Shown here: piece by piece, positions 1-64,000 of the stretch
Numbering within the stretch: the first letter of the stretch is position 1
Layout: the number at the start of each line of letters is the position of its first letter
IMG/VR virus record: IMGVR_UViG_3300002835_000063
Span: 44,881 to 108,880 of that record
Reading direction: 5' to 3' (one strand)
DNA from: a virus
DNA: 64,000 nt
Translations under genes and position numbers: made by a program
Notes under the pieces: model-generated
The model's input: the letters and a program-made list of their open reading frames with translations, nothing else
What the model was told of the DNA's origin: nothing
Databases searched by the model: none

Positions 1-1
1 T

Positions 2-1183
2 GATGACCTAGTAGAAGGTTCAAACAACCTCTACTACACCGATGCAAGAGCACGTGATGCTGTAAGCGCTGGAGATAACTCCCTTACTTACAACGCAGTA
101 TCTGGTGCATTCACTGCCAACACCTCAACCCTTGCAACGGTTTCTTATGTAGACCAAGAAATCTCTGATGTAAACAACACCATTGATGCACTGACTACTT
201 CTGACATCGCCGAGGGAACTAATGAGTACTTTACTCAAGACCGTGCTCGTCAGTCAATTAGCGCCGGAGACAACTCTCTTACTTACAACGCAGTATCTGG
301 TGTTCTAACTGCCAACACTTCAACCCTTGCAACTGTAAGCTACGTTAACTCGGTTGTTGAAGGTCTTCACATTCACGCATCTGCTGTGGCTGCAACCACC
401 GGAAACATTAGCATCTCTAATGACCTAGAAGTCGGAGATGTTATTGACGGCGTTACCCTTGCTTCAGGCGACCGTGTTCTTGTCAAGAACCAGAACACCG
501 CGTCTGAAAATGGTATTTACGTAGTTCAGCCATCTGGTGCAGCTATTCGCGCAGCTGACTTTGACCAGCCAGCAGAGGTTGACGGTGGTGACTTTATCTT
601 CGTAACCGGAGGTACCATCAATGACAACACTGGTTGGGTACAGACATCTACCGGTGTAGTAACAATTGGAACTGACCCAATTTACTTCACTCAGTTCTCT
701 GGTTCAGGCACTTTCACCGCAGGTAATGGTCTAACTCTAGACGGAACCCAGTTCAACGTAGGTGGCACTGCAGATCGCATTACCGTAACTGCTGACGCTG
801 TTGACATTTCTGCCAGCTACGTCGGTCAAAGCTCAATTACCACGGTTGGAACTATTAGTACTGGTACATGGCAAGGCAACACGGTTGCTATTGCTTATGG
901 TGGTACTGGTGCAACCACCGCTGCAGGTGCTCGCTCAAACCTTGGTGCAACTACCAAATATGCAGCTAGCAACACTCTTTTAGAGCCAACTAGCAACGTA
1001 GTTACTTGGGCCATTACTCACAACCTAAACACCTCGGACGTGTCTGTTCAGATTCGTGACCTAGGCACCAACGCCGAGGTATTTGTAGACGTGGCAATCA
1101 CCAACGCAAATACCGTAACCCTATCGTGGAACTCTTCTGCCAACGTAGCTGCTGACAGCTACCGAGCAGTAGTGGTCGGATAA
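2..1183 (+). CDS. Phage fibre/virion structural protein, 5'-truncated by the window edge
   Basis: The frame of the 386..1183 ORF is open back to base 2 (DDLVEGSNNLYYTDARARDAVSAGDNSLTYN...). It has two 65-aa repeats and a GDRVLVKNQ...NGIY...FTQFSG module typical of phage tail-fibre proteins. Confidence 0.8.
   Translation, partial: DDLVEGSNNLYYTDARARDAVSAGDNSLTYNAVSGAFTANTSTLATVSYVDQEISDVNNTIDALTTSDIAEGTNEYFTQDRARQSISAGDNSLTYNAVSGVLTANTSTLATVSYVNSVVEGLHIHASAVAATTGNISISNDLEVGDVIDGVTLASGDRVLVKNQNTASENGIYVVQPSGAAIRAADFDQPAEVDGGDFIFVTGGTINDNTGWVQTSTGVVTIGTDPIYFTQFSGSGTFTAGNGLTLDGTQFNVGGTADRITVTADAVDISASYVGQSSITTVGTISTGTWQGNTVAIAYGGTGATTAAGARSNLGATTKYAASNTLLEPTSNVVTWAITHNLNTSDVSVQIRDLGTNAEVFVDVAITNANTVTLSWNSSANVAADSYRAVVVG
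65..345 (+). repeat. Imperfect direct repeat, 195-nt period (SAGDNSLTYNAVSGxxTANTSTLATVSYV)
   Basis: cttacttacaacgcagtatctggtg occurs at about 82 and about 277. Confidence 0.85.
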
Positions 1184-1218
1184 TTACAGTAAAATAGAAC
1201 GAAAGAAAGAGGTCACCG

Positions 1219-1446
1219 GTGTCTATTAAGTTTTTAGCGCCAATTAACGTAGTCCAAGGAACTTCATTCCCTGTGACGGCATACACCGGTGACCTTTTCT
1301 TTCGATCAGACTTAGGATCCATGTATACCTACGACGGGAACGCGTGGGTCTCAATGACAGCAGCAGACGTCACTAACGTGGATGGCGGAAACGCATCAAG
1401 CTCATACAACATTAATTACGACGGTGGCGGACCGTCTACTTTTTAG
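1219..1446 (+). CDS. Small virion-associated protein (75 aa)
   Basis: GTG start after AAGAGG; GDLFFRSD...YTYDGNAW motif as seen in phage fibre proteins; two DGG motifs at the C-terminus. Confidence 0.65.
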   Translation: MSIKFLAPINVVQGTSFPVTAYTGDLFFRSDLGSMYTYDGNAWVSMTAADVTNVDGGNASSSYNINYDGGGPSTF

Positions 1447-1465
1447 GATATAAGGAAATAAGACA

Positions 1466-3688
1466 ATGGCAGTCAGAATTCAGTTTAGGCGCGGAACAGC
1501 CGCAGAGTGGGTAGCCGCCAATCCGACGCTGGCAGTAGGAGAGCTTGGTCACGAGACCGATACCGGCCAGTTTAAGATCGGTAACGGATCAGCCGACTGG
1601 GCAAACCTTGTCTACTCTTCTGTGAGTGAATCATATGTCGATAATGCTATTGCAAATATAATTGACCTTGCTCCAGCAACTCTTGACACTCTAAATGAGC
1701 TAGCAGCAGCACTCGGGGACGACCCAGACTTTTTTAATACCGTTGCCAACAATCTAACCGCCCACATCTCAGACACAAGCGTTCACGGGATAGAAAATAC
1801 TTTAGAACTTGCAACTAGTACTGATGTAGCAAACATTTTGGGACAACACTCAGGATCAACAGTTAACGTTCATGGAATTGCAAATACTGCTGAACTAGTA
1901 CTAAATTCACAACTAGCAGACTACACCACTACCGCCAATTTAGTCAATACTTATGCTACTATTGCATCTCTAGCAGACTATGCAACCACAGCAAACGCAG
2001 TTTTAACCACTCCAAGTATCAATGACGCTACTATCAATAATGTTTCTGTAGTTGGAACTGTTACTCTGCCAGATACCACTTCTATTGGAGGTGTTAGTGC
2101 TACTGAAATATCATATTTAAACAATGTAAGTTCTAGTATTCAAAATCAGCTAAACGATAAAGCACCAACTGACAATGCAATTTTCACTGGAAATATTTCT
2201 CTGCCAGCGACAACATCTATTGGAGATGTAAGCGCCACCGAAATTGGATATCTAGACAACGTAAGTTCAAATATTCAGGTTCAGTTGGATGCTAAGGCCC
2301 CAACAGCTAATGCTAGCTTCACCGGATCTATTGCCTTGCCAGCTACTACATCTATTGGAGACATTAGCTCTGCTGAAATTGGATATCTAGATAACGTAAG
2401 TTCCAATATTCAAGCTCAGTTGGATGCCAAGCTTTCCACTTCTTCAGCTGCTAGCATTTACGCCCCACTATCTGACCCAACATTTATTAGCACTGTTACC
2501 CTGCCAGCTAATACTACGATTGGTTTAGTTACCGGTACAGAAATCGGATATTTAGATAACGTAACTTCTAATATTCAGACTCAGCTGGATGCAAAGGCCC
2601 CGACAGCCAACCCCACCTTTACAGGCACCGTTTCTGGTATTACAGCAACAATGGTTGGACTTGGAAGCGTTGACAATACCGCTGATTTAGACAAGCCAAT
2701 TTCTAACGCAACTCAGAGTGCTCTTGATGCCAAGCTAAGCCTAAGCGGCGGAACAATGACTGGCAAGATTACTCTTGACGGAGATCCATCACAGGCACTG
2801 CACGCTGCTACTAAGCAGTATGTAGACAATCTTGCAGCCGGTCTCCACATCCACGAGGCCGCTCACGCAGCGACTACCGACACACTGGCAAACTTAATAG
2901 CTTCAACTGTTACATATGACAATGGAACTGATGGAGTTGGAGCTACCCTAAGCTTGGGAGCAAACCTAACTACACTTGATGGCCACACACTAAACAATGG
3001 TGACAGAATTTTGGTTAAGAACCAAGCAAACGCTGCTCACAACGGTATTTATGTTCGCACTTCGGCCACCCTACTAACCAGAGCTGATGACTTCAACAGC
3101 GCCGCCGAGATTGCTGGTGGAGATCTAGTATTCGTAGAAAATGGAACTCTCTACAACAGCACTGCCTGGGTAGTCGAGAACGAAGTAAGTACTGTAGGAA
3201 CTGATGACATTCTTTGGGCTCAGTTCTCTGGAGCTGGAACGGTTACTGCTGGAACCAATATTCAGGTAGACGGTCTTCAAGTTTCGGTAATTTCTAACCC
3301 AACTTTTGCAAACGTTGTAACGGCAAGCAGCGGTGTTGCTTTCTCAGATGGAACTCAGACCAAACAGGGTGTCCCCTCAATAACGGTAATTAGCCCTAAG
3401 AGTGGTTCCTACACCTTAGCAAGCTTAGACGAGCGCGACACAATCATTGAGATCAGCAATACAAGTGCTACCACACTCACTATTCCACTTGATTCGACCC
3501 TAAACTTCCCGGTTGGAACCACATTGGACATCATCCAAACCAACACCGGGCAAGTGACCATAGCTGGCGAGGGTGGAGTAACCGTAAACGCCACCCCAGG
3601 CCTAAAACTAAGGGCCCGCTGGTCATCTGCTACACTATTAAAGCGAGCAGCAAACACTTGGCTGGTATACGGCGACCTGAGCGCTTAA
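1466..3688 (+). CDS. Tail-fibre-like protein with Mtd_N/hyaluronidase-N-type N-terminal domain
   Basis: N-terminus RIQFRRGTAAEW..ANPTLAVGELGHETDT..FKIGNG; DTLNELAAALGDD motif; about four LPATTSIG..SATEIGYLDNVSSNIQxQLDAK repeats; GDRILVKNQ module; AAGGA RBS. Confidence 0.8.
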   Translation: MAVRIQFRRGTAAEWVAANPTLAVGELGHETDTGQFKIGNGSADWANLVYSSVSESYVDNAIANIIDLAPATLDTLNELAAALGDDPDFFNTVANNLTAHISDTSVHGIENTLELATSTDVANILGQHSGSTVNVHGIANTAELVLNSQLADYTTTANLVNTYATIASLADYATTANAVLTTPSINDATINNVSVVGTVTLPDTTSIGGVSATEISYLNNVSSSIQNQLNDKAPTDNAIFTGNISLPATTSIGDVSATEIGYLDNVSSNIQVQLDAKAPTANASFTGSIALPATTSIGDISSAEIGYLDNVSSNIQAQLDAKLSTSSAASIYAPLSDPTFISTVTLPANTTIGLVTGTEIGYLDNVTSNIQTQLDAKAPTANPTFTGTVSGITATMVGLGSVDNTADLDKPISNATQSALDAKLSLSGGTMTGKITLDGDPSQALHAATKQYVDNLAAGLHIHEAAHAATTDTLANLIASTVTYDNGTDGVGATLSLGANLTTLDGHTLNNGDRILVKNQANAAHNGIYVRTSATLLTRADDFNSAAEIAGGDLVFVENGTLYNSTAWVVENEVSTVGTDDILWAQFSGAGTVTAGTNIQVDGLQVSVISNPTFANVVTASSGVAFSDGTQTKQGVPSITVISPKSGSYTLASLDERDTIIEISNTSATTLTIPLDSTLNFPVGTTLDIIQTNTGQVTIAGEGGVTVNATPGLKLRARWSSATLLKRAANTWLVYGDLSA

Positions 3689-3703
3689 TTAGGAGAGAAT
3701 TAA

Positions 3704-5080
3704 ATGAGCAAGAGAGCTGGAAGAAAGTCTCAGGCTTCTAATGACTTTTTAGAGCCAAAAGCCCCGATTAACGTATCTGCTACGGACGTTGGAACTGCCC
3801 GTGCCTACAATGATGGCGCTGCTAGCGTTTCTTTCGAGTTACCAGGAGACTCGCCAGCCGCTACTTCTTATGAAGTTAAAGCATATAAAAATGGAACCAC
3901 TCTCGACACTACCGCAACTGGAACAACGGGGGCAAGCTCTCCTATCACAGTTGGCGGGCTAGATTCTGCCACTGGATATACTTTTACAGTATCTGCAACT
4001 AACGCTGCTGGCACATCGGCAGATTCAGCCGCATCTGCTTCTGTAACCATTACAACCGTCCCACAGGCTCCGCAAAGCCCATCAGCCACTTCTACAACTG
4101 CTAATCAAGACATCATCTCTTGGTCAAACGGTGCTAATGGTGGGAAAGCCATAACTAGCACATATTTTGTGTCAAGTGACCAGACCACAAATCCAGGCAA
4201 CGTAACCATGACCACCAACCCATGGACTGAGCCAGAAAACGGTGGTTCAACGCAGAACTATACTCTGTATCACGTAAACGATAATGGAACCTCAGCAGGC
4301 GCTTCTACCGCTAACGTAACTACGATTGCACCATTCTTCCCACCATTCTTCCCACCGTTCTTCCCATTCTTCCCGCCTTTCTTCCCGTTCTTCCCACCGT
4401 TCTTCCCACCGTTCTTCCCACCATTCTTCCCACCATTCTTCCCGTTCTTCCCACCTTTCTTCCCACCGTTCTTCCCGCCATTCTTCCCACCATTCTTCCC
4501 ACCGTTCTTCCCACCGATGTTCCCATTCTTCCCACCGTTCTTCCCACCGTTCTTCCCACCGATGTTCCCATTCTTCCCACCGTTCTTCCCACCTAGATTC
4601 CTATGTATTGAAGAAAACACAATGATCTTGACACCTAGAGGAGAGATCGCGGCTAAGGATCTTCGAGCAGGAGATACGGTATTGTCAATAGCAATTAATG
4701 AGATTGGCAATAACTCTGTTACCCCAATTGAATTCACTGTTGGTGCAACTTTGACGAGCACATCGCAGCTAGTCGAGACAAAGATTGTTGGAATTCTAGA
4801 GACCGTAAAGACCGGAATAACTTACTTCAACGGTAGGTCAGAGGCCAGATATTCTAGCCAGCAGCCACTGTTTGTTAAGTCTGATGGAGAATTCCAGGTA
4901 AAGATTGTTTCTAACATTAAGCTTGGAGATGCTCTCCTGCTGATTAATCCAGATGGAACATACACCGAAGAAGAGGTAACCGAAATTACTCTAGTTTCGG
5001 AGCCGGCCAATGTATTCCAATTCTCCTGCGAGCCATATCACTGGTTTATAGCTGGTGGCTACTTGGCCCACAATAAGTAA
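3704..5080 (+). CDS. FN3-domain protein with (PPFF)n tract and C-terminal Hint (intein-like) domain
   Basis: FN3-like segment (YTFTVSATNAAGTS); residues 210-297 almost only Pro/Phe; then CIEENTMILTPRG..AAKDLRAGDTVLS ... HWFIAGGYLAHNK*, matching Hint blocks A and F/G; AGGAG RBS. Confidence 0.85.
   Translation: MSKRAGRKSQASNDFLEPKAPINVSATDVGTARAYNDGAASVSFELPGDSPAATSYEVKAYKNGTTLDTTATGTTGASSPITVGGLDSATGYTFTVSATNAAGTSADSAASASVTITTVPQAPQSPSATSTTANQDIISWSNGANGGKAITSTYFVSSDQTTNPGNVTMTTNPWTEPENGGSTQNYTLYHVNDNGTSAGASTANVTTIAPFFPPFFPPFFPFFPPFFPFFPPFFPPFFPPFFPPFFPFFPPFFPPFFPPFFPPFFPPFFPPMFPFFPPFFPPFFPPMFPFFPPFFPPRFLCIEENTMILTPRGEIAAKDLRAGDTVLSIAINEIGNNSVTPIEFTVGATLTSTSQLVETKIVGILETVKTGITYFNGRSEARYSSQQPLFVKSDGEFQVKIVSNIKLGDALLLINPDGTYTEEEVTEITLVSEPANVFQFSCEPYHWFIAGGYLAHNK
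4331..4594 (+). repeat. Coding tandem repeat of 12-nt (PPFF) and 9-nt (PFF) units, 88 codons
   Basis: ccN ccN ttc ttc units; Pro third positions vary (cca/ccg/cct) while Phe is ttc; 22 FF and 2 MF dipeptides counted. Confidence 0.95.
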
Positions 5081-5098
5081 AAGCAGTACTACTAAACT

Positions 5099-5137
5099 AC
5101 CCCCCTTATGATTAGTAAGGGGGGGTGTTTATTTTTT
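5099..5137 (+). terminator. Intrinsic terminator after the PPFF-Hint gene
   Basis: cccccctta-tgattag-taagggggg hairpin followed by tgtttattttt. Confidence 0.8.
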
Positions 5138-5186
5138 AACTTTAATCACTATAATTGAATAGAGTGGTTTAACAGAAAGAATTTAT

Positions 5187-5921
5187 ATGAATACTTGGTT
5201 CACAAAAGACAGATCAGAGACTGACTCTAATCGAATGCCCCCAAGACCACTGGGCCAAAAAATACAAGTATTAAACCCTGCCTTAGGGATAAATGTATAT
5301 CGTGGCGCAATAACAAAAGAAGAGGGCAGGGCTTGCGTAGACATTTTAGAGTCAACCTTAAATGGCCAAACTCAATACAAATGGAGTGATGCTCAAGTTA
5401 CAAATTCTTCAAAGGCTAACCTAGAAGCAAGAAATGCCAAAGATTTTAAATTTAATTCGACTGGCCTAGGGCCAAAAAATGAAGAAAATGAAAAATTATA
5501 TGAAATGCACGAAAAAATTTTTAGGGCAGTAAAAGCATGTGTAGATGATTATGGTTATTACTGGGGCGTTGGGATAATGTCATATGAGGCTTTTAACTTT
5601 GTTAAGTATGAAGGAGCCGGGACCCACTTTAAAATTCACGCAGATCATGGCCCAACATATGTAACTACGGTGTCTATTGTCGTGTATCTCAACGATGATT
5701 ATGAGGGGGGAGAACTTTGGTTTCCCCGATTTGATTTAACCCTAAAACCACAAGCTGGAGATATAGCAGTTTTTCCGTCAACATACATCTACGAACACGC
5801 TTCGCAGGACATGATTAGTGGGACTAAGTATTCTGTTGTCATTATGAGCGACTATAATGACAGAGATAATGTAAACCAAAGAGTGCCTCAAACCATTCAA
5901 AATTATCAACTTAAGTACTAG
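5187..5921 (+). CDS. 2OG-Fe(II) oxygenase, prolyl-4-hydroxylase-like (1)
   Basis: HAD...VYLNDDYEGGEL.F...FPS...EH...GTKYS. Confidence 0.9.
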   Translation: MNTWFTKDRSETDSNRMPPRPLGQKIQVLNPALGINVYRGAITKEEGRACVDILESTLNGQTQYKWSDAQVTNSSKANLEARNAKDFKFNSTGLGPKNEENEKLYEMHEKIFRAVKACVDDYGYYWGVGIMSYEAFNFVKYEGAGTHFKIHADHGPTYVTTVSIVVYLNDDYEGGELWFPRFDLTLKPQAGDIAVFPSTYIYEHASQDMISGTKYSVVIMSDYNDRDNVNQRVPQTIQNYQLKY

Positions 5922-5932
5922 AAAGAGCCAAA

Positions 5933-6703
5933 GTGTCAGAACAGATCAACAAAACCGAAGAAGAAGTACGCCTAGAGGCAGAACAAAAAAGTAAAGAAGA
6001 GCAAAAAAATATACACGAGCGGCTAGTAAATTGGTACAAAATTGACGAGGTGACTTGGAGTTCAGCAGAAGAAATTGTTCCTGGCAGCGGCATTTGGGTA
6101 TACCATGATGTTTTGCCCGCCGAGATGAATATAATTTCTCGGTTAGAAGAAGTTTTAGATAATCCAGAAAATAACTATCAGTACCAAGAAGCAATGGTCG
6201 GATATGCAATGAAAATCCCGGAGTACCGAGACTGCGTAGATTTTAAATACAAAGAGAATGACTTTGACAATGATCAGTCAGAGTGGGGTGACAAGCTTCG
6301 ACAGTTGGCAAAAGATACAAAGTATAGACAGCTACAGGTAGTAAAAGATTACACAAGAAGATATAACATCGGCGAACTTCGTTACTGGGAAGCAACCAAC
6401 TATGTTCGCTATGGAGTTGGCCAACACTTCCAGGAACATCACGATCACGGGTACTCCTACAACTGTGTAGTTTCTTTGGTTGCGTACCCAAATGACGACT
6501 ACGAAGGCGGTGAGCTTTATTTCAGATTACAAAACATAACTGCTAAAGCCCGCGCTGGCGATGTTTTTATTTTTCCCTCTAATTTTATGTACCCACACAG
6601 GGCAATGCCAGTTAAGTCTGGAGTTAAATACTCTATGGTTACTATGCTTGATTACTCAGAAAAACTACACAATCCAGAATTTTTTAAGGAGCTAGAGAAC
6701 TAG
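5933..6703 (+). CDS. 2OG-Fe(II) oxygenase, prolyl-4-hydroxylase-like (2)
   Basis: HHD...YPNDDYEGGELYF...FPSNFMYPH...GVKYS. Confidence 0.9.
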   Translation: MSEQINKTEEEVRLEAEQKSKEEQKNIHERLVNWYKIDEVTWSSAEEIVPGSGIWVYHDVLPAEMNIISRLEEVLDNPENNYQYQEAMVGYAMKIPEYRDCVDFKYKENDFDNDQSEWGDKLRQLAKDTKYRQLQVVKDYTRRYNIGELRYWEATNYVRYGVGQHFQEHHDHGYSYNCVVSLVAYPNDDYEGGELYFRLQNITAKARAGDVFIFPSNFMYPHRAMPVKSGVKYSMVTMLDYSEKLHNPEFFKELEN

Positions 6704-7449
6704 TGTCAATAGTTTCGATACAAAAGCTTTTTAAAGAGGGAGACGTTGCAAATATTGAGCAACTTCCAGCCCGTAGAGACTGGATGGATCAAACTCAGGA
6801 CAAACATGCCTACATGTGTTTTCCCTTAAATCTAACAAACAGGCTTGGTTGGTCAATATCTTTTCCGGAGGATATTTCTTTTATTTGGGACGGAGTAACA
6901 GATACTTCTCCAGATCATGTAAAAATTTTAAAAGGAGAAAAATTTGTTCACCCAACTAGGGGAAATGCAACAATTAGTTTTTTAACTGGTTTAAAGTTCA
7001 CAACAGACCAAAATACTTCTATATTGGCAATGCCAGTACCCAACTTGTTTATCAGGGGGGCGCAGTGCTACACAACTCTGATGAGCACCTCTTTTTATAT
7101 ACACATGCTTCCACTGGCCTGGAGAATTACTGAACCAAACATAGAAATAGAAATACCAGCCGGAACCCCCGTAGCTTCAATTTTGCCAATCTCTTTAACA
7201 AATCTAGAGAACGACTACGAACTTCAAATTACCGAGGACCTGCCAGACGGATCCTACTGGGAAGAAGTTAGAAAGTATGGCGATGCAACCATAATTAAAA
7301 ATGGCGCGGGCGACTGGTCAAAAATGTATAGAGATGCCCTAGACTATAACGGAAATTCTGTTGGCTCTCATGAAACTAAATCAATAAAATTAAAAACTGT
7401 AGTATGCCCGGCTACAGGAAAAAACTATGAAATAGAGGAAACTATTTAA
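6703..7449 (+). CDS. DUF6065-like protein
   Basis: RDWMD...HAYMCFPL..TN.LGW and GTPVASILPI motifs recalled from this family; start overlaps the upstream stop. Confidence 0.65.
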   Translation: MSIVSIQKLFKEGDVANIEQLPARRDWMDQTQDKHAYMCFPLNLTNRLGWSISFPEDISFIWDGVTDTSPDHVKILKGEKFVHPTRGNATISFLTGLKFTTDQNTSILAMPVPNLFIRGAQCYTTLMSTSFYIHMLPLAWRITEPNIEIEIPAGTPVASILPISLTNLENDYELQITEDLPDGSYWEEVRKYGDATIIKNGAGDWSKMYRDALDYNGNSVGSHETKSIKLKTVVCPATGKNYEIEETI

Positions 7450-8189
7450 TGGAAACTAAAAAAATTAAGTTTGTAGTAAATAGACCTTGGTTAAGTAAAG
7501 AAAGTAGTTCTCTGCCAAAACCAACAATAAAAACTATTCCAGATTGGTACAGAGAGGGGGATCGATATGCAAAACATCCAGTAACTGGAGAGTACTGGAA
7601 AGATCCGCAGAATGGCGGAAAAATTCCAACTTGGAAAGCTTGCCCATCGGTATATGACATCATGGGCTCTGGCTATGTTTACAGGACTCCCTGCGACATT
7701 GAATTTAAAGAAAATATTTACGGACAAATAGAAGCCAAAGTTTTAGACGAAAAAAATAAAGACTTTTTGCAACTTAGAACGCCCATGCCAGGATTTAAAG
7801 CTCCAATGGGATACCACGATGTTCATTTTGCGTGGTGGGCTGATTGGGCGGTCGAATTGCCCGAGGGGTATAGTGCACTTTACTCCCAGCCGTTTAATAG
7901 ATTTGAACTGCCGTTTATTACAACTAGTGGAATTATTGATAACGACAAAGTCCATTTGCCGGGGACAATGCCATTTTTTGTTGTAAAAGGATTCCAAGGA
8001 GTTCTACCAGCAGGAACTCCGTATGCTCAGATCTTGCCATTTTTAAGAGAGCACTGGGAATCTGAAATTGTAGATTCCATAGGTTACGAAAAAATGGTAC
8101 AAAAAAATATGGACAACAGCCAAAAATACAGGGTCCCAGACGGCGGGGTTTACCAAAAAGATGTCTGGGAACGAAGAAAATACGAATAA
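7449..8189 (+). CDS. DUF6065-related protein
   Basis: IPDWY...TWKACP...D.MGSGY...SGIIDND...GTPYAQILPF.R; distant resemblance to the upstream gene. Confidence 0.55.
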   Translation: METKKIKFVVNRPWLSKESSSLPKPTIKTIPDWYREGDRYAKHPVTGEYWKDPQNGGKIPTWKACPSVYDIMGSGYVYRTPCDIEFKENIYGQIEAKVLDEKNKDFLQLRTPMPGFKAPMGYHDVHFAWWADWAVELPEGYSALYSQPFNRFELPFITTSGIIDNDKVHLPGTMPFFVVKGFQGVLPAGTPYAQILPFLREHWESEIVDSIGYEKMVQKNMDNSQKYRVPDGGVYQKDVWERRKYE

Positions 8190-8203
8190 GATAAACTAGA
8201 CCC

Positions 8204-8887
8204 ATGAGAAACGACTACACAAATAACAACATTACTCCATATATGTCAATAACCCCTTCAGGATTTTTTGGCGATTCTGCAGAAAATATTGTTGCTATTG
8301 ACGACTTTATGACCGAAGAAGAATTAACCTATCTAAACAATTTTGCTAGGAAAAATACCATGTGGGACGCAACCGAGACTCACTATAACGAAGATGGTAC
8401 AGTGATTTATGACTCTTCTTACTGGGATCATCGAGTTGCAACGGCTCCCATATTAAAAGAAGCTGATATAAAAGTAGTTGAACTAATATCTGATATGCAA
8501 GATAGATTAAAGAAAAAAGTTGATACTTTTTTCGCAGTGGATGCTCATCCCACAAGCCCGGCGCTAGTTAGGTGGCTACCCGGACAAAGACAGCAACCGC
8601 ACGCAGATAAAGAACTACATGAGGGCGAGGGCAGGGGGAAGCCAAATGACTTCCCATACTATGACATAGCTGGCCTTTTTTATATAAACGATGACTATGA
8701 GGGAGGAGAGCTATATTTCCCTAACCAAGGTATTCAATTTAAACCAAAAGCCGGATCAGCTTACTTTTTTCCAGGAGACATGAATTATATCCACGGAGTC
8801 ACAGAAATCAAGTCTGGAATTAGATATGTTTGCCCATTTTTCTGGACAATAAAAGAGCACACTGGCAACCACAAACCAAATTTATAG
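8204..8887 (+). CDS. 2OG-Fe(II) oxygenase, prolyl-4-hydroxylase-like (3)
   Basis: PHADKE...YINDDYEGGELYF...FPGD..YIHGV.....GIRY. Confidence 0.9.
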   Translation: MRNDYTNNNITPYMSITPSGFFGDSAENIVAIDDFMTEEELTYLNNFARKNTMWDATETHYNEDGTVIYDSSYWDHRVATAPILKEADIKVVELISDMQDRLKKKVDTFFAVDAHPTSPALVRWLPGQRQQPHADKELHEGEGRGKPNDFPYYDIAGLFYINDDYEGGELYFPNQGIQFKPKAGSAYFFPGDMNYIHGVTEIKSGIRYVCPFFWTIKEHTGNHKPNL

Positions 8888-8918
8888 TAGAATTATCATC
8901 AACAAGCAAGGATCTAAA

Positions 8919-9698
8919 ATGCATTTAGCCCAGAAACTACACGAAGAAGTTTATCTATACGAGGATGTAATTAGTGATCCCAAAAAACTTATTGATTTAA
9001 TTGAAGAATTAGATGAAGACGAAACTGTCCAAAGCGTAATTCCAGAATGGGGCTTTTGGTTTTCAAACAGCCGTGACGGTCACAGTTTCGGCAGTAAAAA
9101 AGATTTTAATCCAGAAGCCTTAGATCAACTAGACTCATCTAGAAAAGAAGATGTTGAGTTTATAGTAAAAGAAATTCAGAGTGGTGTAAAAAATGTTGCA
9201 GAATCCTACTACAAAGATAGAGGACTAGAGGGTCAACCACAAATATCTCCGTTTGTTGGAATTATGAAGTACCGCCCAGGCTGCGAAATGGGCGCACACT
9301 TTGACGCTCAGGCCGGAGATAGAAGTTTAAAGTATTCGATTGTGATGTATTTAAATGACGACTATGAGGGCGGAGAGATCTCCTTTATTATTAGACCATA
9401 TGATTTAAGAAACCCAAAAAATTTCCACCTTCAACCATCAACCGATGCTGACGACCCCAAAAATAAAGATCTCACAGACTTTACGCTAAAACCAAAAGCT
9501 GGATCAGCATTAATTTTTCCCTCTACTCATCCGTATAAGCACCAAGTTCACATAATTAAGGGTGGAGATAAGTATATTTTCCCTGGTTTTGTTTTTCAAG
9601 ATGATTTTGATCCAAATGATCCAGCTTCTAGAGAAAAATACAATGCCGGATCTCTATACGAAAAGCCAACCGAAGACGTTTATTTCGACGAAGACTAA
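8919..9698 (+). CDS. 2OG-Fe(II) oxygenase, prolyl-4-hydroxylase-like (4)
   Basis: AHFD...YLNDDYEGGEISF...FPSTHPYKHQV....GDKY. Confidence 0.9.
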   Translation: MHLAQKLHEEVYLYEDVISDPKKLIDLIEELDEDETVQSVIPEWGFWFSNSRDGHSFGSKKDFNPEALDQLDSSRKEDVEFIVKEIQSGVKNVAESYYKDRGLEGQPQISPFVGIMKYRPGCEMGAHFDAQAGDRSLKYSIVMYLNDDYEGGEISFIIRPYDLRNPKNFHLQPSTDADDPKNKDLTDFTLKPKAGSALIFPSTHPYKHQVHIIKGGDKYIFPGFVFQDDFDPNDPASREKYNAGSLYEKPTEDVYFDED

Positions 9699-9702
9699 TA
9701 AA

Positions 9703-10317
9703 ATGTATGAGGCCATTTCGCCAAAAGTTCTATACTTTAAAAATTTTTATAAAGACACAGAAAAGTTTTTAGAGGCTATAGAAAGCTCCCCACCCTGGGA
9801 ACCATGGAATTCTCGGGGTGGCCAAAATATTTTTACTTACGGAGTATTAAAAACATTTCATACCCAAGAATACAAACAAATAGCAGATATTAATCAAAAA
9901 AATTCTAGTAAATTTATTATTAATGCCATGAAAAAAATAAATTTAGTCTGCGGATCAGAGTATTTAAAACATTTTCAATGCTCGGACAATGAATTAAGTA
10001 GATTAAAAAAGTCCATTTTAACGGATAAAATAATTATTGGCGTAAAAAAATATTTTGAGGGGGGGACCACCCTAGGCCCACACCCAGACGCGGACCTACA
10101 ATCATCAAAAGATGAAATAAGCATAACTTTTTATCCAAACGATAATTATGAGGGCGGAGAATTAAATTTTCCCGATTTGGGGCTAACAATTAAACCAGAG
10201 GCCGGAAGTGTGGTCATATACCCATCAAAATATTTACATGAATCTTTCCCCGTTCCCACGGGAGAAAAGTTGGTGTCTAATCACGTATACATTGGACTGG
10301 AAAAAATATGGAAATAA
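9703..10317 (+). CDS. 2OG-Fe(II) oxygenase, prolyl-4-hydroxylase-like (5)
   Basis: PHPD...YPNDNYEGGELNF...YPSKYLHES....GEK. Start moved to the in-frame ATG at 9703, just after the upstream stop. Confidence 0.85.
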   Translation: MYEAISPKVLYFKNFYKDTEKFLEAIESSPPWEPWNSRGGQNIFTYGVLKTFHTQEYKQIADINQKNSSKFIINAMKKINLVCGSEYLKHFQCSDNELSRLKKSILTDKIIIGVKKYFEGGTTLGPHPDADLQSSKDEISITFYPNDNYEGGELNFPDLGLTIKPEAGSVVIYPSKYLHESFPVPTGEKLVSNHVYIGLEKIWK

Positions 10318-10964
10318 AATATGAAATACCTTACGAGAATATTGTTTATTTTCCAGAAATTGTTCCGGACGTAGATAACATAATTTCTTCAATAGAGTCC
10401 ACAAATAGTCTAGCTATAACTAAATGGGAAATTTGGAATGCTTATGGAGAATCAGACGGGGATCCATATGGCGAAGTAAAATACATGAGCAAACATCTTT
10501 TAGATGCAGAGACTAACCAAAAAACTGTAGAAACCTCAAAATATATAATTTCTACGCTAATAAGTTCAATGTCATTAGCAGCCGAAACTTACGCAAAAAT
10601 ATATAACATTGATTCTAACCTTTTGCAGTATGCAATTGATGCATTAAATATGCCTGGCACAAAATATGGAATAAACAAATATTTTGAGAATCAATACATG
10701 GGACCACACGTTGACTGGAATGAGTACAACTCCGACATTACTTATACCATTGTTGTTTACTTGAACGATGATTACGAAGGCGGGGAGCTATTTTTTGTGG
10801 ATCCGGACATAAACATAAAAATAAAACCTAAAAAGGGAAGCATAGTAATGTTTCCATCTGTCCTGCCATATCTGCATCAATCCTGTGAGATTACTAAGGG
10901 AAGAAAAATGCTGATAACTCATCACTGGAAAAATGATTCACTATCAAGAAACAGGACTTACTAA
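10308..10964 (+). CDS. 2OG-Fe(II) oxygenase, prolyl-4-hydroxylase-like (6)
   Basis: PHVD...YLNDDYEGGELFF...FPS..PYLHQS....GRK. Confidence 0.9.
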   Translation: MEIKYEIPYENIVYFPEIVPDVDNIISSIESTNSLAITKWEIWNAYGESDGDPYGEVKYMSKHLLDAETNQKTVETSKYIISTLISSMSLAAETYAKIYNIDSNLLQYAIDALNMPGTKYGINKYFENQYMGPHVDWNEYNSDITYTIVVYLNDDYEGGELFFVDPDINIKIKPKKGSIVMFPSVLPYLHQSCEITKGRKMLITHHWKNDSLSRNRTY

Positions 10965-11818
10965 TGTCAATTAATGTAAATCTTATTGAAGTTTTTTCTA
11001 AAGAAGATCTCTATTCTAGACTAAACGAAATTTTAGATGTTCAAACTAAAAATTCCATTGTTGGGATTAGAGGAGTTAGGCTTACTGAAGAAGAGCAGCT
11101 ACAGCTAGCCAGAGATCTCGGAGACATAGCTGGCTGGTTCCCAAACAACACCGACAAATTTAATCACAAATATATTGAAAATCACTCTGCCAACCCATCG
11201 GTGGGAGCCTCTTCAAATAACGAATTAATTTTAAGCTGGCACCTAGAGCGCGTCGATTATGACGAATATCTTTTGTTGGTGGCTGGCGTTTGGAACATGA
11301 GACTTTTTAATTGTGATCCAGAATCGGGTAAAACATATTTTATAGATTCCAGAAAAGTGTTCCAAAAAATTTACAATGAAGATGAAAAGAATTTTTTGCG
11401 AGGCTGCAAAGCCTACTGGACAGAACAAACGCCAAGCGGCAATACACGCACTAATTATGTAAAGATTGTTCAGCCCCATTGGAAGACCGAAGAAGAACAA
11501 ATTAGAGTTGAGCTACACCATATGGCTGCAATTAAATTGTACAAAATAAACGATAATGACCCAACTTCAGAAGAAGCGGCCGCCTTTGAGTCATTAATGA
11601 AAAGATTTTCTCAAGAAATAGCAAACAACGAAGATTTAAGAATAATTCACAAATGGAAAGAGGGAGACATCCTCATTCCAGATCTTTTCTCTCTAGCGCA
11701 CGCCGTCACGGGCGGATTTGACCCCAAAGACAGAGAGTTTACCGGATACTGGTGCTATACGGCGTCTCCCTCTAGTGTTGGAGAAGACAATGTCCCGCCA
11801 TCTTGGAGGGGTGAATAA
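10964..11818 (+). CDS. TauD/TfdA-family 2OG-dependent dioxygenase
   Basis: WHLE, G.TYFID, HKWKEGDILIPD...LAHAV.GG....R pattern. Confidence 0.7.
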   Translation: MSINVNLIEVFSKEDLYSRLNEILDVQTKNSIVGIRGVRLTEEEQLQLARDLGDIAGWFPNNTDKFNHKYIENHSANPSVGASSNNELILSWHLERVDYDEYLLLVAGVWNMRLFNCDPESGKTYFIDSRKVFQKIYNEDEKNFLRGCKAYWTEQTPSGNTRTNYVKIVQPHWKTEEEQIRVELHHMAAIKLYKINDNDPTSEEAAAFESLMKRFSQEIANNEDLRIIHKWKEGDILIPDLFSLAHAVTGGFDPKDREFTGYWCYTASPSSVGEDNVPPSWRGE

Positions 11819-11820
11819 GC

Positions 11821-12291
11821 TTGAACGATTTAAATCCAACAAATGAAGTATATGTAAATCAATACAAAGAAGCTGTAAAACAAAATAAAGCAAATTCTTA
11901 TATGCTCACTATTGCCAGAGACGGCGAATCACCAGTCAGGTCAATTTATTTTTATGATAATGCAGTAGACGCCACTATTGGATATGAAGCATACCAAGAC
12001 TGGGGATTTGCTAAAGACTATCTAACGGTGGAGCTATATGAGCCAACTGGAAGGGTTCACAGCAAAGTTTTGCGCAGGCCTCGCGGTGGAGAGTGCACTT
12101 TTGAGCGGGCACAGTACTACCAAATTTCTGACATAATAAACGCCGTTAAGCCAAAAGTAGACGAGGAAGCATTCAACTACCTAGCCTACGAGTTTGCTAA
12201 GCTATTCTCGAAGGACAACCAAAGGTTTAATCCAGAGCGATTTTTAGAGACGCTGGGATATACAGGAGAAATAAATGACAGATCTGTCTAA
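11821..12291 (+). CDS. Hypothetical protein
   Basis: 156-aa ORF filling the gap within the operon; no motif recognised. Confidence 0.7.
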   Translation: MNDLNPTNEVYVNQYKEAVKQNKANSYMLTIARDGESPVRSIYFYDNAVDATIGYEAYQDWGFAKDYLTVELYEPTGRVHSKVLRRPRGGECTFERAQYYQISDIINAVKPKVDEEAFNYLAYEFAKLFSKDNQRFNPERFLETLGYTGEINDRSV

Positions 12292-13009
12292 GATCGAGAC
12301 TACCCCGACAGAGTTTGGCGATAAGGGATTTATCAAAGAAGATATTGTTTTTTACAATAATTTTCTAACCCAAGAAGAGTGTGAGACCCTGGTTAGAGTA
12401 TTCGAGGACGAAGAGCAACCCTGGAGCATGTCAGCTTTTTTTGAGTCGTACGGCATGAGTATTATGCCAGAAGACCCGATTTTAGAGCGATACGGGTTAC
12501 CTAGAGATTACTTTGGGAAACTAGCAGATAGGCTACATAAGGTAGTAGAAGATGCCCACGAGCGTCCAGTAAAATCAGTTTCGTCTCATGCCCAGAAGTG
12601 GCAAATAGGGGCGTTTGCTCCATTTCATTCAGACAACACCGACATGGATGGAAACCCGTCTGCCTGGGAGAAAAGCAAACTTGTCTGCCTCTTGTACATA
12701 AATGACGACTATGAGGGCGGAGAGCTAGACTTTAGGGATCACGATATCTCGATCAAACCGGTGGCGGGCCAGTTAATTACTTTCCCCGGCGGATTTAATA
12801 ACATCCACCAAGTGTTGCCAGTGAGGGGCTCTACGAGACATACCATTGGAGCTTTCTGGGATTATGCCGAATCGGTCTACTCCGAAGAGCGCATGAAGCA
12901 ATGGGAAGATGAAATCCAAAAGGTCCGAGAAGAGCAAAAAGTCATGCAGGACGAGTGGAAAGAAATGGTTGCCAAGGGGGTCCACCCCACGGATCCGGGC
13001 GCTCAATAG
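12275..13009 (+). CDS. 2OG-Fe(II) oxygenase, prolyl-4-hydroxylase-like (7)
   Basis: FHSDN...YINDDYEGGELDF...FPGG..NIHQV.....STRHT; AGGAG RBS. Confidence 0.9.
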   Translation: MTDLSKIETTPTEFGDKGFIKEDIVFYNNFLTQEECETLVRVFEDEEQPWSMSAFFESYGMSIMPEDPILERYGLPRDYFGKLADRLHKVVEDAHERPVKSVSSHAQKWQIGAFAPFHSDNTDMDGNPSAWEKSKLVCLLYINDDYEGGELDFRDHDISIKPVAGQLITFPGGFNNIHQVLPVRGSTRHTIGAFWDYAESVYSEERMKQWEDEIQKVREEQKVMQDEWKEMVAKGVHPTDPGAQ

Positions 13010-13026
13010 TCAATTTAGCCAAACTG

Positions 13027-13036
13027 CGGTAAAATT
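13027..13036 (+). promoter_or_regulatory. GGTAAAAT -10-like motif upstream of the collagen operon
   Basis: cggtaaaatt; the same motif recurs before other structural operons. Confidence 0.55.
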
Positions 13037-13073
13037 GTAAGGACTAGTCTAATCCCCTGTTAGGACTTTCCGC

Positions 13074-13451
13074 ATGAGTCATTTGCGTGGCAATATCCAT
13101 GATCTAATCACAGATCAGGGATCTACTGTACACCAGGTATTTACTATCAAAAACTCGGCTCGTCGGATAATCCCCCTAACCGGGTATTCGGCTCGTATGC
13201 AAGTCAGACGTTGGGACGTGGAAACCAGGGATCCCGTCCTAACAACTATCGCTGAATATACAACTGCAAACGGATATCTAACCGTCAACGGTGCCGCGGG
13301 AACCGTGACTCTTCTTATTCCGCCCGCCGATATGGCAGCATACGAGCCAGGTTCTTATGTTTACGACATCGAGGTCGAGACAGCAAATGCTGGAGATACC
13401 ACTCGGATCATCCAGGGAAAATTTATTGTGAGAGCTGAGGTAACCAAGTAG
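13074..13451 (+). CDS. Small BppU/LtfC-like fibre adaptor protein
   Basis: DQGST..., [18 protein letters not shown]...RIIQGKF.V..EVT pattern common in phage genes that precede fibres. Confidence 0.6.
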
Positions 13452-15862
13452 TGGTACTCTCTGACAATTTTGCATATGTAGACGTTAAAGGTCCTGGACC
13501 TCAAGGACCTGCAGGACCAACAGGACCTGCAGGACCAGCAGGTGGACCAACTGGACCCACAGGTGTCACGGGACCGACAGGTGCAACGGGACCATCTGTT
13601 ACAGGTCCAACAGGTCCTACTGGACCTACTGGAAACTTAGGTCCTACGGGCCCAACAGGTCCTCAGGGTATTGCAGGTTTGTCAGTCACCGGTGCAACTG
13701 GTGCAACTGGAGCAACTGGTGCAGCCGGTGCTACAGGACCAACTGGAGCACAGGGTATTGCAGGTTTATCAATTACTGGACCAACTGGTGCTGCAGGCGT
13801 TGCAGGTCCAACAGGACCAACCGGTGCAACTGGTGCAGCAGGTTCTGATGGACTAAGCATTACTGGACCAACTGGACCAACTGGTGCTGCAGGCGTTGCA
13901 GGTCCAACAGGACCTACTGGGTCGCAAGGTATTGCTGGTTTATCAATTACTGGACCTACCGGTGCGCAAGGAAACGTGGGCCCAACTGGTGCAACAGGAC
14001 CTACTGGGTCGCAAGGTATTGCTGGTTTATCAATTACTGGACCTACCGGTGCTCTTGGTCCCACTGGTCCCACTGGCCCTACGGGCCCAACTGGCGCAGA
14101 CAGCATGGTTACAGGTCCGACTGGTCCTACAGGACCCACAGGTCCTACCGGAGCAACTGGAGCAACTGGTGCAGACAGCATGGTTACAGGTCCGACTGGT
14201 CCTACAGGACCCACAGGTCCTACCGGAGCAACTGGAGCAACTGGTGCAGACAGCATGGTTACAGGTCCGACTGGTCCAACCGGTGCAACTGGACCTCAAG
14301 GAATATCACTAGAGCTAATTGGATCAGTAGAGAATATAATTGATCTACCGCCCAGTGCAAATATTAACGAAGCATATATTGTCCAAGCCGATGGAAATCT
14401 TTATGTGTGGGACGGCGCTCAATGGGTAGATGTTGGCCAAATTGTTGGACCCATTGGACCGACTGGCCCAACTGGCCCAACGGGAGCAACTGGACCTCAG
14501 GGCAATCAGGGCATCCAAGGTGTTCAAGGCGACACCGGACCCATTGGACCGACAGGCGCAACTGGCCCAGAAGGAAATTATTATGTTGGAGATAATCCTC
14601 CACTAACTCCTACAGAGGGCGATGGTTGGTTCAACACTTCTACAACAAAATTCTTTATTTACTACGACAATTTTTGGATTGAAGTTGCCACCACCGAGCG
14701 AGGCCCAACTGGAGCGACTGGAGATACAGGGCCAGCTGGACCAACAGGTTCCACCGGAGCGACTGGAGATACGGGACCTCAAGGTATTCAGGGTGTAACT
14801 GGACCTACCGGAGCGACTGGAGATACGGGACCTCAAGGTATTCAGGGTGTAACTGGACCTACCGGAGCGACTGGAGATACGGGAGCTACGGGCCCTACCG
14901 GAGCGACTGGAGATACGGGAGCTACGGGCCCTACCGGAGCTGATGCACTGTGGAATTTCACTGGACCATATCAAATAGGGTCTTCTTATGCAGTGGGCGA
15001 TGTTGCTACCTATGGTGGACAGACTTGGTATCGCATAGACGCAAATGGTGGAAACACCGGAGACACCCCATCAGAGGGAACATTCTGGACATTGATAGCG
15101 CAAGCAGGAGCTATCGGCGACACAGGCCCTACTGGAGCGACTGGAGACACTGGACCTCAAGGTATTCAGGGTGTAACTGGACCTACCGGAGCGACTGGAG
15201 ACACTGGACCCCAAGGGCCAACTGGACCAACGGGTGACACAGGCCCGACGGGCCCGACGGGATTGGGTATTCCACTGGGTGGCGACACCGGTCAAATTTT
15301 GGCAAAAGACTCTCCAGCCGATGGCGACTATGTTTGGGTTGACAACTATGCTGATTGGACTGCTGTTGTTAAGCACGAAGTTAGAGCAGAGCAAGTATTA
15401 ACAAAAGGTCAAGCTGTCTATGTTAGCTCTTCTGATGGCACCAACATGCGAGTCTCTAAATCGTCTAATGCTACAGAATCAGCATCAAGCAAAACCCTGG
15501 GAATTATTGCTCAGAATTTGGCAGTAAACGGTCAAGGCTTCGTAATAACAGAGGGCCTTCTAGCTGGTCTAAACACATCGACCGCTACAACTGGAGATCC
15601 AATTTGGCTTGGAACTGATGGAAACTTAATTTTTGGCTTAGCAAACAAGCCATCAGCTCCAGCTCATTTAGTTTATTTAGGTGTCGTAACTAGAGTAAAT
15701 CTTAACAATGGTGAGATATTTGTTAAGGTTCAAAATGGATTTGAACTGCAAGAACTTCACAATGTAAAAATTAACGGCATCCAAGGCGGCGATATTTTGT
15801 CTTACAATGCAATTAGCCAGCTTTGGGAAAATATTCATGTTGTTGACGGAGGTACGCCATAA
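13451..15862 (+). CDS. Collagen-like (Gly-Pro-Thr/Gly-Ala-Thr) fibre protein with interspersed globular domains
   Basis: Long Gly-X-Y runs, [10 protein letters not shown] and GDGWFN modules, and a [14 protein letters not shown] module resembling small carbohydrate-binding domains. Confidence 0.9.
14096..14277 (+). repeat. Near-exact 75-nt tandem repeat (about 2.4 copies) inside the collagen gene
   Basis: gcagacagcatggttacaggtccgactggtcc starts at 14096, 14171 and 14246. Confidence 0.9.
14753..14940 (+). repeat. 54-nt and 36-nt tandem duplications inside the collagen gene
   Basis: accggagcgactggagatacggga recurs at about 14753, 14807, 14861 and 14897. Confidence 0.8.
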
Positions 15863-16662
15863 TGGCTATTGATTTTCCAAATAGTCCGTCTATAGGACAA
15901 CAAGTTTCTGCAAATGGCACCATCTGGGAGTGGGATGGAATTGCTTGGGTTGTAATTGGGACACCTGTTTCCATTGGCCCAACTGGACCAATCGGGCCAA
16001 CTGGACCGCAAGGCAGCCAAGGAATTACTGGTCCAACAGGAAGCACTGGTCCAACAGGCGCTGACAGCACAGTACCGGGACCAACCGGACCAACTGGACC
16101 CCAAGGAGATACGGGTCCAACAGGCATTCAAGGAAACGTGGGTCCTACCGGACCACAGGGAATTCAAGGCCCAACCGGAGCAGTTGGTTCCCAGGGTGTG
16201 CAGGGTGCAACAGGTCCAACTGGACATCAAGGTGATACAGGACCAACTGGCGCAACAGGAGACACTGGACCTCAAGGAAACATCGGAGACACAGGGCCTG
16301 CAGGACCGACTGGAGCAACTGGAGACACAGGGCCTGCAGGACCGACTGGAGCAACTGGTGCAACTGGTGCAACTGGACCTACAGGAGCAGATGGAACATT
16401 CTTAGTTTCAAGCTCAGTGCCGCCAACCCCCACCGAGGGTCAAATTTGGTTTAATTCAGTTGAAGGTAAATTATTAATTTTCTATGACGGTTTTTGGGTA
16501 GAAACAATTGTCGGTGAGGTTGGAGCGACAGGACCAACCGGTCCAGCGGGGAGCTCTACTTTGTATACTCCAACAACACCATTAGATTGGGTCACCACCC
16601 CAAATACTATCTCTGAAGCATTAGATCAACTTGCTAGTAGAATAAAAGCACTAGAACCGTAG
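15862..16662 (+). CDS. Collagen-like protein 2
   Basis: [19 protein letters not shown]-terminal module, long Gly-X-Y run, GQIWFN module; TAATG coupling. Confidence 0.9.
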
Positions 16663-16673
16663 GATAAACATAA

Positions 16674-17855
16674 ATGGCTATTTTAAATTTTCCCGACAAT
16701 CCGTTGGTAGGGGATACTTTTGAAGCATCCTCTCAGGGGGGTATTTTTGCTAATAGTACTTCAACTTGGACTTGGACTGGAACCTACTGGGAGGCAGAAT
16801 CTACCGAACTAATCGTCGGTCCCACGGGCCCTACAGGGGCTACCGGAGCAACTGGGCCCCAGGGTACAAGTATTAACTTTAAAGGTTCTGTAAATACTTT
16901 TAACGATTTACCACTAAGTAATAACATTGTAAACGATGCCTACATAAATCACGAAGACGGGGATCTCTATGTTTGGGATGGAAGCGTTTGGGACAGTGTC
17001 GGTCAAATCGTTGGCCCCCAGGGAGCCACTGGACCCACTGGAGCGACTGGTCCTCAGGGCATACAAGGAGCTACAGGTGATCAGGGACAGCAGGGACCCA
17101 CTGGACCAACCGGGCCCCAAGGAACTCCAGGACTAGTTGGACCGACTGGTGCAACTGGTGCGCCTGGATTAGATGGTCTTTCCGGTCAATCAGGTTTAGA
17201 TGGTGCTACTGGACCCACTGGTCCCACCGGAGCCACTGGTCCTCAAGGAGATGTTGGACCCACCGGCCCCCAGGGATTGCAGGGACAGACCGGATATACC
17301 GGTCCCACCGGAGCCACTGGCGACACCGGTCCCATCGGCCCAACTGGTGCTGCAGGTACAAACGGATTAAATGGAGATACGGGCCCCACCGGTGCAACAG
17401 GGGCAACCGGCCCAACCGGCCCACAAGGTACAAACATTAATTTTATTGCAACAGTAGCCACAGTAGCAAACTTGCCAGGTTCAGCAAATCAGAATGATGC
17501 ATATATCGTTGAAGCTGATGGTGATTTGTATGTTTGGGACTCCCTAAATACCGAGTGGGATAACGTTGGACAAATTGTTGGTCCTCAGGGTCCTACTGGT
17601 GCCACAGGGCCGACTGGAGCTACGGGCAACACGGGAAGCTATACAGTATCAGCCCCTCTTTCATTAGTCGGTAGCAACATCAGCATTCAGAGTAATCCAA
17701 CGTTTACCGGAAATGTTTCAGCTACTTCATTCACCGGAAACTTAATTGGAACAGCTGACAATTCATTAAAAATTGAAGGCAGAAAAATTTATGTTCAGAG
17801 TTCTGCACCAACTTCCGGCATGTCAAATGGCGACATTTGGATTGACATTCCGTAA
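16674..17855 (+). CDS. Collagen-like protein 3
   Basis: [11 protein letters not shown]-terminal module, Gly-X-Y runs, two DGDLYVWD modules, C-terminal GDIWI. Confidence 0.9.
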
Positions 17856-17873
17856 AAATACCGAGGACTAATA

Positions 17874-18752
17874 ATGGCATCATATGCGGGAGACGGGGCC
17901 TTTAGCCTAAGAAATACTGTACGGTTGTATGTACAGATAGAAACAACTTTGGTGGCTGGGGGAACTGAACTTTATATTACAGCCTACGCTCAAAGAGACC
18001 CCGGTGAAACTAGAACTCCAAATAGTTCTATTGCAACTAAATCCTACAGCGTGCCAGGAGGAAGAAGCGGCGGAGCGACAGGATCTCTTTTAGAGTCTGG
18101 ATCAGCCAACTGGACTTATAACTGGGCAACGGGAGATCCACAAATTGTTTGGAGCGGATTTTTTAGGTATATACAATTTGGACCAGGATCTGTTACCGTA
18201 AATATAGGTGCCCAGGGGGGAGGAGTAATTGGCACTGCTTCAGTTAACGTAAATGTACCCTTATTTTCTGCACCGCCATTCTTCCCACCGTTCTTCCCAC
18301 CTTTCTTCCCGCCATTCTTCCCACCGTTCTTCCCACCGTCGCCGTACTGGGTAACAAATACTTTAACTTCTAGTACAGCTATAGAGGGTCAGGCATACTC
18401 CAGCACCTTCTCGGCCGTTCACGTAAATAGTTATGCGCTATTTAGTGGAAGTTTGCCATCAGGAATTTCAATCAACTCGAGCACCGGAGTTTTATCTGGA
18501 ACACCGGCCCAAGGATCAGCTGGAACTTATAATTTTGTAATTAGTGCGTCTGGGGACGGCGGAACTATTTACACTGGAACACTTACTTTAACTGTGGCCG
18601 ATGATGGCGGAAAAGTAAGAGTTTATAATTCAAGCACAGGACAGTGGGAGGAAGCAACGGTTTATGTATATAACTCGGCTACTTCTCAGTGGGTTCAGTC
18701 AGATTTGTATGTTTACAATAGCAGCACTGGAACTTGGGTAAAAAGCGTTTAG
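17874..18752 (+). CDS. Virion protein with short (PPFF)5 tract and putative Ig (He_PIG-like) domain
   Basis: APPFFPPFFPPFFPPFFPPFFPPS followed by GSLPSGISINSSTGVLSGTP..GTYNFVISA; C-terminal VYNSSTG.W repeats; GAGG RBS. Confidence 0.8.
   Translation: MASYAGDGAFSLRNTVRLYVQIETTLVAGGTELYITAYAQRDPGETRTPNSSIATKSYSVPGGRSGGATGSLLESGSANWTYNWATGDPQIVWSGFFRYIQFGPGSVTVNIGAQGGGVIGTASVNVNVPLFSAPPFFPPFFPPFFPPFFPPFFPPSPYWVTNTLTSSTAIEGQAYSSTFSAVHVNSYALFSGSLPSGISINSSTGVLSGTPAQGSAGTYNFVISASGDGGTIYTGTLTLTVADDGGKVRVYNSSTGQWEEATVYVYNSATSQWVQSDLYVYNSSTGTWVKSV
18273..18338 (+). repeat. Second PPFF coding repeat (5 units plus PP)
   Basis: ccg cca ttc ttc cca ccg ttc ttc cca cct ttc ttc ccg cca ttc ttc cca ccg ttc ttc cca ccg. 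Confidence 0.95.
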
Positions 18753-19132
18753 CTAGCTGCTCGTTTTTTTCGAAGAGGCTTTTTAATTGGTTCGATAACT
18801 GGATCTTGAATTGGTTTATAGACAACGCTTGCCGGGGCGCCCTGAGCACTGTGTAGGCCCATTGTAAGATCTTTAATTAGTTCAATTTCAGTAGAAACTT
18901 TTACAACGTGCTTTTCAATGTTGTTTACTCGATCGGCTAGCGAGCTCCCACCGTTTTCCCATAGCTGATGCTCGACACGATCTAATCTATCTGATATAGT
19001 TCTGCCCTGAGCATCAGCCCCCAAAACATCGCCAATTTTTTTGGCGGTTCTATATATCCCTATAACTGCTGCAACTAAGACAGCAAACGCACTTATTGCA
19101 GCCGACACGGCCATTATTAGTTCAGCAGTCAT
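18749..19132 (-). CDS. Membrane protein with one N-terminal TM helix and coiled coil (possible holin/lysis accessory)
   Basis: Hydrophobic N-terminus, NGGSSLADRV motif, basic tail; function not established. Confidence 0.55.
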   Translation of the reverse strand: MTAELIMAVSAAISAFAVLVAAVIGIYRTAKKIGDVLGADAQGRTISDRLDRVEHQLWENGGSSLADRVNNIEKHVVKVSTEIELIKDLTMGLHSAQGAPASVVYKPIQDPVIEPIKKPLRKKRAAS

Positions 19133-19177
19133 GTATACTATTTCCTACACAGATCGAGCAATTAGATTTGCTCCGTC

Positions 19178-19187
19178 TATTTTACCC
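19178..19187 (-). promoter_or_regulatory. GGTAAAAT -10-like motif upstream of the membrane protein gene
   Basis: Minus strand gggtaaaata. Confidence 0.5.
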
Positions 19188-19327
19188 TATTAGGGTATCT
19201 TTTATTTGATGGGTCTAGCCGTTAAGTCGGTCACCAGTTAAATTTCAACATTTTTTAATTTTAACTTGCATCTGCACTCGAAAGGTGTAGTATGTAAAAA
19301 AGTTTTCTCGGAGAGTTTAATGATTTT

Positions 19328-22033
19328 TTGTGGTGGCAAGGGAGCCCTGATTTAGTGGCAGGCTGGGAGAGCGCAGAAGGAAGACTGGCTTCCGGGGCGC
19401 AATGGTATGCAAATAAAGGCTGGCAGGTTCTTCCAGTACACGGGATCGACAGAAACGGCATGTGTACTTGCGGTAAAACCCACAAAGACCCAAAAGAAAA
19501 TGCAAAACATCCAGCATCTGAAAATGGCCAAAAAGATGCGACTACAAATATTGAAACAGTTAATTCTTGGTGGACTCAAAACAAAGATTACAACATCGGA
19601 ATTTATGCAAAAGACTCCGGATTTTTTGTTATTGATATAGACCCCCGGCACAATGGCCACGAATCTTTAATTAAACTAGAAGAACGTGCCTTAGGGAATT
19701 TACCTAAAACTGTAGAAGCTATTACAGGAGAATACTCAACAAAGACTGGTCCAATGAGGGGTCGCCACTTAATTTATAGGTGCAATCCAAACGAAAAGTT
19801 TATTGGCAATTTTAAAGCTCAAGGTTTAGATGGAATAGACATTAAGCACAATGGCTACATTCTTGTTGCACCGTCTAGACACTCTACTGGTCACTGTTAT
19901 GAGTGGAAGCCAGGCCACGCCCCGTGGGAAATTGAGATAGCCGAAGCACCAGAAGAACTTTTAGATGTAATTAGATCAAGAACGCTAAAAAAGTCTGGAA
20001 AATTTGGTGGATCAAATTATGAAACAAGCGACTGGGAATTCCTTAGAGATTTAAATTTTGGAACTACTGGAAACAAATTAGATATAGATAAAATTCTCGA
20101 AGAAGGAATTGACGAAGGCGGCAGAGCCGTCGGTCTATATCAGCTTGCATGCGCTTTAGCTAACAAATTCGGTACCGACGTAGCTGGCAGAACTTCAGTT
20201 GAAGCAATGATGCTTAAGTTTAACGCCGAAATGGTTAGGCCACCTCTTGACGTAGAGGGCAGCAATGGTCTACTTATGCACACTAGGCGTGCCATCGACT
20301 TCGTAGCAAATAATCCAGTATGGGAAAAGTGGTGGGACGGGCTAAAAGATTATGTACCTGAAAATGGTATGGAGTGGGCAAAAAAAGCCCAAGCAAATTT
20401 TGTAAAAGCTCCGTCACCCCTAACATCTTTTAACTATGTCGCTACAGCAGAAAAAGTAGAAGCAAATTCTTTGGTGGTACCTAGTTATGCAAATTCAGTT
20501 GGCGATCAAGTTGCTTCTTTGGCCGCAAAAGGTAGGTCAGTAAAAGATATAGCTTCTGGTGGAAATTTAGATTTACCAAATGATGCTGACTCAATAAGCG
20601 AAGAGGGTGGGGGCCGTATAGGCTTTAGAAGTCTTACAGATGTTGGAAATGGTAGAAGATTAGTCGATTCTTTCGGATCAACTATTCGCTATACAGACAA
20701 AGTTGGTTGGTATGTCTGGAATGGAAATTATTGGAAACCAGACGATGAATCTACTCAAATTAAAGAAATTGCTAAATCAGTGGCAACTGTAATTGCTCGG
20801 GAAGTAGTAGACCTAAATAGTCCAGATGATCCTAGGGGTGGAGAGCTGGTTAAGTGGGCAAATGCCGCTAAGTCAAACTCAAGAATTATCTCAATGATCG
20901 AGCAAGCAAAAACAGATCCCAGAATAACAATGCAAATTGATGAATGGGACAAAGACCCCTACTTACTTGGTGTCAGAAATGGAGTAGTGGATCTGAGAAC
21001 AGGAACTAAACAAGACGGAGACATTGCATCTCACATAACTAGAATTTCCCCTATTTCCTACACTCAAGGACTAACAAATGTTAGGTGGACAAACTTCTTA
21101 AATGAAGCATTCAATGGGGATCAAGAATTTATAAATTGGGTTCAAAAAGCAGTTGGCTACACTGCTACTGGATTTACTAATCATGACGTTTTGTTTCTTA
21201 TCTATGGACCACCAGGCTCCGGTAAAAACACATTTATTGAAACAATTTTTGAGGCTTTAGGTAAGTCCCAGCACGCATGGGCACTTGATTCAAATGTTTT
21301 AGCCTTAGGCGACAGAGTAAGCAGTACTGACGAATATCACATGGCCGAACTTAGAGGTCGTCGTATGATTTGGGTAGACGAGCTACCAGAAAACGAACGC
21401 ATTAAAGAAAATCAAGTAAAGAAGTTAACTGGTTCTGGAACTCTTCAGGGACGATCTCCTGGAGAAAAACCTATTCAGTTTAAATCTACTGGAAAGCTTT
21501 GGATATCTACTAACCACAGGCCAATTATCACAGATGATGCAATGTGGCGAAGATTGCTGCCTATCCCACTAACAAACAAACCAGCTAAGCCAGACCCAGG
21601 ACTCAAAAAATATCTTGCCGACCCAGACGGAGCGCTTCCTGCAGTGCTTTCGTGGATCGTAGAGGGTGCGATTAAATTTCTATCTTCCGGCCAAGATAAT
21701 CCGCTGGAGATGTGCACGGCTGTAAGGAATGCTCACGAAATATACAGACAGAATGAAGACAGAATGGGGGCATTTTTGATAGAGGAGACCACTACCGGCG
21801 AAAGCGTAAATGTTAATTCACTGTATAAGAGATATAAGGCATGGTCAGATTCTAGAGGAGAGCGTCCTATTACCCAGATAGGATTCCACAGAAAACTTTC
21901 TGACAGAGGACTTGTGCTAATTGGATCGGGAAATAAAGCCATTGTGCAGGGTATTGCACTAATACCGCACTCAATCAACTATGACGAACCGTCGGGCCTC
22001 GGGACTGCCGCCAGATTCTCAACTTCTTTTTAA
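19328..22033 (+). CDS. Bifunctional primase-polymerase fused to D5-like SF3 helicase
   Basis: CTCGK..KHP, NIGI...VIDIDPRHNG, GRHL (Prim-Pol); TDVGNGRRL (D5_N); Walker A GPPGSGKNT; WVDE; TNHRP..DDAMWRR. Confidence 0.92.
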   Translation: MWWQGSPDLVAGWESAEGRLASGAQWYANKGWQVLPVHGIDRNGMCTCGKTHKDPKENAKHPASENGQKDATTNIETVNSWWTQNKDYNIGIYAKDSGFFVIDIDPRHNGHESLIKLEERALGNLPKTVEAITGEYSTKTGPMRGRHLIYRCNPNEKFIGNFKAQGLDGIDIKHNGYILVAPSRHSTGHCYEWKPGHAPWEIEIAEAPEELLDVIRSRTLKKSGKFGGSNYETSDWEFLRDLNFGTTGNKLDIDKILEEGIDEGGRAVGLYQLACALANKFGTDVAGRTSVEAMMLKFNAEMVRPPLDVEGSNGLLMHTRRAIDFVANNPVWEKWWDGLKDYVPENGMEWAKKAQANFVKAPSPLTSFNYVATAEKVEANSLVVPSYANSVGDQVASLAAKGRSVKDIASGGNLDLPNDADSISEEGGGRIGFRSLTDVGNGRRLVDSFGSTIRYTDKVGWYVWNGNYWKPDDESTQIKEIAKSVATVIAREVVDLNSPDDPRGGELVKWANAAKSNSRIISMIEQAKTDPRITMQIDEWDKDPYLLGVRNGVVDLRTGTKQDGDIASHITRISPISYTQGLTNVRWTNFLNEAFNGDQEFINWVQKAVGYTATGFTNHDVLFLIYGPPGSGKNTFIETIFEALGKSQHAWALDSNVLALGDRVSSTDEYHMAELRGRRMIWVDELPENERIKENQVKKLTGSGTLQGRSPGEKPIQFKSTGKLWISTNHRPIITDDAMWRRLLPIPLTNKPAKPDPGLKKYLADPDGALPAVLSWIVEGAIKFLSSGQDNPLEMCTAVRNAHEIYRQNEDRMGAFLIEETTTGESVNVNSLYKRYKAWSDSRGERPITQIGFHRKLSDRGLVLIGSGNKAIVQGIALIPHSINYDEPSGLGTAARFSTSF

Positions 22034-22052
22034 AGATATAGGATAAGTAACT

Positions 22053-22883
22053 ATGAAGATATATATTGCAACTCCCATGTATGGCGGAATCGCTAAAAAC
22101 ACTTACACCATTGGACTACAAAATCTCATTGTTGCCCTATCTCAAGCTGGTCACACAATTACGACTACCGTAGTAGGCAACGAAAGCCTAATTACTAGGG
22201 CTAGAAACACTCTTGCTCACAAGTTCATGAAAACTGACTGCGACGCTCTTTTGTTTATTGATGCGGACCATGGCTGGAATGCAGGCGATGTTGTAAAAAT
22301 GATTGAGTCCGGTAAAGATTTTATTGGCGCAATTTACCCAATGAAGGGGATCAACTGGGAAAACGTACGTATAGCTGCGCTTGCGGGGAGACCAGCCAAC
22401 GAGCTAGAACTTTATTCGGGCTATTTTGCGATTAATTTGTTGCCAGAAAATCAGAATTTTAACGAAAATGAGCCATTCAAAGTTAAAGATGTCGGAACTG
22501 GAATGCTTTTCCTAACTCGAAAAGTTTTTGAGGATCTTGAGCCACACTGTAAAAAGTATAAAAACAACAATGTGGGGGAAACTGGAATCCAATTCGGAGA
22601 CATGATTACCGAGTACTTCACAACATTCATTGATGACGGTAATATCCTATTGTCAGAAGACTATGCTCTTTGCAGAATGTGGCAAAATATCGGCGGCGAA
22701 GTTTGGGCAGCTCCATGGGTTCGCATCACCCATTCGGGGGACTATAACTTCTCTGGCAGATTTGTCAGAATGTTAGAAGCTTCAAATATTAAAAAAGCAC
22801 TAGACGCAGCAAATGCTGCAAAAAATAAAAACTCAACAGAAAATAGTACAGAAGTAGAAAAAAAGGAACCTTCTACGAAGTGA
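22053..22883 (+). CDS. GT-A-fold glycosyltransferase-like protein
   Basis: IATPMYGG, ESLITRARN, FIDAD (DxD), GTGML, LSEDY. Confidence 0.7.
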   Translation: MKIYIATPMYGGIAKNTYTIGLQNLIVALSQAGHTITTTVVGNESLITRARNTLAHKFMKTDCDALLFIDADHGWNAGDVVKMIESGKDFIGAIYPMKGINWENVRIAALAGRPANELELYSGYFAINLLPENQNFNENEPFKVKDVGTGMLFLTRKVFEDLEPHCKKYKNNNVGETGIQFGDMITEYFTTFIDDGNILLSEDYALCRMWQNIGGEVWAAPWVRITHSGDYNFSGRFVRMLEASNIKKALDAANAAKNKNSTENSTEVEKKEPSTK

Positions 22884-22929
22884 GAAAATAGATTTGAGGG
22901 AGATTCCCTTAGATCGAGGTAACTGAATA

Positions 22930-23046
22930 TTGGCTAATGTAAAAGACTATATCTGTGCAGTCTGCTCAAAGCAACACGTTGTCCCCAGTTTGGCAAGAGA
23001 ATGTGAGACAAAACACGAAGTAGTAATTTTACGAAAAGCGGGCTAA
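22930..23046 (+). CDS. Putative 38-aa zinc-finger microprotein (not in ORF track)
   Basis: TTG start after GAGG; MANVKDYICAVCSKQHVVPSLARECETKHEVVILRKAG* with CxxC...CxxxH; fills an intergenic gap. Confidence 0.55.
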   Translation: MANVKDYICAVCSKQHVVPSLARECETKHEVVILRKAG

Positions 23047-23079
23047 TTTCTCATTTCTGTAGTAGCATAGGTTCAACCA

Positions 23080-23379
23080 TTGGTTGAAGGAGAGGCTATG
23101 GCTCTAGCAGATCGACTCAAGACTGCGCAGTACAGGTACAAAGAAGATAACTTTGCCTGCAAGCTGATTGCAATTACCAAAGACAGCAAGCTAAGCGACA
23201 AAGATGTTGCTGCGCTCCTGTCCATTATTAATTCACGGCCTGGTGATGAGGACCATGTGCCGAACATACGACTAGCATATGCACTTCGTGAAGAAGGCTA
23301 TGACATCAGTCCAAGCACCGTAGATAGACACCGAAACGGCATCTGTGCTTGCTCTAGAGTTCAGGGAGGAACTAAGTGA
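23080..23379 (+). CDS. Small hypothetical protein, possibly DNA-binding
   Basis: LAYALREEGYDISPSTVDRHR...CAC; likely start is ATG 23098 after GGAGAGG; coupled to the phosphoesterase. Confidence 0.65.
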   Translation: MVEGEAMALADRLKTAQYRYKEDNFACKLIAITKDSKLSDKDVAALLSIINSRPGDEDHVPNIRLAYALREEGYDISPSTVDRHRNGICACSRVQGGTK

Positions 23380-24575
23380 GCTTATCGGAAAAATTAGAAA
23401 AGCTTCGCTCACCCGGGCGCAGCGGTTCGGACACCAAAACAATTAAACAACCAGAAGACTGGCGTCCAAGAATGGATATCGATACCGTTCGTGGTGGCTT
23501 TGTGGTCGGATCTCCAAGACCAGAGCACGAAGTAGTAGACGCCACTACTGTGCTGGCAGAATTTGGATTAAACCCCGCAGAGTGGAATGTAACTTCACTT
23601 AGACGAGGTAAGTGGCAAAAACACGATGGTGATTGGCTAGAGTCAGTTCGAGTAAATGTTATTCCAGCAAACCATATGGCTACAGATGAGCTTGACATAG
23701 AACAGCTCGTAGATCACATTAAAAAGTGGCGTCCTGGCAAAGACACTAAAAAGTCAACTGGCGAGGGCGCTTTTCTTGTTGCCCCAAGTGATCAGCAGAT
23801 TGGTAAAAAAGCTAACGGTGAAGGCACTGGACAGTCAGTCGAGAGAATCCTTGCCCTTACAGAAAAAGCTGTAAATCGATTTCAACAAAACCTAAAAGCT
23901 GGCATTAATCCAGGCACAATATGTCTGGCCCTACTCGGCGATCACGTAGAAGGCACCACAAGTCAAAACGGAAGACTTCAGGGTCAGGCGGCCTCCGATC
24001 TTGGTATGACAGAACAAACTAGAGTTGCTAGACGCTTGTTATTGGCTCAGGTAAAAGCTTTTGCCCCACTAGTAAACAAATTAATAATTCCAGTGATTAA
24101 TGGAAACCACGACGAAGCAACTCGTCAAGTTGTAACAGATCCAGCTGATGGTTGGAACGTGGAGATCGCCTCTGCAGTTCAGGACATCTGCGCAGAAAAC
24201 CCAGAACTAGCCCACGTTGAGTTTAGATACCCAAGCAGTGGACACCAAACCCTAACAATAAATGTTGAAGGAACTATGCTTGGAATGTTCCACGGACATC
24301 AAGCAAATCAAAATAATACCCTCAGGTATTTATCCCAGCAAGCCGCCGGTCAAACAGCTTTAGGTCAGGCAGACATTTGGATTTCTGGCCACTTCCACAA
24401 TTTTAAAACTATGGATATAGGGGAGCGCCTGTGGGTGCAAGCTCCCACAACAGATCCTGGAAGTGAGTGGTTCCGAGATCGAGCTGGAATGAATTCTAAA
24501 CCAGGATTGCTAACTATGATTCTAGGAGGAAGCTACGAACCAAGAGAGCATATCGGGGTCCTGAGTGTCAAATAA
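23376..24575 (+). CDS. Calcineurin-like metallophosphoesterase (Mre11-like phage family)
   Basis: SDQQ, LGDHVEG, GNHDE, FHGHQ, SGHFH motifs. Confidence 0.85.
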   Translation: MSLSEKLEKLRSPGRSGSDTKTIKQPEDWRPRMDIDTVRGGFVVGSPRPEHEVVDATTVLAEFGLNPAEWNVTSLRRGKWQKHDGDWLESVRVNVIPANHMATDELDIEQLVDHIKKWRPGKDTKKSTGEGAFLVAPSDQQIGKKANGEGTGQSVERILALTEKAVNRFQQNLKAGINPGTICLALLGDHVEGTTSQNGRLQGQAASDLGMTEQTRVARRLLLAQVKAFAPLVNKLIIPVINGNHDEATRQVVTDPADGWNVEIASAVQDICAENPELAHVEFRYPSSGHQTLTINVEGTMLGMFHGHQANQNNTLRYLSQQAAGQTALGQADIWISGHFHNFKTMDIGERLWVQAPTTDPGSEWFRDRAGMNSKPGLLTMILGGSYEPREHIGVLSVK

Positions 24576-25224
24576 TTTAGATACCAGAGAAAAAATTACA
24601 ATTGGTGGCGCCCCGAGATCAGGCAGCACTTATTTAAAATACTTTTTAACTTGTCAATACAAAGGATCTGAACTATTTATACAAAAAACTCACCTAGAAC
24701 TTGATCATTTAGATCGTATAAAAAATCCAGATAAAGAAGAAACTTGGTTGATACCTGTAAGAAATGCAATGGATACGGCAAAATCAATTCTAGCTTGGCA
24801 AAACCACAAAGAACCAAAAAATTTTTTAGATAAAATTTATTCAACAACTACTCCAATTTATGGAACCTTAGACTCAATTACCAGATTGTGGGAAACTATT
24901 CTTTTAGATAAAAGTAAATTTATATTTTTAGATTTTAATTTACTAATTTCCGATAAAAATTATGTCGAAACAAAACTTGAATCTAATATTTCAAGATTGC
25001 TGGTAGAAAAATGTCCATTTAAGGTTTCAGACAAAGAAATAAAAGATAACTTAGAAAAAGATGATAGAAATAATTTTTTGACTGAAGAAGATTACTTAAA
25101 TATGGGGCATATACCGAGAAATAAGTCAGAAATACTTAAAAATTTAGATATTATTTTTGACTCAGATGTTTATACCAAAAGACTTCAGTATTTAGATTCT
25201 TTGTCTTTAGAGCTTCTGTCTTAA
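24565..25224 (+). CDS. Sulfotransferase-like P-loop protein
   Basis: GAPRSGSTYL resembles the 5'-phosphosulfate-binding loop and VRNAMD the 3'-phosphate motif; lies next to APS kinase. Confidence 0.55.
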   Translation: MSNNLDTREKITIGGAPRSGSTYLKYFLTCQYKGSELFIQKTHLELDHLDRIKNPDKEETWLIPVRNAMDTAKSILAWQNHKEPKNFLDKIYSTTTPIYGTLDSITRLWETILLDKSKFIFLDFNLLISDKNYVETKLESNISRLLVEKCPFKVSDKEIKDNLEKDDRNNFLTEEDYLNMGHIPRNKSEILKNLDIIFDSDVYTKRLQYLDSLSLELLS

Positions 25225-25241
25225 AAATTGTTAGGATAAAA

Positions 25242-26009
25242 ATGATTATATTAATTTATGGACTCCCCGGATCGGGAAAAACAGAGCTAGCTAAGTCTCT
25301 ACTAAATAGAGTAGACGCCCTCCATCTCAATGCAGATGAAGTCAGGGCTGATCTGAACTCAGATCTAGGATTTTCTATTGAAGACAGAGTAGAGCAGGCT
25401 AGGCGAATGGGAGCGCTGGCTAGGCTGCTCTCTAGGCAAGGCAAACTGGTAATTGTGGACTTTGTATGTCCAACTAAAGAAACCAGAGCGGCTTTTGGTA
25501 AAGCAGACTTTAGTGTGTGGATGGACAGAATACAAGAAAGTAGATTTGAAGACACTAATCGTTTGTGGGAGACGCCACTAGAAAACGAGTATTCCCTGAG
25601 GATACCGAATGGCTGGGGAGTTGAAAGAGAAACAGACACAATAATTAACTCGGCTAATTTGTTTGATTGGAGTGCTCCTACTACGCTAATGCTTGGAAGG
25701 TATCAGCCTTGGCACGAAGGACATGAAGCACTTAAGATTGAGGGTCACCAGAGAACAGACCAGGTTCTAGTCGGAGTTCGCAATACCTACAAAACTTCTG
25801 AAAAAGATCCTCTAACTTATTCAGAGGTTGAATATTTAATATCAGAAAATAGTAAGTCTTCCAAAGAAAATACCTTAGTTCTCAGGCTTCCTAACATAAC
25901 TAACATTATTTATGGCAGAGACGTCGGGTATAAAATTGAGCACGTAGAATTAAGCCCCGAAATTCAAGCTATATCTGCAACACAAAAAAGAAAAGAGCTC
26001 GGGATATGA
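25242..26009 (+). CDS. cysC: Adenylylsulfate kinase fused to HxGH nucleotidyltransferase domain
   Basis: GLPGSGKT, LNADEVR, LGFS.EDR.EQARR, VDFVCP (APS kinase); C-terminal GRYQPWHEGH. Confidence 0.75.
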   Translation: MIILIYGLPGSGKTELAKSLLNRVDALHLNADEVRADLNSDLGFSIEDRVEQARRMGALARLLSRQGKLVIVDFVCPTKETRAAFGKADFSVWMDRIQESRFEDTNRLWETPLENEYSLRIPNGWGVERETDTIINSANLFDWSAPTTLMLGRYQPWHEGHEALKIEGHQRTDQVLVGVRNTYKTSEKDPLTYSEVEYLISENSKSSKENTLVLRLPNITNIIYGRDVGYKIEHVELSPEIQAISATQKRKELGI

Positions 26010-26218
26010 ATGTAACTAGAACAAGGTCTGCAGCAAAAGCAATTTCTTGGAGAATAATAGGAACTGCAGATACTTTTCTTATTTCATGGTTTATAACAAA
26101 AGAGCCAGTTGCAGCCGCATCTATAGCTTCTTTAGAAGTTCTAACAAAAACTATTTTGTATTACTTTCATGAGCGCGGGTGGAACTTTGTTCAGTGGGGA
26201 AGAAGGCCGTCTAAATGA
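26006..26218 (+). CDS. DUF2061-like small membrane protein
   Basis: RS.AKAISWRIIG...LYYFHER.W..V.WG. Confidence 0.75.
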   Translation: MNVTRTRSAAKAISWRIIGTADTFLISWFITKEPVAAASIASLEVLTKTILYYFHERGWNFVQWGRRPSK

Positions 26219-27285
26219 CAAAAATAGCTGTCTACACAATTGCACTAAATGAAGAACAATTTGTTGAGCGCTGGTATAAAAGCGCAAAAGATGCTGATTA
26301 TCTTCTTATTGCGGATACGGGAAGTACGGACGGAACGGTAGAAGCAGCCAAAAAGCTTGGAATAAACGTAGTAGAAATCTCGATTAAACCTTGGCGCTTT
26401 GATGATGCACGTAACGCTTCTCTAGCTTCCCTACCAATAGACATTGACATGTGTGTTCAGCTTGATATGGATGAGATCCTGTTGCCAGGCTGGCGGGATG
26501 AAATAGAAAACGCTCTTAAGCAAGGAGCAACCAGGATTAGATATAACTACACCTGGAATTGGAAAGATGAAGAAGAAACCATACCAAACATAACTTTTGG
26601 TGGAGATAAAATCCATGCCAGAAAGGGCTATAGGTGGAAGCACCCAGTCCATGAGGTAATCGTACCTTACGGTAATACTATAGAAAAGCAAGTTTGGACT
26701 CAGTTAGAGCTGCACCACCACCCAGACAAAACAAAGTCTAGGTCCCAGTACCTACCGCTACTGAAACTATCAATCGAAGAAGATCCACATGATGATAGGA
26801 ACGCCTATTATTACGCTAGAGAGCTTTATTTCCATCGGGAGTATAAAGAGGCCACCGAGCAATTTAAACGTCACCTAGGGCTTCCTACGGCCGTTTGGGC
26901 CCCAGAGAGAGCCGCTTCTATGAGATACCTAGCCAAGCTAGAGCCGGAAGAAAAAGAAGCATGGCTAGTAAAAGCTCATATGGAGGCCCCTTGGCGTAGG
27001 GAAGCCTTAGTGGAGCTTGCTCAGCACTTCTATGAGACGCAGTCTTGGGCGTCCTGTCTCCACTTTGCAGAAAAAGCCCTAGCCATAAAAGAAAAACCTA
27101 TGGACTATCTTTGCGAGGATTTTGCTTGGGGATATTTGCCTTGGGATCTAGCAGCAATTGCTGCTTACCATGAGGGAAATTACAATAAAGCTTATAAATA
27201 CGGAAATACAGCTCATCAGTTAAATCCGACAGAGAAAAGACTAGAAAATAATCTTAGGTACTACTCTGTGGGGGTTTCTTCTTAG
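26215..27285 (+). CDS. GT2-family glycosyltransferase with C-terminal TPR-like region
   Basis: NEE..V.R, DTGSTDGT, RFDDARN, LDMDE, W.HPVHE, helical repeats in the C-terminal half. Confidence 0.85.
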   Translation: MTKIAVYTIALNEEQFVERWYKSAKDADYLLIADTGSTDGTVEAAKKLGINVVEISIKPWRFDDARNASLASLPIDIDMCVQLDMDEILLPGWRDEIENALKQGATRIRYNYTWNWKDEEETIPNITFGGDKIHARKGYRWKHPVHEVIVPYGNTIEKQVWTQLELHHHPDKTKSRSQYLPLLKLSIEEDPHDDRNAYYYARELYFHREYKEATEQFKRHLGLPTAVWAPERAASMRYLAKLEPEEKEAWLVKAHMEAPWRREALVELAQHFYETQSWASCLHFAEKALAIKEKPMDYLCEDFAWGYLPWDLAAIAAYHEGNYNKAYKYGNTAHQLNPTEKRLENNLRYYSVGVSS

Positions 27286-27727
27286 TTCCCAGCGAATTGT
27301 AGGCATCCACAGCGTTCGCACTAGTCCTACTTTGCCAAGTAAACTGACATTCGTCACAGCGGACAATTTTCATTGTCGCCCAGCGGCCACCTTCAGGTCG
27401 ATCTACTGTAGCAGTTTTTAGTTTATCTGTTTTAGCTTTGCAGTTCGGGCACAACGGAAACCTTTTATATCTAATCTCTTGCCCTTCCCAATTAATTGAC
27501 AGGGTATTTCTAATTTTTTCTGGGGTTAAGCCGCCCCAAATTCCCCAAATTTGCTTGTTGTTTAGTCCCCACTGTAGGCAGTCTTTCCTAACAGGACACT
27601 TATTGCACAGTTTTTTAGCTTCCCACTGCTGAGAAGGCTTATTTGCAAAAAATTTGTCTATTTTGTCAAAGTTTTCAGGTTTAGCACATTCGGCATCTTC
27701 GTGCCAGCCCGGAGAATCAAAAAACAT
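27254..27727 (-). CDS. whiB: WhiB-family transcription factor with C-terminal zinc ribbon
   Basis: W...A.C ... AKKLCNKCPVRKDC ... GIWGG; extra CPNC...CDEC. Confidence 0.9.
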   Translation of the reverse strand: MFFDSPGWHEDAECAKPENFDKIDKFFANKPSQQWEAKKLCNKCPVRKDCLQWGLNNKQIWGIWGGLTPEKIRNTLSINWEGQEIRYKRFPLCPNCKAKTDKLKTATVDRPEGGRWATMKIVRCDECQFTWQSRTSANAVDAYNSLGTKKKPPQSST

Positions 27728-28055
27728 ATGGCACCTCTACAAAAGTAGCGTCCCAGTCGTAGTTATCGTCATCCATTGAGCAATAGGTCGGAAAGCGATC
27801 ATCGTCGTCTGGATACCAATAGCCAGCTTTTTCTATAATTGCGTCTTCTATAAGTTTGTAAGACTCCCCTAAAGAATAAGTAATGCCTTCTTGCTGTAGA
27901 GATCTAGCTAGTGATTTTTTGGCGAGCGGGTCAAAATCTAAATCTATGTGCTCATTTATATAAAAAACAACAGAGTCAGAGTTAATTTTGCGGGGGTAGT
28001 CATCACCCTCCCAGATAAGCCAAACTGGCGTGCTGATTGCCTTTTTACGTCTCAC
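27717..28055 (-). CDS. Hypothetical protein
   Basis: 112-aa ORF overlapping the whiB start. Confidence 0.65.
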   Translation of the reverse strand: MRRKKAISTPVWLIWEGDDYPRKINSDSVVFYINEHIDLDFDPLAKKSLARSLQQEGITYSLGESYKLIEDAIIEKAGYWYPDDDDRFPTYCSMDDDNYDWDATFVEVPYVF

Positions 28056-28104
28056 AACATAAAAAGTAATCTAACGGCAGATAACCTTACCGTAAATTAC
28101 AAAA

Positions 28105-28596
28105 TTACTTTACAGGCCAGATATAGTCGTAAGTTTCTGGTCTGTGGCCTGGATCTTCTGCCCAGCCGAACTGGCTATACCACTCATAGTCTTTATTGAG
28201 TAGGGCTGTTCGGTGGCTAGATGCAATCTGATCAAACAATTGCTTGTCTTTCATCCATGCAGGGTAGCGGTGGCTTTCTCTAGTGATGCGTCCTAGCTTT
28301 ACCGCTTGGATATAGGTAACAAGTGTTTTGGTGCCAATGGTTGATTTATATCCGCGCTTTTCCCACTCCATTACCATGCGAATAATGTAGGAAACTAGCG
28401 CACCTTCATGGCCTCGCCACATCTTGACGGCGGGGTGGTTGCGCCAGCCTTTAGCTGGTCGGTGATTGCCCCGTGGATCCAGTTCCACAAGGTTCATTAG
28501 TATTTGCCAGCCCTCTAGGGCTTGCTTATTTAAACGGGCGCGGTCAAGGACCTTAGCGGTGTCCGCCGAGCCAAATAGCGGTACAAATGTTTGCAT
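28105..28596 (-). CDS. Pyrimidine-dimer DNA glycosylase-like (MSMEG_6728/DenV-related) protein
   Basis: MQTFVP, LDRARLNKQ..E..QI, NHPAVKMWRG.E, SHR..LL.KD..WY, Y.WP. Confidence 0.75.
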   Translation of the reverse strand: MQTFVPLFGSADTAKVLDRARLNKQALEGWQILMNLVELDPRGNHRPAKGWRNHPAVKMWRGHEGALVSYIIRMVMEWEKRGYKSTIGTKTLVTYIQAVKLGRITRESHRYPAWMKDKQLFDQIASSHRTALLNKDYEWYSQFGWAEDPGHRPETYDYIWPVK

Positions 28597-28617
28597 AACT
28601 ACAAGCTAGCAAAGAGT

Positions 28618-28881
28618 TTAGGATTTGTCAAATCCAAATGGTTTCGCCACGCTCTGCTTAAGGGATCCATAGACAATTACCTGAAAAATGCCCGCTTCTA
28701 CGGATTGCTCGATATCTGGGACGCTTTCAGCCTCTGGATAGGAAACTTTAAGCTCTAGGGAAACTTTGTCTTCTACTTCATCTTCTGGAACGCCAAGAAA
28801 TCTACCAACTTCTGCTACTGCAGTCTTTTTTGCCTTATCTAGGCTGTGGGCAAGAATTTTTAGCTCAAAGCTAGTTCGCAT
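28618..28881 (-). CDS. Hypothetical protein
   Basis: 87-aa ORF, TAATG-coupled to the upstream gene. Confidence 0.65.
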   Translation of the reverse strand: MRTSFELKILAHSLDKAKKTAVAEVGRFLGVPEDEVEDKVSLELKVSYPEAESVPDIEQSVEAGIFQVIVYGSLKQSVAKPFGFDKS

Positions 28882-29315
28882 TACTGCTTCCTTATACGCT
28901 TCTCTAGTTTGTACGGGGAGTAGTGGACGCCCCTAAGTTCTGGCTTTTTTCCGTCGGTGTCGTTGAAGATGACGTCTCCATAACGAACTGCAACCACTGT
29001 GCCGCGGCGCCCGTTGTGGATGGGTCCGAGCTTGTCTGAGAAAGCATCTGCCTTAACTCGGACGATGTCTCCAACGACAATCTGTCCTGGCTGTAGTTGT
29101 ATCCAGGTGTAGTCATCTTCACTTTCTTCTTCTTTGATTGCGTGGCCAACAGCCAATTTAGGGAATACTGTTAAAATTTCTTTGATCATTGGTTCGCTTA
29201 GATCTGGCAATTCAGACCAAGTGTCTAGCAATTTCATTATTGCTTTACCGGAGCCAACTTTTACCTTGGCTGCTTGTAGCTGCTCAGCTACCCATTTCTT
29301 GTCTATCTCGGGCAT
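28881..29315 (-). CDS. Hypothetical protein with C-terminal SH3/KOW-like barrel
   Basis: IVVGDIVRV...NGRRGTVVAV. Confidence 0.65.
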   Translation of the reverse strand: MPEIDKKWVAEQLQAAKVKVGSGKAIMKLLDTWSELPDLSEPMIKEILTVFPKLAVGHAIKEEESEDDYTWIQLQPGQIVVGDIVRVKADAFSDKLGPIHNGRRGTVVAVRYGDVIFNDTDGKKPELRGVHYSPYKLEKRIRKQ

Positions 29316-30320
29316 TTATAACCTCTCCAATCTAGATCCTACCAGAATTTTTTCGACTTCAGACCCAAGCTCATTTATTGAAGGAAGTGATTCTAGGTAC
29401 ACGCCCCGCTGGGTAGAGGCCAATTGCTGCCTCTGCGACGGTGACATGTCTTCTACTTGATAGGGCAAAAGCGACCAACTATCAGCAAAATTTGTTGTTT
29501 CATTCCAATCTGTAACAATGGGAGTAGATGTATTAAAGGCTTGAATTATTCTATAGTTCCACCAAGTAATCAAATTTCTTTCTTGGGGTGGAATAATTAG
29601 TCCCATGCCATTCCTAATGACATCTAGAGCATAGGTATCATCTGTCTTTTTGCCGGCCTTGGTCGGTTGTTTGGGGAAAACAGTGGATTTGTTTATATGA
29701 TCTACCCAGCTATTTTTGATATTTTCTACTGCCCAGTAGTCTTTTCGACCAATTCTTGGTACTTCTGGATCAATAAAAAGTCCATCAAAATTAACACCAA
29801 ACGTATTAGAACTATCTCCAAATCCTAGGGCAGTTGAAACTTTTTCATCACTATTCCAAGGCAGCCCCGGGTAAATAATTGTCGGCCAATCGGAAACCAA
29901 CATATGAGCAATAGCTTTTTCAACTATGCTTGGATTTTTTGAGACGGTGTTGTATCCCTCGCGCTTCGAATAAAAACTGCCAAAAAGTATAGACGGATTT
30001 TTTAAAGAAGCATTTATGCTATTTTTGTACTGCCAAACTTGGGGACTGTCTACAACTAATTTAATTTTTGGGGAGTTAAACATTAGGCCTAGAACATGTA
30101 GGGCACCATAAAGCTTGTTTGCACTTAGTGAAGTTGGCGGTAAAAATCCAAATATAATGTGGTCGTATTTTTCTAAATCATCTTTAGTCCAAGAAAAACT
30201 GGGGGATGACCAGGTTATGTCTGCATACTCAGAAAGTACAGAATCTAAAATATTAAAAAAACTAAAGTTACTTGGTTTTTTGCAGTGATGGGAGCCCATC
30301 CCAGTAAATAAAATTTTCAT
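29316..30320 (-). CDS. Hypothetical protein, possibly GT-B-fold glycosyltransferase
   Basis: MKILFTG start and late WW..RIIQA....TPIVTDW segment resemble GT-B enzymes; weak call. Confidence 0.45.
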   Translation of the reverse strand: MKILFTGMGSHHCKKPSNFSFFNILDSVLSEYADITWSSPSFSWTKDDLEKYDHIIFGFLPPTSLSANKLYGALHVLGLMFNSPKIKLVVDSPQVWQYKNSINASLKNPSILFGSFYSKREGYNTVSKNPSIVEKAIAHMLVSDWPTIIYPGLPWNSDEKVSTALGFGDSSNTFGVNFDGLFIDPEVPRIGRKDYWAVENIKNSWVDHINKSTVFPKQPTKAGKKTDDTYALDVIRNGMGLIIPPQERNLITWWNYRIIQAFNTSTPIVTDWNETTNFADSWSLLPYQVEDMSPSQRQQLASTQRGVYLESLPSINELGSEVEKILVGSRLERL

Positions 30321-30341
30321 TGAGGTTCCAAATTTAGTTGA

Positions 30342-30366
30342 GCGGGGTGCTAATTAAGCACCCCGC
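30342..30366 (-). terminator. 10-bp stem-loop downstream of the SSB gene
   Basis: gcggggtgct-aatta-agcaccccgc. Confidence 0.7.
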
Positions 30367-30374
30367 ATCAATTG

Positions 30375-30914
30375 TTAGAAAGGAGCATCTCCAGTTTGAG
30401 CAACTGGTGAGGCTGGTGCTGGTGCCGGTGCCGGTGCCGGTGCTGGAGCTGGAGCTGGAGCTGCCATTGCTGGCGCAGAGGCAATGCCCCTAGCTGCGCC
30501 AGAAGAAGCAGAGTAGCTCTTGATATTGTTGCCAGTTTTGCCCTGGTAGGTACTTAAAACAACCTTACCGCGGAAAGTTCTTCCGAGAAGGGCTTGTTCT
30601 ACCTGAGCTGGTGATGGATCTGCTAGCCAATATTCCTTGGTTAGGCCCAGTGCCGCGCCCTTTGCAAAGAAAATGTCCATAGCAGTTTCGTTTTCAGGCG
30701 AAACTACCCACTGATCCCAAACACGACGTTTGTCGTGGGGGCCGCCCTGAACCTCATTGGTTAGCTTAAACATAAGCTTTCCAGTAGAAGCAACAGTAGC
30801 CGAGGCCTCGATTACCTTGAACTCGTAAGTTCCTTCTGGTAGAGGTTCGTAGTTAGCTTTTGCAGCCGCGTCTCCAGCTTTCTGGACTAGCGCTGCGAAA
30901 TTGACCGTAGTCAT
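30375..30914 (-). CDS. DUF669-type ssDNA-binding protein
   Basis: YEPLPEGTY..KV..A...STGK.M; (AP)n linker; C-terminal DAPF; position after the AAA ATPase. Confidence 0.8.
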   Translation of the reverse strand: MTTVNFAALVQKAGDAAAKANYEPLPEGTYEFKVIEASATVASTGKLMFKLTNEVQGGPHDKRRVWDQWVVSPENETAMDIFFAKGAALGLTKEYWLADPSPAQVEQALLGRTFRGKVVLSTYQGKTGNNIKSYSASSGAARGIASAPAMAAPAPAPAPAPAPAPAPASPVAQTGDAPF

Positions 30915-30919
30915 AGGTT

Positions 30920-31690
30920 TTATCCTGCTTTCTTAGTTGTTGTATCTGTCTTCTTTTCGCCGAAGACCATGTCCAGCATGCGCTCGACCCCAAGGTCTTG
31001 CTGCTGTACTACTTTACCTAGACGTCCCTGGACGCGCTCACCAGCTTCATACTCTGGCGTACGCTCAACATACATGCGTCGCACCTTGTACGGAGGCTGT
31101 AGTGGATCTGGATTTGGTTCCGTCTCCACAGTAATTGCTCCAAGAATGTCGTAGAAATATGGGGCCTGAATCGCTAGCTGGCCTTGTAGGTAAGGACGAT
31201 AAACGCCATCCTGTCCCTTACGCGCCATAGCGGTCAGTACTACAGCCTCAAGAGGCTGAGTAGGGTGCATTGTCAAGTCACGAAGATCACGAAGAAGTGC
31301 GCCCATGTGGCGAAGAAGCTCGCCCCACTGTTGCATCTTCATTTGCTCCGTACCGGCAATGTTCTCCATGCACTTGACCTGGAGCTCCGAGATGGAGTCA
31401 ATGATCAAGGACTTGAATTGGTGTTTGCCTGACTGAAGCCACTGGAAAGCCTTGATAACAATGTCGTAGCTATTTACCTTAACTACAACTGTGTCCCAAG
31501 TGCCATCAGCAAGTGGCGGTTCTTCGGTCAGGGGGTCCCAGTACTTGATGTTGATTGGGAGGAATCGATGTCCACCTTCAACGTCAAGCATTAGGCGTGG
31601 GTATGGTGCCGTTACTGCAAAGCTGGACTTACCAACCTTGGATTCGCCATAAACCATAATTGTTAAGCTGCGATCCACTGCATTAGACAT
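30920..31690 (-). CDS. AAA_24/Sak4-like recombination ATPase
   Basis: YGESKVGKS, LDVEGG, IIDSISE. Confidence 0.85.
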   Translation of the reverse strand: MSNAVDRSLTIMVYGESKVGKSSFAVTAPYPRLMLDVEGGHRFLPINIKYWDPLTEEPPLADGTWDTVVVKVNSYDIVIKAFQWLQSGKHQFKSLIIDSISELQVKCMENIAGTEQMKMQQWGELLRHMGALLRDLRDLTMHPTQPLEAVVLTAMARKGQDGVYRPYLQGQLAIQAPYFYDILGAITVETEPNPDPLQPPYKVRRMYVERTPEYEAGERVQGRLGKVVQQQDLGVERMLDMVFGEKKTDTTTKKAG

Positions 31691-32628
31691 TACTCACTTC
31701 CCTTCTCTTTTTCTATTCCGTAGTATCCGTAAGGGTCGGCGACCACAAACGCATCGCTAATTGCAGCCTCTGCGGCGCTTCCGTCGTCAACCAACGGGCA
31801 AATAGCGAAGAATTGGCACTTCCACTTACAATCCCGGCTTGGTTTCGGGTATACGTGGCGGAAGTGGCTCTCACCGGCATCTAGGGCATCACGCACTCGC
31901 ATGATGTCATCCAGCGTGCCTTCCAGGCGCTCATAAAATGAACGGAGAGCAAACTTATTGTGACGAACTTCAATCTGGTCATAAAACGGTGGTTTAGCAT
32001 AAGCACCGCGTTTAACTTTACGAAGCATCGTAAAGATAGCTCCATCGGCTCGTTCACCTTCTTGGTTTTGTGCCTCCTCTAGAAGCATGTATGTTAAAAC
32101 CTGCTCATTCATGTGAGCAATAGATCCAAAGTCAGCAAATGATCCACCAACCGTTTTGAAGTCGCGAAACATACGAGCACCATCAATTTTTCGACGCACG
32201 CGCATGTCGATTTTTCCCTGAAGAGTAACACGACCGTCAAGCATCGGGCGCTCAATAACTTCTTCTGTAGAAATCATTTCCAGCTCGGCGTCGATACCAT
32301 TTAGTTCTACCCACTCTAGATAGCCCTCTAGCATCACCCTGCCAAGCTCAGCCTCTGTCTCTAGGTTAGAAGTGTCGCGATACTCATCATTAAGAACTTT
32401 CATGTCTCTCTTGACTAGCTCGGCGTGAGCGTCAAGTAGAGGTGTACCCTTCGAATAATACATATCTAAAGCTTCGTGAATTCTTGATCCTAAAGCTAAT
32501 GCTCCGGTAAACTCTTCTACCTTTGGACGTAGTCTTCGGTAATATGTAAACCACCAGCGTCTACGGCAGTCTTTAAATGTTTGAATCTCCGAATTAGAGA
32601 TTCTTACTGGCTCTGCTGCTGATGTCAT
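31690..32628 (-). CDS. PD-(D/E)XK Cas4/RecB-like exonuclease
   Basis: S.SEIQTF.DC.RRW, GSRIH, GKID...DFKT, C.WKC.F..IC. Confidence 0.88.
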   Translation of the reverse strand: MTSAAEPVRISNSEIQTFKDCRRRWWFTYYRRLRPKVEEFTGALALGSRIHEALDMYYSKGTPLLDAHAELVKRDMKVLNDEYRDTSNLETEAELGRVMLEGYLEWVELNGIDAELEMISTEEVIERPMLDGRVTLQGKIDMRVRRKIDGARMFRDFKTVGGSFADFGSIAHMNEQVLTYMLLEEAQNQEGERADGAIFTMLRKVKRGAYAKPPFYDQIEVRHNKFALRSFYERLEGTLDDIMRVRDALDAGESHFRHVYPKPSRDCKWKCQFFAICPLVDDGSAAEAAISDAFVVADPYGYYGIEKEKGSE

Positions 32629-34451
32629 TATTTGTCCTTAAGTAGCTTTAGAAGCTGATCTTTGTCTTTTACTATTTGCTGGAAATTATAATCTTTGGTC
32701 CCCAGCGTGTCAATAACTTTTTGCTCTACGGTACCCTCTGTTACATAATCTGTAATGATTATTGAGTCGTGTATTTCAGACCCAATTCTGTGAACTCTGT
32801 CTAGTGCCTGCTTATAGTCCACCAAAGACCAAGGGCGTTGCAGCATAACTAGTCTTCTGGCAGCAGTTAGGGTCACACCTACACCGCCAGCCTGGGCGGT
32901 GAATAAAATCCATTTTGTTCGGCCAGACTGAAAATCATCGATTGCTTGCTGACGCTCAAATTCATTCTGAGACCCAGTAATTAGACCGTGCTTAATCCCA
33001 ACTTTAGTCATTTGAGCGCTTAGGAGTTCTATTAGCTGTCTAGATACAGCACATACCGCAACCGAGTCATCTCCAAAGTCACCATTACTGATGTCATCCA
33101 TAAGAGCATCAACTTTACAAGAGGGGTCTGACAATATCATTTTTTCACCGGTCTCGGTTAGTTCTATCTGGCCATACGCGCTGGCAAACTGAATTAATCT
33201 GCCCATCTGAACCATTGGATTGGTTGCTACGACTAGATCGCCGGAATAGTCATCTTCTTGAATTTCACCGTCTAGCTCAAAACTAGAACTACTTTCAAGC
33301 ATTGCCATCATGTTGTCTAGCATTTGATTATATGCTTTTTCTTGCTTTGCGCCCATTTCTACATCTCGGCGGTCATGAATTACTTCAGGAAGCCAAGGGA
33401 GCACTCTAACCTTGAGCATGCGACGCATACGTGGATTTATACCTGCAAAGAATTCCGTTTCCATAGCTGGTTTTAACCCAAGCACCATTAGTGCCCCAAA
33501 AGCATTTGGAAAAGTGTTTACATAGCGGTCAATCCATTTAGTCTTACTTGGCCACTCTTTGGAGTCGAGCCAATGAAGGATTGGCCATAGGTCTACAACA
33601 TCATTTGCTATTGGGGTCCCAGTCAAAGCAAATCTAATTTCGGCTTTACCAGAAGCTGACCATAGAGCTCTAGTCTGCTTTGATTTTGGGTCTTTTGATC
33701 TGTGAATTTCGTCCGCAACAACTGCCTTGAATGGAATGTTGTTTAATTCACGCTTATGAACTTCGCAGCGGGCGGGAGTGATTTTGGAGTCATGCCCCCC
33801 ACATTCTGTACAGTGGGCTAGAGCAATCGGACCATAAGATTCCAACCTTGAGTGAGTTCTTAGTGACTCCCAGTTAATGACATAGACCTGGGCCTCGTGC
33901 TCAAAAGCTTTTCGCCTTTGGGTGGCGGAACCTTTAATTACCTGAACATCGACTCCAGGCCACCAGCGATCAAATTCTCGTTCCCAGTTTGTTTTTAAAG
34001 TATTTGGGCACACTATTAGTGCAGGAAAAACATCCTCTCCACTCTCTTTAAGTCTCTTCAGTGCTCTAATAGCCTGAGCAGTTTTTCCAAGACCAGGCTC
34101 GTCTGCTAGAAGAGCGCGTTTAGCTTTAACTAGAAAATCCACCCCCGCACGCTGATGTGGGAACAAATCTTCATCACCTATTTCAGACATTTCAAGATCA
34201 CGAAGTAGATTTGAAGGGTCAATTCTATTTATTTTTTCGTTGGTGGCCCATTCAGCTAACTTTGGGCCAATCTCAAGTTGTTGCCCGAAAGTGGAGCGCA
34301 GAGACAGGCAACCAGTCCAAGAAACGGGAATACGCCAGACATTCTTGTCTGAGTCCCATCTGGAGCCTGGTAGCGATCGACAAACTTCTTTTAGTCGCCA
34401 TTCAGCATTAATAATTATGTGGTCGTTCTCTAACTCCACGTAAACGCCCAA
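32628..34451 (-). CDS. SNF2-family DNA helicase
   Basis: LADEPGLGKT, DEIH, LTGTP, GVGVTLTAA, QALDRVHRIG. Confidence 0.92.
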   Translation of the reverse strand: MGVYVELENDHIIINAEWRLKEVCRSLPGSRWDSDKNVWRIPVSWTGCLSLRSTFGQQLEIGPKLAEWATNEKINRIDPSNLLRDLEMSEIGDEDLFPHQRAGVDFLVKAKRALLADEPGLGKTAQAIRALKRLKESGEDVFPALIVCPNTLKTNWEREFDRWWPGVDVQVIKGSATQRRKAFEHEAQVYVINWESLRTHSRLESYGPIALAHCTECGGHDSKITPARCEVHKRELNNIPFKAVVADEIHRSKDPKSKQTRALWSASGKAEIRFALTGTPIANDVVDLWPILHWLDSKEWPSKTKWIDRYVNTFPNAFGALMVLGLKPAMETEFFAGINPRMRRMLKVRVLPWLPEVIHDRRDVEMGAKQEKAYNQMLDNMMAMLESSSSFELDGEIQEDDYSGDLVVATNPMVQMGRLIQFASAYGQIELTETGEKMILSDPSCKVDALMDDISNGDFGDDSVAVCAVSRQLIELLSAQMTKVGIKHGLITGSQNEFERQQAIDDFQSGRTKWILFTAQAGGVGVTLTAARRLVMLQRPWSLVDYKQALDRVHRIGSEIHDSIIITDYVTEGTVEQKVIDTLGTKDYNFQQIVKDKDQLLKLLKDK

Positions 34452-34524
34452 GTCGGGCCTCCATTCGTTACTAGAATATATTATCAGAAAAAAGTGCTAG
34501 TTGTACTTATTTTTTTGATAATAA

Positions 34525-34992
34525 CTACTTTTCAAGCAATCTTATTGGTTTCCAACCAATTTTGATACATCTTAGTAGGGCGTGTCGGATCGCGTCTAAC
34601 GCGTGCCCGTCGCCCCCTACGTGCCAGTATTCTAGTTTCTTAAGCTTCTTGTTGTCAAACATAGTCATAGCATCGGCGGGAGCTTGGAAGAAAATGTCAT
34701 CCATTGGACGCCCGTTATCCTTTAGGCACTGCTTAATAATGCCAATAACTTCTAGAGAATAGGGAGCCTGGGAGTTCTTGGCTGTCTGTAGATTAATTAT
34801 GAACCGCTCACAGACAACGTCCAGCTGAAAACGCTTCTCAGGAGCCCATAAAACGCCCCGTACGGCCTCGGCAACCTCGTCTTGTTCTAACTCCTTAGAC
34901 CACTCTAAAACTGGCTCAGAAGCCGATTCTAGGCTAAATAGGGCCATTCCAGTGACCTTCCCTGGATCGATAGCCAAAATGTACCTAGGCAT
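34525..34992 (-). CDS. RuvC-like Holliday junction resolvase
   Basis: ILAIDPGKVTG, VVCE, HALDAIRH. Confidence 0.8.
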   Translation of the reverse strand: MPRYILAIDPGKVTGMALFSLESASEPVLEWSKELEQDEVAEAVRGVLWAPEKRFQLDVVCERFIINLQTAKNSQAPYSLEVIGIIKQCLKDNGRPMDDIFFQAPADAMTMFDNKKLKKLEYWHVGGDGHALDAIRHALLRCIKIGWKPIRLLEK

Positions 34993-36805
34993 ACTTAGCG
35001 CCCCAGTTTGCTAGGGGGCCGTCTACGTCCGCTGTTAGGGGGACAGACCAGCCATCGGTAGTTGTCATACACTTTCTCACTAATTGCTTAATTTCCTCTG
35101 CTTCTGCCTTAGGGGCATTTAACACAATTTCATCGTGAACCGGAACAATTAGCAAATCTGTCAAATCCTGCTGATCAAGCTTTACTAGATTTGCTTTGAA
35201 TACCTCTGCGGCACCGCCCTGAATCAGGTAGTTTACGAGAGTATAAACGCGATCCTCGTCGCAAGGTAGTCTACGACCGGTCCAAGTATTTACATATCCC
35301 TGGCCCTCAGCTTCAAGTCGCATTAGCCCACGCTGCTCAACTGCTTTCTGGAACCGCTGCATTCCAGGGTAGCTCTCATCAAAAGCATTAGACACAGCTC
35401 GCATCTGATCCTCCGGAACTCCTGCTGTAAGTGCTTGCTTTGCCACACCTGCTCCATATAGACGTCCATAAACAACTCCCTTAATAAGGGCACGTCTTTT
35501 ATCAGATTTCTGCATAGCTGGGTCCTGATAAACCTCACGGCCAATTTCAGTAAATGGATCAGAGCCAGTTGCATCTGCTCTATTGAATAGTTGAATTAAA
35601 TTTGGGTCCTGCGAAAGTGACGCAAACATACGAAACTCAACCTGATCAAGGTCAGAGGTCACGATTACGTGGTCATCGTCTTTTGGTAGGAATGCACGGC
35701 GGACAGTGTCATCACCCTTTGGGAGAGTTTGCAGTGCAGGGTTCTGGATAGACATACGTCCAGTACGAGCGCCCATCGTGTTGATGGACGGGTGAACGTA
35801 GCCATTTATGTTGTCGTTAATAAAATTTGAAAAATAAGTATTTGCCAGTTTTAGAGCTTGACGATAGTTAATTGTTGAAGTTGCTAACTGTTTTGCTTCG
35901 TCATTTCCATCTCTAGCAATCAACTTGAGCTGATCGGCATTAGCAGATTTTTGGCCTTTCTCTGTTCGCTCAGTAATGTCTACACCCATGATCTCAAACT
36001 GGGCCACTAACTGTTGGTTACTACCAATACCAATTCCATAGCTAGTCTTTGCCCACTTAGCAACCTCGTCGGTGTATTTAATTAGCTCTTCATATTTTTT
36101 CTTTGAGTAGTCAAGATCTAGTCGAGCTCCGTTAAGTTCCATTTTGGTGGCAATTCTGCGGGTATTCATTTCAAGCTCGTAGGCGTAACTGTAGGGTTTA
36201 CCGGGAGCGCAGTGGTCCCAGAAGCGCTCAAAAAGTTTCATAGTTAACACTGGGTCTAAAGCGCCGTAGGACCAGTAAGGCTCAAACTTTATTGGGACCG
36301 TACCCCAAGTCCATCCATTATCCAAAAGACTGCTATCTAGAACTGTTTGTAGCGCGGCAGCTCTAGCATCAACAAAAGATTCAGTAAGAGTTTTTAGCGC
36401 ACCAGAACCAAGCGGATCAATAATTTTTGCCATCAACATTGTGTCATGGGCGCGGTGCCAAGGCATCTTCCAACTTGATTGTTGATCAAACCATTTAGCT
36501 TCGAATGCTATGTTGTGGCAGACGATCGGCCCATCAAATCTATCCATGGCATTGTAGAAAACGCCCTTCCAGTCATCCCAAGGGATAGCCCACCCCTGCC
36601 TAGCATCTCCGACTTGGACTAGGCGCAATCGACCGTGCCAGGGTGACAGGGCATGGCTTTTATGGTTGCCAGGAAGTTCACCAGTTTCGGTGTCAATTGC
36701 GATGGCATTTAGTGGACGCCGCTCTCCTAGCCAAGAGATAAACTCGCTGGCTTTCTCCACCGTATCAACTAGGTGGAGCTGAACCCCGTCTAGTTCTTGT
36801 GTCAT
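34985..36805 (-). CDS. Family A DNA polymerase with 3'-5' exonuclease
   Basis: IDTETG, HNIAFE, ARTGRMS..NPALQ, DLDQVEFR, KGVVYGRLYG, NYLIQG, VHDE. Confidence 0.95.
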   Translation of the reverse strand: MTQELDGVQLHLVDTVEKASEFISWLGERRPLNAIAIDTETGELPGNHKSHALSPWHGRLRLVQVGDARQGWAIPWDDWKGVFYNAMDRFDGPIVCHNIAFEAKWFDQQSSWKMPWHRAHDTMLMAKIIDPLGSGALKTLTESFVDARAAALQTVLDSSLLDNGWTWGTVPIKFEPYWSYGALDPVLTMKLFERFWDHCAPGKPYSYAYELEMNTRRIATKMELNGARLDLDYSKKKYEELIKYTDEVAKWAKTSYGIGIGSNQQLVAQFEIMGVDITERTEKGQKSANADQLKLIARDGNDEAKQLATSTINYRQALKLANTYFSNFINDNINGYVHPSINTMGARTGRMSIQNPALQTLPKGDDTVRRAFLPKDDDHVIVTSDLDQVEFRMFASLSQDPNLIQLFNRADATGSDPFTEIGREVYQDPAMQKSDKRRALIKGVVYGRLYGAGVAKQALTAGVPEDQMRAVSNAFDESYPGMQRFQKAVEQRGLMRLEAEGQGYVNTWTGRRLPCDEDRVYTLVNYLIQGGAAEVFKANLVKLDQQDLTDLLIVPVHDEIVLNAPKAEAEEIKQLVRKCMTTTDGWSVPLTADVDGPLANWGAKYA

Positions 36806-36826
36806 TTATGTCTTTCTTTGGTGCTA

Positions 36827-37300
36827 TTAAGGAATTACTTGAACATTATAGGCTTCTGCTATTTTGGAGTCAACTTTAGCGGCTTGTTGCAATAACCGCT
36901 CAGCGACACTGGTCAAATAATAAGATCCAGTTTTTTCGTCATATTTGTAGAGGGCATCGACTACAGTTTCGGGCATGTCGCTGACCTGAGCCCAATGACG
37001 GTATTTTTCGGGAAAAACTAAATCCAAGCTTCTGTCGGGCTGACACTCTTCGCAGGGCACAGCGTTTTTGGAAAGATTACTGGACGCACTTTCATTTAGT
37101 TTGTACTTTGAGACCAGATCGCAGGCAGCCCCGTGAAATATAAGAGAGACCCCAACTCGAGAAAGAATATAAGATCCACTTTCGGTTTTGTAGAGTTCGA
37201 ACTCTATCCAACGATAAGCGCCCCTACGCTCCGACGTGGACTTGGCTAGTAGGGTGCCGTTAAATTGGAGAGTTCGATCTCCATCTCTTACTTCTAGCAT
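36827..37300 (-). CDS. Hypothetical protein
   Basis: 157-aa ORF, RW.EFELYKT..G.Y pattern; no function recognised. Confidence 0.7.
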   Translation of the reverse strand: MLEVRDGDRTLQFNGTLLAKSTSERRGAYRWIEFELYKTESGSYILSRVGVSLIFHGAACDLVSKYKLNESASSNLSKNAVPCEECQPDRSLDLVFPEKYRHWAQVSDMPETVVDALYKYDEKTGSYYLTSVAERLLQQAAKVDSKIAEAYNVQVIP

Positions 37301-37473
37301 TAGATGTTTTTTTCTAGCTCAGCGATTCTGCTTCTTAGCTCCAAAACCAAAGCCTCGAGTTCTGTATTAACTAAAGTAGCTGTCACTAGTTTCTGTCTTG
37401 TAACGTTTAGAACTATAGAAAGATCTACGCTAACTTTTTCGTTATTTTCTGTATTTTCTGTATTTTCTGTCAT
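37300..37473 (-). CDS. 57-aa coiled-coil protein (not in ORF track)
   Basis: MTENTENTENNEKVSVDLSIVLNVTRQKL...ELRSRIAELEKNI*; starts just after the tail-fibre stop; its TAA overlaps the next ATG. Confidence 0.75.
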   Translation of the reverse strand: MTENTENTENNEKVSVDLSIVLNVTRQKLVTATLVNTELEALVLELRSRIAELEKNI

Positions 37474-37474
37474 T

Positions 37475-40465
37475 TTATTGTCCTTCTAGTGATGTTATTC
37501 TAGCCTGTAATTCAGTAGTTTGCTGGGAAAGCTCCTGAATGGCTTTTGTTAGGTATGGAATAAGGCTCTGGTAGTCTAGGGTTTTTAGTGGCCCTTCACT
37601 TAAATCTATATCAGTTTCAACTGATTCTACTGATATTTCCCCTACTATTCCTAAATCAGAACTAAATACTTCTTGCACCTCCTGAGCAATGAATCCAGGA
37701 AGACGCTTATCAATGTCATCCACTAAAGAGTCAAAGGTCACTGGATTCAGTTGATTTACAATAGAAAGTCCCTCGGATATAGTTTCTATTTGAGACTTAA
37801 TTCTTCGGTCAGAAGAAGTTACGTTTAGTGCAAGTCCGGAGCCATTCCAACGAACTATCGGGTTAGTGGTAGAGATTGTCATGGTTCCAACTACTACGGT
37901 TGACCCAGAGGTAATCGACCCGGTGGACGTGATAGTCCCATTAGACCCCATGGTTGCCCAGTTGCCGGTACCAACGCCGCTACGAACAAAGGTGTCTGCT
38001 TGAATAGATTGGGTGGCTGTAACAATTCCAACTACATCCAAATTACTGTTAAATGTTTCTCCCGGAGATAGGGAAATTCCAGAAGAATTGACGCTAAATA
38101 TTGTTACTCCGCCAGTCTGAAAAGCTATTCCACTATTACCATTTAAAACTAAATTAGTAGACCCAGCAGAAACTTCACCTTTTTCAGCATTATCTGATCC
38201 ATAAAATACTAAAGAATCGGTGCCTCCATCTAAAACTACGCGCTTTCCGCTGGAACCAGTTTGAATGTTGCCACCAGTGCTGGTTATGCTTCCAGAGGCG
38301 GTAAGAGATCCAGTGAGTCTGGCAGTATCAATGTAGACATCGTCTAAATATGCATCACCATTGCCATAAAATCTAAACTTAGTTCCACCTAGGCCATCAA
38401 ATGCAAAAATACCGGGATCGCCTAAGCCGGTACCAGCCCCCCTAATTTCAATTCTTTGACTACCGGCAGGAGCCGTTCTAATAACACTAGAAAGAACTAA
38501 ATCAGCGGCAAGTTTTCCTGCCGTAACCGCACCGGCATCAATTTTATCGGCTTCGACAGCTCCAGCATCAATCTTTACGGCAGTTACAGCGCCTGCATCA
38601 ATTTTATCTGCAGTGACAGCATTAGTGTCAATTTTGCCCGCTGTAATAGCACCCGTAGCTATGGTATTTGAGGTGACAGCATCAGCACCAATTTTTCCAG
38701 CAATAATAGCTCCGGCTGCAATTTGGTCCGCTCCGATGGCGTTTGCCGCTATAGCATTTTGAACCACAACTCCGGGACCAAAAAGAGTAGACGCATTTAT
38801 TGCACCATTAGCCAAAGCACCAGCAGGAACAACTCCACCGTTAAATGGCCACTCGCTCAGTGCGGCGTAGACAAGATCTGTATCTACAAGAGGGGAAACT
38901 TGGGCGGTAACTTGCTCGGAGTATTGACCCTCTACGCCAGAGGTATCTACCAAAGATATTCTGATGTAGTAAGAGGTATTGTAGTTGAGATCAGTTAGAA
39001 CATCAAAACCACCATCAGCACCAAAGACTCTAGTACTCAAGGCTAGGTTAGCTGGCCCTGGAGTAAATCCAGGAGTCGTTGAAACATAGATTTTCATTAC
39101 AACAATGTCAGCCTGAGCCGCAATGGTTGTACTAGGGCCAGTCTTTAGATTTCCATCCCAAGTAACTGTTATGGTGCCCAGTCTGCTGGTGGCTACCGGA
39201 TTAGTTGGCTGGTAGTTAGTGTGATCGCCTGTTTTTTGCGTGGTTGTAATGCTGTCAGTGACTGCATTAGACTTTTCATTGCCGGAGTCATAGGCACGTA
39301 ATTTAAAATAGTAAGTATTACCAGGTAAAAACTTGTAGGCCGGACCAAAAGTAAAAGTAGTTAGAGTTGGATCCTCAAACTCTACGTCTGGGCCCCAGGG
39401 AGCTGAAGTACTTTCCCTCCAATTAAATATGTAACCAAGTAGGTCAGTTATGGGATTACCAGATTCACTGGTTGTTGGTGGAGTCCAAGTAGCAACGATT
39501 TCCGAGTAAGCTTGGTAATCAGCTCCAGCCACTTTTGGTGTTTCAGTAAGATTAAATGCTGTTGGAGGATTTGGCGGGTCACCATCACCAGGCAACGAAG
39601 CCGTGGATGAATCTACCCAACGGATGCCGTCCCAAAAATAAATTTTATCTGTGGTTGTATCGGCCCATGTAGATCCTACAGCAGCATACTTTCTTGCTAC
39701 TGGAAAAACATAGACTGGATCGTCAGGGGTGACGTTACCAGTAGGAGTTACGACACCAGCAGCCAACGTGTAAACAATTGTTGTATCCGTAACAGAATCA
39801 ATTCTAAAAAGCCCGTCAAGACCATAAGCCCTAGAATCTTCGTTAAATATGTCAACAAAAATAATGTCGTCAGCTTTAAAGTGATGAGTGGCGTTCATTG
39901 TCAAGGTGACTGTAGTGCCAGTTATCGAAAAATAATCTACCAGTCTTCTTGTTTGAAACCGTCTTCGACTAGCCCACGTCGTAGGAGCCTGGGTATCAGG
40001 CTTATAAGAATACGTGTTGGTAATAGTGACACCAGCTAGCTGATCCTGGGTAGGGTCGTGTCTGTAGCTTCTTCCTGTCCAAGGCGGAGTGTCTACTTGT
40101 TTTACTGTAAAGTTGTCTCCCGTTGAATCTACTTCAAGATTGGACGCCCAGTGTACTCCCGAAACATGAAGTCTTTCCCCAACCGCTAAATTTAAATCAG
40201 ACTGCGAGTATATTTCCACTCTGTCTTCCGCTAATCCAGTTAGAGCTTTTGGATACAACCATGCATCTTCCACTCTTCTCCACTGGAAAGGGGCATTAGC
40301 ACTTACTACGGATTCGGGGACCTCGACGGCCTCTCCAGCCTCCACAGCTGCAGCAACTTGATCGGAAGTTAGAAAGCTAACTGGTCTAAGTTCTACGGCT
40401 TTCACGCGTTGATCTAAACGACTCATTAGAGTCGTAAGTTTTCTCCTACGTCTTCTAATTCCCAT
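37475..40465 (-). CDS. Minor tail/central fibre protein with FN3 domains and C-terminal intramolecular chaperone (peptidase S74-like)
   Basis: YYFKLRAYDSG (FN3), AVTADKIDAG repeats, SSDRRIK...GFIAQEV...YLTKAIQEL. Confidence 0.85.
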   Translation of the reverse strand: MGIRRRRRKLTTLMSRLDQRVKAVELRPVSFLTSDQVAAAVEAGEAVEVPESVVSANAPFQWRRVEDAWLYPKALTGLAEDRVEIYSQSDLNLAVGERLHVSGVHWASNLEVDSTGDNFTVKQVDTPPWTGRSYRHDPTQDQLAGVTITNTYSYKPDTQAPTTWASRRRFQTRRLVDYFSITGTTVTLTMNATHHFKADDIIFVDIFNEDSRAYGLDGLFRIDSVTDTTIVYTLAAGVVTPTGNVTPDDPVYVFPVARKYAAVGSTWADTTTDKIYFWDGIRWVDSSTASLPGDGDPPNPPTAFNLTETPKVAGADYQAYSEIVATWTPPTTSESGNPITDLLGYIFNWRESTSAPWGPDVEFEDPTLTTFTFGPAYKFLPGNTYYFKLRAYDSGNEKSNAVTDSITTTQKTGDHTNYQPTNPVATSRLGTITVTWDGNLKTGPSTTIAAQADIVVMKIYVSTTPGFTPGPANLALSTRVFGADGGFDVLTDLNYNTSYYIRISLVDTSGVEGQYSEQVTAQVSPLVDTDLVYAALSEWPFNGGVVPAGALANGAINASTLFGPGVVVQNAIAANAIGADQIAAGAIIAGKIGADAVTSNTIATGAITAGKIDTNAVTADKIDAGAVTAVKIDAGAVEADKIDAGAVTAGKLAADLVLSSVIRTAPAGSQRIEIRGAGTGLGDPGIFAFDGLGGTKFRFYGNGDAYLDDVYIDTARLTGSLTASGSITSTGGNIQTGSSGKRVVLDGGTDSLVFYGSDNAEKGEVSAGSTNLVLNGNSGIAFQTGGVTIFSVNSSGISLSPGETFNSNLDVVGIVTATQSIQADTFVRSGVGTGNWATMGSNGTITSTGSITSGSTVVVGTMTISTTNPIVRWNGSGLALNVTSSDRRIKSQIETISEGLSIVNQLNPVTFDSLVDDIDKRLPGFIAQEVQEVFSSDLGIVGEISVESVETDIDLSEGPLKTLDYQSLIPYLTKAIQELSQQTTELQARITSLEGQ

Positions 40466-42782
40466 TGAAAGCCTTTCCGTCTATAATTGTCACTCCAGAT
40501 ATTGGTACAGATGGTTCTGTAATTAGCTCTAAAGAAACTTCTTCCGGGTAGCTAGGCGAGTCTGGAATTGAGACAGAGTAAGAAACTATTTTTCTAACTA
40601 GCACTCCCGCGTCCGTTCCATAGTCTTGCTCCAAGTAGCTATCTGCCCTCAGAGCAACAAAATCATCATTTAATTTTACCGAGCACCAGTCTCCCGGATT
40701 ATAAGTTCCAAGCTTAGGATTAGCAGAACCATTTACTGAAATAGTAAATGTACTAATTGGTGGAACTGACTCCTCTAAAAGTCTAGAAGCTTGCTTCCAC
40801 AAAACAGTTTCATCTGCAGAATCTAAATCTTCCGACTGATCCAAAATGGGCCAACCCTGCCTCAGTAGTTTATGATTAGAGGCCGCAGAATATGGCTGGC
40901 TTGCGTCGGAAGAAAGTCTTTCATCTCTTCCTTGAACAAAAAATCTGGTGGCAGACTCCTCAGCATTTTCCTCAAATTGAGCCTCGAGTATGTTCCCCGG
41001 AAACTCAAAAATTAAGCTATTAGCTCCATAAGCACTTGCTGGAATTGGGCCAGAGTAGCCACTTCCTTGTTCTTCCAAGTAATCAGTCAAGCTAGCAGGA
41101 ATTAAAGGTAAAAATTTAAAATATTTTTTAAAGCTGTTAGTGACCTGATCGTACTCACAATCTACTCGATATTCAAAACCAGTAGGTTTGGTGGAGTACT
41201 CCTCAAAAATTTCAGCAACAGTTTTTAGCTCAAACCCTCTAATAATTGGGTTGGCTTCGCGATTGGAACTAAATTGGTCGTTGTAGCTTAGATCTAATCC
41301 GATATCTCCCAGAGTAGAAAACTCTCCATAAGTTCCATACGTAACAGAAGCCCTACGTCTTGCAGTTGCAGTGAAGGCTGTCCCTACAGTTCCGCCAGAC
41401 ACATACGGAGCGGTAGTTGTTCCACCAACGGTTATAGAGTCATTGTCTGCAGTAATAATTGTGTAAGTTCCGTTGTAGGCAGAAGGATTGACAGAAGAAA
41501 CTTTAATTACCTGCCCGGCTGCAAAATCATTTTCCGCAAAACTAATAGTTATAGAGGTACCATTTCCAGATATCCCAGTGATGGCTTGCGGGCTAAGTTC
41601 GGTATAGCTTTTAGCTATGTTTGTTCCAACTTGTACAATCTTAAATTCAGTATTGGAAGAAGGATTATCTGGATCCTCGTAAATTCTGTAGTAGCCATCA
41701 AATGTCTGGCTAACATTTTCTATATAAACAATGTCATTTTCTTCAAATGGATGATTTGTGGTCGTTTCGTAGGTAGCAATATTTCCATTTCGCTTAAAGC
41801 TCGAAACTGTAACCGAGTAATTAGATTCATTAGTGCTGGCTAGATTATTGCCATTATTTGAGTAAGTAAAAGTGTAGTCATCGACTACAGCAAGAACAAC
41901 TGCTTCTTCATTATCAAAACTAGAGTCTGCTTGTATATCAGATATAACTACTTTTTGACCAGGAACTAGTTCGTGCTTTTTTGTACTGATGATAGTGGCC
42001 ACATTTGATGACCTAGAGACTGAAGCTATCTCATTAAAGAGAGTTATTCCTGGTCTGATTGCGTCATTGGCAAAATCAAAATCAAACAAATCCGTCTCAA
42101 GCTCGCGAAGTAGATCTTGAGCATATTGATAAGTATCTTGACGAGTTTGAATTGTGATTGGGTTTTCTGGGCCCATTGGAATTTGCGGAATTGTTTTATC
42201 AGTGCCGGTAGCAGCATCTGTGTACTTAGCTTCTACAGTAATTACAGACTTACCTTGTCCATTTGTAGAAGCGGTCAGAACTGGGAAGTATCCACTATAG
42301 AGTGCGTAGTCTCCGGTCCAGGAAATATAAACAGGTTCCCCGACAGTAAAGTTGTACTGACCACCTGTAAGGGTTGCCGTTAGGGTAGTTCCGGAGATTT
42401 CTCCAGTTGCTTCATAGGAACTATTCCAAGTCTTCCAAACAATTCTGTGAGAAAGATAACTTGTAAATTCAGCTGCCGACACAGAAACAATTTTGTCGAC
42501 CAAGCTATAAGTTCTAGACCAAATAATGCCGCCCCAAACGCAAATTCCGTCTCTAACAACGTATAGAGCTGTTTTTGCGGGCAATGTGTTTTCATAAATG
42601 TTTAAGTTATAAGTATCTGGGGTAACTGCAATGTCACCAGTAAAAGTTCCAGCTTCGGTGAGCGACCTAGAGTAGGAAACGCTTCTAAACGGAATTTCAG
42701 CTAAAAGCTGGTTGGTCATAAGGTCGCAGACAAAATAGCGATAGTTCACAGACTGATTGTCTGGTGAAGTAGTTATTGGCAT
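40455..42782 (-). CDS. Minor tail (baseplate hub-type) protein
   Basis: Position after Dit; YV.RDG..VWGGIIW.R motif of actinophage minor tail proteins; several inserted beta modules. Confidence 0.8.
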   Translation of the reverse strand: MPITTSPDNQSVNYRYFVCDLMTNQLLAEIPFRSVSYSRSLTEAGTFTGDIAVTPDTYNLNIYENTLPAKTALYVVRDGICVWGGIIWSRTYSLVDKIVSVSAAEFTSYLSHRIVWKTWNSSYEATGEISGTTLTATLTGGQYNFTVGEPVYISWTGDYALYSGYFPVLTASTNGQGKSVITVEAKYTDAATGTDKTIPQIPMGPENPITIQTRQDTYQYAQDLLRELETDLFDFDFANDAIRPGITLFNEIASVSRSSNVATIISTKKHELVPGQKVVISDIQADSSFDNEEAVVLAVVDDYTFTYSNNGNNLASTNESNYSVTVSSFKRNGNIATYETTTNHPFEENDIVYIENVSQTFDGYYRIYEDPDNPSSNTEFKIVQVGTNIAKSYTELSPQAITGISGNGTSITISFAENDFAAGQVIKVSSVNPSAYNGTYTIITADNDSITVGGTTTAPYVSGGTVGTAFTATARRRASVTYGTYGEFSTLGDIGLDLSYNDQFSSNREANPIIRGFELKTVAEIFEEYSTKPTGFEYRVDCEYDQVTNSFKKYFKFLPLIPASLTDYLEEQGSGYSGPIPASAYGANSLIFEFPGNILEAQFEENAEESATRFFVQGRDERLSSDASQPYSAASNHKLLRQGWPILDQSEDLDSADETVLWKQASRLLEESVPPISTFTISVNGSANPKLGTYNPGDWCSVKLNDDFVALRADSYLEQDYGTDAGVLVRKIVSYSVSIPDSPSYPEEVSLELITEPSVPISGVTIIDGKAFNGN

Positions 42783-42817
42783 TTTTGTCCTTAGTTGTCT
42801 TTACTCTATTTTAGCAG

Positions 42818-43993
42818 CTAGCCGATCCAACCAGACCTGTAGTAAATCGTGCAAGTGCTCCCTGCAGGAAAGGCAGAGATAGTTATTGTGTTCGTTCCGG
42901 GCTCTAGATATATCCAATCAATTAAAACTGAAGCTTTTTCTCTAGCGTTGGCAGTGTTTAAAAGCACTGCTGACTGGCCTCCGCTCACATAAGACGCCGT
43001 GACAGTGCTGGCCACAGTAAAGGTATTTCCAGAAGTTGCTATTACTTCTGCATCTATTACATCTAACGAAGAGGGAGTGATTCCAGTAACAGAAACAAGG
43101 GTTCCCTCAGCGGCTCCGCTGGCAGTAGCCGTTGTGTAGACAACATTTGCACCATTGCCGACAACATTAGCTATGTTTGCATAGTTGTACTCTACGGCCA
43201 AGACCTCGCGGTTGTATGTGTCTATCTCAAGTCTTGTACTTGCTCCGGTGCCAGCAACAATAGTTATTGACTGGTCATTCTCGGTGTTGGTGATAGTAGG
43301 AGTCGTGTTGGCTGCAACAGTGAATGCTTTGGAAAGCTCTATGATTACTGGAACTGCTACGTTTCCGGTGTTTATAACATTTGCTTGGCCAGTTCCTCCA
43401 CCAGACGCCGTTATTGTGGTGTAGTTGTAGCCATCGTAATTTCCATCTACGTATTCGTATTTGATAGGGTCTACTGCTTTTAATCCAATTGAGAAATCAT
43501 GGCGACCACGGGCATTAACGCTTGAGATTTGGGGGACGCCACTAAGCCTTACATAGGCAGCTCTACCGTTTTCGTTGGTGCCGTCCTCATAAACTATTAG
43601 CCAGCCGCCCGTTTTGATGAGGCTGATTGCCTCGATAAGAGCATTTCTAGCGGCAGGGGCATCCTCGGGAGACTGAGGCAAAAAGGATCCATTCAAAGTT
43701 ATTAAACGATTCGCCCAGCGGCCTACGGCATCATAAGATCCGTCCCCCCAGCCTCGAGGCAAATCTGGCAATTCTGATTCTGGAAGATTCCACCAACCAT
43801 CTATGTCTGTTACAACCCAAACAACATTGTTCGCATCAATTGTGTTTAAAGTGAGACCGTTGATTTCTACATCAGCGTTTAATTTAAGCCCAGAGAGGTA
43901 GGGTTCTGGGAGTGGAGTAAGAGACGTTCTTACAATTTTGTTTTCTTCGCCTTGGTTTACCGTACCACTTACTTGATCATAATATTCAGGCAT
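42818..43993 (-). CDS. Distal tail (Dit-like) protein
   Basis: Follows the tape measure gene; IDGWW, DPIKY, NTGNV..P, W.YLEPG.N motifs. Confidence 0.8.
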   Translation of the reverse strand: MPEYYDQVSGTVNQGEENKIVRTSLTPLPEPYLSGLKLNADVEINGLTLNTIDANNVVWVVTDIDGWWNLPESELPDLPRGWGDGSYDAVGRWANRLITLNGSFLPQSPEDAPAARNALIEAISLIKTGGWLIVYEDGTNENGRAAYVRLSGVPQISSVNARGRHDFSIGLKAVDPIKYEYVDGNYDGYNYTTITASGGGTGQANVINTGNVAVPVIIELSKAFTVAANTTPTITNTENDQSITIVAGTGASTRLEIDTYNREVLAVEYNYANIANVVGNGANVVYTTATASGAAEGTLVSVTGITPSSLDVIDAEVIATSGNTFTVASTVTASYVSGGQSAVLLNTANAREKASVLIDWIYLEPGTNTITISAFPAGSTCTIYYRSGWIG

Positions 43994-46611
43994 TAGACCG
44001 TACCCCTCTTAATTTCAAATGCTATGCGTCTAGAAACTAGTGCAGCTAGTTCGCGCTCATCCATACCCGGAGACGGGTTGACAGTAATGTTAATGCCGCC
44101 GCCAGCGCCTCGTAGAGCACCAATCATTGCATAATCTCTCTTAGATAGGCCGTTTGCATCTAGTGGCTCTACACGCTCTGGTCTACCAGCTTCAGCAATC
44201 TGAGCCAAAGTTCCGCCACGAGAAGGCATGACAACACCACCGGCAGCCAGCTGCGGGACACGGCCCAGCTTAACTTTAGCAATTGGCGAGAAAGTTAAAC
44301 CAATACCAAAAGTTTTGGAAAGCAAGTTTCCAAAGTCCCTAAGACCACCAAATAAATTATTAATTCCATCAATAAAGAAATTAATAAATCCTTCTGCTTT
44401 AGCAATTAAAAAGTTCATTACGTTAGCCCAAACTCTGACAAGAGTTTTTCCTGGATCATTGAAAAGATCGGATATAAAGCTACCGATACCGCCTAATATG
44501 TCTAGGAATCCATTCCAAGCTCCGGTTATAAAATCAACAAATCCTTGCCATATTTGTTTTCCAACTTCTGTCTGTGTAAAGAACATTTGCAGTCCAGTGA
44601 TTAGAAGTCCAATTACAAGACCCCAAGGACCCCCGAGGAATCTAAGCAAGACGCCGCCAAATGTGCGTATAGTGGCAAAGACTCCAGCAATAGCTGCTTG
44701 GAATCCTGGAGCTATCATTCCTAAAAACTTCCACGCAAGCTTGAAACCACTAACAATACCCCCAACAGTGAGTAGAAAGTTAATTGCTGTTCCAACAATT
44801 GCCATAAAGAAGAACTTTATTTGATCTAAAATAAAACCAATTGCTGTAAAAAATGCAAATACGCGAGCAATATCATCCAAGAATGGTTTGACAAGATCGC
44901 TACCAAAGAAGTCTGCTAGAGGTGCAACAAAAGAATTAAGAGTTTCGAAGAATACTGTTGGAGCACCTTCGTCAGCAAATGCAGCGAACAGCTCTCCCAG
45001 ACTAACAATTAGGTCTCCTAAAGCAGGAGCAGCATCTGCAAAGGACTGGAAAATGCTGTCCCAGTTGGACTGATTTTCTTCGCTAGCCAGTTTTTCGAAG
45101 AATTCACCGATCGCTGGATTAGCTCCTAGTTTTAGGAAAGACTCTACGACTTGACCTAAAAAGTCTACAACGGGACCAAAGTTATCTGCCAAACCTTTAA
45201 AAGTTTGACCTAGCTCGCGGCCATTCGCAGAAACGTTTCCGTTTTCGTCAATTAGGCTAGCAAACCCGCCTGTAATTTTTTCAAAATAGTCAAGAATTGA
45301 ATCAATGGCACCACTGTCATTTAGAACAGTAAAGAAGTCACCAAGACCATTTATGATGTTTCCAATAATTCCAAAAATTCTAGTTCCGGTAGCATACGCA
45401 TCACCAAACACCGATTCCAACCCAAATTCATCTAGATAGGTGTTCCACTCAACTAATGTATCCCTAACAAAAGTTAGGAACTGAGTACCAATACCATCGG
45501 CATCATTGAAAACTTTAAGTAGAACCTCTCCCAGTTCCCCTAAGATTTCTCCAATTAAAGGAATATTTTCTTCTAGGTTTTTAAAGAATGTTTCTACTTC
45601 TGCTTTGGCGCTATCAGTTAAGAAGTTGTCAGTGAAATTAATTGCGCCTTTACCTAGAGCATCTCCTATTTTGTCAAAAGCTGCTTCTAGACTCGGGAAG
45701 TAGAAAGATACAAGTTTTTCAATTTGGGTCTGAAGAACTGGTAGAAATCCAGAAGCAACTTTTTCTTTTAATATGTCTAGCTTTGGCCTGAGCCCAACCA
45801 AATACCTGGCAAACTTTTCTTGAGATTTAGTTAAGCCGGCATATGGATCTCCGCCCGCCCCCTGAGCTAAAGCTTCGGGGCCCTTAGCTACTTCCTCGTT
45901 TAAGTCTTTAGTTCTATCTTTTGCTCGTCTGTAAGCAAGCTCAGCTTCTTCATATGTCAGCTGAGCGTCGCGTCTTGCAGCCGAATTAGGTGGGAGGTCC
46001 GCGGTACGTCTTAGGTTTTCAAGGGCATTTTCTAGATTAAGAGCTGCTCTAGATTCAGAAAGCGCTGCCTCTTCTGCCTGAAATTGTAGCTGCTGAAACT
46101 CTTCTCGTAGTTCTTTTATAGATTTACCTAGGCCGCCAGTTTGTTTAGTTGCAGCACTAACCGCTTGGCTTATACCACCTAAAGCAAAACTAGCAAAAGC
46201 AAATGATAAACGTAACTGTAAAAAGGCAGACGCCAATCCAGCCACAGCCGGTAAGGCTCTGCCCACCGCGGCTACTAATGTAACTAATCCACCAATTAGC
46301 GCACTGACACCGCCAAGCAGTGCAGTTAGGCCAGTACCGAGGGTGTAGCTTGTTCTAACTAAAGATTTAAATTGTTCAGCTGCCTGTTGAGCCTCTGGAT
46401 ACATAGTCTTAAGTCCAGTGGCCACTCTCTGAAAAACATTGCCGGAACCAGTAGTAAATCCTCTGGAGAAAGCCTTACCTAAACTTTCTCCAGTACGCCT
46501 TCCAGATCCATCAATGCTTCCAGCCATGGCTTGTAGCTGACGCCTTAGCTGAGCATCAAAGCCTGTCGTAATAGCTTTTACGATAATATTAGCTTCGCCA
46601 ACTACTGCCAT
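43993..46611 (-). CDS. Tape measure protein
   Basis: MAVVGEANIIV start, long amphipathic helical Ala/Gly/Leu/Phe-rich body, LAAGGVV...IAEAGRPERVEPL C-terminus; follows the chaperone pair. Confidence 0.9.
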   Translation of the reverse strand: MAVVGEANIIVKAITTGFDAQLRRQLQAMAGSIDGSGRRTGESLGKAFSRGFTTGSGNVFQRVATGLKTMYPEAQQAAEQFKSLVRTSYTLGTGLTALLGGVSALIGGLVTLVAAVGRALPAVAGLASAFLQLRLSFAFASFALGGISQAVSAATKQTGGLGKSIKELREEFQQLQFQAEEAALSESRAALNLENALENLRRTADLPPNSAARRDAQLTYEEAELAYRRAKDRTKDLNEEVAKGPEALAQGAGGDPYAGLTKSQEKFARYLVGLRPKLDILKEKVASGFLPVLQTQIEKLVSFYFPSLEAAFDKIGDALGKGAINFTDNFLTDSAKAEVETFFKNLEENIPLIGEILGELGEVLLKVFNDADGIGTQFLTFVRDTLVEWNTYLDEFGLESVFGDAYATGTRIFGIIGNIINGLGDFFTVLNDSGAIDSILDYFEKITGGFASLIDENGNVSANGRELGQTFKGLADNFGPVVDFLGQVVESFLKLGANPAIGEFFEKLASEENQSNWDSIFQSFADAAPALGDLIVSLGELFAAFADEGAPTVFFETLNSFVAPLADFFGSDLVKPFLDDIARVFAFFTAIGFILDQIKFFFMAIVGTAINFLLTVGGIVSGFKLAWKFLGMIAPGFQAAIAGVFATIRTFGGVLLRFLGGPWGLVIGLLITGLQMFFTQTEVGKQIWQGFVDFITGAWNGFLDILGGIGSFISDLFNDPGKTLVRVWANVMNFLIAKAEGFINFFIDGINNLFGGLRDFGNLLSKTFGIGLTFSPIAKVKLGRVPQLAAGGVVMPSRGGTLAQIAEAGRPERVEPLDANGLSKRDYAMIGALRGAGGGINITVNPSPGMDERELAALVSRRIAFEIKRGTV

Positions 46612-46624
46612 TTATGTCACCTCC

Positions 46625-47352
46625 CTAACCTAACGGAGCACCTATATCAGAGCCAAAAGGCATAAACGAATCTGGATCAAACTCCGTTGGAGGAATGTAT
46701 GGTTTTGTTTCTTTGTTGGTAAATAACGGATCATCAAAATCAAAGTCATTTGAAGCATTTTTAGGAATGTAAGATCTGCCAGACTGCTTAGATGAAGAAG
46801 AAACCGCGTATCTATAGGTCTTGTTGTAAGTCTTATAGAGCTGAGTACGCAAAGAACTTACAGCTTCTGCTTCTTCGGCAGAACTATATCTAGAATCTGT
46901 CTCAAACAGATAATGGATAACATCAATCATTTCAGATGCCTCCATTTCTAGTAATCTCAATCCGTTAGCAAGGGCCTTACCGTTTACGTATGGCCAGAGG
47001 TCATCCGCCCAGGTTAGGAGACTTCTGGCTGCTGATTTGGGCGTCCGGAGTACTCCTCAACCAGCCACGCAATAATTTCTCCCAGTGTTTCCATGGTTAC
47101 AATTCGCTCTTTGTCTTCCAACAGAGCATTGAATCTCTCAAGGCTTTCATCAACTAAAATCTTGGAGAAAAATGTGCTAATAACGCTTAGAGCCTCTACG
47201 GAGCTCTCAGATTGAGACTTAGTAACCATATCCATCAAAACTTTTCCTTGAAGTACGGGAATGCAGGTAAATTCCTCGCCGTGGATTTTAAATACAATAG
47301 CCTCTTTATCTCCAACGCTAGCGCCAGAGCCAAAGTCTTTATATCTACTCAT
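46625..47352 (-). CDS. Tail assembly chaperone pair (G: 47014-47352; GT: -1 frameshift extension to 46625)
   Basis: Slippery C CCA AAT at 47041-47035; the -1 frame reads KSAARSLLTWADDLWPYVNGKALANGLRLLEM into the 46625..46960 ORF; directly upstream of the tape measure gene. Confidence 0.85.
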
Positions 47353-47436
47353 GTTTTTGTGTCCTTTATAAATAGTGTCTTTACTGGATTTTCCAGCACT
47401 ACTATTGTACCCGAGTAGGGATCTGTCTTATTTGGA

Positions 47437-47955
47437 CTACCTAATTACAATAGGTCGTATAAGGTGTTTTCTCATCGGCGTGGTTAGATATCGGTTAGGC
47501 CTAGTTCCAGGGTGTTCAACTATAGGAGTACGAACTATTTTGCTACCGGACCTAAAAACTAAAATTGGCTTTTCTTTTGGTGTAATTGTGTGCGGCCTAG
47601 TGCCCTCATGGTGAGCATATGCGTAAGACTTTTTTGCCCCTATCCATAGGTATTGGCCACCGGCATTTCCCAAGTGCCGCATGTGAATAGAGTTTCTCAG
47701 GGCTCCAGTTTTTACTCCAACTTGCTTTTTTGCATCCCTAACTATTGCTTGCCCTCTAAGCTCCAGCGCCTTCCAAAGTTTTCCAGCAGGAGTAGTTAGA
47801 ATCATTTTTGTGACGGGCTTGTAGATAATTACTTTTGATAGCCCGAAGGATAGAGGGAAAGAAGCTCTTCCAACTCCACCCCTTCTAGTGTTTTTAAATG
47901 ATCGAGCATATTTTTTGGCATAGTAGCCAGCTACGCTATCCGGAAGTCCATACAT
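47437..47955 (-). CDS. HK97 gp10-like neck/tail-completion protein
   Basis: VKTGALRNSI, YA..HHEGTRPH.I, V.HPGTRPNRYL. Confidence 0.75.
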   Translation of the reverse strand: MYGLPDSVAGYYAKKYARSFKNTRRGGVGRASFPLSFGLSKVIIYKPVTKMILTTPAGKLWKALELRGQAIVRDAKKQVGVKTGALRNSIHMRHLGNAGGQYLWIGAKKSYAYAHHEGTRPHTITPKEKPILVFRSGSKIVRTPIVEHPGTRPNRYLTTPMRKHLIRPIVIR

Positions 47956-47956
47956 T

Positions 47957-48466
47957 TTATGGAACCGCCATAGTTATTGTGAGAGTTGTGGTTTGAAATC
48001 CTCCCTCGGGGGAACCAACATTTAGGGTGGCAATCACACCGACACCGAACCCAGTTTCATCCCACTGGTCAAGCGAATTAATTGATGACATCAAAACCCA
48101 TGAGTCAATTGCCATAACTTCTGAAGCTGCCTCGATGGCTTCTGGTGCTGGAGGCCTTCCATTTTGGCTAACAATTGGAGTTATTCTAGATATTGAAACT
48201 CCTATAGTGGCACTCCTAGGAACGTGGCAACGCTGCGGCTCGCCTAGCTCGGCTCCTGGAGCACCTAAATACATTTGCTGGAAATAGACAACTAACTGTT
48301 CGCAATCAACTGCCGGTTCTGCCATAGTCCAGTAACGGCGTGCTGGCAACTCCACGTTGTATGATTGAAAAACAGACTGCACCCTCTCCAGGACACCCTG
48401 CATCATGTCTCTGAGATTTACCGCATCTTCAGAGACACCAGTTAGGTCTAATTCTTGGCTTGGCAT
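47957..48466 (-). CDS. Tail terminator-like protein
   Basis: Position; DCEQL.V and PEGG motifs as in actinophage head-tail genes. Confidence 0.6.
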   Translation of the reverse strand: MPSQELDLTGVSEDAVNLRDMMQGVLERVQSVFQSYNVELPARRYWTMAEPAVDCEQLVVYFQQMYLGAPGAELGEPQRCHVPRSATIGVSISRITPIVSQNGRPPAPEAIEAASEVMAIDSWVLMSSINSLDQWDETGFGVGVIATLNVGSPEGGFQTTTLTITMAVP

Positions 48467-48469
48467 GGA

Positions 48470-48637
48470 TTACTCCTCGATCGAGGTTTCCTCTGCCTTA
48501 ACTTCTACTACTGGCTCTACTACTGGCTCTGGCTTTGGGGCTGGAGCAGTAACGCGTGGAGCGGGAGCAGCCTTTTTTGGTTTAGGCTTCGCAACACCCA
48601 GCATGTCCTGGGCACGGAAGTTAGTTTGAATAAACAT
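48470..48637 (-). CDS. Small Pro/Lys/Glu-rich protein (55 aa)
   Basis: ATG at 48637 preceded by AAGAAGG; MFIQTNFRAQDM... Confidence 0.6.
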   Translation of the reverse strand: MFIQTNFRAQDMLGVAKPKPKKAAPAPRVTAPAPKPEPVVEPVVEVKAEETSIEE

Positions 48638-48650
48638 GTTTCCTTCTTTC

Positions 48651-49763
48651 TTAGTACATCTTGATCTGGAGATTTCCAGATGCAAGTTCGACCAGGCTCT
48701 CTACTCCACCCACGGTTTGGGAGGCATAAAGTGTCCAGGTTCCTGGGTCCACCATTCCAAGCGCAGAGTACGCTTTTTCGTAGGGAATAGTGAAATCTAA
48801 TTTTGATTGGGCATAGTTTAAAACAATACTTGAAGAGTCTAGAGTGACTGCTGAAGTCTCTCCATAATTTCTAAGTATTACTTTAGGAGTCCAATCATTG
48901 TTTTGCGGGAAGAAATTGCTTAGATCAACTCCACTACCAGTGGAGGTCCAGCTGATTGAACCATCAAGAGTGGATAGGACTAAGTCAAAATCTCCATCCT
49001 CTACAAGTTTTAGCGGTTTAGGGCTATATCTGCGAGCCCTCGGGGTGTCTACAGAAAATACTTTCGACTTACGGCGAGCATTGTCTGGGTTGACAGTCTT
49101 AAGGAATAAATCAATTTCATAGAGACCAGTGCGAAGCTCGTCAATAAACTCTTGGTTGTCGAGAATAGTGTAGGAGACACCCTGTCGTGAAACAGAAGTT
49201 ACACGCTGCGGTAGTTCGCAAGTATCGTCGCCTGCCCACAAGCGGGCAAACTCGATTGCCAACTTGCGAGCTGCCATTTTTCCTGCAGTTGGAACTGGTA
49301 CTCCATATGCGTATGTAATTTCAATGTTGCAAGGAGTCCAAGGGGTCCCAGCTTTGATGTGCAAAGTTGAGTGATCTACTAGATAGTAGCTAGATGGATC
49401 TAGCACCTGCCCATTTTTATTTCTGAGGGTGTATATCCTAGTTACTGGACGCCCGCGGAGTTTGATTCTCGCGTCTGGGGAGAGGCCATCAGAGACCAGC
49501 TCAGAATATTCGTCATAATCGCCGGACGGAATATTGTATACATCACCACCGAATAGTACAGGACTGTTAGTACGATCGGAAGGCCCCATTCGATTATTTC
49601 TGAGGGTGCAGGTGTAACGCTCGGTGACAATTGTCTCTCCTGTGTATTTACGTCCGGACATGGCCCAGAGCAGGTTGGATGCAACCTGTGCCGCCTCGGC
49701 GGTATATTCGGTGTACGAGTAATCTCCCATTTCCTCGGGGAGAATCCATAGGTTGCTGGTCAT
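48651..49763 (-). CDS. Head-to-tail adaptor
   Basis: AS..LWA.SGR.Y, C.LPQRVTSVSRQGVS, TGL.EIDLFL..VNP. Confidence 0.8.
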   Translation of the reverse strand: MTSNLWILPEEMGDYSYTEYTAEAAQVASNLLWAMSGRKYTGETIVTERYTCTLRNNRMGPSDRTNSPVLFGGDVYNIPSGDYDEYSELVSDGLSPDARIKLRGRPVTRIYTLRNKNGQVLDPSSYYLVDHSTLHIKAGTPWTPCNIEITYAYGVPVPTAGKMAARKLAIEFARLWAGDDTCELPQRVTSVSRQGVSYTILDNQEFIDELRTGLYEIDLFLKTVNPDNARRKSKVFSVDTPRARRYSPKPLKLVEDGDFDLVLSTLDGSISWTSTGSGVDLSNFFPQNNDWTPKVILRNYGETSAVTLDSSSIVLNYAQSKLDFTIPYEKAYSALGMVDPGTWTLYASQTVGGVESLVELASGNLQIKMY

Positions 49764-49785
49764 ATTTTACCTCTTACATAATTTT

Positions 49786-49828
49786 AACGGGTGGTAGCCC
49801 TAGTAAGTTTCTAGAGCCACCACCCGTT
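49786..49828 (-). terminator. Stem-loop downstream of the major tail protein gene
   Basis: aacgggtggt...accacccgtt arms with inner ctag pairing. Confidence 0.65.
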
Positions 49829-49839
49829 CGTTCTAGTGA

Positions 49840-50946
49840 TTAGCTAGGGTTTTCGTCTGAAGCAATAATGTTGTCAATTGCATTGTCAGAGTTGTAGTTC
49901 ATGTTTCCAGGAACGTTGTAGTCAGATCCACCTGCAGGCAAGCTGGTTACAGCTGTGTAGGTTGGGGCCTCGGTTACGCTGTTGACAACAGTCACCTTAG
50001 CACCGCGAGGAACGTTGAAGGAGCTAATGTCACCAGTAACTCCAGAAGCGGTGTAGCTGACGGTGTTTCCAGAGATTGAAGCAACTGAGTAAGTTCCGTT
50101 CAATACTGGGTTAACATTTTCTACCTTGATCTCATCGCCAGCAGCAATGTTTGGGTTGGCGCTAAAGGTTACAGTGGCTAGGGTGTTAGCCAAAGTAGCA
50201 GATGCGCTTACAACGTTAACAGTGCTTGGGTCAGTTGCTGTAGCGGAAGTGAAGTAAACCTGTCCAGTTCCGTCAGTCCAAGTGTAGAACCCGTTTAGAC
50301 CAGTTGGAGCCCAGTCGGATCTTGCATAAGCATATGGACGCTCTGCAGCAACCGGGAACTCCCAACGACCATCTGGACCAGCTTGGAAGCTTGGGTTACC
50401 TAGACCGTAGCCTTCAAAGGTGTTAGCCATTAGGCCGTTTTCGATAACACGATCGCCAGATTGACGCATCTTTACGAATGGGAAAATCCAGTGGAAGTAA
50501 GGCAAAACTGAAGCCTTCTTACCATTCTTGATTGCGTGGGACCATACTTCTAGAGCAACGCCATTTCCAGCAGGGTCATCGCCAACACCAGGAGCTGCCC
50601 AACCGATTGACTTGTTGTCTGGGTTGGCAAGGGTTCCTAGGTTCTTGCGAAGAAGCAGACCACCAGAGATTAGAGCAGAAAGCTCTGGATCTGGCTCACA
50701 AATTGCGAGCTCCATAGTGATACGCTTTAGAGTGTCTGGGGCCTTGTATGTAACACATACAACACCGTTGGCACCCTTTTCAGTGATCTCGTCGCCTTCC
50801 TCATACTCGGGAGTAAACGAAACCCTCATAAACGCGGAAGTGGTGTATGAATCACCAGCTCCGGTCATTAGGTTACCAGCAGCATCTAGGCGGGTGACAC
50901 GGATTGACACACCCTGAATGCTGGCTGCATATTCTTGAGTAGCCAT
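49840..50946 (-). CDS. Major tail protein
   Basis: G..IRVTRLD..G, EYEEGDEITEKGANG..C, FPFV; C-terminal accessory beta domain; AAGGAG RBS. Confidence 0.85.
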   Translation of the reverse strand: MATQEYAASIQGVSIRVTRLDAAGNLMTGAGDSYTTSAFMRVSFTPEYEEGDEITEKGANGVVCVTYKAPDTLKRITMELAICEPDPELSALISGGLLLRKNLGTLANPDNKSIGWAAPGVGDDPAGNGVALEVWSHAIKNGKKASVLPYFHWIFPFVKMRQSGDRVIENGLMANTFEGYGLGNPSFQAGPDGRWEFPVAAERPYAYARSDWAPTGLNGFYTWTDGTGQVYFTSATATDPSTVNVVSASATLANTLATVTFSANPNIAAGDEIKVENVNPVLNGTYSVASISGNTVSYTASGVTGDISSFNVPRGAKVTVVNSVTEAPTYTAVTSLPAGGSDYNVPGNMNYNSDNAIDNIIASDENPS

Positions 50947-50971
50947 CTAGCTATTCTCCTTAGTTTCTTGA

Positions 50972-51847
50972 TTAAGCAGTCAGATCAACTCTGACAGCGA
51001 GGTGGATGGATGTGTCAAAGTAAACCGCAGCTGGGCGGATTGCTTTGAGTCTCATGTCATTTGCGTTTCCCGACACGTCATAAGCCTGGCTTAGATTGTC
51101 GTTTACGACATCGACATTGCCGACGTAAGTTCTGACAAGGCCGGTTGCGTAAATCCATTTGTTGGAGATTGATGCAGTTGCACCAGTTGCTCCATCAGGT
51201 CCTGTACCTGAGTATCCGTTACCGACAACTACTGGAGTACCACCAAAAGTTTGTAGGTGGTCTTTGCCTTTGTTGTGGAAAAGCATGTTTGAGTTGCTCG
51301 AAAGAAGAGCAGCAACGTCGCGAGTCATGTGAATGATACCCTGCTCGCCGAACTGAGAAGCTTCTGCAATGCCCTGCTCCAAAATAGCAAGTGCACGCTT
51401 AGGGGCATAAGCAGTTCCGCTACCAAGAATAGTTGCAGCAGCATCAGAAAGTGCTAGGTTGTCGTGAGACTCTCCCTTACGGATCGCTCCGTCCCAGAGT
51501 TCCTGCTCGATTGCCTTCTGAGAACCAGCTTCAATTTGTCTCGTAAGTCGAGCGATTCGATCAATACCTAAAAATCCTAAAGTAGAGACATCTTCAGTTG
51601 CTTCAATAAAGAAAGGCTTAATCCGATTGTGTCTCTTTGGGGTAGCCCTAGTGCCAACAGCGTCTACAGTGCTGTCGGTGTCGTCCCAGTTTACGAGATT
51701 ACTTACCTCTGTTTCCCACTCCTGGGAAAATCCTCTAATCCAGCGGTCCTCATCAGCTGAGTTCTCTGGCTTGACTACAGCAAGTAGACCAAAGGCGGAG
51801 GGCTCAATTTTTGGAGCCTCTACAACGCCGTTATTTGGAAAAGCCAT
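50972..51847 (-). CDS. Minor capsid/decoration protein downstream of the MCP
   Basis: Start moved to ATG 51847 (MAFPNNG) after AGGA; E..LW.G, G.PVVVG.GY.G, WIYATG motifs. Confidence 0.65.
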   Translation of the reverse strand: MAFPNNGVVEAPKIEPSAFGLLAVVKPENSADEDRWIRGFSQEWETEVSNLVNWDDTDSTVDAVGTRATPKRHNRIKPFFIEATEDVSTLGFLGIDRIARLTRQIEAGSQKAIEQELWDGAIRKGESHDNLALSDAAATILGSGTAYAPKRALAILEQGIAEASQFGEQGIIHMTRDVAALLSSNSNMLFHNKGKDHLQTFGGTPVVVGNGYSGTGPDGATGATASISNKWIYATGLVRTYVGNVDVVNDNLSQAYDVSGNANDMRLKAIRPAAVYFDTSIHLAVRVDLTA

Positions 51848-51875
51848 TTTAATCCTAACTTGAAGTTTTGTTGGG

Positions 51876-51903
51876 TGCCCCCGGGGCCGAAACCCCGGGA
51901 GCA
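51876..51903 (-). terminator. GC-rich hairpin after the major capsid gene
   Basis: Minus strand tgctcccggggt-ttcg-gccccgggggca. Confidence 0.7.
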
Positions 51904-51922
51904 AACCCTATTTAGTTATGGT

Positions 51923-53968
51923 TTAGAGCTCGATAGCAGCTGCAGTTGCGCCACCAGTGGTGTCGCGTAGAGCAGCAGCTACACCGTTGACGTTAACAGT
52001 CTGGGTGATTGCTAGAGACTCGATACCTACCTTGGCGATACCCTCGAAGGTCTCAACGAACATCTTGTAGTCGTTGGTTCCAACTAGTGAGGAGTCGCGG
52101 ATGATACCTAGGTCTAGAGTTCCACCGTCTAGGAACAGGAATGTTCCCTCGGCGAATAGGTACCAGACGAAGCTGTCTGGGAACTCTAGTAGGCCAGTAG
52201 CGCCCTGTGAGCCGAATACAGTTGCATCTGGAGTTGCAACCATGTCAACGTTTAGAGAAGCAAGGTAGCCCTCGATCTCGCTGCGGCTTACATTTAGGGT
52301 GCCATCGCCAGGCATTGCTACAGCCAAGTCAGCTGCCATTGCATCAGCAACCCATGAAGGGATAAATGCCTTCAAGCGGGTGTTGACGTCTAGACGGTGA
52401 CGTGAGCGGTAAGCAGCAGCTGCCTTGCGAACGGTAACTAGGAAGTCACGACCAAAACCTAGAAGGGTTCCGGAAGTGACAGCAGTTGAACCAGCAGAGA
52501 TCTTGCTTAGCAAGTCCTGCTCTGCCTCACGTGCGTGCTGCACTAGAGCTAGCTCGTTGTGGCGAGCAATCAACTCTGGGTAAGCACGGGTCATGAGGTT
52601 ACCGAACTGTAGCTGTAGGGTTACAGCGTCAGTTACAGCAGTCTGCTCTGAAGCAGCTGATACGGTCAGCGAAGTCTTGCTTGCTGGGGATGGGGTCTCT
52701 GCCGAGTCATTCGCTGCGGTCCAAACGCCAACTGCGTTAGCGTAGGTACCAGCTGCAAAGCTTGGAGGAGTTACGAAACGAACACCACCGCGGTCAGCCT
52801 GGAACTTTGGTAGAGCATCGCGCACTGGACGAGCAGTGGTTGAGCCCTGAGCAAAGATGTCGTACTTGACCTCGACTGGGGCTGCGTGTCCACCGGAAGC
52901 AACAAGTGCATCGCGGCCTACAACACCCTCAATCTTAGCGGCATTCTCTAGTGGGTCGGTACCGAGGAAACGGTCCTCTGGGTACTGGGTTGAGAAAGAT
53001 GCAACAATGTGCTGCTCTCCGTCTCCACCATTTACGCGGCGAAGAGAGTGTAGTCTCTTCTCGAATAGCTGAGAAACCTCAGCCATGTCTTTTACTGAGC
53101 TTCCCGCGCTGTAACCAGGGATGTCAGCACCAGCAGTAATTGCTACTGGCACCTCGGTAACCTGAACTACAGGCTGACGGTCGGCTGGTGCCTCGAAAGG
53201 CTGTTCAGCTGCAGCGGTCACTGCCTGCTCCTTCTGCTCTTCTACGAGAGCGGTTGATGTTTCGATAGTTTCTGTTGAAGAAAGCTCTGCGCTTTCCTCG
53301 GTTGTGGTTGATAGTTCAGAACCGTCTTCTTGATCGGTTGATGCTTCTGCGGCTGCCTCGGCTTCAACAACAGTCTCTTCGACTGATGCTTCTGCCTCGA
53401 CTGGAGTCTCTGCAACGGTCTCGGTGCTTGTAGCCTCTACAGTTTCACCTGCTGAGAACTCTGCCTCTACGACCGATGCCTCTGGAGCTGCTTCAGTTAC
53501 AGCTTCAGTAGTTGACTCCTCAGAAGCGGAAGCTGTGATGTTTTCATCTACAGACATTTCTTCCTCTTTCTTTTCTTCTTCGGTTTCTACTTCGGTTGGC
53601 TCTTCAGACTCTGGAGCTTCTACCTCAGGTGCTTCTTCAGCAACTGGAGCTTCTGCTTCAGTTTCTACAGGCTCGTCTTCGGTCATAGCCATTTCCTCTC
53701 CATTGTCGTCTGCTACACCCTTGACACGAGCAGTAGCTTCAGCTGCTTTTGCAGCAAGTTCTGCTGCTAGAGCCTCGCGGCGAGAAAGCTCGCCACGAAC
53801 AATGTCAATGGAATCAGCAAGCGACGTCATAGCATCAACTGACTCGGAAGTTGGGTCTTCAGCTTCAACCGCTTCAAACTGAGTGATGATCTCTGACTGT
53901 AGCTCAGCGAGCTGTTCGTCGCTTAGCTCAGAGATTGCATCTAGCTGAGTTTTAATTTGGTCGTACAC
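51923..53968 (-). CDS. Major capsid protein with N-terminal coiled-coil/acidic scaffold region
   Basis: Acidic E/A/T-rich N-terminal region; LVASGG..AP, RPVRDALP.F.A.RGG, LDGGTLDLGIIRDS.L..TNDY..F.E.FE; AGGAGG RBS. Confidence 0.9.
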   Translation of the reverse strand: MYDQIKTQLDAISELSDEQLAELQSEIITQFEAVEAEDPTSESVDAMTSLADSIDIVRGELSRREALAAELAAKAAEATARVKGVADDNGEEMAMTEDEPVETEAEAPVAEEAPEVEAPESEEPTEVETEEEKKEEEMSVDENITASASEESTTEAVTEAAPEASVVEAEFSAGETVEATSTETVAETPVEAEASVEETVVEAEAAAEASTDQEDGSELSTTTEESAELSSTETIETSTALVEEQKEQAVTAAAEQPFEAPADRQPVVQVTEVPVAITAGADIPGYSAGSSVKDMAEVSQLFEKRLHSLRRVNGGDGEQHIVASFSTQYPEDRFLGTDPLENAAKIEGVVGRDALVASGGHAAPVEVKYDIFAQGSTTARPVRDALPKFQADRGGVRFVTPPSFAAGTYANAVGVWTAANDSAETPSPASKTSLTVSAASEQTAVTDAVTLQLQFGNLMTRAYPELIARHNELALVQHAREAEQDLLSKISAGSTAVTSGTLLGFGRDFLVTVRKAAAAYRSRHRLDVNTRLKAFIPSWVADAMAADLAVAMPGDGTLNVSRSEIEGYLASLNVDMVATPDATVFGSQGATGLLEFPDSFVWYLFAEGTFLFLDGGTLDLGIIRDSSLVGTNDYKMFVETFEGIAKVGIESLAITQTVNVNGVAAALRDTTGGATAAAIEL

Positions 53969-54069
53969 TGTACCTCCTAGGCCAGTTAGTAGTGGACGAA
54001 TTTACGTCCTTTTTCAGTCAAGGCAGAGGGACTAAACACAACGAGGCGCAAGGCGCTCCACCTAGGGAT

Positions 54070-54079
54070 AATTTTACCT
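54070..54079 (-). promoter_or_regulatory. GGTAAAAT -10-like motif upstream of the major capsid gene
   Basis: Minus strand aggtaaaatt. Confidence 0.55.
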
Positions 54080-54085
54080 TATTTT

Positions 54086-57000
54086 TTAGGTAAGGAGTCG
54101 GAGTAGCTTGCTCATCTCAGATTGGATCTCTCCCTGAGAGTAAACATCTGCTCCGGACATGTAAGAGCGCAGGCTTTGGGTAGCAATGTCTGCGTCCTTT
54201 TTACCGATCTTTGCTTCGACTCGGTTGATCATCTGCTCAATGAGATCTTTGAGTCCAACTGGTAGATCGCTAAATCTAAGCTTTGAAGACTCTTTTCCAA
54301 ATGGAAGCGGCAGATTGGCAATAGTCTTGCCGAGCTCAGCCGCGCTCAAACGGACGTTCTCCAAAGATTCTGGGTTCAAGGCTTTAGTATCGATTCTGTC
54401 AATCATATCCAAAAGCTCACTGCTGGCTTTGGCTGATTTTGCATAGTCACCAGCAAAGTCAAGATTTTCTGCTTCTTCGACCTTTTTTAGTGCTTTTGCT
54501 AGTCCAGCTACACCCAAGTCTTGTTTTAGACGAGCCAGAACTTTACGATACTTTCCTTTAGCATCTCTAGGTTGATTTACCCCAGAGATATACTTAGGTC
54601 TGCCATCTTCATCTCTTTCAACTGGCTTTCCCTTGTTAGCTTTTACTTCTTCGGCAGCTTCGATCTCTTCTTCGGTTTGCTTGTCAGCTTCTTCTTTGGC
54701 TTCGCGAAGCTTTTTAAGCTCCTCGTCCGAGATCTCTTCTACTTTTGGGCCGGCAGCCACCACCGCCTTTGCTGCAGCTGTTGCCGACTTTCTCATAGTG
54801 AAAGCTTTTCTTTCTAGCTCTGCCGTAGCCATTTCTTTCCAGTTATCTGGAATTAGTTTTGACTGATTTAGCTGACGAGCACGCTTCATAATGTGCTTGC
54901 GAACTGCACGGCGCTCTGATGCCTTTGATCGACCATAAGCTTGAATTGCATTCTTGAGGTCTTCAACGTTGCGAATTGGGTAGGCACCATCTGGCATTGC
55001 TTTGCCTTCCTTAGCAAGAGCTTCGCGCTCTTCCTGAGAAATGCTTGCCATAGCTGCAAGAGCTGCAGTTAGTGCTGCCTTTTCGCGCATTTTTTCTGCG
55101 CTTGCAGTTAGAGATTGAAGGTTAGCTTCGCGCATTCTCTTCTTTGCATCTTTAACTCTAGACTTTAGGTCTGGAGCAGTTGAAGCAAGCTCTCCTAGCA
55201 TTTTTGCCTTTGTGTTAAGTGAGCATGCAGCACCAGAGCACTTAATCATTGCTAGGTAGCTTGCACCGGCTGCAACTAGAGCTAGAACCTTACCTGAAGC
55301 AATCATTGCCCTGGCGGTAGGGAATCCTGGAACGTTTACTTGGCAGATGGCAACAAGCTCAAGAGATCCATTGATTGGACGCCAGTCACCTGATGGAGCA
55401 GACGCACGTAGTGCACGAATCTGCATTTCTTCTAACTGTGGGCGAAGTGATCCTGCACACCAAATTCCGTACTTGTCTTCGCCAACGTGGATGTCAGCTA
55501 CAGCTGAGGCGGTGTCATCGTAGTGTCTAGCAGCTGAAGCGGCGTCAGCGTTAAGAGGTGCGTGGCCACCAGCAAGAGTTAGTTGACCTACTGGAACATC
55601 GGTTCCTTCCGCAGTGCGAATTACTCCGGTGTGGAAGTAAGCATACTTGCTACGAGAGCGTGGTGGCTTGGTGGCACGTGGCAGACCAATATGGTTCACG
55701 TTCCAAGCAGCGATGTGGCCGTAGACTCGGCCATCCTCGTCCACGGTCAGTGGGGTCGGACCAGCTAGTCCCGGGTCTTTAAACCATTCAGCTGGTGGAG
55801 TCATTGGGATTTCTGACTTCAAAAAGCCCGACGCTACGATCGGCTCAACGTCAGAGAAGTCCTCCAATGATTCCTCATAGATTCCGTCTTCTGGGGTCAC
55901 GTTTTCCTCCTGATCCCCTTCATTTTGCAGCACAATAGAGCATTCTTGGAATGCAGGCTTAGCTACAATTGTAGCAGCCATGATGCGTGCCTTATTTATG
56001 GTAAGTTTGTCCTTACCAATCTCTTCTCCCTCTTCTTCGGCCATATCTTTCTTTGGCTTCTTGTCTTCCTTAGCCTCGAACTGATCTAGGTCCACAGAAA
56101 CGCCACGAAGGAAACCGTTGCGCACTAGTCGCTCTGCTTCTTTTCCGTATGGTCCAGTATCAAATACTCCATAAGCATTTCCCATGCCGTTCTCGAGACG
56201 CTCAACGTAGTCAATACGGCCAACTACAACTGAGCCATCGTGGCCAGCTCCGGTCTTGATTTGCCAAAGCAAAGGGACTGGCAAATCGCGAACGCTGATA
56301 GCGCCCTTCTTAAACTTACGGCCGTCGCCAGATTCTACTTCTTCTGGAACTAGCATTGGAATAGAGAACTTAGCTCCAGATTTAATTGGTGGAGCAGCTG
56401 CAATTAAAGCTACTTTTTGCTTAATTTCTTCATACTTAGCAGAAAGTTCCGCTTTTTCAATCATTGCTTTTGTGAACTGCTCTTCGCTAGTAAAGTTTAG
56501 TCCAGCCGAAGACTTTAGCCCACGCTTGTTGCCAACATTGTATTTGCTGCCGGTATAAACGCCAGTAACTTCCTTGTGACGAAGCTGGCAGTACCCCTTA
56601 GCACGTGGTCCCATGTACTTGGAAAGCTGTCGAACACATCGAGTCCAGTCACCCGGGGTGCCCCAGCGAATTTTGGCTGCACCCTTACCGCGAGTCCAGT
56701 AGCGACGAAGTGCCTCGGCGTTGCCTCGGTTACGGTCCAGACCGCCAGCAGCCAATATTGCATTATTAATATCGCCAGTAGTAGCAAACCAAATTCTCAT
56801 AATGGCAGCAGTAACCGCCTGAGCTTTTGCCTCAAGTCCATCTACCTCAACTAAAACATCATTTAAAACGTTTTTGTCAAGTTGGACAACAGGAGGTGGA
56901 GCAGGAGATTTTAGATCACTTAAAACCTGAGGATCTGGAATCCATTTTTTATCTTGGCGTCTGTATGTAGTTGGCTCTGTGCTTGTTTTTGAGGCAGGAA

Positions 57001-58567
57001 CAATGGCAACTAAATCCATTACAGCCTGGACATCATCCGGAGAAACAATAGCTAAATACTTAGGTGGAACATCAGACTCTTTGGGAGAGTTGATAACATC
57101 AGACTCTTTTTCACCGGCAGCTTTTACAGGTTTGTATGAGTTACGAAGGTCAGCAACATACTTCGGGTAATTATTAATTAAATCGCCAAGATCTTTACTT
57201 GTCATTGGCTTTAAAGTTCCGGGCAGGTGAGCCTTTGGCATATTTCTTGGAGTTCTAGGCTCTCCTAGAATCCCACTGAAATCAATTGGGGCTGTAGTAC
57301 CAGGGGCCATCATTGGACCGTCTACATTTTTTTCGGCTTGGGTATATTCAACCGGAACAGAAATAGTCTTTCCGCTGTCCAAACGAACTTTTACTTTTCC
57401 AGTGGCATAGTCAATTGACTCTAAAACACCAGAACCGCGAGCTCTATCTCCAGCAACTACAGTTCTACTACCAACTTTTACAAACTCGCCGTCTGCATTT
57501 CGTGGTTGTTTACTAGCTTTTTCGGAGAGAAATTCTGGATCTAAATTTCCATCGCCATCTTGGTCAGCGGCAGTGCCAGCAGCAATCATGGGATCGCCAC
57601 CTAAAGCCATAACTCTATCTACTAGTTCCCAGTCTTCTTCTGGAAGACCTAGTTCCGCTAAACGCTGCTCTTCTTCGTCGATCTCTGAAATAGTGATTTT
57701 TGTAGAAGGATCCATAGCTAGTTTTGCAGCAATTAGCATGGCGGAATCGACGTCAATTAGAACGTGAGTGCAGTCTGGAGTTTGATCCTCGTCTAGTTCG
57801 TAATCGTACTTCCAAACATTTGCATCGGCATCGCCCATGTCGTCCCAGATGTTGTCATCCCAAACGTAAGTCTGTCCGTCTGCTTCAATTTTGTAAAGTC
57901 TGTCGATACCCGAGCCGTCCATGTGGACCCGAGCCATAAATTCAGGGCCGTAGCCTTCTTCTAATTCGTAGGCAGCCTTAAAGGAGTCCGCGTATCCAGC
58001 AGCTCTAAGTGATTTTTCTCTTTTATTTTCACGCTCAACAATTGCAGATGCCCAACGCTTAGCTGCATCTCCACCCCAAAGTGCCCAGGCAATTTTTCCA
58101 TTCGATGGGTAGCCATCTTCGCCGGGATCCCAGCCTTTACCCTGCTTATCTACTTCGTGACGAGGGAAATATTTTGCGATATGACGAACTTTTTGAATAC
58201 CGATTTGTCCGCCTCGAGCAAGAGTGCGAGCAGTGTTAAGGCCAACTGAAGTTCCACCGCGCTTGTACTCCTTGCGCCACTCTAAAGCTTTCTTTGCTTC
58301 TCTTTGTACACCCTCGGGGATACTGTACATTCTTCGGCCAGACTCAGCAGCAAACTCCTGGGACTCATAGGTCTCTAGCGCCAGCGAGCAAAGACGCAGC
58401 TGTCCCTCATTCAGGGATTCTTCAGAAGGCTGCCAATCAGAGAAAGACATTAAACCCTGAGGGGAGCCTGAAGCTACAATGAGGTTAATTTCTGTGTTTA
58501 GGACAACAGCATAGCTGTCATTTCCATACAAAGCTAAATTAGCGTTGCGTCCTAGGAGAATATTCAT
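54086..58567 (-). CDS. Large multidomain head-maturation protein containing prohead protease domain(s)
   Basis: SGDGR.F...LP.PL.WQ...GHDG..VVGRID...RGVSVD (HK97-like protease); second SGDWR...VNVPGFP domain; DUF6582-like DGAYPIRNVEDLKNAI; directly upstream of the MCP. Confidence 0.8.
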   Translation of the reverse strand: MNILLGRNANLALYGNDSYAVVLNTEINLIVASGSPQGLMSFSDWQPSEESLNEGQLRLCSLALETYESQEFAAESGRRMYSIPEGVQREAKKALEWRKEYKRGGTSVGLNTARTLARGGQIGIQKVRHIAKYFPRHEVDKQGKGWDPGEDGYPSNGKIAWALWGGDAAKRWASAIVERENKREKSLRAAGYADSFKAAYELEEGYGPEFMARVHMDGSGIDRLYKIEADGQTYVWDDNIWDDMGDADANVWKYDYELDEDQTPDCTHVLIDVDSAMLIAAKLAMDPSTKITISEIDEEEQRLAELGLPEEDWELVDRVMALGGDPMIAAGTAADQDGDGNLDPEFLSEKASKQPRNADGEFVKVGSRTVVAGDRARGSGVLESIDYATGKVKVRLDSGKTISVPVEYTQAEKNVDGPMMAPGTTAPIDFSGILGEPRTPRNMPKAHLPGTLKPMTSKDLGDLINNYPKYVADLRNSYKPVKAAGEKESDVINSPKESDVPPKYLAIVSPDDVQAVMDLVAIVPASKTSTEPTTYRRQDKKWIPDPQVLSDLKSPAPPPVVQLDKNVLNDVLVEVDGLEAKAQAVTAAIMRIWFATTGDINNAILAAGGLDRNRGNAEALRRYWTRGKGAAKIRWGTPGDWTRCVRQLSKYMGPRAKGYCQLRHKEVTGVYTGSKYNVGNKRGLKSSAGLNFTSEEQFTKAMIEKAELSAKYEEIKQKVALIAAAPPIKSGAKFSIPMLVPEEVESGDGRKFKKGAISVRDLPVPLLWQIKTGAGHDGSVVVGRIDYVERLENGMGNAYGVFDTGPYGKEAERLVRNGFLRGVSVDLDQFEAKEDKKPKKDMAEEEGEEIGKDKLTINKARIMAATIVAKPAFQECSIVLQNEGDQEENVTPEDGIYEESLEDFSDVEPIVASGFLKSEIPMTPPAEWFKDPGLAGPTPLTVDEDGRVYGHIAAWNVNHIGLPRATKPPRSRSKYAYFHTGVIRTAEGTDVPVGQLTLAGGHAPLNADAASAARHYDDTASAVADIHVGEDKYGIWCAGSLRPQLEEMQIRALRASAPSGDWRPINGSLELVAICQVNVPGFPTARAMIASGKVLALVAAGASYLAMIKCSGAACSLNTKAKMLGELASTAPDLKSRVKDAKKRMREANLQSLTASAEKMREKAALTAALAAMASISQEEREALAKEGKAMPDGAYPIRNVEDLKNAIQAYGRSKASERRAVRKHIMKRARQLNQSKLIPDNWKEMATAELERKAFTMRKSATAAAKAVVAAGPKVEEISDEELKKLREAKEEADKQTEEEIEAAEEVKANKGKPVERDEDGRPKYISGVNQPRDAKGKYRKVLARLKQDLGVAGLAKALKKVEEAENLDFAGDYAKSAKASSELLDMIDRIDTKALNPESLENVRLSAAELGKTIANLPLPFGKESSKLRFSDLPVGLKDLIEQMINRVEAKIGKKDADIATQSLRSYMSGADVYSQGEIQSEMSKLLRLLT

Positions 58568-58600
58568 TGAGCAGATCCTATTTCAGATAGAGGACGTAAT

Positions 58601-58610
58601 AATTTTACCC
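58601..58610 (-). promoter_or_regulatory. GGTAAAAT -10-like motif upstream of the head-maturation gene
   Basis: Minus strand gggtaaaatt. Confidence 0.55.
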
Positions 58611-58628
58611 TATAAATAAACGATGTGT

Positions 58629-58775
58629 TTATTCGACGGGCTTTTCGGTGTCGTCGTCAATCTCATTTGTTGGATTTCCGACAACTTTTGCTAGTAAGAC
58701 CCAGTACTCTGGGTCGTCTTGGGTATACCCGCCAAGAGTTTCTAGGTCTAGTCTTGGCTTATATTCTTCAGCCAT
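58629..58775 (-). CDS. 48-aa acidic microprotein (not in ORF track)
   Basis: ATG overlaps the upstream TAA (TAATG); MAEEYKPRLDLETLGGYTQDDPEYWVLLAKVVGNPTNEIDDDTEKPVE*. Confidence 0.6.
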   Translation of the reverse strand: MAEEYKPRLDLETLGGYTQDDPEYWVLLAKVVGNPTNEIDDDTEKPVE

Positions 58776-61700
58776 TATTCTTCATCTCCTTCTTGGCCTT
58801 GTTTGCCTAGGTAGGTGTTGTAGCCCTCTAGAGGACTCCAGTCTCCTAGATCCATTCCTAACATATAGTCTACAGCTTGCTGAGCTTTGGATGCAGATAG
58901 CTGCAATATTTCTGGATTGCCTCCCTTTAGGACATTAAACCAGCTTTGCATGTAAGCCTGAGTATTGTCTACGTCATACTCAACGCCAAACATTTCTCCC
59001 AAAATAGCGGCCCCCATTTCAGCAATTAGCTCTTCCTGAGCCCGGGCTTGCCCATCTGGGTTGCCGTAATCTTTTGTCAGCTCTGTTCGGTCTAGACGAC
59101 TTGGGTGCCCCGTGCTGTGGGTAAGCTCATGCATCAGAGTGTCAAAAACTTCTTCTGGAGAGTTAAACTGAGCCAAAGAAGGAAGAGTGATACTGTCTGA
59201 CATTGGAGACCAGTTGGGGGAGCTGTCGTGGGTAGAGTAGTTTCCTACATAAGAGTAATCAATTTTGGGAGGCTTAAGTCCCTTTGCTTCCATACTCTTT
59301 ATGTATCTTTCGAGAATAAACTCTTGAGCGTCTACCGGAGCCATTTCAGTTGTTGGCTTATCATCCGGTAGATCTAGATTCTCAATTTGGGCCACATTGA
59401 AAACAGTAGCTGTCTTGAAGTAAAGTTTGGCAAACCCGGCTGGTTTTCCTTCTTTATCTACTAAAGGCTTGCCCTTCTTATCTTTTGTTATTAGGAACTT
59501 TACAGGAACCAAAATAGGAGTTCCCGTTTCGCCTTTTTTAACATTTCCACCAAGCGACTGAGCCTGCTTGTACGTCATCCATCTGGAGTCGGTGTAGCCT
59601 TCAGACATTGCAGCAATCTTTAGCCAGAAAGAGTTAAAGCCGCTATATAGGCGCTTACTGGAAGGATTTCTTGGGATACCGCTACCACCAGTGAATTCAA
59701 ATCCATCTTTGTAGCCCTTGCGCCAAGGAACTTTGTTGTCTCCAAGCTCTTCTAATTTTTTGATTAAAGCATCATAAACTTTTTGTTTAGCCTGGTCACT
59801 AGTATTAACATTCTGATCCAGAGAGACTTCTACAAGATCCAAAGCATCTATAGAGTCCTGGCTAGTGTCTGGGTTGATGCTAGAAGTCAGCGGAGTAAGC
59901 TCGGTGTTTCTAAATTCAGTTGGAGTCTTTGGGCGTTTAGTTTGCGTTGGATCCCATTTCGGCATAGTGTCGATGTCGTTTCCAAGCATGTAGTCAATGG
60001 CAGCCTGAGCCTTCGTCGAAATATCAACCAAGTCAGCGTCACTAAACTTTCCTCTACTAGCTTCAGTAGCTATATAAGCAGCCGAGTTTTTGGTGTCGTA
60101 GTTTAGGCCGAACATCTTCATCAACATGGCAGACGCCATCTCAGCGATAGCCTCTTCTTTGGCTCGCTGGATCGGGTCAGTTCCAGCCTGCCGTGTTTCA
60201 GGGCGGTTCTGTCTAAATGCTGCACCAGTGCTGTGAATTAGCTCATGAGCCAAGCTTTGGATCCAAGCCTCGTCGCTCTTAAACTGCTCCCTAAGCGGAA
60301 GCTTTACTCTGTCTCTAGAGTAGTTAGGACTTTTTAGTGGTTTTCCAGTGTCTGGATTTACTGAAGTCTCGTCTACCTTCAGACCCAAAATTCCTGGAAT
60401 GCCACGGCCTTTTCGTTCTATTTCAGCTCTGTTAAACCGATCTAAAATAACTTGGAATGCCTCAGCTGGAGTGTACTTGACCGTCTCTGGCTCTTCGTAC
60501 TTTGGCATTCCATCGAACTGCTCGGCGTTGTAAACCTGAACTGGAACAAAACGGACGCTCTCCAGCGATGCGCCATCCTCTGATTGATATTCACGCAACG
60601 TTGGAACTGCGATTGAGGTAGGAGTAGCTCCAGCCTTAAGCTTTGCTCCGTAGGCTTTCTCGGCTTCCTGAGCAGTCAACCAACGAGGGTCAGAATAGCC
60701 AGCCTTGTCGGCAGCAGCAGAGAGAGCAACCAAGTTGAATGCTTTGTACTCATGGTTGTTAACTGGGTTGAGCGGAGATGTTCTGCCCTGCTTGGTAAAG
60801 TTTTTTACCCAGTCGCGGGGGGACTTTAGGGCCTCTTTTACTTCTTGTAGAACAGACGCAACTACGTTTTTATTTGTAGAGATGTCGGCAGCTACTTTTC
60901 CTGGTAGTTCGGCAGAGGTTACTTTTTCGACTGGAGTCTTGAATATTCTGGATCTAATTTCGTCAAAAACTTTGTCTACGTCGTTAGAGCCCGTATCAAC
61001 ACTTTGATCCAAATCTGCACCTGAATCAGTTGGAAGCAGAATGTCAGAGTCTGGGAAAATAAAGTATGGATTGATTTCCCGGGGCTGTTTGGACTCTAAA
61101 AATGCAGAGACAGCAGGATCAAAGCTTTGATTTGGAGATTTTTCTACTAGTCCCGGTTTAAATTCGCCTTCGGCTTTATTCGTAAAATCTGAAAGTGTTA
61201 CTATGGCTGGGACATACTCTTCTCCAGCTTGAATAGCTGCTTCCACCCTATGGTTTCCATCAGCAACTACTGCTTGTCTGGTTATTGGGTTATAGGCAAC
61301 CTGAATAGGCTCATATATGCCTTCTCCAGATTCTAGATCACTCTTTTTACTTTCCAAAGACGACAAGTCAGCTGCATCGTTACCTTGTATCCGCTTTAAG
61401 GCCTCTGGTCTAACTAGTCCAACAGTAGATTTGTCTCGACCTAAGCCAGCCAAAACATTCCAAGGCGTGTGCTCTAAATTGGGGTGCTTAGATTTTAGGT
61501 AGTTCTTATAAGATTTTGCAACTTCGGCTTGTTTGTCCCCAATTACCTCATAAAAAAGAGTCTTCGAGTCTACTGTAGACATGTCTAAAGAAGACGAAGA
61601 GTCAAGTGGACCATTTTGAGTGCGGGACCAGACATCTTTGGATCCGTCGTCGTACTCAATTGTAGTGTCTACTAATAAAACCGGGCTTCTTTTGTCCTCG

Positions 61701-61891
61701 TTAATATTAAATTTTCTGGAGTCATCTTCTGTAATGCTTGTGACAGTTTTAGTGCTTCCGTCGGGTAAGCGGACAGTCATACCTTCTTTAAGCTTGCGTA
61801 CGCTAACAATCTTTGGACTTTTAGCGGAAACCCTAGATGCTTGATCTAGGTCAGGACCTTGGTCCCCCTCATCGGGGGTTAGTCTTTTTTT
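58775..61891 (-). CDS. C-terminal part of polyvalent protein: ParB-like domain plus two ArdC-N/zincin (MPTase) modules
   Basis: EPIQV...VADGNHRVEAA; two copies of P.NP....Y..FN...L...GY.D.RW.T ... VFN..Q ... HEL.HSTG ... EE..AE; the frame is open upstream of ATG 61780 to the slippery site. Confidence 0.8.
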   Translation of the reverse strand, partial: KKRLTPDEGDQGPDLDQASRVSAKSPKIVSVRKLKEGMTVRLPDGSTKTVTSITEDDSRKFNINEDKRSPVLLVDTTIEYDDGSKDVWSRTQNGPLDSSSSLDMSTVDSKTLFYEVIGDKQAEVAKSYKNYLKSKHPNLEHTPWNVLAGLGRDKSTVGLVRPEALKRIQGNDAADLSSLESKKSDLESGEGIYEPIQVAYNPITRQAVVADGNHRVEAAIQAGEEYVPAIVTLSDFTNKAEGEFKPGLVEKSPNQSFDPAVSAFLESKQPREINPYFIFPDSDILLPTDSGADLDQSVDTGSNDVDKVFDEIRSRIFKTPVEKVTSAELPGKVAADISTNKNVVASVLQEVKEALKSPRDWVKNFTKQGRTSPLNPVNNHEYKAFNLVALSAAADKAGYSDPRWLTAQEAEKAYGAKLKAGATPTSIAVPTLREYQSEDGASLESVRFVPVQVYNAEQFDGMPKYEEPETVKYTPAEAFQVILDRFNRAEIERKGRGIPGILGLKVDETSVNPDTGKPLKSPNYSRDRVKLPLREQFKSDEAWIQSLAHELIHSTGAAFRQNRPETRQAGTDPIQRAKEEAIAEMASAMLMKMFGLNYDTKNSAAYIATEASRGKFSDADLVDISTKAQAAIDYMLGNDIDTMPKWDPTQTKRPKTPTEFRNTELTPLTSSINPDTSQDSIDALDLVEVSLDQNVNTSDQAKQKVYDALIKKLEELGDNKVPWRKGYKDGFEFTGGSGIPRNPSSKRLYSGFNSFWLKIAAMSEGYTDSRWMTYKQAQSLGGNVKKGETGTPILVPVKFLITKDKKGKPLVDKEGKPAGFAKLYFKTATVFNVAQIENLDLPDDKPTTEMAPVDAQEFILERYIKSMEAKGLKPPKIDYSYVGNYSTHDSSPNWSPMSDSITLPSLAQFNSPEEVFDTLMHELTHSTGHPSRLDRTELTKDYGNPDGQARAQEELIAEMGAAILGEMFGVEYDVDNTQAYMQSWFNVLKGGNPEILQLSASKAQQAVDYMLGMDLGDWSPLEGYNTYLGKQGQEGDEE
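61864..61891 (-). other. Candidate -1 programmed frameshift signal
   Basis: Minus strand TCA AAA AAA GAC TAA CCCCC GATGA GGGGG: heptamer A AAA AAA, 6-nt spacer, 5-bp GC hairpin. Confidence 0.55.
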
Positions 61892-64000
61892 GAGAAAAAG
61901 TCCTCGACTAGACCTTGGATTTCATCGGCCATCACATCTGAAAGCTTTAGAGCTATACCTGACGAGGGGGTAACAGCCTCTCCATCAATAAACACATCGT
62001 AATTGCTGGTGTCTACCATTCGATCGTCGTCTAAATCACCGTCAGAATTCACAACCACTCTGATTCTGCCATCTTTAGATGTAAAAGTGCCTGGCCCGGG
62101 GCGGCCATCTCCACTAGTTGGTCCGTCAAACTCTTCGGACTCTAAAAACTGTTCAGCGAAGTCGTCAGCTACAGACTTAGCATACCCAGCAGGATTTAGG
62201 TCTGGGTCTGCGGCCATCTCCTCTTGAGTCTCGGGGGTGGTTGGCTCGTTAGGGAGCTGTGACTCTAAGAAAGCCTGACGCTTTTCAGCCATCTCGCGCA
62301 TGCGCTGGCCGTACTCCCTGAGAGAGTTTGCTACGTCTAGATCACCTCTACTGTTCTCAAGAGCCGCTGCAATGCCGTCTATTCTGTCAGCAAAGTCTAA
62401 AGCATCTTCAGGAGACTTAGCGTTTTTTGCCTCTTCTACAAGTTCGTCTAGTTCTCCGTCCCGGTATTCGCTAGGCATAACATCGCTGTTATAGTCAGCT
62501 GCAGCTGAGGCAGCTTCAGCCAGAGCGTCATCCCTATCGTCATACGTAAACTCGTCGCTACCCCTGTCATAGGTAACAATTGCAGTGTAGGTGCCATCTT
62601 CTTCTTGGTAGACAAATATCTCTGCACCACCAGATCTGGTGTCACCGTACGTATCTTCTGTGCGCATCAAATCCATAATTTTATCTGGATCAGTTTCGAA
62701 GAACATTTCACGTTCTGTTTCAACTGTTAGAGCAACATCATCTAAATACATTACATCTCTGCTGCTGTCATTGCTGTGTCTGGCTGCATCCGCTACACCA
62801 AACCTATCAATAAACTCTTGTTCCATCCGATTTGCCAAGTCTTGCAATTTGGAAGCTAGCTCTGAAGGAACGTCTCGCTCTTCAGAGAAATCACGAATAT
62901 CTTGAATCCAGCTTCCAGCAAGAGACGCAGTATCTGAATTTAAGAAATTATCATATGCCTCTGAAGCCGCATTTTTGGTGAAGAAGTCAATAGCATCTAG
63001 TTCCTTAGAAATTTGATCTGCTAAATCCTTGGTTTCAACAGATCTAGTTGGCTGATCCTGGTCTAGGTCTGGCTCCTCGCGGCCATCAATAAACTCCTGA
63101 AGATTTGGATCCTCGGTGTCTATAGCAATCTGGCGTAGGGTGTCTTTGATATCAGTTCGATATTCTGCGTACTCTGGCTTATCTAGCAAATAACGAAGAG
63201 TGTCAACATCTTGGTTTCTAGCCAAGCTATCTAGAAGGTCATTCATGCCCTGGGCAGTTACTGGACGCTTCTTAATGTCGTCAATAATTTCCGAGGCCTC
63301 TTCAAAAGAAACGCCAGAACTTAGTCTGTCTTCAATCTCCTTGATTTGCTCTGGAGTAAAGTCACGCTCGATGATGCCGCGCTTGATAGAAGCTACCTGC
63401 TTAGCAGTTGGCTCACGACGAACATTTGGACGGTCCGGAAGATTGCGTAGTGCTCCGATAAACGCGCCTACTTCACCCTTAGTTAGATTCTTGTCACGAA
63501 CTGCGGTGCGAGCCGCAGCTTCTAGGTTAGGATCGTCAATCTTTTTGCCGTTTAGTAGAGACTCTAGGAAGCTGTACTGTTTGTCGGTAGCCGCTTCTTC
63601 TAGAGATGGTTTGGTTGGTTGATCCTGGTCAAGGTCCACCGAGGCAGCTAGATCATCAGCTGCTCTGTCATAGTCTTTGCCTTCTTGGTTCTGCTTTACC
63701 AATTCCTCTGCAAAAGCTAGAGCCTCTTCCTCTGACTTAAATGCTTGAGAGTGGCTAGTTTGGCCGCCTCTATCATTCAGGTCCGGGTTGGTGTAGAAAA
63801 CTTCCCATCCGTTTGGGGTTTTCATAACATCTACGTAATTGTATGCATCTGACCATTCATAGGTGTCGTCGGTTATCTTTCGTAGACTTCCGGTTCCCTG
63901 GTTTAAGTCTGCTGGCTTGTCCTTCTTGCGACGAAGTTTGTTAAGCAGAGCTTCAACGTTGTCGCGGGAGCTATCTGCTTCTAGTGACTTTAGGGTGTCA
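61879..64000 (-). CDS. Upstream part of giant acidic polyvalent protein; start lies beyond the window
   Basis: The frame of the 61879..63825 ORF is open to base 63999 (DTLKSLEADSSRDNVEALLNKLRRKKDKPADLNQG...); ATDKQ/PTAKQ...EAS.II repeats; DLDQ linkers. Confidence 0.8.
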   Translation of the reverse strand, partial: DTLKSLEADSSRDNVEALLNKLRRKKDKPADLNQGTGSLRKITDDTYEWSDAYNYVDVMKTPNGWEVFYTNPDLNDRGGQTSHSQAFKSEEEALAFAEELVKQNQEGKDYDRAADDLAASVDLDQDQPTKPSLEEAATDKQYSFLESLLNGKKIDDPNLEAAARTAVRDKNLTKGEVGAFIGALRNLPDRPNVRREPTAKQVASIKRGIIERDFTPEQIKEIEDRLSSGVSFEEASEIIDDIKKRPVTAQGMNDLLDSLARNQDVDTLRYLLDKPEYAEYRTDIKDTLRQIAIDTEDPNLQEFIDGREEPDLDQDQPTRSVETKDLADQISKELDAIDFFTKNAASEAYDNFLNSDTASLAGSWIQDIRDFSEERDVPSELASKLQDLANRMEQEFIDRFGVADAARHSNDSSRDVMYLDDVALTVETEREMFFETDPDKIMDLMRTEDTYGDTRSGGAEIFVYQEEDGTYTAIVTYDRGSDEFTYDDRDDALAEAASAAADYNSDVMPSEYRDGELDELVEEAKNAKSPEDALDFADRIDGIAAALENSRGDLDVANSLREYGQRMREMAEKRQAFLESQLPNEPTTPETQEEMAADPDLNPAGYAKSVADDFAEQFLESEEFDGPTSGDGRPGPGTFTSKDGRIRVVVNSDGDLDDDRMVDTSNYDVFIDGEAVTPSSGIALKLSDVMADEIQGLVEDFFSKKD

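Follow-up and report, generated by a model that had tools for sequence, protein, structure and literature searches.

Tract-oxygenase, collagen-glycosyltransferase and putative sulfation modules in an uncultured freshwater phage

Introduction

In an uncultured freshwater phage, genes for a Pro/Phe tract protein stand beside an array of 2OG-Fe(II) oxygenase genes. This pairing recurs in more than 100 phage fragments and so offers, in the tract, a candidate oxygenase substrate that can be tested. The window, the whole stretch of DNA that was analysed, is 64,000 nucleotides long (IMG/VR record IMGVR_UViG_3300002835_000063, positions 44,881 to 108,880). A preliminary description of it had proposed that the phage hydroxylates, glycosylates and possibly sulfates its own fibres in one pathway. 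The linkage of tract and oxygenases is supported, the single pathway is not. The best explanation, mechanisms included, is three separable modules (tract-oxygenase, collagen-GT2-TPR and sulfation), which we put forward tentatively and at slightly less than an even chance. The sugar- and sulfate-adding genes are real, and their membership of a tract-oxygenase pathway is that of candidates only. So far, none of the proteins has been seen to carry a modified residue. The idea of hydroxylation followed by sulfation is already known, as it was predicted by Iyer et al. in 2010.

Organization of the region

All of the features named in the preliminary description lie on the plus strand where it had placed them, and its (PPFF)n, collagen-like, oxygenase, glycosyltransferase and sulfation features are all present, with corrections to several labels. 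It had also placed the later genes downstream on the same strand. The strand of these genes is indeed the same, but the run is not continuous: the first block is interrupted at 18752-19328 by a gap that contains a minus-strand ORF, and the glycosyltransferase and sulfation genes form a second plus-strand block that opens with a PrimPol-D5 primase-helicase. Fragments of the fibre and oxygenase genes were also found in a freshwater RNA library, which is weak evidence as DNA carry-over is possible. The features of the tract-oxygenase module, and the second PPFF protein, are as follows.

1466-3688, + strand: tail-fibre protein with Mtd_N domain (Pfam E 3e-15), first gene of the conserved cassette
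3704-5080, + strand: FN3-(PPFF)n-Hint protein, 458 aa (Pfam fn3 E 2e-7; weak sub-cut-off Hint matches)
4331-4594, + strand: Pro/Phe tract of 88 residues (aa 210-297 of the preceding protein), candidate hydroxylase substrate
4604-5080, + strand: Hint-like autoprocessing domain, Cys301 to His-Asn-Lys-stop (family tail alignment; Pfam Hint below cut-off)
5187-5921, + strand: P4H-like 2OG-Fe(II) oxygenase O1, conserved core (PF13640, 43.5 bits)
5933-6703, + strand: P4H-like oxygenase O2, conserved core (PF13640, 48.8 bits)
6703-7449, + strand: DUF6065 protein, dUTPase/dCTP-deaminase-like fold in a structure model, invariant Cys39 (Pfam DUF6065 E 3e-25)
7449-8189, + strand: phrog_7084 protein, possibly a distant DUF6065 relative (PHROG E 2e-30)
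8204-8887, + strand: P4H-like oxygenase O3, conserved core (PF13640, 33.8 bits)
8919-9698, + strand: P4H-like oxygenase O4 (PF13640, 43 bits)
9703-10317, + strand: P4H-like oxygenase O5 (PF13640, 37.2 bits)
10308-10964, + strand: P4H-like oxygenase O6 (PF13640, 54.3 bits)
10964-11818, + strand: TauD/TfdA-family 2OG oxygenase (PF02668 E 1.5e-16)
11821-12291: further gene inside the array, without a family label
12275-13009, + strand: P4H-like oxygenase O7 (PF13640, 40.8 bits)
17874-18752, + strand: second PPFF protein, with N-domain, (PPFF)5PP linker and He_PIG Ig domain (Pfam, repeat analysis)

Linkage of the tract and the oxygenases across phages

At least 120 viral contigs code for (PPFF)4. 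Adjacency was counted in the 87 PPFF contigs with at least 1.5 kb downstream, where the neighbour could be an oxygenase or a DUF6065 gene. Such a gene lies within 3 kb downstream of the tract in 69 of these contigs, and within 1 kb in 54. In the reverse test, a tract was found within 3 kb upstream in 49 of 58 O1-orthologue loci; the reciprocal adjacency is ~80-85% for loci with enough flank. Two further comparisons across phages had been suggested alongside this one. Oxygenase copy number follows tract length only weakly (rho 0.40, p 0.05, n=25, uncorrected for relatedness), and the expected co-occurrence of the later genes with PPFF failed to appear, as GT2-TPR is near the tract in 1/80 loci and the APS-kinase fusion, with its DUF2061 partner, in 0/80 (this pair is near a collagen-like ORF in 4/80). 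These last counts speak against a single pathway. PF13640 is carried by 32 of the 34 long PPFF-bearing records, mostly in 6-13 copies; the two records that lack it are 48% and 58% complete, and three have a single copy. For several tract proteins that are built differently, no oxygenase gene lies close by.

No capsid, portal, tape-measure, terminase or replication genes in common with the phage were found in 12 whole related records (phmmer, E 1e-5), and nine of the 12 carry the full fibre-tract-oxygenase cassette. Its presence in nine records with otherwise unrelated backbones indicates that the cassette moves as a unit. Across such records the genes, as one-to-one orthologues, follow one another in the sequence fibre, tract protein, O1, O2, O3. 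The tail-fibre gene has a homologue in 72/120 PPFF loci, immediately 5' of the tract gene, and the tract protein, which has 603 relatives, has one in 105/120. In 185,579 cellular species genomes only 10 stretches of tract were found, all in MAG contigs and six with the same cassette.

The first module (1466-13009) would thus be a mobile, fibre-linked protein-tailoring cassette made up of the fibre gene, the FN3-FN3-(PPFF)n-Hint protein, the O1-O3 core, two dUTPase-fold proteins and a variable set of additional paralogues. Among candidate hydroxylase substrates the tract ranks first; late in infection the oxygenases would hydroxylate its prolines and perhaps also other proteins of the fibre region. 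A repeat of only two kinds of residue would hardly seem to need seven or more distinct hydroxylases, which counts against the tract as substrate.

The tract proteins and the Hint-like domain

The preliminary description had placed (PPFF)n proteins at 3704 and 17874, and both are borne out by tract and domain positions. The tract of the first consists of 42 Pro, 44 Phe and 2 Met and nothing else, and is encoded by a 23-copy tandem repeat of a 12-nt unit. The unit, TTCTTCCCACCG, is common to the tracts of both proteins. All 44 Phe codons of the 88-residue tract are TTC, whereas the genome prefers TTT. In the second protein the (PPFF)5PP stretch (nt 18273-18338) precedes the He_PIG Ig domain; homologues of this protein occur in 19 PPFF loci, often 3' of collagen-like genes.

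The C-terminal domain of the first protein resembles Hedgehog-type Hint and BIL domains in having an N-terminal catalytic Cys that immediately follows the part to be freed, a conserved block A and, in one class, a C-terminal His-Asn. It differs from them in block B, which reads SxxQP in place of TxxH. All 70 distinct family tails have Cys1, and a second class of Hint-like tails in the tract family does not have the terminal Asn. Since the +1 residue is a Lys followed by the stop codon, splicing is not expected. The domain would instead self-cleave at the tract-Cys301 junction via a thioester. This would leave roughly the C-terminus that is coded directly by the Hint-less relatives (...PPxFK); most relatives of the tract protein end in this way right after the tract and have no release domain.

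The oxygenase array

The claim of eight 2OG-Fe(II) oxygenases holds, with seven PF13640 proteins, all above the Pfam cut-off, and one TauD protein. The array is not purely one of oxygenases, as the DUF6065, phrog_7084 and 11821-12291 genes lie inside it. Each PF13640 gene of the array encodes HxD, an NDDYEGG-type motif and a K/R ~10 residues past the aligned distal His. Orthologues of O1 are 38-65% identical in nine array-bearing records, those of O2 46-64% and those of O3 43-70%; the overall range of 38-70% compares with 29-37% between paralogues. Judged by sequence, the O1-O3 core is old and non-redundant. O4 has orthologues in two records (61-62% identity) and the TauD/TfdA gene is present in few related records only. 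The start of O5 is most likely the ATG at 9703, just past the preceding stop codon.

A profile was built from the 12 P4H-like paralogues of the genome, five of which are far from any tract. Eleven of the 12 retain the metal triad together with the K/R that binds 2OG. The profile matches collagen P3H1 (2e-15), the B. anthracis P4H (PDB 3itq, 5hv0; 1e-13, the second-best structural relative), the PBCV-1 P4H (structure 5c5t; 8e-9) and PiuC-type hydroxylases. The model of the DUF6065 protein (pLDDT 81) matches 6ky8 in Foldseek at 2.7e-4 and VIA with Z 9.9, and its gene is found in 57/120 PPFF loci. The phrog_7084 protein aligns to the DUF6065 profile with a probability of 57% (hhalign, E 1e-4) and its gene is found in 27 of the 120.

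Collagen-like proteins and glycosyltransferases

13451-15862, + strand: collagen-like fibre protein 1, with 141 Gly-X-Y triplets, 51 of them GPT (Pfam Collagen E 6e-50)
15862-16662, + strand: collagen-like protein 2 (Pfam Collagen E 1e-22)
16674-17855, + strand: collagen-like protein 3 (Pfam Collagen E 2e-26)
22053-22883, + strand: phrog_1574 protein, tentatively a possible GT-A glycosyltransferase (PHROG E 3e-32)
26215-27285, + strand: GT2 glycosyltransferase with C-terminal TPR region (PF00535, 23.8 bits, cut-off 23.3; TPR matches)

The three Gly-Pro-Thr collagen-like proteins were correctly recognized as such. Triplet analysis shows that position X is mostly Pro and position Y mostly Thr (151 of 252 Y positions across the helices), and Pro at Y is near absent. 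With Pro at X and Thr at Y, these proteins are BclA-like candidates for glycosylation and poor substrates for a collagen P4H. The proposal that they are hydroxylated is further weakened by the cassette rarely adjoining collagen-like genes in other phages, a comparison limited by flanks of at most 10 kb.

Two downstream glycosyltransferases had been named. The GT2-TPR protein is one by its PF00535 match, and also matches PHROG 13126 at E 7e-113. The other is only tentative: the 22053-22883 protein has no Pfam or NCBIfam match, an atlas lead connects it to an Anp1-type GT-A cluster (the family is present in 32% of cluster members), and its family has an invariant Asp in an IDAD motif. As for the claim that glycosylation acts on the fibres, GT2-TPR goes with the GPT collagen-like genes and not with PPFF. 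A same-strand collagen-like ORF lies upstream of GT2-TPR in 32/45 loci, and the pairing includes 28/44 loci without the backbone genes of the phage, and phage DSL-LC01. The second module would consist of the three collagen-like fibre proteins and the GT2-TPR enzyme, which would probably O-glycosylate the threonines at position Y, in the manner of Bacillus spore BclA.

The sulfation module

24565-25224, + strand: probable PAPS-dependent sulfotransferase (fold model and motifs; Pfam below cut-off)
25242-26009, + strand: APS-kinase-like P-loop kinase fused to an NMNAT-like HxGH nucleotidyltransferase (Pfam APS_kinase 63 bits; NMNAT E 5e-6)
26006-26218, + strand: DUF2061 small membrane protein, fixed partner of the kinase fusion (Pfam E 1e-22)

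The sulfotransferase-like assignment is supported by fold and motifs. The family has invariant R18-S19-G20, H48 and R66/D70/K73/S74, and the Foldseek matches listed for the model (pLDDT 77) are almost without exception sulfotransferases, headed by TPST1 (5wrj; E 3e-3). Its gene adjoins the kinase fusion in four other loci. The label of APS-kinase fusion stands as to the fusion (PHROG 10255), and the N-terminal domain is only APS-kinase-like. Among 63 sequences the motifs of the two domains show a conservation of 90% or more, and DUF2061 adjoins the fusion in 76/80 loci. In other phages, this pair has halogenase and hydroxylase genes in its vicinity rather than fibre genes. Together the three genes would make up the third module, which on sequence and model evidence is probably a PAPS-dependent sulfation unit, still putative, with fibres as a candidate target only. 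Against this reading, the NCBIfam apsK score (62 bits) is far below the cut-off of 139, the DGD motif of the kinase domain reads NAD, the 65%-complete record yielded no ATP sulfurylase, and full-length homologues of the fusion lie in nucleotide-metabolism regions of Salvovirus phages.

Alternative explanations

It is possible, if unlikely, that these are host-directed auxiliary genes whose oxygenases, glycosyltransferases and sulfotransferases modify host proteins, envelope or metabolism; the fibre region would then tolerate cargo and recombine as a block, and PPFF would be a rigid or sticky linker without an enzyme-substrate relation. The second tract is plainly a short linker between domains, an indication that PPFF may have only a structural role. 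The five paralogues far from any tract, the lone oxygenases that adjoin lysis-type genes in related phages and the absence of the tract with the cyanophage homologues point the same way, as do the iron- or Fur-regulated DUF2061 genes of bacteria and envelope-type genes elsewhere in the genome (GT2, GT8, GT61, epimerase, TagD-like cytidylyltransferase, M23 peptidase). Cargo regions are usually variable, yet the fibre-tract-O1-O2-O3 order is kept across backbone-unrelated records, and the reciprocal adjacency also argues for the tract-oxygenase module. An action on nucleotides or DNA, with Tet/JBP-like hydroxylation followed by glycosylation or phosphorylation and with the dUTPase-fold proteins and the kinase-nucleotidyltransferase fusion as nucleotide-handling partners, is highly improbable. 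Some room is left for it by the dUTPase/dCTP-deaminase-like fold of DUF6065 and a match of the paralogue profile to a Naegleria Tet-like dioxygenase (9e-8), and the Salvovirus homologues of the fusion would fit it. Protein prolyl hydroxylases match better by six to seven orders of magnitude in E-value, however, and the weak Tet_JBP matches of single proteins score about half the Pfam cut-off. The array also lies between fibre genes, outside the replication module, and by eye dUTPase catalytic motifs are not evident among the invariant DUF6065 residues.

We consider rather improbable a role of the oxygenases, halogenases and dUTPase-fold proteins in making or modifying a secondary metabolite or small peptide, with the Pro/Phe tract as a repeat-type precursor freed by the Hint domain and not a virion part. 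Iyer et al. (PMC2938197) tied multi-dioxygenase and halogenase neighbourhoods to such biosynthesis, and beside the kinase-DUF2061 pair there is a tryptophan halogenase in 23 loci, an AspH-like hydroxylase in 22 and a P4H-like oxygenase in 39. A carbamoyltransferase is also in the genome, the sulfotransferase fold matches include the glycopeptide enzymes Teg12 and StaL, and some family members have Trp within the tract (PWF units). On the other side, fusion of the tract to a Pfam-matched FN3 region directly after a tail-fibre gene is an arrangement that virion-associated proteins typically have, the cassette shows no gene for a peptidase, cyclase, exporter or NRPS, and the relatives that stop at PPxFK have nothing to free the tract.

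Comparison with known systems

The tandem dioxygenase array of the Synechococcus phage Syn9 (gp41-gp54) was described by Iyer, Abhiman, de Souza and Aravind (2010, NAR 38:5261; PMC2938197), who proposed metabolite synthesis rather than virion tailoring. Both phages have many divergent 2OG dioxygenases in tandem and a Cys-bearing dUTPase-fold protein, and the Syn9 array, which also has tryptophan halogenases, lies directly 3' of tail-fibre genes on the same strand. In a 25-protein database, the P4H-like profile finds Syn9 gp50 at 5e-9, and the DUF6065 profile finds gp43 at 2e-5. A Pro/aromatic tract protein and a Hint domain were not found in the Syn9 block, and its dioxygenases span five or more families, JmjC among them, whereas here the core is three P4H-like subfamilies.

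The same study predicted hydroxylation and then sulfation of collagen-like and tail-collar proteins in bacteria, where beta-hydroxylase/PhyH dioxygenases, a sulfotransferase and a PAPS synthetase occur with such proteins (PMC2938197). The window likewise has dioxygenases, collagen-like proteins, a sulfotransferase and an APS-kinase-like enzyme. The bacterial systems are themselves a prediction and their dioxygenase families differ from the P4H-like ones; the phage record, at 65% complete, shows no ATP sulfurylase, and the sulfation genes of related phages do not adjoin collagen or tract genes.

In chlorovirus PBCV-1 the P4H and repeat genes are, to our knowledge, not adjacent; there is one enzyme and no array, and the host is eukaryotic. 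The likeness is a small viral P4H with viral Pro-rich repeats as its proposed substrates (Eriksson et al. 1999, cited in PMC7019647). The enzyme acts on peptides, but the virions were found to contain no hydroxyproline (PMC7019647). By analogy, this precedent cautions against assuming hydroxyproline in the virion. 

We know of no hydroxylation or sulfation step in the virion glycosylation of mycobacteriophages. Glycosyltransferases encoded by actinobacteriophages decorate C-terminal tails of the phages' own virion proteins; the C-termini of capsid and tail-tube proteins are the targets, as opposed to collagen-like fibres or Pro/Phe tracts (Freeman et al. 2023, Cell Host Microbe, cited in PMC12619734).

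BclA of the B. anthracis/cereus exosporium shares with the phage proteins a collagen-like region with Thr at Y, which in BclA is glycosylated (PMC8968730). It differs in being a cellular spore-surface protein. We know of no GT2-TPR enzyme among its glycosyltransferases, nor of an in vivo demonstration that BaP4H acts on it. The repeats of BclA are GPT and are O-glycosylated on Thr.

Organization of the locus

The source record is 108,880 bp in length and 65% complete (CheckV), the window being its bases 44881-108880, and no DNA-level match to this phage was found among 50,697 deposited phages (megablast, 25 kb query). All of the features listed in the preliminary description are present: the PPFF proteins, the eight oxygenases (seven PF13640 proteins and one TauD protein), the three collagen-like proteins, and the downstream genes. 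These are arranged in two plus strand blocks.

Plus strand features, with window coordinates
2-18752, +, first block, fibre-type proteins (Mtd_N at 1466-3688)
3704-5080, +, FN3-(PPFF)n-Hint protein
3' of the tract gene, +, seven PF13640 oxygenases (5187-13009) and one TauD oxygenase
3' of the oxygenase array, +, three collagen-like proteins (13451-15862, 15862-16662, 16674-17855)
17874-18752, +, second PPFF protein
19328-27285, +, second block, PrimPol-D5 primase-helicase first
Within the second block, +, phrog_1574 protein (22053-22883), HTH protein, metallophosphoesterase, sulfotransferase-like gene (24565-25224), kinase fusion (25242-26009), DUF2061 (26006-26218), GT2-TPR (26215-27285)

The blocks are parted by a gap of 576 bp with an opposing ORF (18752-19328), and the break is placed there solely on the basis of this gap and ORF. 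A promoter/terminator consensus scan of 12800-27600 supported no transcription-unit boundary (22 matches vs 21.8 and 14 vs 14.1 in the shuffled expectation). RNA-library contigs overlie parts of the block, which does not demonstrate transcription, and bins without RNA cover are uninformative. Between 28 and 64 kb the minus strand encodes replication proteins along with apparent large siphovirus-type structural proteins, the latter recognized from ORF length and order only.

Two WhiB-family genes, one in the window (27254-27727, minus strand, Pfam E 2e-17) and one upstream (G000 37827-38156 in whole-record numbering, or L002:17827-18156, minus strand), point to an actinobacterial host. In related phages WhiB recurs next to GT2-TPR and the kinase fusion. 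Some MAG contigs that bear the cassette described below have been binned as Verrucomicrobiales, Gammaproteobacteria, and Cyclobacteriaceae, despite the WhiB genes pointing to actinobacterial hosts.

The upstream 45 kb of the record (G000 1-44880; L001-L003) encodes five further P4H-like paralogues (one without the metal triad), a second DUF2061, GT2, GT8, and GT61 proteins, an NAD-dependent epimerase, a carbamoyltransferase, a sugar nucleotidyltransferase, and a TagD-like cytidylyltransferase. Also found there, by N-terminal sequence, are an apparent NrdHIE and a further apparent collagen-like gene (43217-43924). A small protein of 120-125 residues is encoded ahead of each collagen-like gene set (window 13074-13451 and G000 42855-43217). 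The two small proteins look paralogous by eye and may mark the starts of two parallel fibre operons.

The Pro/Phe tract and the Hint-like domain

The tract of the FN3-(PPFF)n-Hint protein (nt 4331-4594, aa 210-297) is made up of 42 Pro, 44 Phe, and 2 Met, 88 residues in all. This tract and that of the second PPFF protein (18273-18338) are assembled from one shared 12-nt unit, and the Phe codons of both are all TTC (44 in the first tract) as opposed to a genome preference for TTT of 654:272. The Pro codons in the tracts alternate between CCA and CCG. In one DNA run (X2) the contigs stop on either side of the first tract, where the depth is up about seven-fold, presumably as a result of the repeat being common to many phages. 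A joint skipping 4408-5196 in the same run was disregarded since it spans just 23 letters on one side. Sixteen DNA runs, one of them possibly the source sample, contain near-identical copies of 3704-13009; they come from 11 studies of lakes, freshwater, and rivers dated 2016-2025.

All relatives of the FN3-tract protein, more than 600 in number, are metagenomic, and many of those in viral loci stop right after the tract (...PPxFK). A C-terminal domain of 155-220 residues is present in 78 of 120 length-matched relatives. This domain is Hint-like, with Cys as the first residue in 70/70 tails and block A kept (T10, G13, A17, and G23 are conserved). Several homologues have precomputed PF14890 or PF07591 assignments, and the Hint Pfam scores of the 3704-5080 protein are below cut-off (PT-HINT 18.4 vs 27.7, Hint_2 18.1 vs 28.4, Intein_splicing 17.4 vs 35.8). 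The TxxH motif of block B was not found; a conserved S84...P88 (SxxQP) occupies the block in both classes of the domain, the block being assigned by position and not by structural alignment. One class ends in His-Asn-Lys, with His-Asn present in 29/29 and 27/29, and the other ends in IVIS or IVIA without Asn. The Cys, Ser, or Thr +1 nucleophile of splicing inteins is absent, and with Lys at the +1 position, followed by the stop, the domain is not predicted to splice. The chemistry common to both classes is the predicted N-terminal cleavage at the tract-Cys bond, and a Hint-capped tract could double as a self-cleaving protein-ligation module.

Two relatives of the protein (P0064 and P0112) have Trp-containing tract units (PWFPWFPPWF). 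Tryptophan halogenase genes recur in 23/80 kinase fusion loci and in the Actinomycetia phage DSL-LC01, which together with these units makes halogenation of peptide-bound Trp conceivable.

P4H-like oxygenases

The seven PF13640 paralogues of the window score 33.8-54.3 bits, all above the gathering cut-off of 27 bits, and ten places in the whole genome exceed this cut-off. In total the genome encodes 12 P4H-like paralogues, of which seven belong to the array and five lie upstream. In 11 of the 12 the HxD...H iron triad (H151, D153, H204) is nearly invariant, with a Lys or Arg, the predicted ligand of the 2OG C5 carboxylate, ~10 residues past the distal His; the triad is absent from L002:10224-10808. 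A profile of the paralogues matched human collagen P3H1 best (2e-15), followed by Bacillus anthracis P4H (1e-13), PiuC-type hydroxylases (~1e-11 to 1e-12), PBCV-1 P4H (8e-9), and Naegleria Tet (9e-8). Peptidyl-proline hydroxylation is the activity predicted from this similarity. The cultured-phage relatives are 2OG oxygenases of cyanomyoviruses at ~28% identity, and the TauD-like protein has no match among PDB sequences.

The oxygenases are single-domain proteins of 204-259 residues in which no further Pfam domain was found, and the separate peptide-substrate-binding (TPR-like) domain of the animal collagen P4H alpha subunit is absent; a weak TPR_P4H match (E 0.0014) falls on the GT2-TPR protein and not on the oxygenases. 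The first three genes of the array, O1 (5187-5921), O2 (5933-6703), and O3 (8204-8887), have one-to-one orthologues at 38-70% identity versus 29-37% between paralogues, and this core is old with every member retained. A complex prediction for O1 (18-row alignment) and tract residues 196-300 gave a score of 0.00, which speaks neither for nor against binding. Within the array, 11821-12291 encodes a protein of 156 residues with no family match that recurs in related arrays (4 PPFF loci; 1-3 copies in seven whole records).

Linkage of the tract and the oxygenases

At least 120 IMG/VR contigs encode (PPFF)4. In cellular species genomes it is found in 10 stretches among 185,579 genomes, all of which are MAG contigs and six of which have the cassette, that is, a tail fibre, the FN3-tract-Hint gene, P4H-like oxygenases, DUF6065 (6703-7449), and phrog_7084 (7449-8189). 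Neither the FN3 part nor DUF6065 has a tblastn match in deposited phages, and a cultured representative of the cassette was not found.

Among the matches listed, the PPFF loci have a recurring order of fibre, tract protein, and oxygenases with DUF6065; an oxygenase is present in 84/120 of these loci. Where the downstream flank is 1.5 kb or longer (87 loci), 69 have a gene for an oxygenase or DUF6065 no more than 3 kb away. The reverse test from O1 orthologues found a tract within 3 kb upstream in 49/58 loci, at a median distance of 678 bp. PF13640 is found in 32 of 34 long tract-bearing records, mostly in 6-13 copies. In twelve tract-bearing records compared whole, the capsid, portal, tape-measure, terminase, and replication genes of this phage have no counterpart (phmmer E 1e-5). 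Nine of the twelve nevertheless have the full cassette, which argues that the linkage is not just common descent of whole genomes. The co-occurrence of PPFF tracts with oxygenases does not extend to GT2-TPR or the kinase fusion, for which the counts are given below, and tract length is only weakly correlated with oxygenase number. The pairing of hydroxylase and tract is strong circumstantial evidence in favor of a protein-tailoring cassette.

A few genes outside the cassette are common to otherwise unrelated tract-bearing records. These encode a protein of 1493 residues (window 54086-58567, minus strand), an SNase-like nuclease (G000 10409-10822), and a holin-like/789-aa gene pair (G000 7736-10409).

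DUF6065 and phrog_7084

The DUF6065 protein of the cassette scores 89.3 bits vs a Pfam cut-off of 26.6. Profile searches of the DUF6065, sulfotransferase-like, and phrog_1574 families against PDB sequences gave nothing below E 0.1, and folds were used instead. Two methods (Foldseek 2.7e-4, VIA Z 9.9) assign a dUTPase/dCTP-deaminase-like fold to the DUF6065 model (pLDDT 81). Rows 1-21 of the VIA output are all dUTPase, dCTP-deaminase, or dUTPase-derived (Z 9.9-5.1), and Z falls to 3.3 from rank 24. The invariant residues of the family (R25, W27, M28, T31, H35, A36, Y37, C39, P41, and others) are, by eye, unlike the five conserved catalytic motifs of dUTPases. The phrog_7084 protein is related to DUF6065 only distantly, if at all. 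Its cultured-virus homologues are found only in haloarchaeal tailed viruses (Halorubrum, Haloarcula), with top matches of 26-29% identity over ~90% of the protein, an odd distribution for a cassette gene of a freshwater actinophage.

Collagen-like proteins and glycosyltransferases

The three collagen-like proteins match the Pfam Collagen family with E values of 6e-50, 1e-22, and 2e-26 in gene order. Together they have 252 Gly-X-Y triplets in uninterrupted runs of up to 47, with Pro at X in 114/252 and Thr at Y in 151/252, and they resemble the GPT-type bacterial collagens. BclA is glycosylated (PMC8968730). The helices contain no Lys and G-x-P occurs only 7 times, so with Thr at the Y position the canonical collagen P4H and lysyl-hydroxylase sites (X-Pro-Gly and X-Lys-Gly) are lacking; the proposal that these proteins are hydroxylase substrates is therefore not borne out.

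Two glycosyltransferases had also been proposed. GT2-TPR (26215-27285) stands, with a marginal PF00535 score (23.8 bits vs 23.3) and a match to PHROG 13126 at E 7e-113, whereas the phrog_1574 protein has no family match and is an atlas lead only. The closest deposited relative of GT2-TPR, at 60% identity, is in phage DSL-LC01, where it is the last gene of a block with a giant fibre protein, two collagen-like genes, a hypothetical gene, and a halogenase. GT2-TPR faces WhiB in DSL-LC01 and in this phage. A collagen-like ORF is present in 41/80 viral GT2-TPR loci. Where the upstream flank is 6 kb or longer (45 loci), 32 contain such an ORF there in the same orientation, in some cases at a distance of only 109 bp. 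The link is kept in 28 of 44 loci without the backbone genes of this phage. GT2-TPR with GPT collagen is thus a second pairing, of moderate strength.

Putative sulfation genes

The preliminary description placed hydroxylation, glycosylation, and sulfation in one pathway. The neighborhoods do not support this, as PPFF is near GT2-TPR in 1/80 loci, no tract was found within 10 kb of the kinase fusion (0/80), and a collagen-like ORF accompanies the fusion in only 4/80.

The sulfotransferase-like gene that had been described does encode a protein with the sulfotransferase fold and motifs, and its sequence scores are below cut-off (Pfam Sulfotransfer_3 19.2 bits vs 27; no profile match in PDB sequences). 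R18-S19-G20, H48, and R66/D70/K73/S74 are invariant in the family (5 sequences, three near-identical), and we take these residues to be the 5'-PSB loop, the 3'-PB motif, and the catalytic His. For the model (pLDDT 77), nearly all listed Foldseek PDB matches are sulfotransferases with a probability of mostly 0.8-1.0 (E 3e-3 to 5e-2, TM 0.3-0.5), and tyrosylprotein sulfotransferase-1 is first (E 3e-3). The gene lies directly next to the kinase fusion in four further loci, of which three are near-identical.

The adjacent gene, described as an APS-kinase fusion, encodes an N-terminal domain that is APS-kinase-like. This domain scores 63.3 bits vs a cut-off of 21.1 for Pfam APS_kinase, covering profile positions 4-91 of 152, and 62.4 bits vs 138.7 for NCBIfam apsK. 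Conservation is 90% or higher in the P-loop, D41-L42-x-F44, D48-R49, and R54-R55, but DGD reads N30-A31-D32. In APS kinase, DLGFS...DR...RR is the APS-binding motif and DGD the Mg-binding motif. The C-terminal domain is NMNAT-like (HxGH...ISxTxxR) and not sulfurylase-like; both domains are strongly conserved. Full-length homologues of 38-42% identity occur in ~56-kb phages such as Sano and Salvo of Xylella and Clavibacter phage 33 (genus Salvovirus), where they sit among nucleotide-metabolism genes. The N-terminal domain alone occurs in Ralstonia jumbo phages and is annotated there as APS kinase.

The kinase fusion is paired with DUF2061 in 76/80 loci. DUF2061 genes are iron-limitation-induced or Fur-linked in Caulobacter and Shewanella. 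Other recurrent neighbors encode WhiB, a P4H-like oxygenase, an SNase nuclease, a tryptophan halogenase, an AspH-like hydroxylase, and a CHAP lysin. These neighbors include neither NAD-salvage nor sulfur-assimilation genes, which makes it less likely that the fusion is an NAD salvage enzyme of the NadR type or a metabolic cysC auxiliary gene. The 108.9-kb record, at 65% completeness, has no match to ATP sulfurylase (PF01747) or CysD/CysH (PF01507). The putative sulfation unit is probably real, and the conserved kinase-nucleotidyltransferase-DUF2061 unit is in itself an uncharacterised phage enzyme system.

Significance and comparison with known systems

If the tract is hydroxylated, bacteriophages would mature their own appendages post-translationally with several enzymes, which goes further than the glycosylation found in mycobacteriophages, and a gene set that abounds and persists in lakes and rivers would gain a function. 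A fuller scheme, which we regard as improbable in its entirety, is a tailored appendage in which three or more conserved P4H-like enzymes would produce a hydroxyproline-rich rod from the Pro/Phe tract. The Hint thioester would then join the C-terminus of the rod covalently to a virion protein, a host envelope component, or a lipid, and the glycosyl- and sulfotransferases would decorate the hydroxylated tract and the GPT fibres. Such an appendage would be a phage counterpart of extensin or collagen maturation and would be the first assigned function of the phage tandem oxygenase arrays known since 2010.

Literature searches, which covered few subscription journals, returned nothing relevant on PPFF repeats in phages or on hydroxyproline in phage virions. 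The P4H of PBCV-1 hydroxylates Pro-rich peptides, and no hydroxyproline was detected in PBCV-1 virions (PMC7019647). Iyer et al. predicted in 2010 that the collagen-like/tail-collar proteins in bacterial dioxygenase-sulfotransferase-PAPS synthetase operons are hydroxylated and then sulfated (PMC2938197). The same study described ten tandem dioxygenases, two tryptophan halogenases, and a Cys-bearing protein of the dUTPase fold in Syn9. As in this phage, the dioxygenase array of Syn9 comes after the fibre genes, and gp43 and gp50 weakly match the DUF6065 and P4H-like profiles, respectively; Syn9 differs in that it has no Pro/aromatic tract. The tandem 2OG-oxygenase arrays reported in cyanophages in 2010 have no assigned substrate, and the fixed Pro/Phe neighbor of the array described here is a concrete candidate that can be synthesized.

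Follow-up and report, generated by a model that had tools for sequence, protein, structure and literature searches.

A- and B-type bacterial intein-like (BIL) domains reportedly go back to Amitai et al. in 2003. Peptidase S74, with its Ser-Lys dyad, is the self-cleaving C-terminal intramolecular chaperone of phage fibres and spikes, and the wall-anchored proteins of Gram-positive bacteria combine display domains, a Pro-rich stalk and a C-terminal anchor. Auto-cleavage, not splicing, is expected of BIL domains (PMC7765530). In inteins, mutation of the block-B His usually causes inactivation (PMC7765530), and the N-S acyl shift can proceed with a bulky residue at the -1 position in place of that His (PMC6333167). 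The BIL2 domain of Tetrahymena BUBL passes its N-extein to lysines as an isopeptide (PMC8616854), and the P4H of PBCV-1 hydroxylates Pro-rich repeats of the same virus (PMC3634087). Here we describe a phage locus at which a Hint domain, a Pro-rich repeat and P4H-like oxygenases occur together. Literature searches gave no description of the repeat or of Hint-capped fibres.

The window is a stretch of 64,000 nucleotides from IMG/VR record IMGVR_UViG_3300002835_000063 (positions 44,881 to 108,880), and all features below are given as window positions on the plus strand. The source is a freshwater (lake), siphovirus-like phage of about 105-120 kb. Its host is probably one of the Actinobacteria; two WhiB genes in the record make a Gram-positive host likely. 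The gene under study (3704..5080, start ATG, stop TAA) encodes an FN3-FN3-(P(P)xF)n-Hint protein of 458 aa with at least 603 homologues. Upstream of it is a fibre gene of 740 aa (1466..3688) with an Mtd_N-type N-terminus (Pfam Mtd_N, E 3.4e-15) and PHROG matches to tail-fibre and minor-tail proteins, and in 106 related loci the family gene likewise comes after a fibre gene of this type. Inspection of the sequence finds a Shine-Dalgarno-like AGGAG (3691..3695) 8 nt 5' of the ATG, beginning 3 nt past the stop of the upstream gene (3686-3688). A terminator-like hairpin with a 10-bp stem, six G-C pairs and a T-run is located at 5100..5134. The 458-aa gene is real and, with its own Shine-Dalgarno sequence and terminator, is the last of a tail-fibre operon; solely from this gene context we infer that its product belongs to the virion. 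TATAAT occurs at about 5150, 3' of the hairpin. A metatranscriptome (X15), whose library may contain DNA, gave small contigs of low depth on parts of the gene, none of them over the Hint part, a result that is neutral as to transcription. Megablast of window positions 3000-6000 against the phage collection gave no match.

The N-terminal peptide (3704..3763) has near-invariant alignment columns at K3, G6, S9, N-D-F-L-E-P and P18, is predicted to be unstructured (AF2 pLDDT 52-80) and is a candidate docking segment. It is followed by an FN3 domain at about residues 20-115 (3761..4048) and an FN3-like domain at about residues 120-207 (4061..4324), both of which model as beta-sandwiches with pLDDT >93 (AF2). 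The assignment of this region to FN3 follows from the two sandwiches and from the Pfam fn3 score on residues 34-111, which at 31.8 bits is over the cut-off of 25; matches in BFVD are to tandem FN3 stretches of phage tail proteins.

Residues 210-297 (4331..4594) comprise 44 Phe, 42 Pro and 2 Met and nothing else, as a first-pass annotation made from the letters had read. They can be parsed as 24 P(P)xF units (PFF, PPFF and PPMF, the last being PPRF), and the tract is predicted to be non-globular, with pLDDT of about 50 and no secondary structure in the AF2 model. Tandem Repeats Finder places an array at 4329-4593 and assigns it periods of 12, 33 and 45 nt. Short-read contigs from three lake metagenomes (X1, X3, X7) fit both flanks perfectly and break within the repeat, none bridging it, so the exact length of 88 residues is that of the original assembly alone. 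The tract itself is not due to chance, since over 100 related loci keep one of the same kind in that frame, and at least 603 metagenomic relatives retain an in-frame aromatic repeat. P(P)xF units make up 90% of 71 distinct tracts, and their final Phe is fixed.

All 44 Phe codons of the tract are TTC, compared with 270 TTT to 119 TTC in the rest of the window, and its Pro codons are CCA (25), CCG (14) and CCT (3). Over all the Pro-rich tracts of the family the counts are 3402 TTC to 311 TTT and 344 TAC to 41 TAT, and CCC makes up only 17 of 3327 Pro codons. The choice of Phe and Tyr codons in the tracts avoids homopolymer runs. This family-wide bias, together with the frame kept among relatives, bears out the earlier suggestion that the tract is selected as a peptide. 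Both also bear on a different view, in which slippage made the tract as a low-complexity spacer of no specific chemistry and the neighbouring gene cluster, syntenic by descent, has some other target, for example nucleic acid, a host component or collagen-like fibres. Repeats of 9 and 12 nt would hold the frame automatically, and tract length does vary where N-termini are 100% identical (86, 100 and 142 residues; 46 versus 94). The bias of the codons is left unaccounted for, however, as is the persistence of the tract, with its fixed grammar, through N-terminal divergence to about 40% identity, and we regard a spacer of this kind as decidedly unlikely. Evidence from the cluster itself, which also bears on the point, is as follows.

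The cluster (5187..13009), defined by Pfam, triad, profile and synteny, contains seven P4H-like 2OG-Fe(II) oxygenase genes (starts at 5187, 5933, 8204, 8919, 9562, 10308 and 12275), two DUF6065 genes (6703 and 7449) and a TauD-like gene (10964), all assigned by Pfam, and one gene without assignment (11821). The HxD...H triad and Lys187 are invariant among all seven oxygenase paralogues, which are P4H-like by their triad, basic 2OG-binding residue and similarity. Against the PDB, their profile matches 5iax, 5hv0 and 3itq at E 6e-11, and also 5c5t and 8k0e; the enzymes matched are prolyl and lysyl hydroxylases, namely B. anthracis P4H (E 6e-11), PBCV-1 P4H, P3H1 and LH3. DUF6065 matches nothing in the PDB by sequence or profile, its profile shows no resemblance to that of the oxygenases, and its clusters in Atlas are mostly viral.

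In loci retrieved using family members as queries, a P4H-like oxygenase and DUF6065 cluster was present directly downstream of the family gene in 92/92 with a Pro-rich tract and in 0/14 of the Pro-poor FG-type. The link to downstream 'tailoring' enzymes made in the first-pass annotation is strengthened by this strict co-occurrence. Only two independent trait changes on the tree underlie the split, a point in favour of the spacer; the cluster nevertheless switches together with the tract at both of them. The spacer view also gains from the hairpin between the 458-aa gene and the cluster, which appear to be separate transcription units, and from collagen-like genes 8 kb downstream in the window. 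Two complete genomes of the Pro-rich type that hold both cluster and tract have, on the other hand, no match to the collagen-like fibre, and the FG-type records have only weak, short ones. As an alternative substrate of the oxygenases, collagen-like fibres have suggestive but not decisive evidence against them. FG-type phages still have 1-5 PF13640 genes in other parts of their records.

The position of the gene just before modifying enzymes had earlier been compared to that of a precursor peptide. The adjoining enzymes are indeed there, and known cyclic peptides are built on a PPFF core (PMC9266943), as a RiPP-like precursor would have it if its tract were cut or cyclised to PPFF-type peptides like the cyclolinopeptide or antamanide cores. 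The 'precursor' half of the comparison is loosely drawn: the product is a fibre-module protein of 458 aa with two folded FN3 domains, encoded at a fibre-operon location, and relatives swap PPFF for PYF, APPxFF or TPFGF units. The interval 5187-13009 yielded no gene for a protease, a cyclase or leader recognition. We rejected a RiPP precursor on the lack of a cognate protease or cyclase in that interval and on the folded FN3 domains, and give the idea next to no credence.

The tract leads into R298-F299-L300 and then C301 (4595..4606), a Cys that is invariant in 102/102 homologous Hints, and L300-C301 is the putative scissile bond. Residues 301-458 (4604..5077) form a BIL-like, Hint-fold domain according to AF2, Foldseek and phmmer. 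The AF2 model has a pLDDT of 92.2 and a pTM of 0.87. Its best Foldseek matches in the PDB are 2lwy, 6y75 and 6tmm, then inteins and 1at0, at a probability of 1.00, so that the top matches are all BILs, inteins or Hedgehog; phmmer finds 2lwy at E 5.6e-4. On these models the C-terminal domain can confidently be placed in the Hint fold, as first proposed, and is nearest to BIL domains. Neither of the computational results that would have told against the first reading of the gene was obtained, as a Hint fold is modelled here and homologues keep the tract in frame. Pfam scores are sub-threshold for PT-HINT (PF07591, 18.4 bits against a cut-off of 27.7), Hint_2 (PF13403, 18.1 against 28.4) and Intein_splicing, and a search of the protein against NCBIfam gave no match.

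Residues were counted in 102 Hint-bearing relatives with a mean pairwise identity of 37%. Only Cys1 and Asn376 (4829..4831) are invariant. The block A motif, C-[IVL]-x-x-x-[TS]-x-[IVL]-x-T-x-x-G, is canonical. Block B is atypical, as had been noticed, with S384-S-Q-Q387-P388 (4853..4867) instead of T-x-x-H-P; pairwise alignment sets it against T-F-D-H of 2lwy, and the target does not have Thr-x-x-His. Among the relatives the two columns are S in 89% and T in 11%, and Q in 77%, H in 20% and E in 3%. The block-F Asp is Gln in the 458-aa protein. Block G is H456-N457, followed by K458 and the stop (5069..5080), without a C-extein nucleophile; the sequence around the tract end, Cys301 and the terminal His-Asn-Lys-stop is as it was originally read. 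Relatives have 0-7 residues past the Hint, and 52/102 homologues have His-Asn at its end.

Splicing is excluded because only Lys and a stop codon come after His-Asn. An identity as intein was accordingly rejected, there being no Cys, Ser or Thr at +1 of the C-extein after His456-Asn457; a Hedgehog Hog domain was rejected as well, as there is no sterol-recognition region and the protein ends one residue past His-Asn. Both catalytic ends had been pointed out in the first-pass annotation, and they fared differently, Cys1 being conserved and His-Asn absent in about half of the Hints. With Cys1 fixed and the block-B His and terminal Asn not, N-terminal thioester chemistry is the conserved candidate activity, with cleavage or transfer at that end as the candidate reaction. 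The -1 residue is bulky in 66/79 Gln-type Hints, and its size showed no association with the identity of the block-B residue (Q or H).

The same counts can be read as those of a degenerate, non-catalytic Hint, retained as a soluble knob or cap at the terminus and never removed, in which case the mature protein would be the full 458 aa. This is how one might explain a block-B His that is Gln in 77%, a block-F Asp that is Gln in the subtype and a terminal Asn lost in about half, and unrelated small modules (Cys-rich or short acidic) at the same place would fit generic capping. Yet Cys1 is invariant in 102/102 while 156/158 other positions vary, the canonical block A motif is retained, and so is the canonical His in 20% of relatives. 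A structural role alone leaves the need for Cys as the first residue unexplained, and we consider an inert cap unlikely, although still worth serious consideration.

Neighbourhoods were rebuilt from 124 IMG/VR loci by ORF calling and BLAST. About 45% of relatives have a Cys-rich or short tail without any Hint remnant, the short tails of some being acidic, and their N-terminus, tract and oxygenase cluster are the same. The C-terminal module has been exchanged repeatedly along the family tree. The Hint is an optional C-terminal module and not the family core, and since so many relatives are without it, the role of the tract is independent of the Hint, a point on which the earlier reading needs changing. 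A survey of 58 cluster representatives having this Hint subfamily at the C-terminus found the 40 residues preceding Cys1 to be, in the median, 30% Pro and 27.5% aromatic, against 6.7% Pro and 9.5% aromatic in the rest of each protein, and 50/58 pass 25% Pro or aromatic directly before Cys1. Such a tract-Hint rule in diverse proteins suggests a reusable module.

The reading that we favour, with a probability of roughly one half, is that of a hydroxylated polymer carrying a Hint which caps it and then removes itself through a Cys301 thioester. The adjacent P4H-like oxygenases would hydroxylate the Pro-rich polymer, with DUF6065 as a possible partner. Until its removal the Hint would serve as a soluble cap for an aggregation-prone, very hydrophobic tail. 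An N-to-S acyl shift would take place, with Cys301 attacking the carbonyl of Leu300; strain due to the bulky -1 residue, and not the missing block-B His, would promote it. The thioester would be resolved, most simply by water, and the Hint would thereby remove itself to leave FN3-FN3-polymer with a new C-terminus. Counting against this reading are the Gln residues in blocks B and F, the roughly 45% of relatives that have no Hint, the small number of trait changes (two) behind a tract-oxygenase association seen in loci retrieved by family queries, the PF13640 genes of FG-type phages and the hairpin ahead of the cluster.

Instead of water, a specific nucleophile might resolve the thioester, joining the C-terminus of the stalk covalently to a lysine of a virion protein, to a lipid or to an amine of the host cell wall, in a sortase-free or Hedgehog-like anchoring. 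Tetrahymena BUBL BIL2 is among the closest structural relatives and the Hedgehog Hint 1at0 was matched too; display domains, Pro-rich stalk and C-terminal anchoring device recur as a layout in the Hint subfamily, in parallel to the wall-anchored proteins of Gram-positive bacteria, and the likely Gram-positive host agrees with this. As no acceptor was identified, nothing like a sterol-recognition extension lies past the Hint and relatives without a Hint exist, we think anchoring improbable. A more particular form, in which the Hint is a self-contained covalent anchor and a partner (virion protein or Gram-positive wall) supplies the amine or hydroxyl that resolves the Cys301 thioester of the hydroxylated stalk, is if anything a slightly longer shot. 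If it held, a fibre protein would be ligated covalently without sortase or any other enzyme, and 'stalk plus Hint anchor' would be a general module, since many unrelated proteins have this Hint subfamily behind a Pro/aromatic stalk.

Many 2OG-Fe(II) oxygenase genes of aquatic phages have no assigned role, and the conserved Pro-rich tract adjoining these ones is a candidate substrate that can be tested. The family is also a natural experiment on Hint catalysis, with Cys1 absolute, the 'essential' block-B His changed to Gln and the terminal Asn optional. Phages keep and resize this Pro/Phe polymer, of 46-165 residues, and have three ways of capping it; as a sequence it is unusual and resembles a biomaterial.

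Compared with known systems, the phage Hint is closest to the Clostridium thermocellum BIL 2lwy, its best structural match (E 6e-8, TM 0.80) and its best sequence match. Like BILs it has an N-terminal Cys and no +1 nucleophile, and to judge from the repeated exchange of the C-terminal module it may likewise occupy a variable part of a protein that is not conserved. Unlike them it falls below the PT-HINT and Hint_2 cut-offs, has the block-B Gln, is strictly terminal and phage-borne, and follows a Pro/aromatic tract. Tetrahymena BUBL BIL2 (6y75, 6tmm), the second-best structural match, differs in keeping the catalytic His69 and in sitting between two ubiquitin-like domains. The Hedgehog autoprocessing domain (1at0, E 3e-6) is likewise a C-terminal Hint, which cuts at its own Cys1 so that the N-terminal part is set free or modified, whereas the phage domain lacks the sterol-recognition region and the block-B His. 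The only match in the phage collection is BN7874_136 of phage NCTB (LT598654; 27.7% identity, E 1e-6), a 'putative phage tail protein, contains intein domain'. It too is a fibre-type protein with a repetitive extended region and then a terminal Hint, but the region is collagen-like (G-X-Y), the linker is acidic/Gly and T-x-x-H is canonical. Peptidase S74, to which the target protein has no Pfam match, shares the functional logic, ie to assist maturation and then self-remove, and is unrelated in fold and chemistry. The P4H of PBCV-1 (5c5t), a viral P4H on viral Pro-rich repeats, is matched by the oxygenase profile at E 2.7e-8; the phage locus differs from it in having seven oxygenase paralogues and DUF6065, and in a candidate substrate that is a Pro/Phe polymer.

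The explanation that best accounts for the tract gene, to which we give a probability of about one half, is that its Pro/Phe tract would be hydroxylated by the products of the oxygenase cluster lying 3' of it, and that an acyl shift at Cys301 would let the Hint domain, until then a soluble cap, remove itself. The gene occupies 3704-5080 of the plus strand as one open frame of 458 codons, which begins 15 nt past the stop of a fibre gene (1466-3688; Mtd_N-type fibre N-terminus, many PHROG tail-fibre matches) and has AGGAG 8 nt 5' of its ATG on the same strand. Residues 210-297, described in the first-pass annotation as Pro and Phe apart from two Met, indeed consist entirely of Phe (44), Pro (42) and Met (2). 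All Phe codons of the tract are TTC, and its Pro codons are CCA (25), CCG (14) and CCT (3). Tandem Repeats Finder placed an array at 4329-4593 and gave its periods as 12, 33 and 45 nt; the protein equivalent is 24 units (PFF, PPFF, PPMF, the last one PPRF). The tract ends R-F-L, then Cys301 follows, and the C-terminus is His456-Asn457-Lys458-stop. Open frames overlapping the repeat in other frames or on the opposite strand (4326-4625, plus; 4270-4761, minus) were rejected as its shadows.

At least 603 relatives were found in a search of 5.8 billion proteins, all from metagenomes or 'uncultured Caudovirales phage' records, the best name being 'Fibronectin type III'; two full-length members are in BFVD under that name. 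In nearly all relatives, an FN3 region of roughly 200 residues is followed by an aromatic repeat. AlphaFold2 with a 54-sequence alignment gave two beta-sandwiches (about 20-115 and 120-207, pLDDT above 93), a coil for the tract (pLDDT about 50) and a confident C-terminal domain. This is almost certainly a real modular fibre-module protein.

The window also encodes a tape-measure protein, a major head protein, a head-tail adaptor, PolA, a primase-helicase and collagen-like fibres, a siphovirus-like layout. The source record, from IMG/VR, is 108,880 bp long; fully assembled relatives span 105-120 kb, and some of them have terminal repeats. Two WhiB-family genes (PF02467, E 1e-19 to 1e-20), at 27515-27706 of the window and at G000:C1:37890-38096 of the full record, both on the minus strand, point to an actinobacterial host. 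Near-identical DNA occurs in 14 metagenome runs of lake or freshwater origin, which belong to at least nine studies, and the source is therefore likely to be a freshwater phage of Actinobacteria.

A kept reading frame is by itself weak evidence of selection on the tract, because the repeat units are 9 or 12 nt. Stronger evidence comes from three other features, which together uphold the earlier suggestion that the peptide is selected. The tract is retained even where the N-terminal domains share only about 40% identity. P(P)xF units make up 90% of 71 distinct tracts; x is most often F, next Y, then G, S and others, and the final residue is invariably Phe. Family-wide, the tract codons are TTC:TTT 3402:311 and TAC:TAT 344:41, and CCC accounts for 17 of 3327 Pro codons; the Phe codons of the window's other genes are TTT (270) and TTC (119). 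This skew avoids T6 and C6 runs where the frame must hold. Tract length is very labile: at 100% identical N-termini, tracts of 86, 100 and 142 residues occur in one set and of 46 and 94 in another. Short-read contigs break inside the repeat, so the length at any single locus, the 88 residues here among them, is that of the original assembly. In-frame 3-nt variants are present in lake populations. Three lake metagenome runs (X1, X3 and X7) contained 3-nt-shorter variants at 4355, 4406 and 4454, and word depth on 4331-4594 was 10-15 times that of the flanks, so many co-occurring phages share its repeat DNA words.

The tract-gene stop is followed by a G+C-rich hairpin of 10 bp with a T-run (5100-5134), a TATAAT 3' of it, and the oxygenase cluster (5187-13009), which holds seven P4H-like 2OG-Fe(II) oxygenase genes, two DUF6065 genes, one TauD-like and one unknown gene. 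The kept order among relatives is fibre gene, tract gene, two oxygenases, two DUF6065 genes, an oxygenase and so on. The first-pass annotation had noted the tract beside 'tailoring' enzymes, and this association is borne out. With the cluster scored as DUF6065 plus at least two P4H-like genes directly downstream, in loci with at least 3 kb of downstream sequence, it was present in 92/92 loci whose tracts are Pro-rich (more than 30% P; the APPxFF variant L109 is counted here), versus 0/14 with FG-type tracts (TPFG(A)FGF, 11-15% Pro). The FG-type is a single clade nested among the Pro-rich types, with L109 inside it, so there are only two trait changes; the cluster changes along with the tract at both. 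A mere spacer beside an unrelated cluster is an improbable reading, and a RiPP-like tract protein a very remote one. Records of FG-type phages have 1-5 PF13640 genes elsewhere, and DUF6065 in 2/5. The FG-type loci that lack the cluster are L092-L103, L037, L038 and L041 (e.g. L095:8001-9281), and their tracts look similar to nucleoporin FG repeats.

All seven window oxygenases retain HxD...H and a Lys, and their profile matches only protein prolyl/lysyl hydroxylases (B. anthracis P4H, E 6e-11; PiuC-type; PBCV-1 P4H; P3H1; LH3). There is a precedent in PBCV-1, whose own P4H acts on Pro-rich repeats of the virus (PMC3634087). The window's collagen-like fibre had no match in two complete Pro-rich-type genomes, which weakens the case for collagen as a required substrate. 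Hydroxylation of the tract is the best reading of the cluster, at even odds. The two DUF6065 paralogues (6703-8189, tandem, 17% identical) always lie within the oxygenase cluster; 20 sequences share R25, C39, G49, F60, N114, F116 and P162. Neither PDB entries nor oxygenases showed similarity to DUF6065, and related clusters are mostly viral. A 284-aa cluster gene (10964-11818) has weak TauD/gamma-butyrobetaine-dioxygenase-like NCBIfam matches (E 3.5e-4) and no homologue in 124 related loci.

The C-terminal module is optional. Of 108 related loci, 33 have a Hint that lacks Asn, 21 one with His-Asn, 4 an unclassified Hint, 19 a Cys-rich tail and 31 a short, often acidic tail; tblastn found no Hint remnants in the last two groups. 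These states are interleaved in a maximum-likelihood phylogeny built from the first 200 residues, and the closest relative of the tract protein (L003, 75% identity) is without Hint. The tract, whatever its role, thus works independently of the Hint. A soluble end on a very hydrophobic tail is the only property common to the three module types. That the Hint is simply an inert cap is rather unlikely. The Cys-rich tails (proteins P0026, P0074, P0101, P0108 and P0117; loci such as L048, L056 and L072) have approximately 30 residues and 6-8 Cys, e.g. ..CP.C....NCPSLWC.C.GPC..NCVC, and could form a small disulfide or metal knot ending the polymer.

The assignment of the C-terminal domain as a Hint holds. 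Residues 296-458 were modelled from 49 sequences with pLDDT 92.2 and pTM 0.87, and Foldseek matched only Hint folds in the PDB, led by the C. thermocellum BIL 2lwy (E 6e-8, TM 0.80; also first by phmmer, E 5.6e-4), then Tetrahymena BUBL BIL2 (6y75, 6tmm), then many inteins and Hedgehog 1at0. The region scores below the cut-offs of Pfam PT-HINT, Hint_2 and Intein_splicing and has no NCBIfam match. Only Cys301 and Asn376 are invariant in 102 homologous Hints (mean pairwise identity 37%). Block A is canonical; block B, already noted as atypical, reads [S 89% / T 11%]-x-x-[Q 77% / H 20% / E 3%]-P. At the Asp position of block F, 45 have D, 33 have Q and the rest have other residues; the tract protein has Gln. 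His-Asn is terminal in 52/102, and V-I-S or V-I-A ends most others. Since only 0-7 residues follow the domain, splicing is excluded and C-terminal cleavage irrelevant; the sole feature under absolute constraint is the N-terminal nucleophile. Inteins are normally inactivated when the block-B His is lost (PMC7765530), but a bulky -1 residue can make up for its absence during the N-S acyl shift (PMC6333167). Such a residue precedes Cys1 in 66/79 Gln-type Hints, and in the tract protein it is Leu, with Phe before. This is compatible with a putative activity without proving it, because His-type Hints show the same preference. Activity at Cys301 is somewhat favoured. Ligation of the thioester to a nucleophile, for which BUBL BIL2 is a precedent (PMC8616854), is improbable.

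No description of these proteins was found in the literature, and in public records they are listed as hypothetical or 'Fibronectin type III'; added here are the Hint invariance pattern, the optional modules, the codon evidence and the rule that a Pro/aromatic tract comes before Hints of this subfamily. That rule comes from 243 relatives of the Hint (phmmer, E <= 1e-3, 1.84 billion cluster representatives), 58 of which, among the representatives listed, combine one terminal Hint with 60 or more residues ahead of it. Over the 40 residues N-terminal to Cys1, Pro has a median of 30% and aromatic residues one of 27.5%, as opposed to 6.7% and 9.5% over the remainder of those proteins; one or the other is above 25% in 50/58. 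The tracts include PPFF, PPHF, PPTFFD, TPPAA, TPVAPV, poly-Pro and FTPY/FTPFGF, behind N-terminal parts of 280 to 1061 aa that mostly lack annotation. In thirty cluster representatives (e.g. P0143, P0145, P0149, P0152 and P0174) this Hint type recurs as 3-6 tandem copies within a protein of about 1000 aa; P0143 begins with a signal-peptide-like segment, then directly GGGG-Cys. In Phage NCTB (LT598654, locus L127), a surface-water jumbo phage, Hints are encoded by three genes around its fibre genes at 4960-12219: one for a collagen-like tail protein that ends in a Hint, one for a lone Hint protein of 153 aa and one for a 'large intein domain protein' of 1304 aa. Its tail protein was the sole match in the curated phage collection, and there a collagen-like region and an acidic/Gly linker lead into a canonical Hint. 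A terminal Hint directly preceded by an extended repeat is thus a recurrent design.

Follow-up and report, generated by a model that had tools for sequence, protein, structure and literature searches.

A phage locus of four adjoining genes, built around a 255-aa fusion of an APS-kinase-like domain and a small HxGH nucleotidyltransferase, may be a self-contained sulfation module. We lean towards reading the fusion as a miniature PAPS synthase that feeds the neighbouring sulfotransferase. In the proposed scheme, the C-terminal HxGH domain of about 110 residues would convert ATP and sulfate to APS, the N-terminal APS-kinase-like domain would phosphorylate APS at its 3'-OH to give PAPS, and the sulfotransferase encoded upstream would use PAPS to sulfate an acceptor, phage or host glycans or proteins being the candidates. 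The DUF2061 protein could serve as an accessory of sulfate adenylylation, perhaps as a membrane-associated tether or a sulfate-delivery partner. Holding both steps in one chain would pull the unfavourable sulfurylase reaction forward, and the fusion would make the phage independent of a host whose own output of APS or PAPS may be low. The window, i.e. the whole stretch of 64,000 nt that was analysed, contains the following features.

24565-25224, + strand: sulfotransferase-like protein, 219 aa, PAPS-dependent type, rare subfamily
25242-26009, + strand: fusion protein, 255 aa, APS-kinase-like domain plus HxGH nucleotidyltransferase
25242..25661, + strand: N-domain of the fusion, residues 1-140, APS-kinase-like P-loop kinase with shortened lid
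25662..26009, + strand: C-domain of the fusion (mini-NT), residues 141-255, minimal HxGH nucleotidyltransferase
26006-26218, + strand: DUF2061 small helical-hairpin protein, 70 aa, PF09834
26215-27285, + strand: GT2 glycosyltransferase with TPR repeats, 356 aa, PF00535

The four genes are real and tightly packed, and their matches lie above chance. The sulfotransferase gene overlaps the upstream exonuclease gene by 11 nt and is followed by the fusion after a 17-nt gap; ATGA overlaps mark the fusion/DUF2061 and DUF2061/glycosyltransferase junctions. The closely packed four-gene set of a preliminary description of this DNA is thereby confirmed, with exact ORF positions. Near-length homologues of the 255-aa fusion number 6206. 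No genes for a CysQ-type PAP phosphatase, Sat or PAPS reductase were found in the whole phage record, and no tRNA genes in the window. The source is a lake-type actinobacterial phage.

Sulfotransferase and APS-kinase-like domain

The 24565 ORF had been described as sulfotransferase-like, and structure comparison bears this out. Its AF2 model (pLDDT 83.9) gave only PAPS sulfotransferases as top Foldseek matches. In VIA, it aligned with Stf9, NDST1, 3-OST and SULT1 at Z 11.8-10 over 185-200 of 219 residues, and all 50 chains among the matches listed are sulfotransferases. The motifs for the 5'-phosphosulfate, the catalytic His and the 3'-phosphate are kept: eight relatives all have the 5'-PSB loop G14-T22 including P17-R-S-G-S-T22, K41-T42-H43 with the catalytic His, and the pair R66 and S74 without change. 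R66 and S74 show the spacing of the 3'-phosphate motif, an Arg and a Ser 8 residues apart (motif definitions in PMC4199319). PF13469 (Sulfotransfer_3) matches with E=1.6e-3 and 19.2 bits, below the gathering cut-off of 27; precomputed annotation assigns PF13469 or PF00685 to the relatives P0125-P0127, and the start position is kept in the seven relatives of the protein. A viral-contig scan with this sulfotransferase as query found no relative, and deposited phages gave no match to it either. As modelled, the protein is of sulfotransferase fold with PAPS-binding motifs.

The reading of the 255-aa protein as an APS kinase joined to an HxGH nucleotidyltransferase likewise stands: PF01583 and PF01467 both match, and the kinase comes first, as it does in animal PAPS synthases. 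PF01583 (APS_kinase) aligns profile positions 4-91 of 152 with residues 2-84 (E=3.5e-17) at 63.3 bits, above the gathering threshold of 21.1; the NCBIfam equivalog TIGR00455 scores 62.4 bits, below its cut-off of 138.7. The modelled N-domain superposes on M. tuberculosis CysC (4rfv/4bzq) with Z 18.4 and rmsd 1.6 A over 127 aa at 33% identity. Other APS kinases follow at Z 16-18, and the next family, gluconate kinase, at 15.8. The P-loop reads G7-L-P-G-S-G-K13-T. K13, D32, R35, F44 and R49 align with the APS contacts K456, D480, R483, F492 and R497 of CysC, and F102 corresponds to CysC F576 by motif alignment. K13 is invariant among 56 homologues; R35 is invariant too, and F44 and R49 are nearly so.

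Thus the N-domain shares with CysC the fold, the P-loop and the APS-contacting Asp, Arg, Phe, Arg and Phe. It differs from CysC in its score below the equivalog cut-off, in LNAD replacing LDGD (the first Asp is Asn, the second, D32, is retained) and in the lid. Strand 4 and F102 are separated by only some 6 residues, where a full-length lid has about 30; the lid has lost about 20 residues, its Lys and Arg among them. In canonical APS kinases, the lid carries a Lys and an Arg of the catalytic site. With the short lid and LNAD, an altered kinase substrate is therefore possible. Among known folds, the modelled N-domain is nearest to APS kinases, and a role in converting APS to PAPS is strongly indicated by this fold and by the conserved APS-contact residues.

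The C-terminal nucleotidyltransferase domain

The C-domain is a trimmed HxGH nucleotidyltransferase, nearest in sequence, and in fold among the matches listed, to archaeal and NadM-type NMNATs rather than to Sat. PF01467 (CTP_transf_like) matches residues 150-195 with E=0.011, including H158-E-G-H161, and GRYQPWHEGH (152-161) and ISATQKR (244-250) are ATP-binding motifs of the NMNAT type. HxGH, ISxTxxR and further invariant arginines are kept across homologues of 36-84% identity, and G225-R226 is invariant in the family alignment. The family profile matches M. jannaschii NMNAT (E=5e-11) and NadM (E=1.5e-10) and gives no match to the Sat catalytic domain; PF01747 / Sat matched neither the fusion protein, nor the family profile, nor the phage record. 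VIA aligned the C-domain with NadM (Z 10.2) and MjNMNAT (Z 10.1) over 107-108 aa. As to the earlier question of a Sat or an NMNAT fold, these two are the only C-domain entries among the matches listed for the fusion model, the lists being dominated by the N-domain. Nearest clusters of the C-domain in the ESM Atlas are all standalone mini-NTs or APS-kinase fusions.

Like the NMNATs of M. jannaschii (1f9a) and Francisella (NadM, 2qjt), the C-domain has a GRFQPFHxGH-type motif, an NP(F/L)T turn and ISxTxxR. Unlike them, it lacks about 55 residues, strands 4-5 and the helices between them being deleted; it has lost the ER of NPFxxxER and gained the invariant R180 and R226. Only three strands are predicted, compared with the five-stranded NMNAT core of about 170 residues, and the family profile aligns positions ~146-219 with NMNAT residues 3-82 only. 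PRK01153 gives 26.2 bits, its cut-off being 127. Among the NMN-binding residues, the position aligned by eye with the ribose-binding Asn of NMNATs is variable in the mini-NT family, and Y224 is conserved. Both ATP-binding motifs of the superfamily are present, and the reduction to three predicted strands would suit a small substrate.

With Sat and CysDN, the mini-NT would share the reaction, ATP + sulfate to APS + PPi, and Sat belongs to the same structural superfamily. Yet it is far smaller than either, has no detectable sequence membership and has no GTPase partner. Its GRYQPWHEGH and YGRDVGY only resemble the Sat-type hallmarks QxRNPxHxxH and GRDHAG. Sat consists of a PUA-like N-domain and a catalytic domain of about 200 residues; no PUA_2 domain was found in the C-domain of about 110 residues.

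Metazoan PAPSS1/2 (e.g. 1x6v) resemble the fusion in carrying APS kinase and then an adenylyltransferase of the HxxH/HxGH superfamily in one chain, and the proposed product, PAPS for sulfotransferases, is the same. Compared domain by domain, the fusion model aligns with 1x6v over 243 residues with Z 17.2 and rmsd 16 A. The fusion differs in its size (255 aa versus ~620 aa), its domain arrangement, its shortened kinase lid and its second domain, which is not of Sat type (no PF01747, no PUA-like domain, ~110 residues, three strands).

Fusions, gene neighbourhoods and phyletic distribution

What points to sulfate as the substrate of the mini-NT is the company it keeps. In P0199, whose N-domain is 45% identical to the C-domain studied here, it is joined to a canonical CysC that scores 212 bits with PF01583 (L164 being a cellular copy), and in the phage locus L112 DUF2061 and mini-NT form a single ORF with no kinase. 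Bacteria have fusions of CysN with DUF2061 and of CysN, CysC and DUF2061, adjoining CysD. Because both the mini-NT and CysDN pair or fuse with CysC and DUF2061, the mini-NT sits in the slot of CysDN. In contrast to NMNATs, it comes in every case with an APS-kinase-type domain or DUF2061 and never with NAD genes.

In the phage, the peptide encoded after the fusion is DUF2061-like as proposed before: PF09834 matches with E=1.3e-22 and 80.4 bits (cut-off 23.1). The family is named as one of integral membrane proteins; the protein here comprises two helices of about 20 residues with conserved charged residues inside them, and its Kyte-Doolittle hydropathy maximum of 1.2 lies below the classical transmembrane threshold. 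A complex prediction for the fusion with DUF2061, run without controls, scored 0.00 and is evidence neither way. Literature searches gave no functional study of DUF2061, nor of a phage APS kinase or sulfotransferase.

Across 80 viral loci, DUF2061 is the next gene after the fusion in 75, and sulfotransferases of at least four unrelated clusters lie directly upstream of the fusion in 8. In a second, more distant set of 80 loci, a sulfotransferase of the type in locus L053 was found within 8 kb of the fusion in 25 and within 100 nt in 8; only 10 of 50,697 deposited phage records have this type. A sulfotransferase family is present in 10 of 40 fusion-bearing viral records, and PAPS reductase in none of the 40. 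In some two thirds of the viral records with the fusion, many of them fragments, no sulfotransferase is seen. Xylella phages Sano and Salvo, Clavibacter phage 33 and Stenotrophomonas phage DLP_6 have no annotated sulfotransferase or DUF2061 in the 5-kb flanks of the fusion. Phage relatives with sulfotransferases and without PAPS reductase fit sulfation over assimilation.

At the bacterial locus L305, a sulfotransferase is directly downstream of the fusion. The operon at locus L307 runs from siroheme genes through sulfite reductase, CysH and DUF2061 to kinase and mini-NT, and this bacterium has a genuine Sat elsewhere (L308:1793-2857). The earlier claim of sulfation rather than assimilation thus agrees with the phage neighbourhoods but does not extend to the whole family, because in this one bacterium the module belongs to an assimilatory operon with cysH and sulfite reductase.

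Among 301 alphaproteobacterial genomes, 5 of the 8 with mini-NT are without both Sat and the CysD/CysH family, compared with 3 of the 172 with canonical CysC (Fisher p=2e-6; p=8e-7 leaving out the unpublished genome G282), a contrast to be read with PF01507 merging CysD and CysH, with small n and with genome completeness unknown. CysD/H-family genes are present in 3 of the 8. Set against all 293 other alphaproteobacterial genomes, the joint absence is not significant (p=0.16), the informative contrast being that with canonical-CysC genomes only.

Fusions, neighbourhoods and phyletic complementarity lend strong, though indirect, support to the minimal sulfate adenylyltransferase of the preliminary description; its nearest relatives, NMNATs and not Sat, speak against. 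Comparative genomics suggests the mini-NT as a candidate for this activity, and the C-domain would then carry out the sulfurylase step. We think it somewhat probable that the mini-NT represents a third ATP sulfurylase class, one that arose from NMNAT and is the smallest known, that DUF2061 is a dedicated partner in sulfate adenylylation which CysDN systems also have, and that mini-NT and short-lid kinase together make a PAPS synthase of 255 residues.

Alternative readings and implications

The kinase half alone might serve sulfation, turning host-made APS into PAPS, with the C-domain in another linked role such as regulatory nucleotide binding or oligomerisation, a stand-in for the lid, or adenylyl transfer elsewhere. 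In fungal ATP sulfurylase the kinase-like domain is non-catalytic, so such fusions can be regulatory; the NMNAT kinship of the C-domain and a truncated lid, with which the C-domain might complete the kinase site, point the same way, and the Sat of genome G229 could supply APS. We nevertheless consider this rather unlikely: HxGH, ISxTxxR and the arginines persist even at 36% identity, the mini-NT is also fused to a complete CysC that needs no lid substitute and to DUF2061 without any kinase, and most kinase-bearing mini-NT genomes are without canonical sulfurylase. Less probable still is an auxiliary metabolic gene that boosts host sulfate activation for cysteine, the neighbouring sulfotransferase being incidental. 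Viral CysC-family genes of Lake Biwa have been interpreted as supporting assimilatory sulfate reduction, several freshwater hosts being without the full pathway (10.1101/655167), and the module follows cysH and sulfite reductase at L307. PAPS reductase is, however, missing from this phage record and from the 40 fusion-bearing viral records, and sulfotransferases repeatedly adjoin the fusion in translational coupling. The freshwater viral 'CysC' of Okazaki et al. is possibly of the same gene family, likened here by its annotation (adenylyl-sulfate kinase); a second domain, a DUF2061 partner and a sulfotransferase linkage are not described there (10.1101/655167).

Two further readings have very little probability. 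A fusion of NMNAT with a ribosyl or nucleotide kinase, by NadR-like logic or as a new NAD kinase, might restore NAD(P) during infection. The GRFQPFHxGH-type and ISxTxxR motifs and the best profile and fold matches, NMNAT and NadM, are as this would predict, but the alignment covers only the first ~75 NMNAT positions (26 versus 127 bits), and strands 4-5 and the helix with the nicotinamide-stacking region are deleted. Moreover, the partners of the domain are consistently of the APS-kinase type, canonical CysC included, and its contexts (sulfotransferases, CysH, CysN-linked DUF2061) contain no NAD salvage genes. On this partial alignment and these sulfur-linked contexts, NAD salvage was set aside, as was a generic 'AAA ATPase' on the evidence weighed here. 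The divergent kinase (LNAD for LDGD, short lid) and a transferase that is not Sat leave the substrate formally open, and a different 3'-phosphorylated adenylyl compound (AMP-X, X not being sulfate), e.g. for counter-defence, is hardly to be expected either: all informative contexts found are sulfur-specific, and R35 and R49, phosphosulfate-binding in CysC, are invariant or nearly so.

If the mini-NT does adenylylate sulfate, it would be a third, unrecognised enzymatic solution to sulfate activation, used by thousands of phages and by bacteria without Sat and CysDN. Statements from genomes that an organism 'cannot activate sulfate', as for streamlined freshwater and marine bacteria or in pathway-completeness surveys, would then need re-checking. 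Many environmental phages would carry a complete donor-plus-transferase sulfation system and could sulfate molecules even where the host has no means of activating sulfate. Surface molecules of phage or host, sulfated in this way, would be an overlooked layer of phage-host interaction. A PAPS synthase of 255 residues would also have practical use in enzymatic sulfation.

It is uncertain whether the translationally coupled glycosyltransferase is part of the sulfation module; in related viral loci, it adjoins the fusion in only 2 of 80. Its place next in the cluster, proposed before, is confirmed by the ATGA overlap with DUF2061 and by PF00535 (Glycos_transf_2, E=4.9e-5), and it also matches TPR families and phrog_13126 (E=6.5e-113).

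The cassette and its viral setting

The four ORFs that the preliminary description placed in the cassette are all present as described, head to tail and tightly packed:

24565-25224 (+), sulfotransferase ORF; 11-nt overlap with the preceding exonuclease gene
25242-26009 (+), fusion ORF, 255 aa: APS-kinase-like N-domain, HxGH nucleotidyltransferase C-domain (mini-NT); 17-nt gap after the sulfotransferase ORF
26006-26218 (+), DUF2061 ORF; starts inside an ATGA overlap with the fusion
26215-27285 (+), glycosyltransferase ORF; starts inside an ATGA overlap with the DUF2061 ORF

Though coupled in the window, the glycosyltransferase gene neighbours the fusion in only 2/80 related loci and is therefore probably not a core part of the module. 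The ORF at 26006 had been called a DUF2061-like membrane peptide; DUF2061 stands, but the membrane label is not established, since neither of its two helices is more than moderately hydrophobic (Kyte-Doolittle maximum 1.2).

The parent virus record in IMG/VR measures 108,880 bp at a completeness of ~65% (CheckV); the window makes up its 3' 64 kb. Genes for a primase-polymerase/D5 helicase, an Mre11-like exonuclease, a WhiB regulator and a DenV-type glycosylase surround the cassette; as for the host, WhiB and the related loci indicate an actinobacterium. Deposited phages include no near-identical genome. In the 157-aa WhiB-like protein (27254-27727, -) the C-terminal half (~85 residues) is extra and contains two Cys-x-x-Cys pairs; it looks like an added zinc ribbon. 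Two ORFs near the cassette are without any Pfam family match, one at 22053-22883 (276 aa; PHROG 1574, function unknown) and one at 29316-30320 (334 aa).

Folds and conserved residues of the sulfotransferase and the fusion

In Pfam the 24565 protein shows only a sub-threshold Sulfotransfer_3 match (residues 11-64), and it has only 8 database matches, its own cluster among them. Invariant in its aligned relatives are the 5'-phosphosulfate loop P17-R-S-G-S-T22, K41-T42-H43, and R66 and S74, whose spacing equals that of Arg and Ser in the 3'-phosphate motif of sulfotransferases (PMC4199319). Foldseek with the AF2 model (pLDDT 83.9) returned PAPS sulfotransferases only, with weak E-values. VIA-align gave Z 11.8-10 over 185-200 of the 219 residues against mycobacterial Stf9, NDST1, 3-OSTs and cytosolic SULTs. 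The sulfotransferase fold, on which the preliminary description had staked its reading, is thus borne out.

The N-domain of the fusion matches PF01583 with E=3.5e-17, covering only the first 91/152 profile positions. M. tuberculosis CysC is the top structural match of the fusion model (pLDDT 95.6, pTM 0.88), with Z 18.4, rmsd 1.6 A over 127 residues and 33% identity; the remaining fold matches of the domain are other APS kinases (Z 16-18), gluconate kinase (15.8) and all other P-loop kinases (<=13). The CysC side chains holding APS are known from its structure (PMC4373884). On the HMMER alignment D480, R483, F492 and R497 map to D32, R35, F44 and R49, invariant or nearly so among 56 homologues at 32-84% identity, and by motif alignment F102 corresponds to CysC F576. 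Fold and APS-contact residues are shared with CysC, whereas the lid of ~30 residues with Lys and Arg is shortened to a few residues and LDGD is replaced by LNAD. The N-domain is a divergent short-lid member, predicted to work like APS kinase.

Residues 141-255 carry both ATP-binding signatures of the HxGH nucleotidyltransferase superfamily, GRYQPWHEGH and ISATQKR; G225-R226 is invariant and R180 nearly so. The family profile matches NMNAT of M. jannaschii (E=5e-11), NadM of Francisella (1.5e-10) and NMNAT of M. thermoautotrophicum (4e-9); it gave no match to the Sat catalytic domain. Among the matches listed, the fold search found NadM and MjNMNAT only (Z 10.2 and 10.1, 107-108 residues). In the ESM Atlas, the clusters nearest to the C-domain consist without exception of standalone mini-NTs or APS-kinase fusions. 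The model predicts three strands only, so the domain lacks strands 4-5 of the NMNAT core. Hence the ~110-aa domain, proposed earlier as a minimal adenylyltransferase, keeps its nucleotidyltransferase motifs intact but descends from an NMNAT-like domain by trimming and is no small Sat. What it does must be judged from its context.

Distribution in phages and pairing with sulfotransferases

The fusion (PHROG 10255, named 'kinase') has 6206 near-length homologues and 4594 cluster representatives. It occurs in cultured phages of Xylella, Xanthomonas, Stenotrophomonas and Clavibacter, where no annotated sulfotransferase lies within 5 kb. Viral 'CysC' genes from freshwater are on record, interpreted as aids to assimilation (10.1101/655167); our literature searches yielded no paper that deals with the second domain of the fusion, the function of DUF2061 or the sulfotransferase linkage.

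In a first set of 80 IMG/VR loci with fusion copies 64-72% identical, DUF2061 follows directly downstream in 75, and the upstream neighbours vary (WhiB, Asp/Arg-hydroxylase-like cupin, RuvC, trypsin, others). A sulfotransferase is the immediate upstream gene in 8/80, at gaps of -3 to +20 nt; these enzymes fall into at least 4 clusters mutually unrelated by BLAST. For 40 of these viruses, most of them fragments, the entire record was scanned: Sulfotransfer_1 was detected in 10 and Sulfotransfer_3 in 6, whereas not one had PAPS reductase. In a second set of 80 more distant loci (kinase-then-NT order in 74), sulfotransferases of the type at locus L053, which score over the Pfam cut-off, lie within 8 kb upstream in 25, within 600 nt in 12 and within 100 nt in 8. 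This type is present in only 10/50,697 deposited phage records, and the fusion is absent from all 10. The pairing is thus recurrent, well beyond the background rate, and supports PAPS as the product. It is strongly indicated that the N-domain acts like an APS kinase, phosphorylating an adenosine 5'-phospho-anion, and that the module supplies PAPS to sulfotransferases.

In 14/80 viral loci (L012:1068-1631 and 13 more) the reading frame of a 187-aa Asp/Arg-hydroxylase-like cupin runs 4 nt into the fusion gene; in other viral loci this position is taken by 2OG-Fe(II) oxygenases or a luciferase-like monooxygenase. Such hydroxylation might create an acceptor for sulfation. A RuBisCO large-chain-like gene (L035:3325-4563, 412 aa, PF00016 E=3e-42) is located a short way upstream of the fusion in a viral genome of 123 kb that is complete according to CheckV. 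The Synechococcus phages S-SKS1, S-SRM01 and S-SCSM1 (HQ633071, MW015081, MK867354) have an annotated sulfotransferase of the type at locus L110 without the kinase/mini-NT fusion.

Fusions of the mini-NT and DUF2061, and sulfate-activation contexts in bacteria

Kinase and mini-NT are coupled in several arrangements. P0199, 311 aa long and with 7 cluster members from marine samples, has a mini-NT at 45% identity to that of the window, fused to a complete canonical CysC with lid (PF01583 212 bits, positions 2-151 of 152); an OCS116-cluster single-cell genome has a 68% identical copy among ordinary cellular genes. In P0165 the order is reversed, mini-NT first and short-lid kinase second, and in L149 and L307 the two are separate adjacent genes. 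P0134 and P0266, variants of the kinase/mini-NT fusion, bear an extra N-terminal DUF4118 membrane domain, known from KdpD-type sensors, which suggests membrane attachment in some lineages. In phage locus L112 and in L113 and L116 a DUF2061 match immediately precedes the mini-NT (in L112 within a single 192-aa ORF), and no kinase was found there.

DUF2061, present in 53/301 alphaproteobacterial genomes, is fused C-terminally to CysN in P0329 (Rhodoplanes MAGs), L288, L289 and L292 and to CysN-CysC in L290:3944-6100 (a single open frame, 719 aa translated), and follows CysN-CysC in L272; CysD is adjacent in L288, L289 and L290. These fusions tie the uncharacterised family to the sulfate-activating complex. 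Given its links to CysN, CysN-CysC, CysD and mini-NT, DUF2061 accompanies sulfate adenylylation, and in fusions and neighbourhoods the mini-NT holds the slot of CysDN.

Among these 301 genomes, 172 have canonical CysC (E<=1e-30) and no mini-NT; only 3/172 lack both Sat and a strong match to the PAPS_reduct family (PF01507, which picks up CysD and CysH together), and the mini-NT is absent from these 3. Both are lacking in 5/8 mini-NT genomes, one of them 5.9 Mb (Fisher p=2e-6, with n small, genome completeness uncertain and lineages not independent). Without the unpublished genome G282, which enters only the count of 8, p=8e-7. When compared with all genomes of the sample, the mini-NT genomes do not differ significantly (p=0.16).

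Building on these observed genes, folds, conserved motifs and associations, we lean towards the mini-NT as the enzyme that forms APS from ATP and sulfate, because it is an intact nucleotidyltransferase whose trimming would fit a small substrate, is coupled with APS kinases in both orders and with DUF2061, fills the CysDN slot and marks kinase-bearing genomes without canonical sulfurylase. The N-domain kinase step would then yield PAPS for the sulfotransferases. The proposal that this PAPS serves sulfation rather than assimilation agrees with the recurring sulfotransferases and the lack of PAPS reductase in the 40 viral records, but does not extend to L307. On this alphaproteobacterial contig (25% GC) CbiX, uroporphyrinogen methylase, sulfite reductase, CysH, DUF2061, short-lid kinase and mini-NT lie on a single strand and make up an operon for assimilatory sulfate reduction in which the module sits at the activation step; a caution is that the genome also has a true Sat, inside a NeuB-type glycan cluster. 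At L305 a Sulfotransfer_3 gene directly follows the fusion, and in a 5.3-Mb alphaproteobacterium (L306) the fusion is flanked by genes for a PAPS-independent arylsulfotransferase (ASST) and a histidine-phosphatase-family protein (5026-6645 and 7646-8281).
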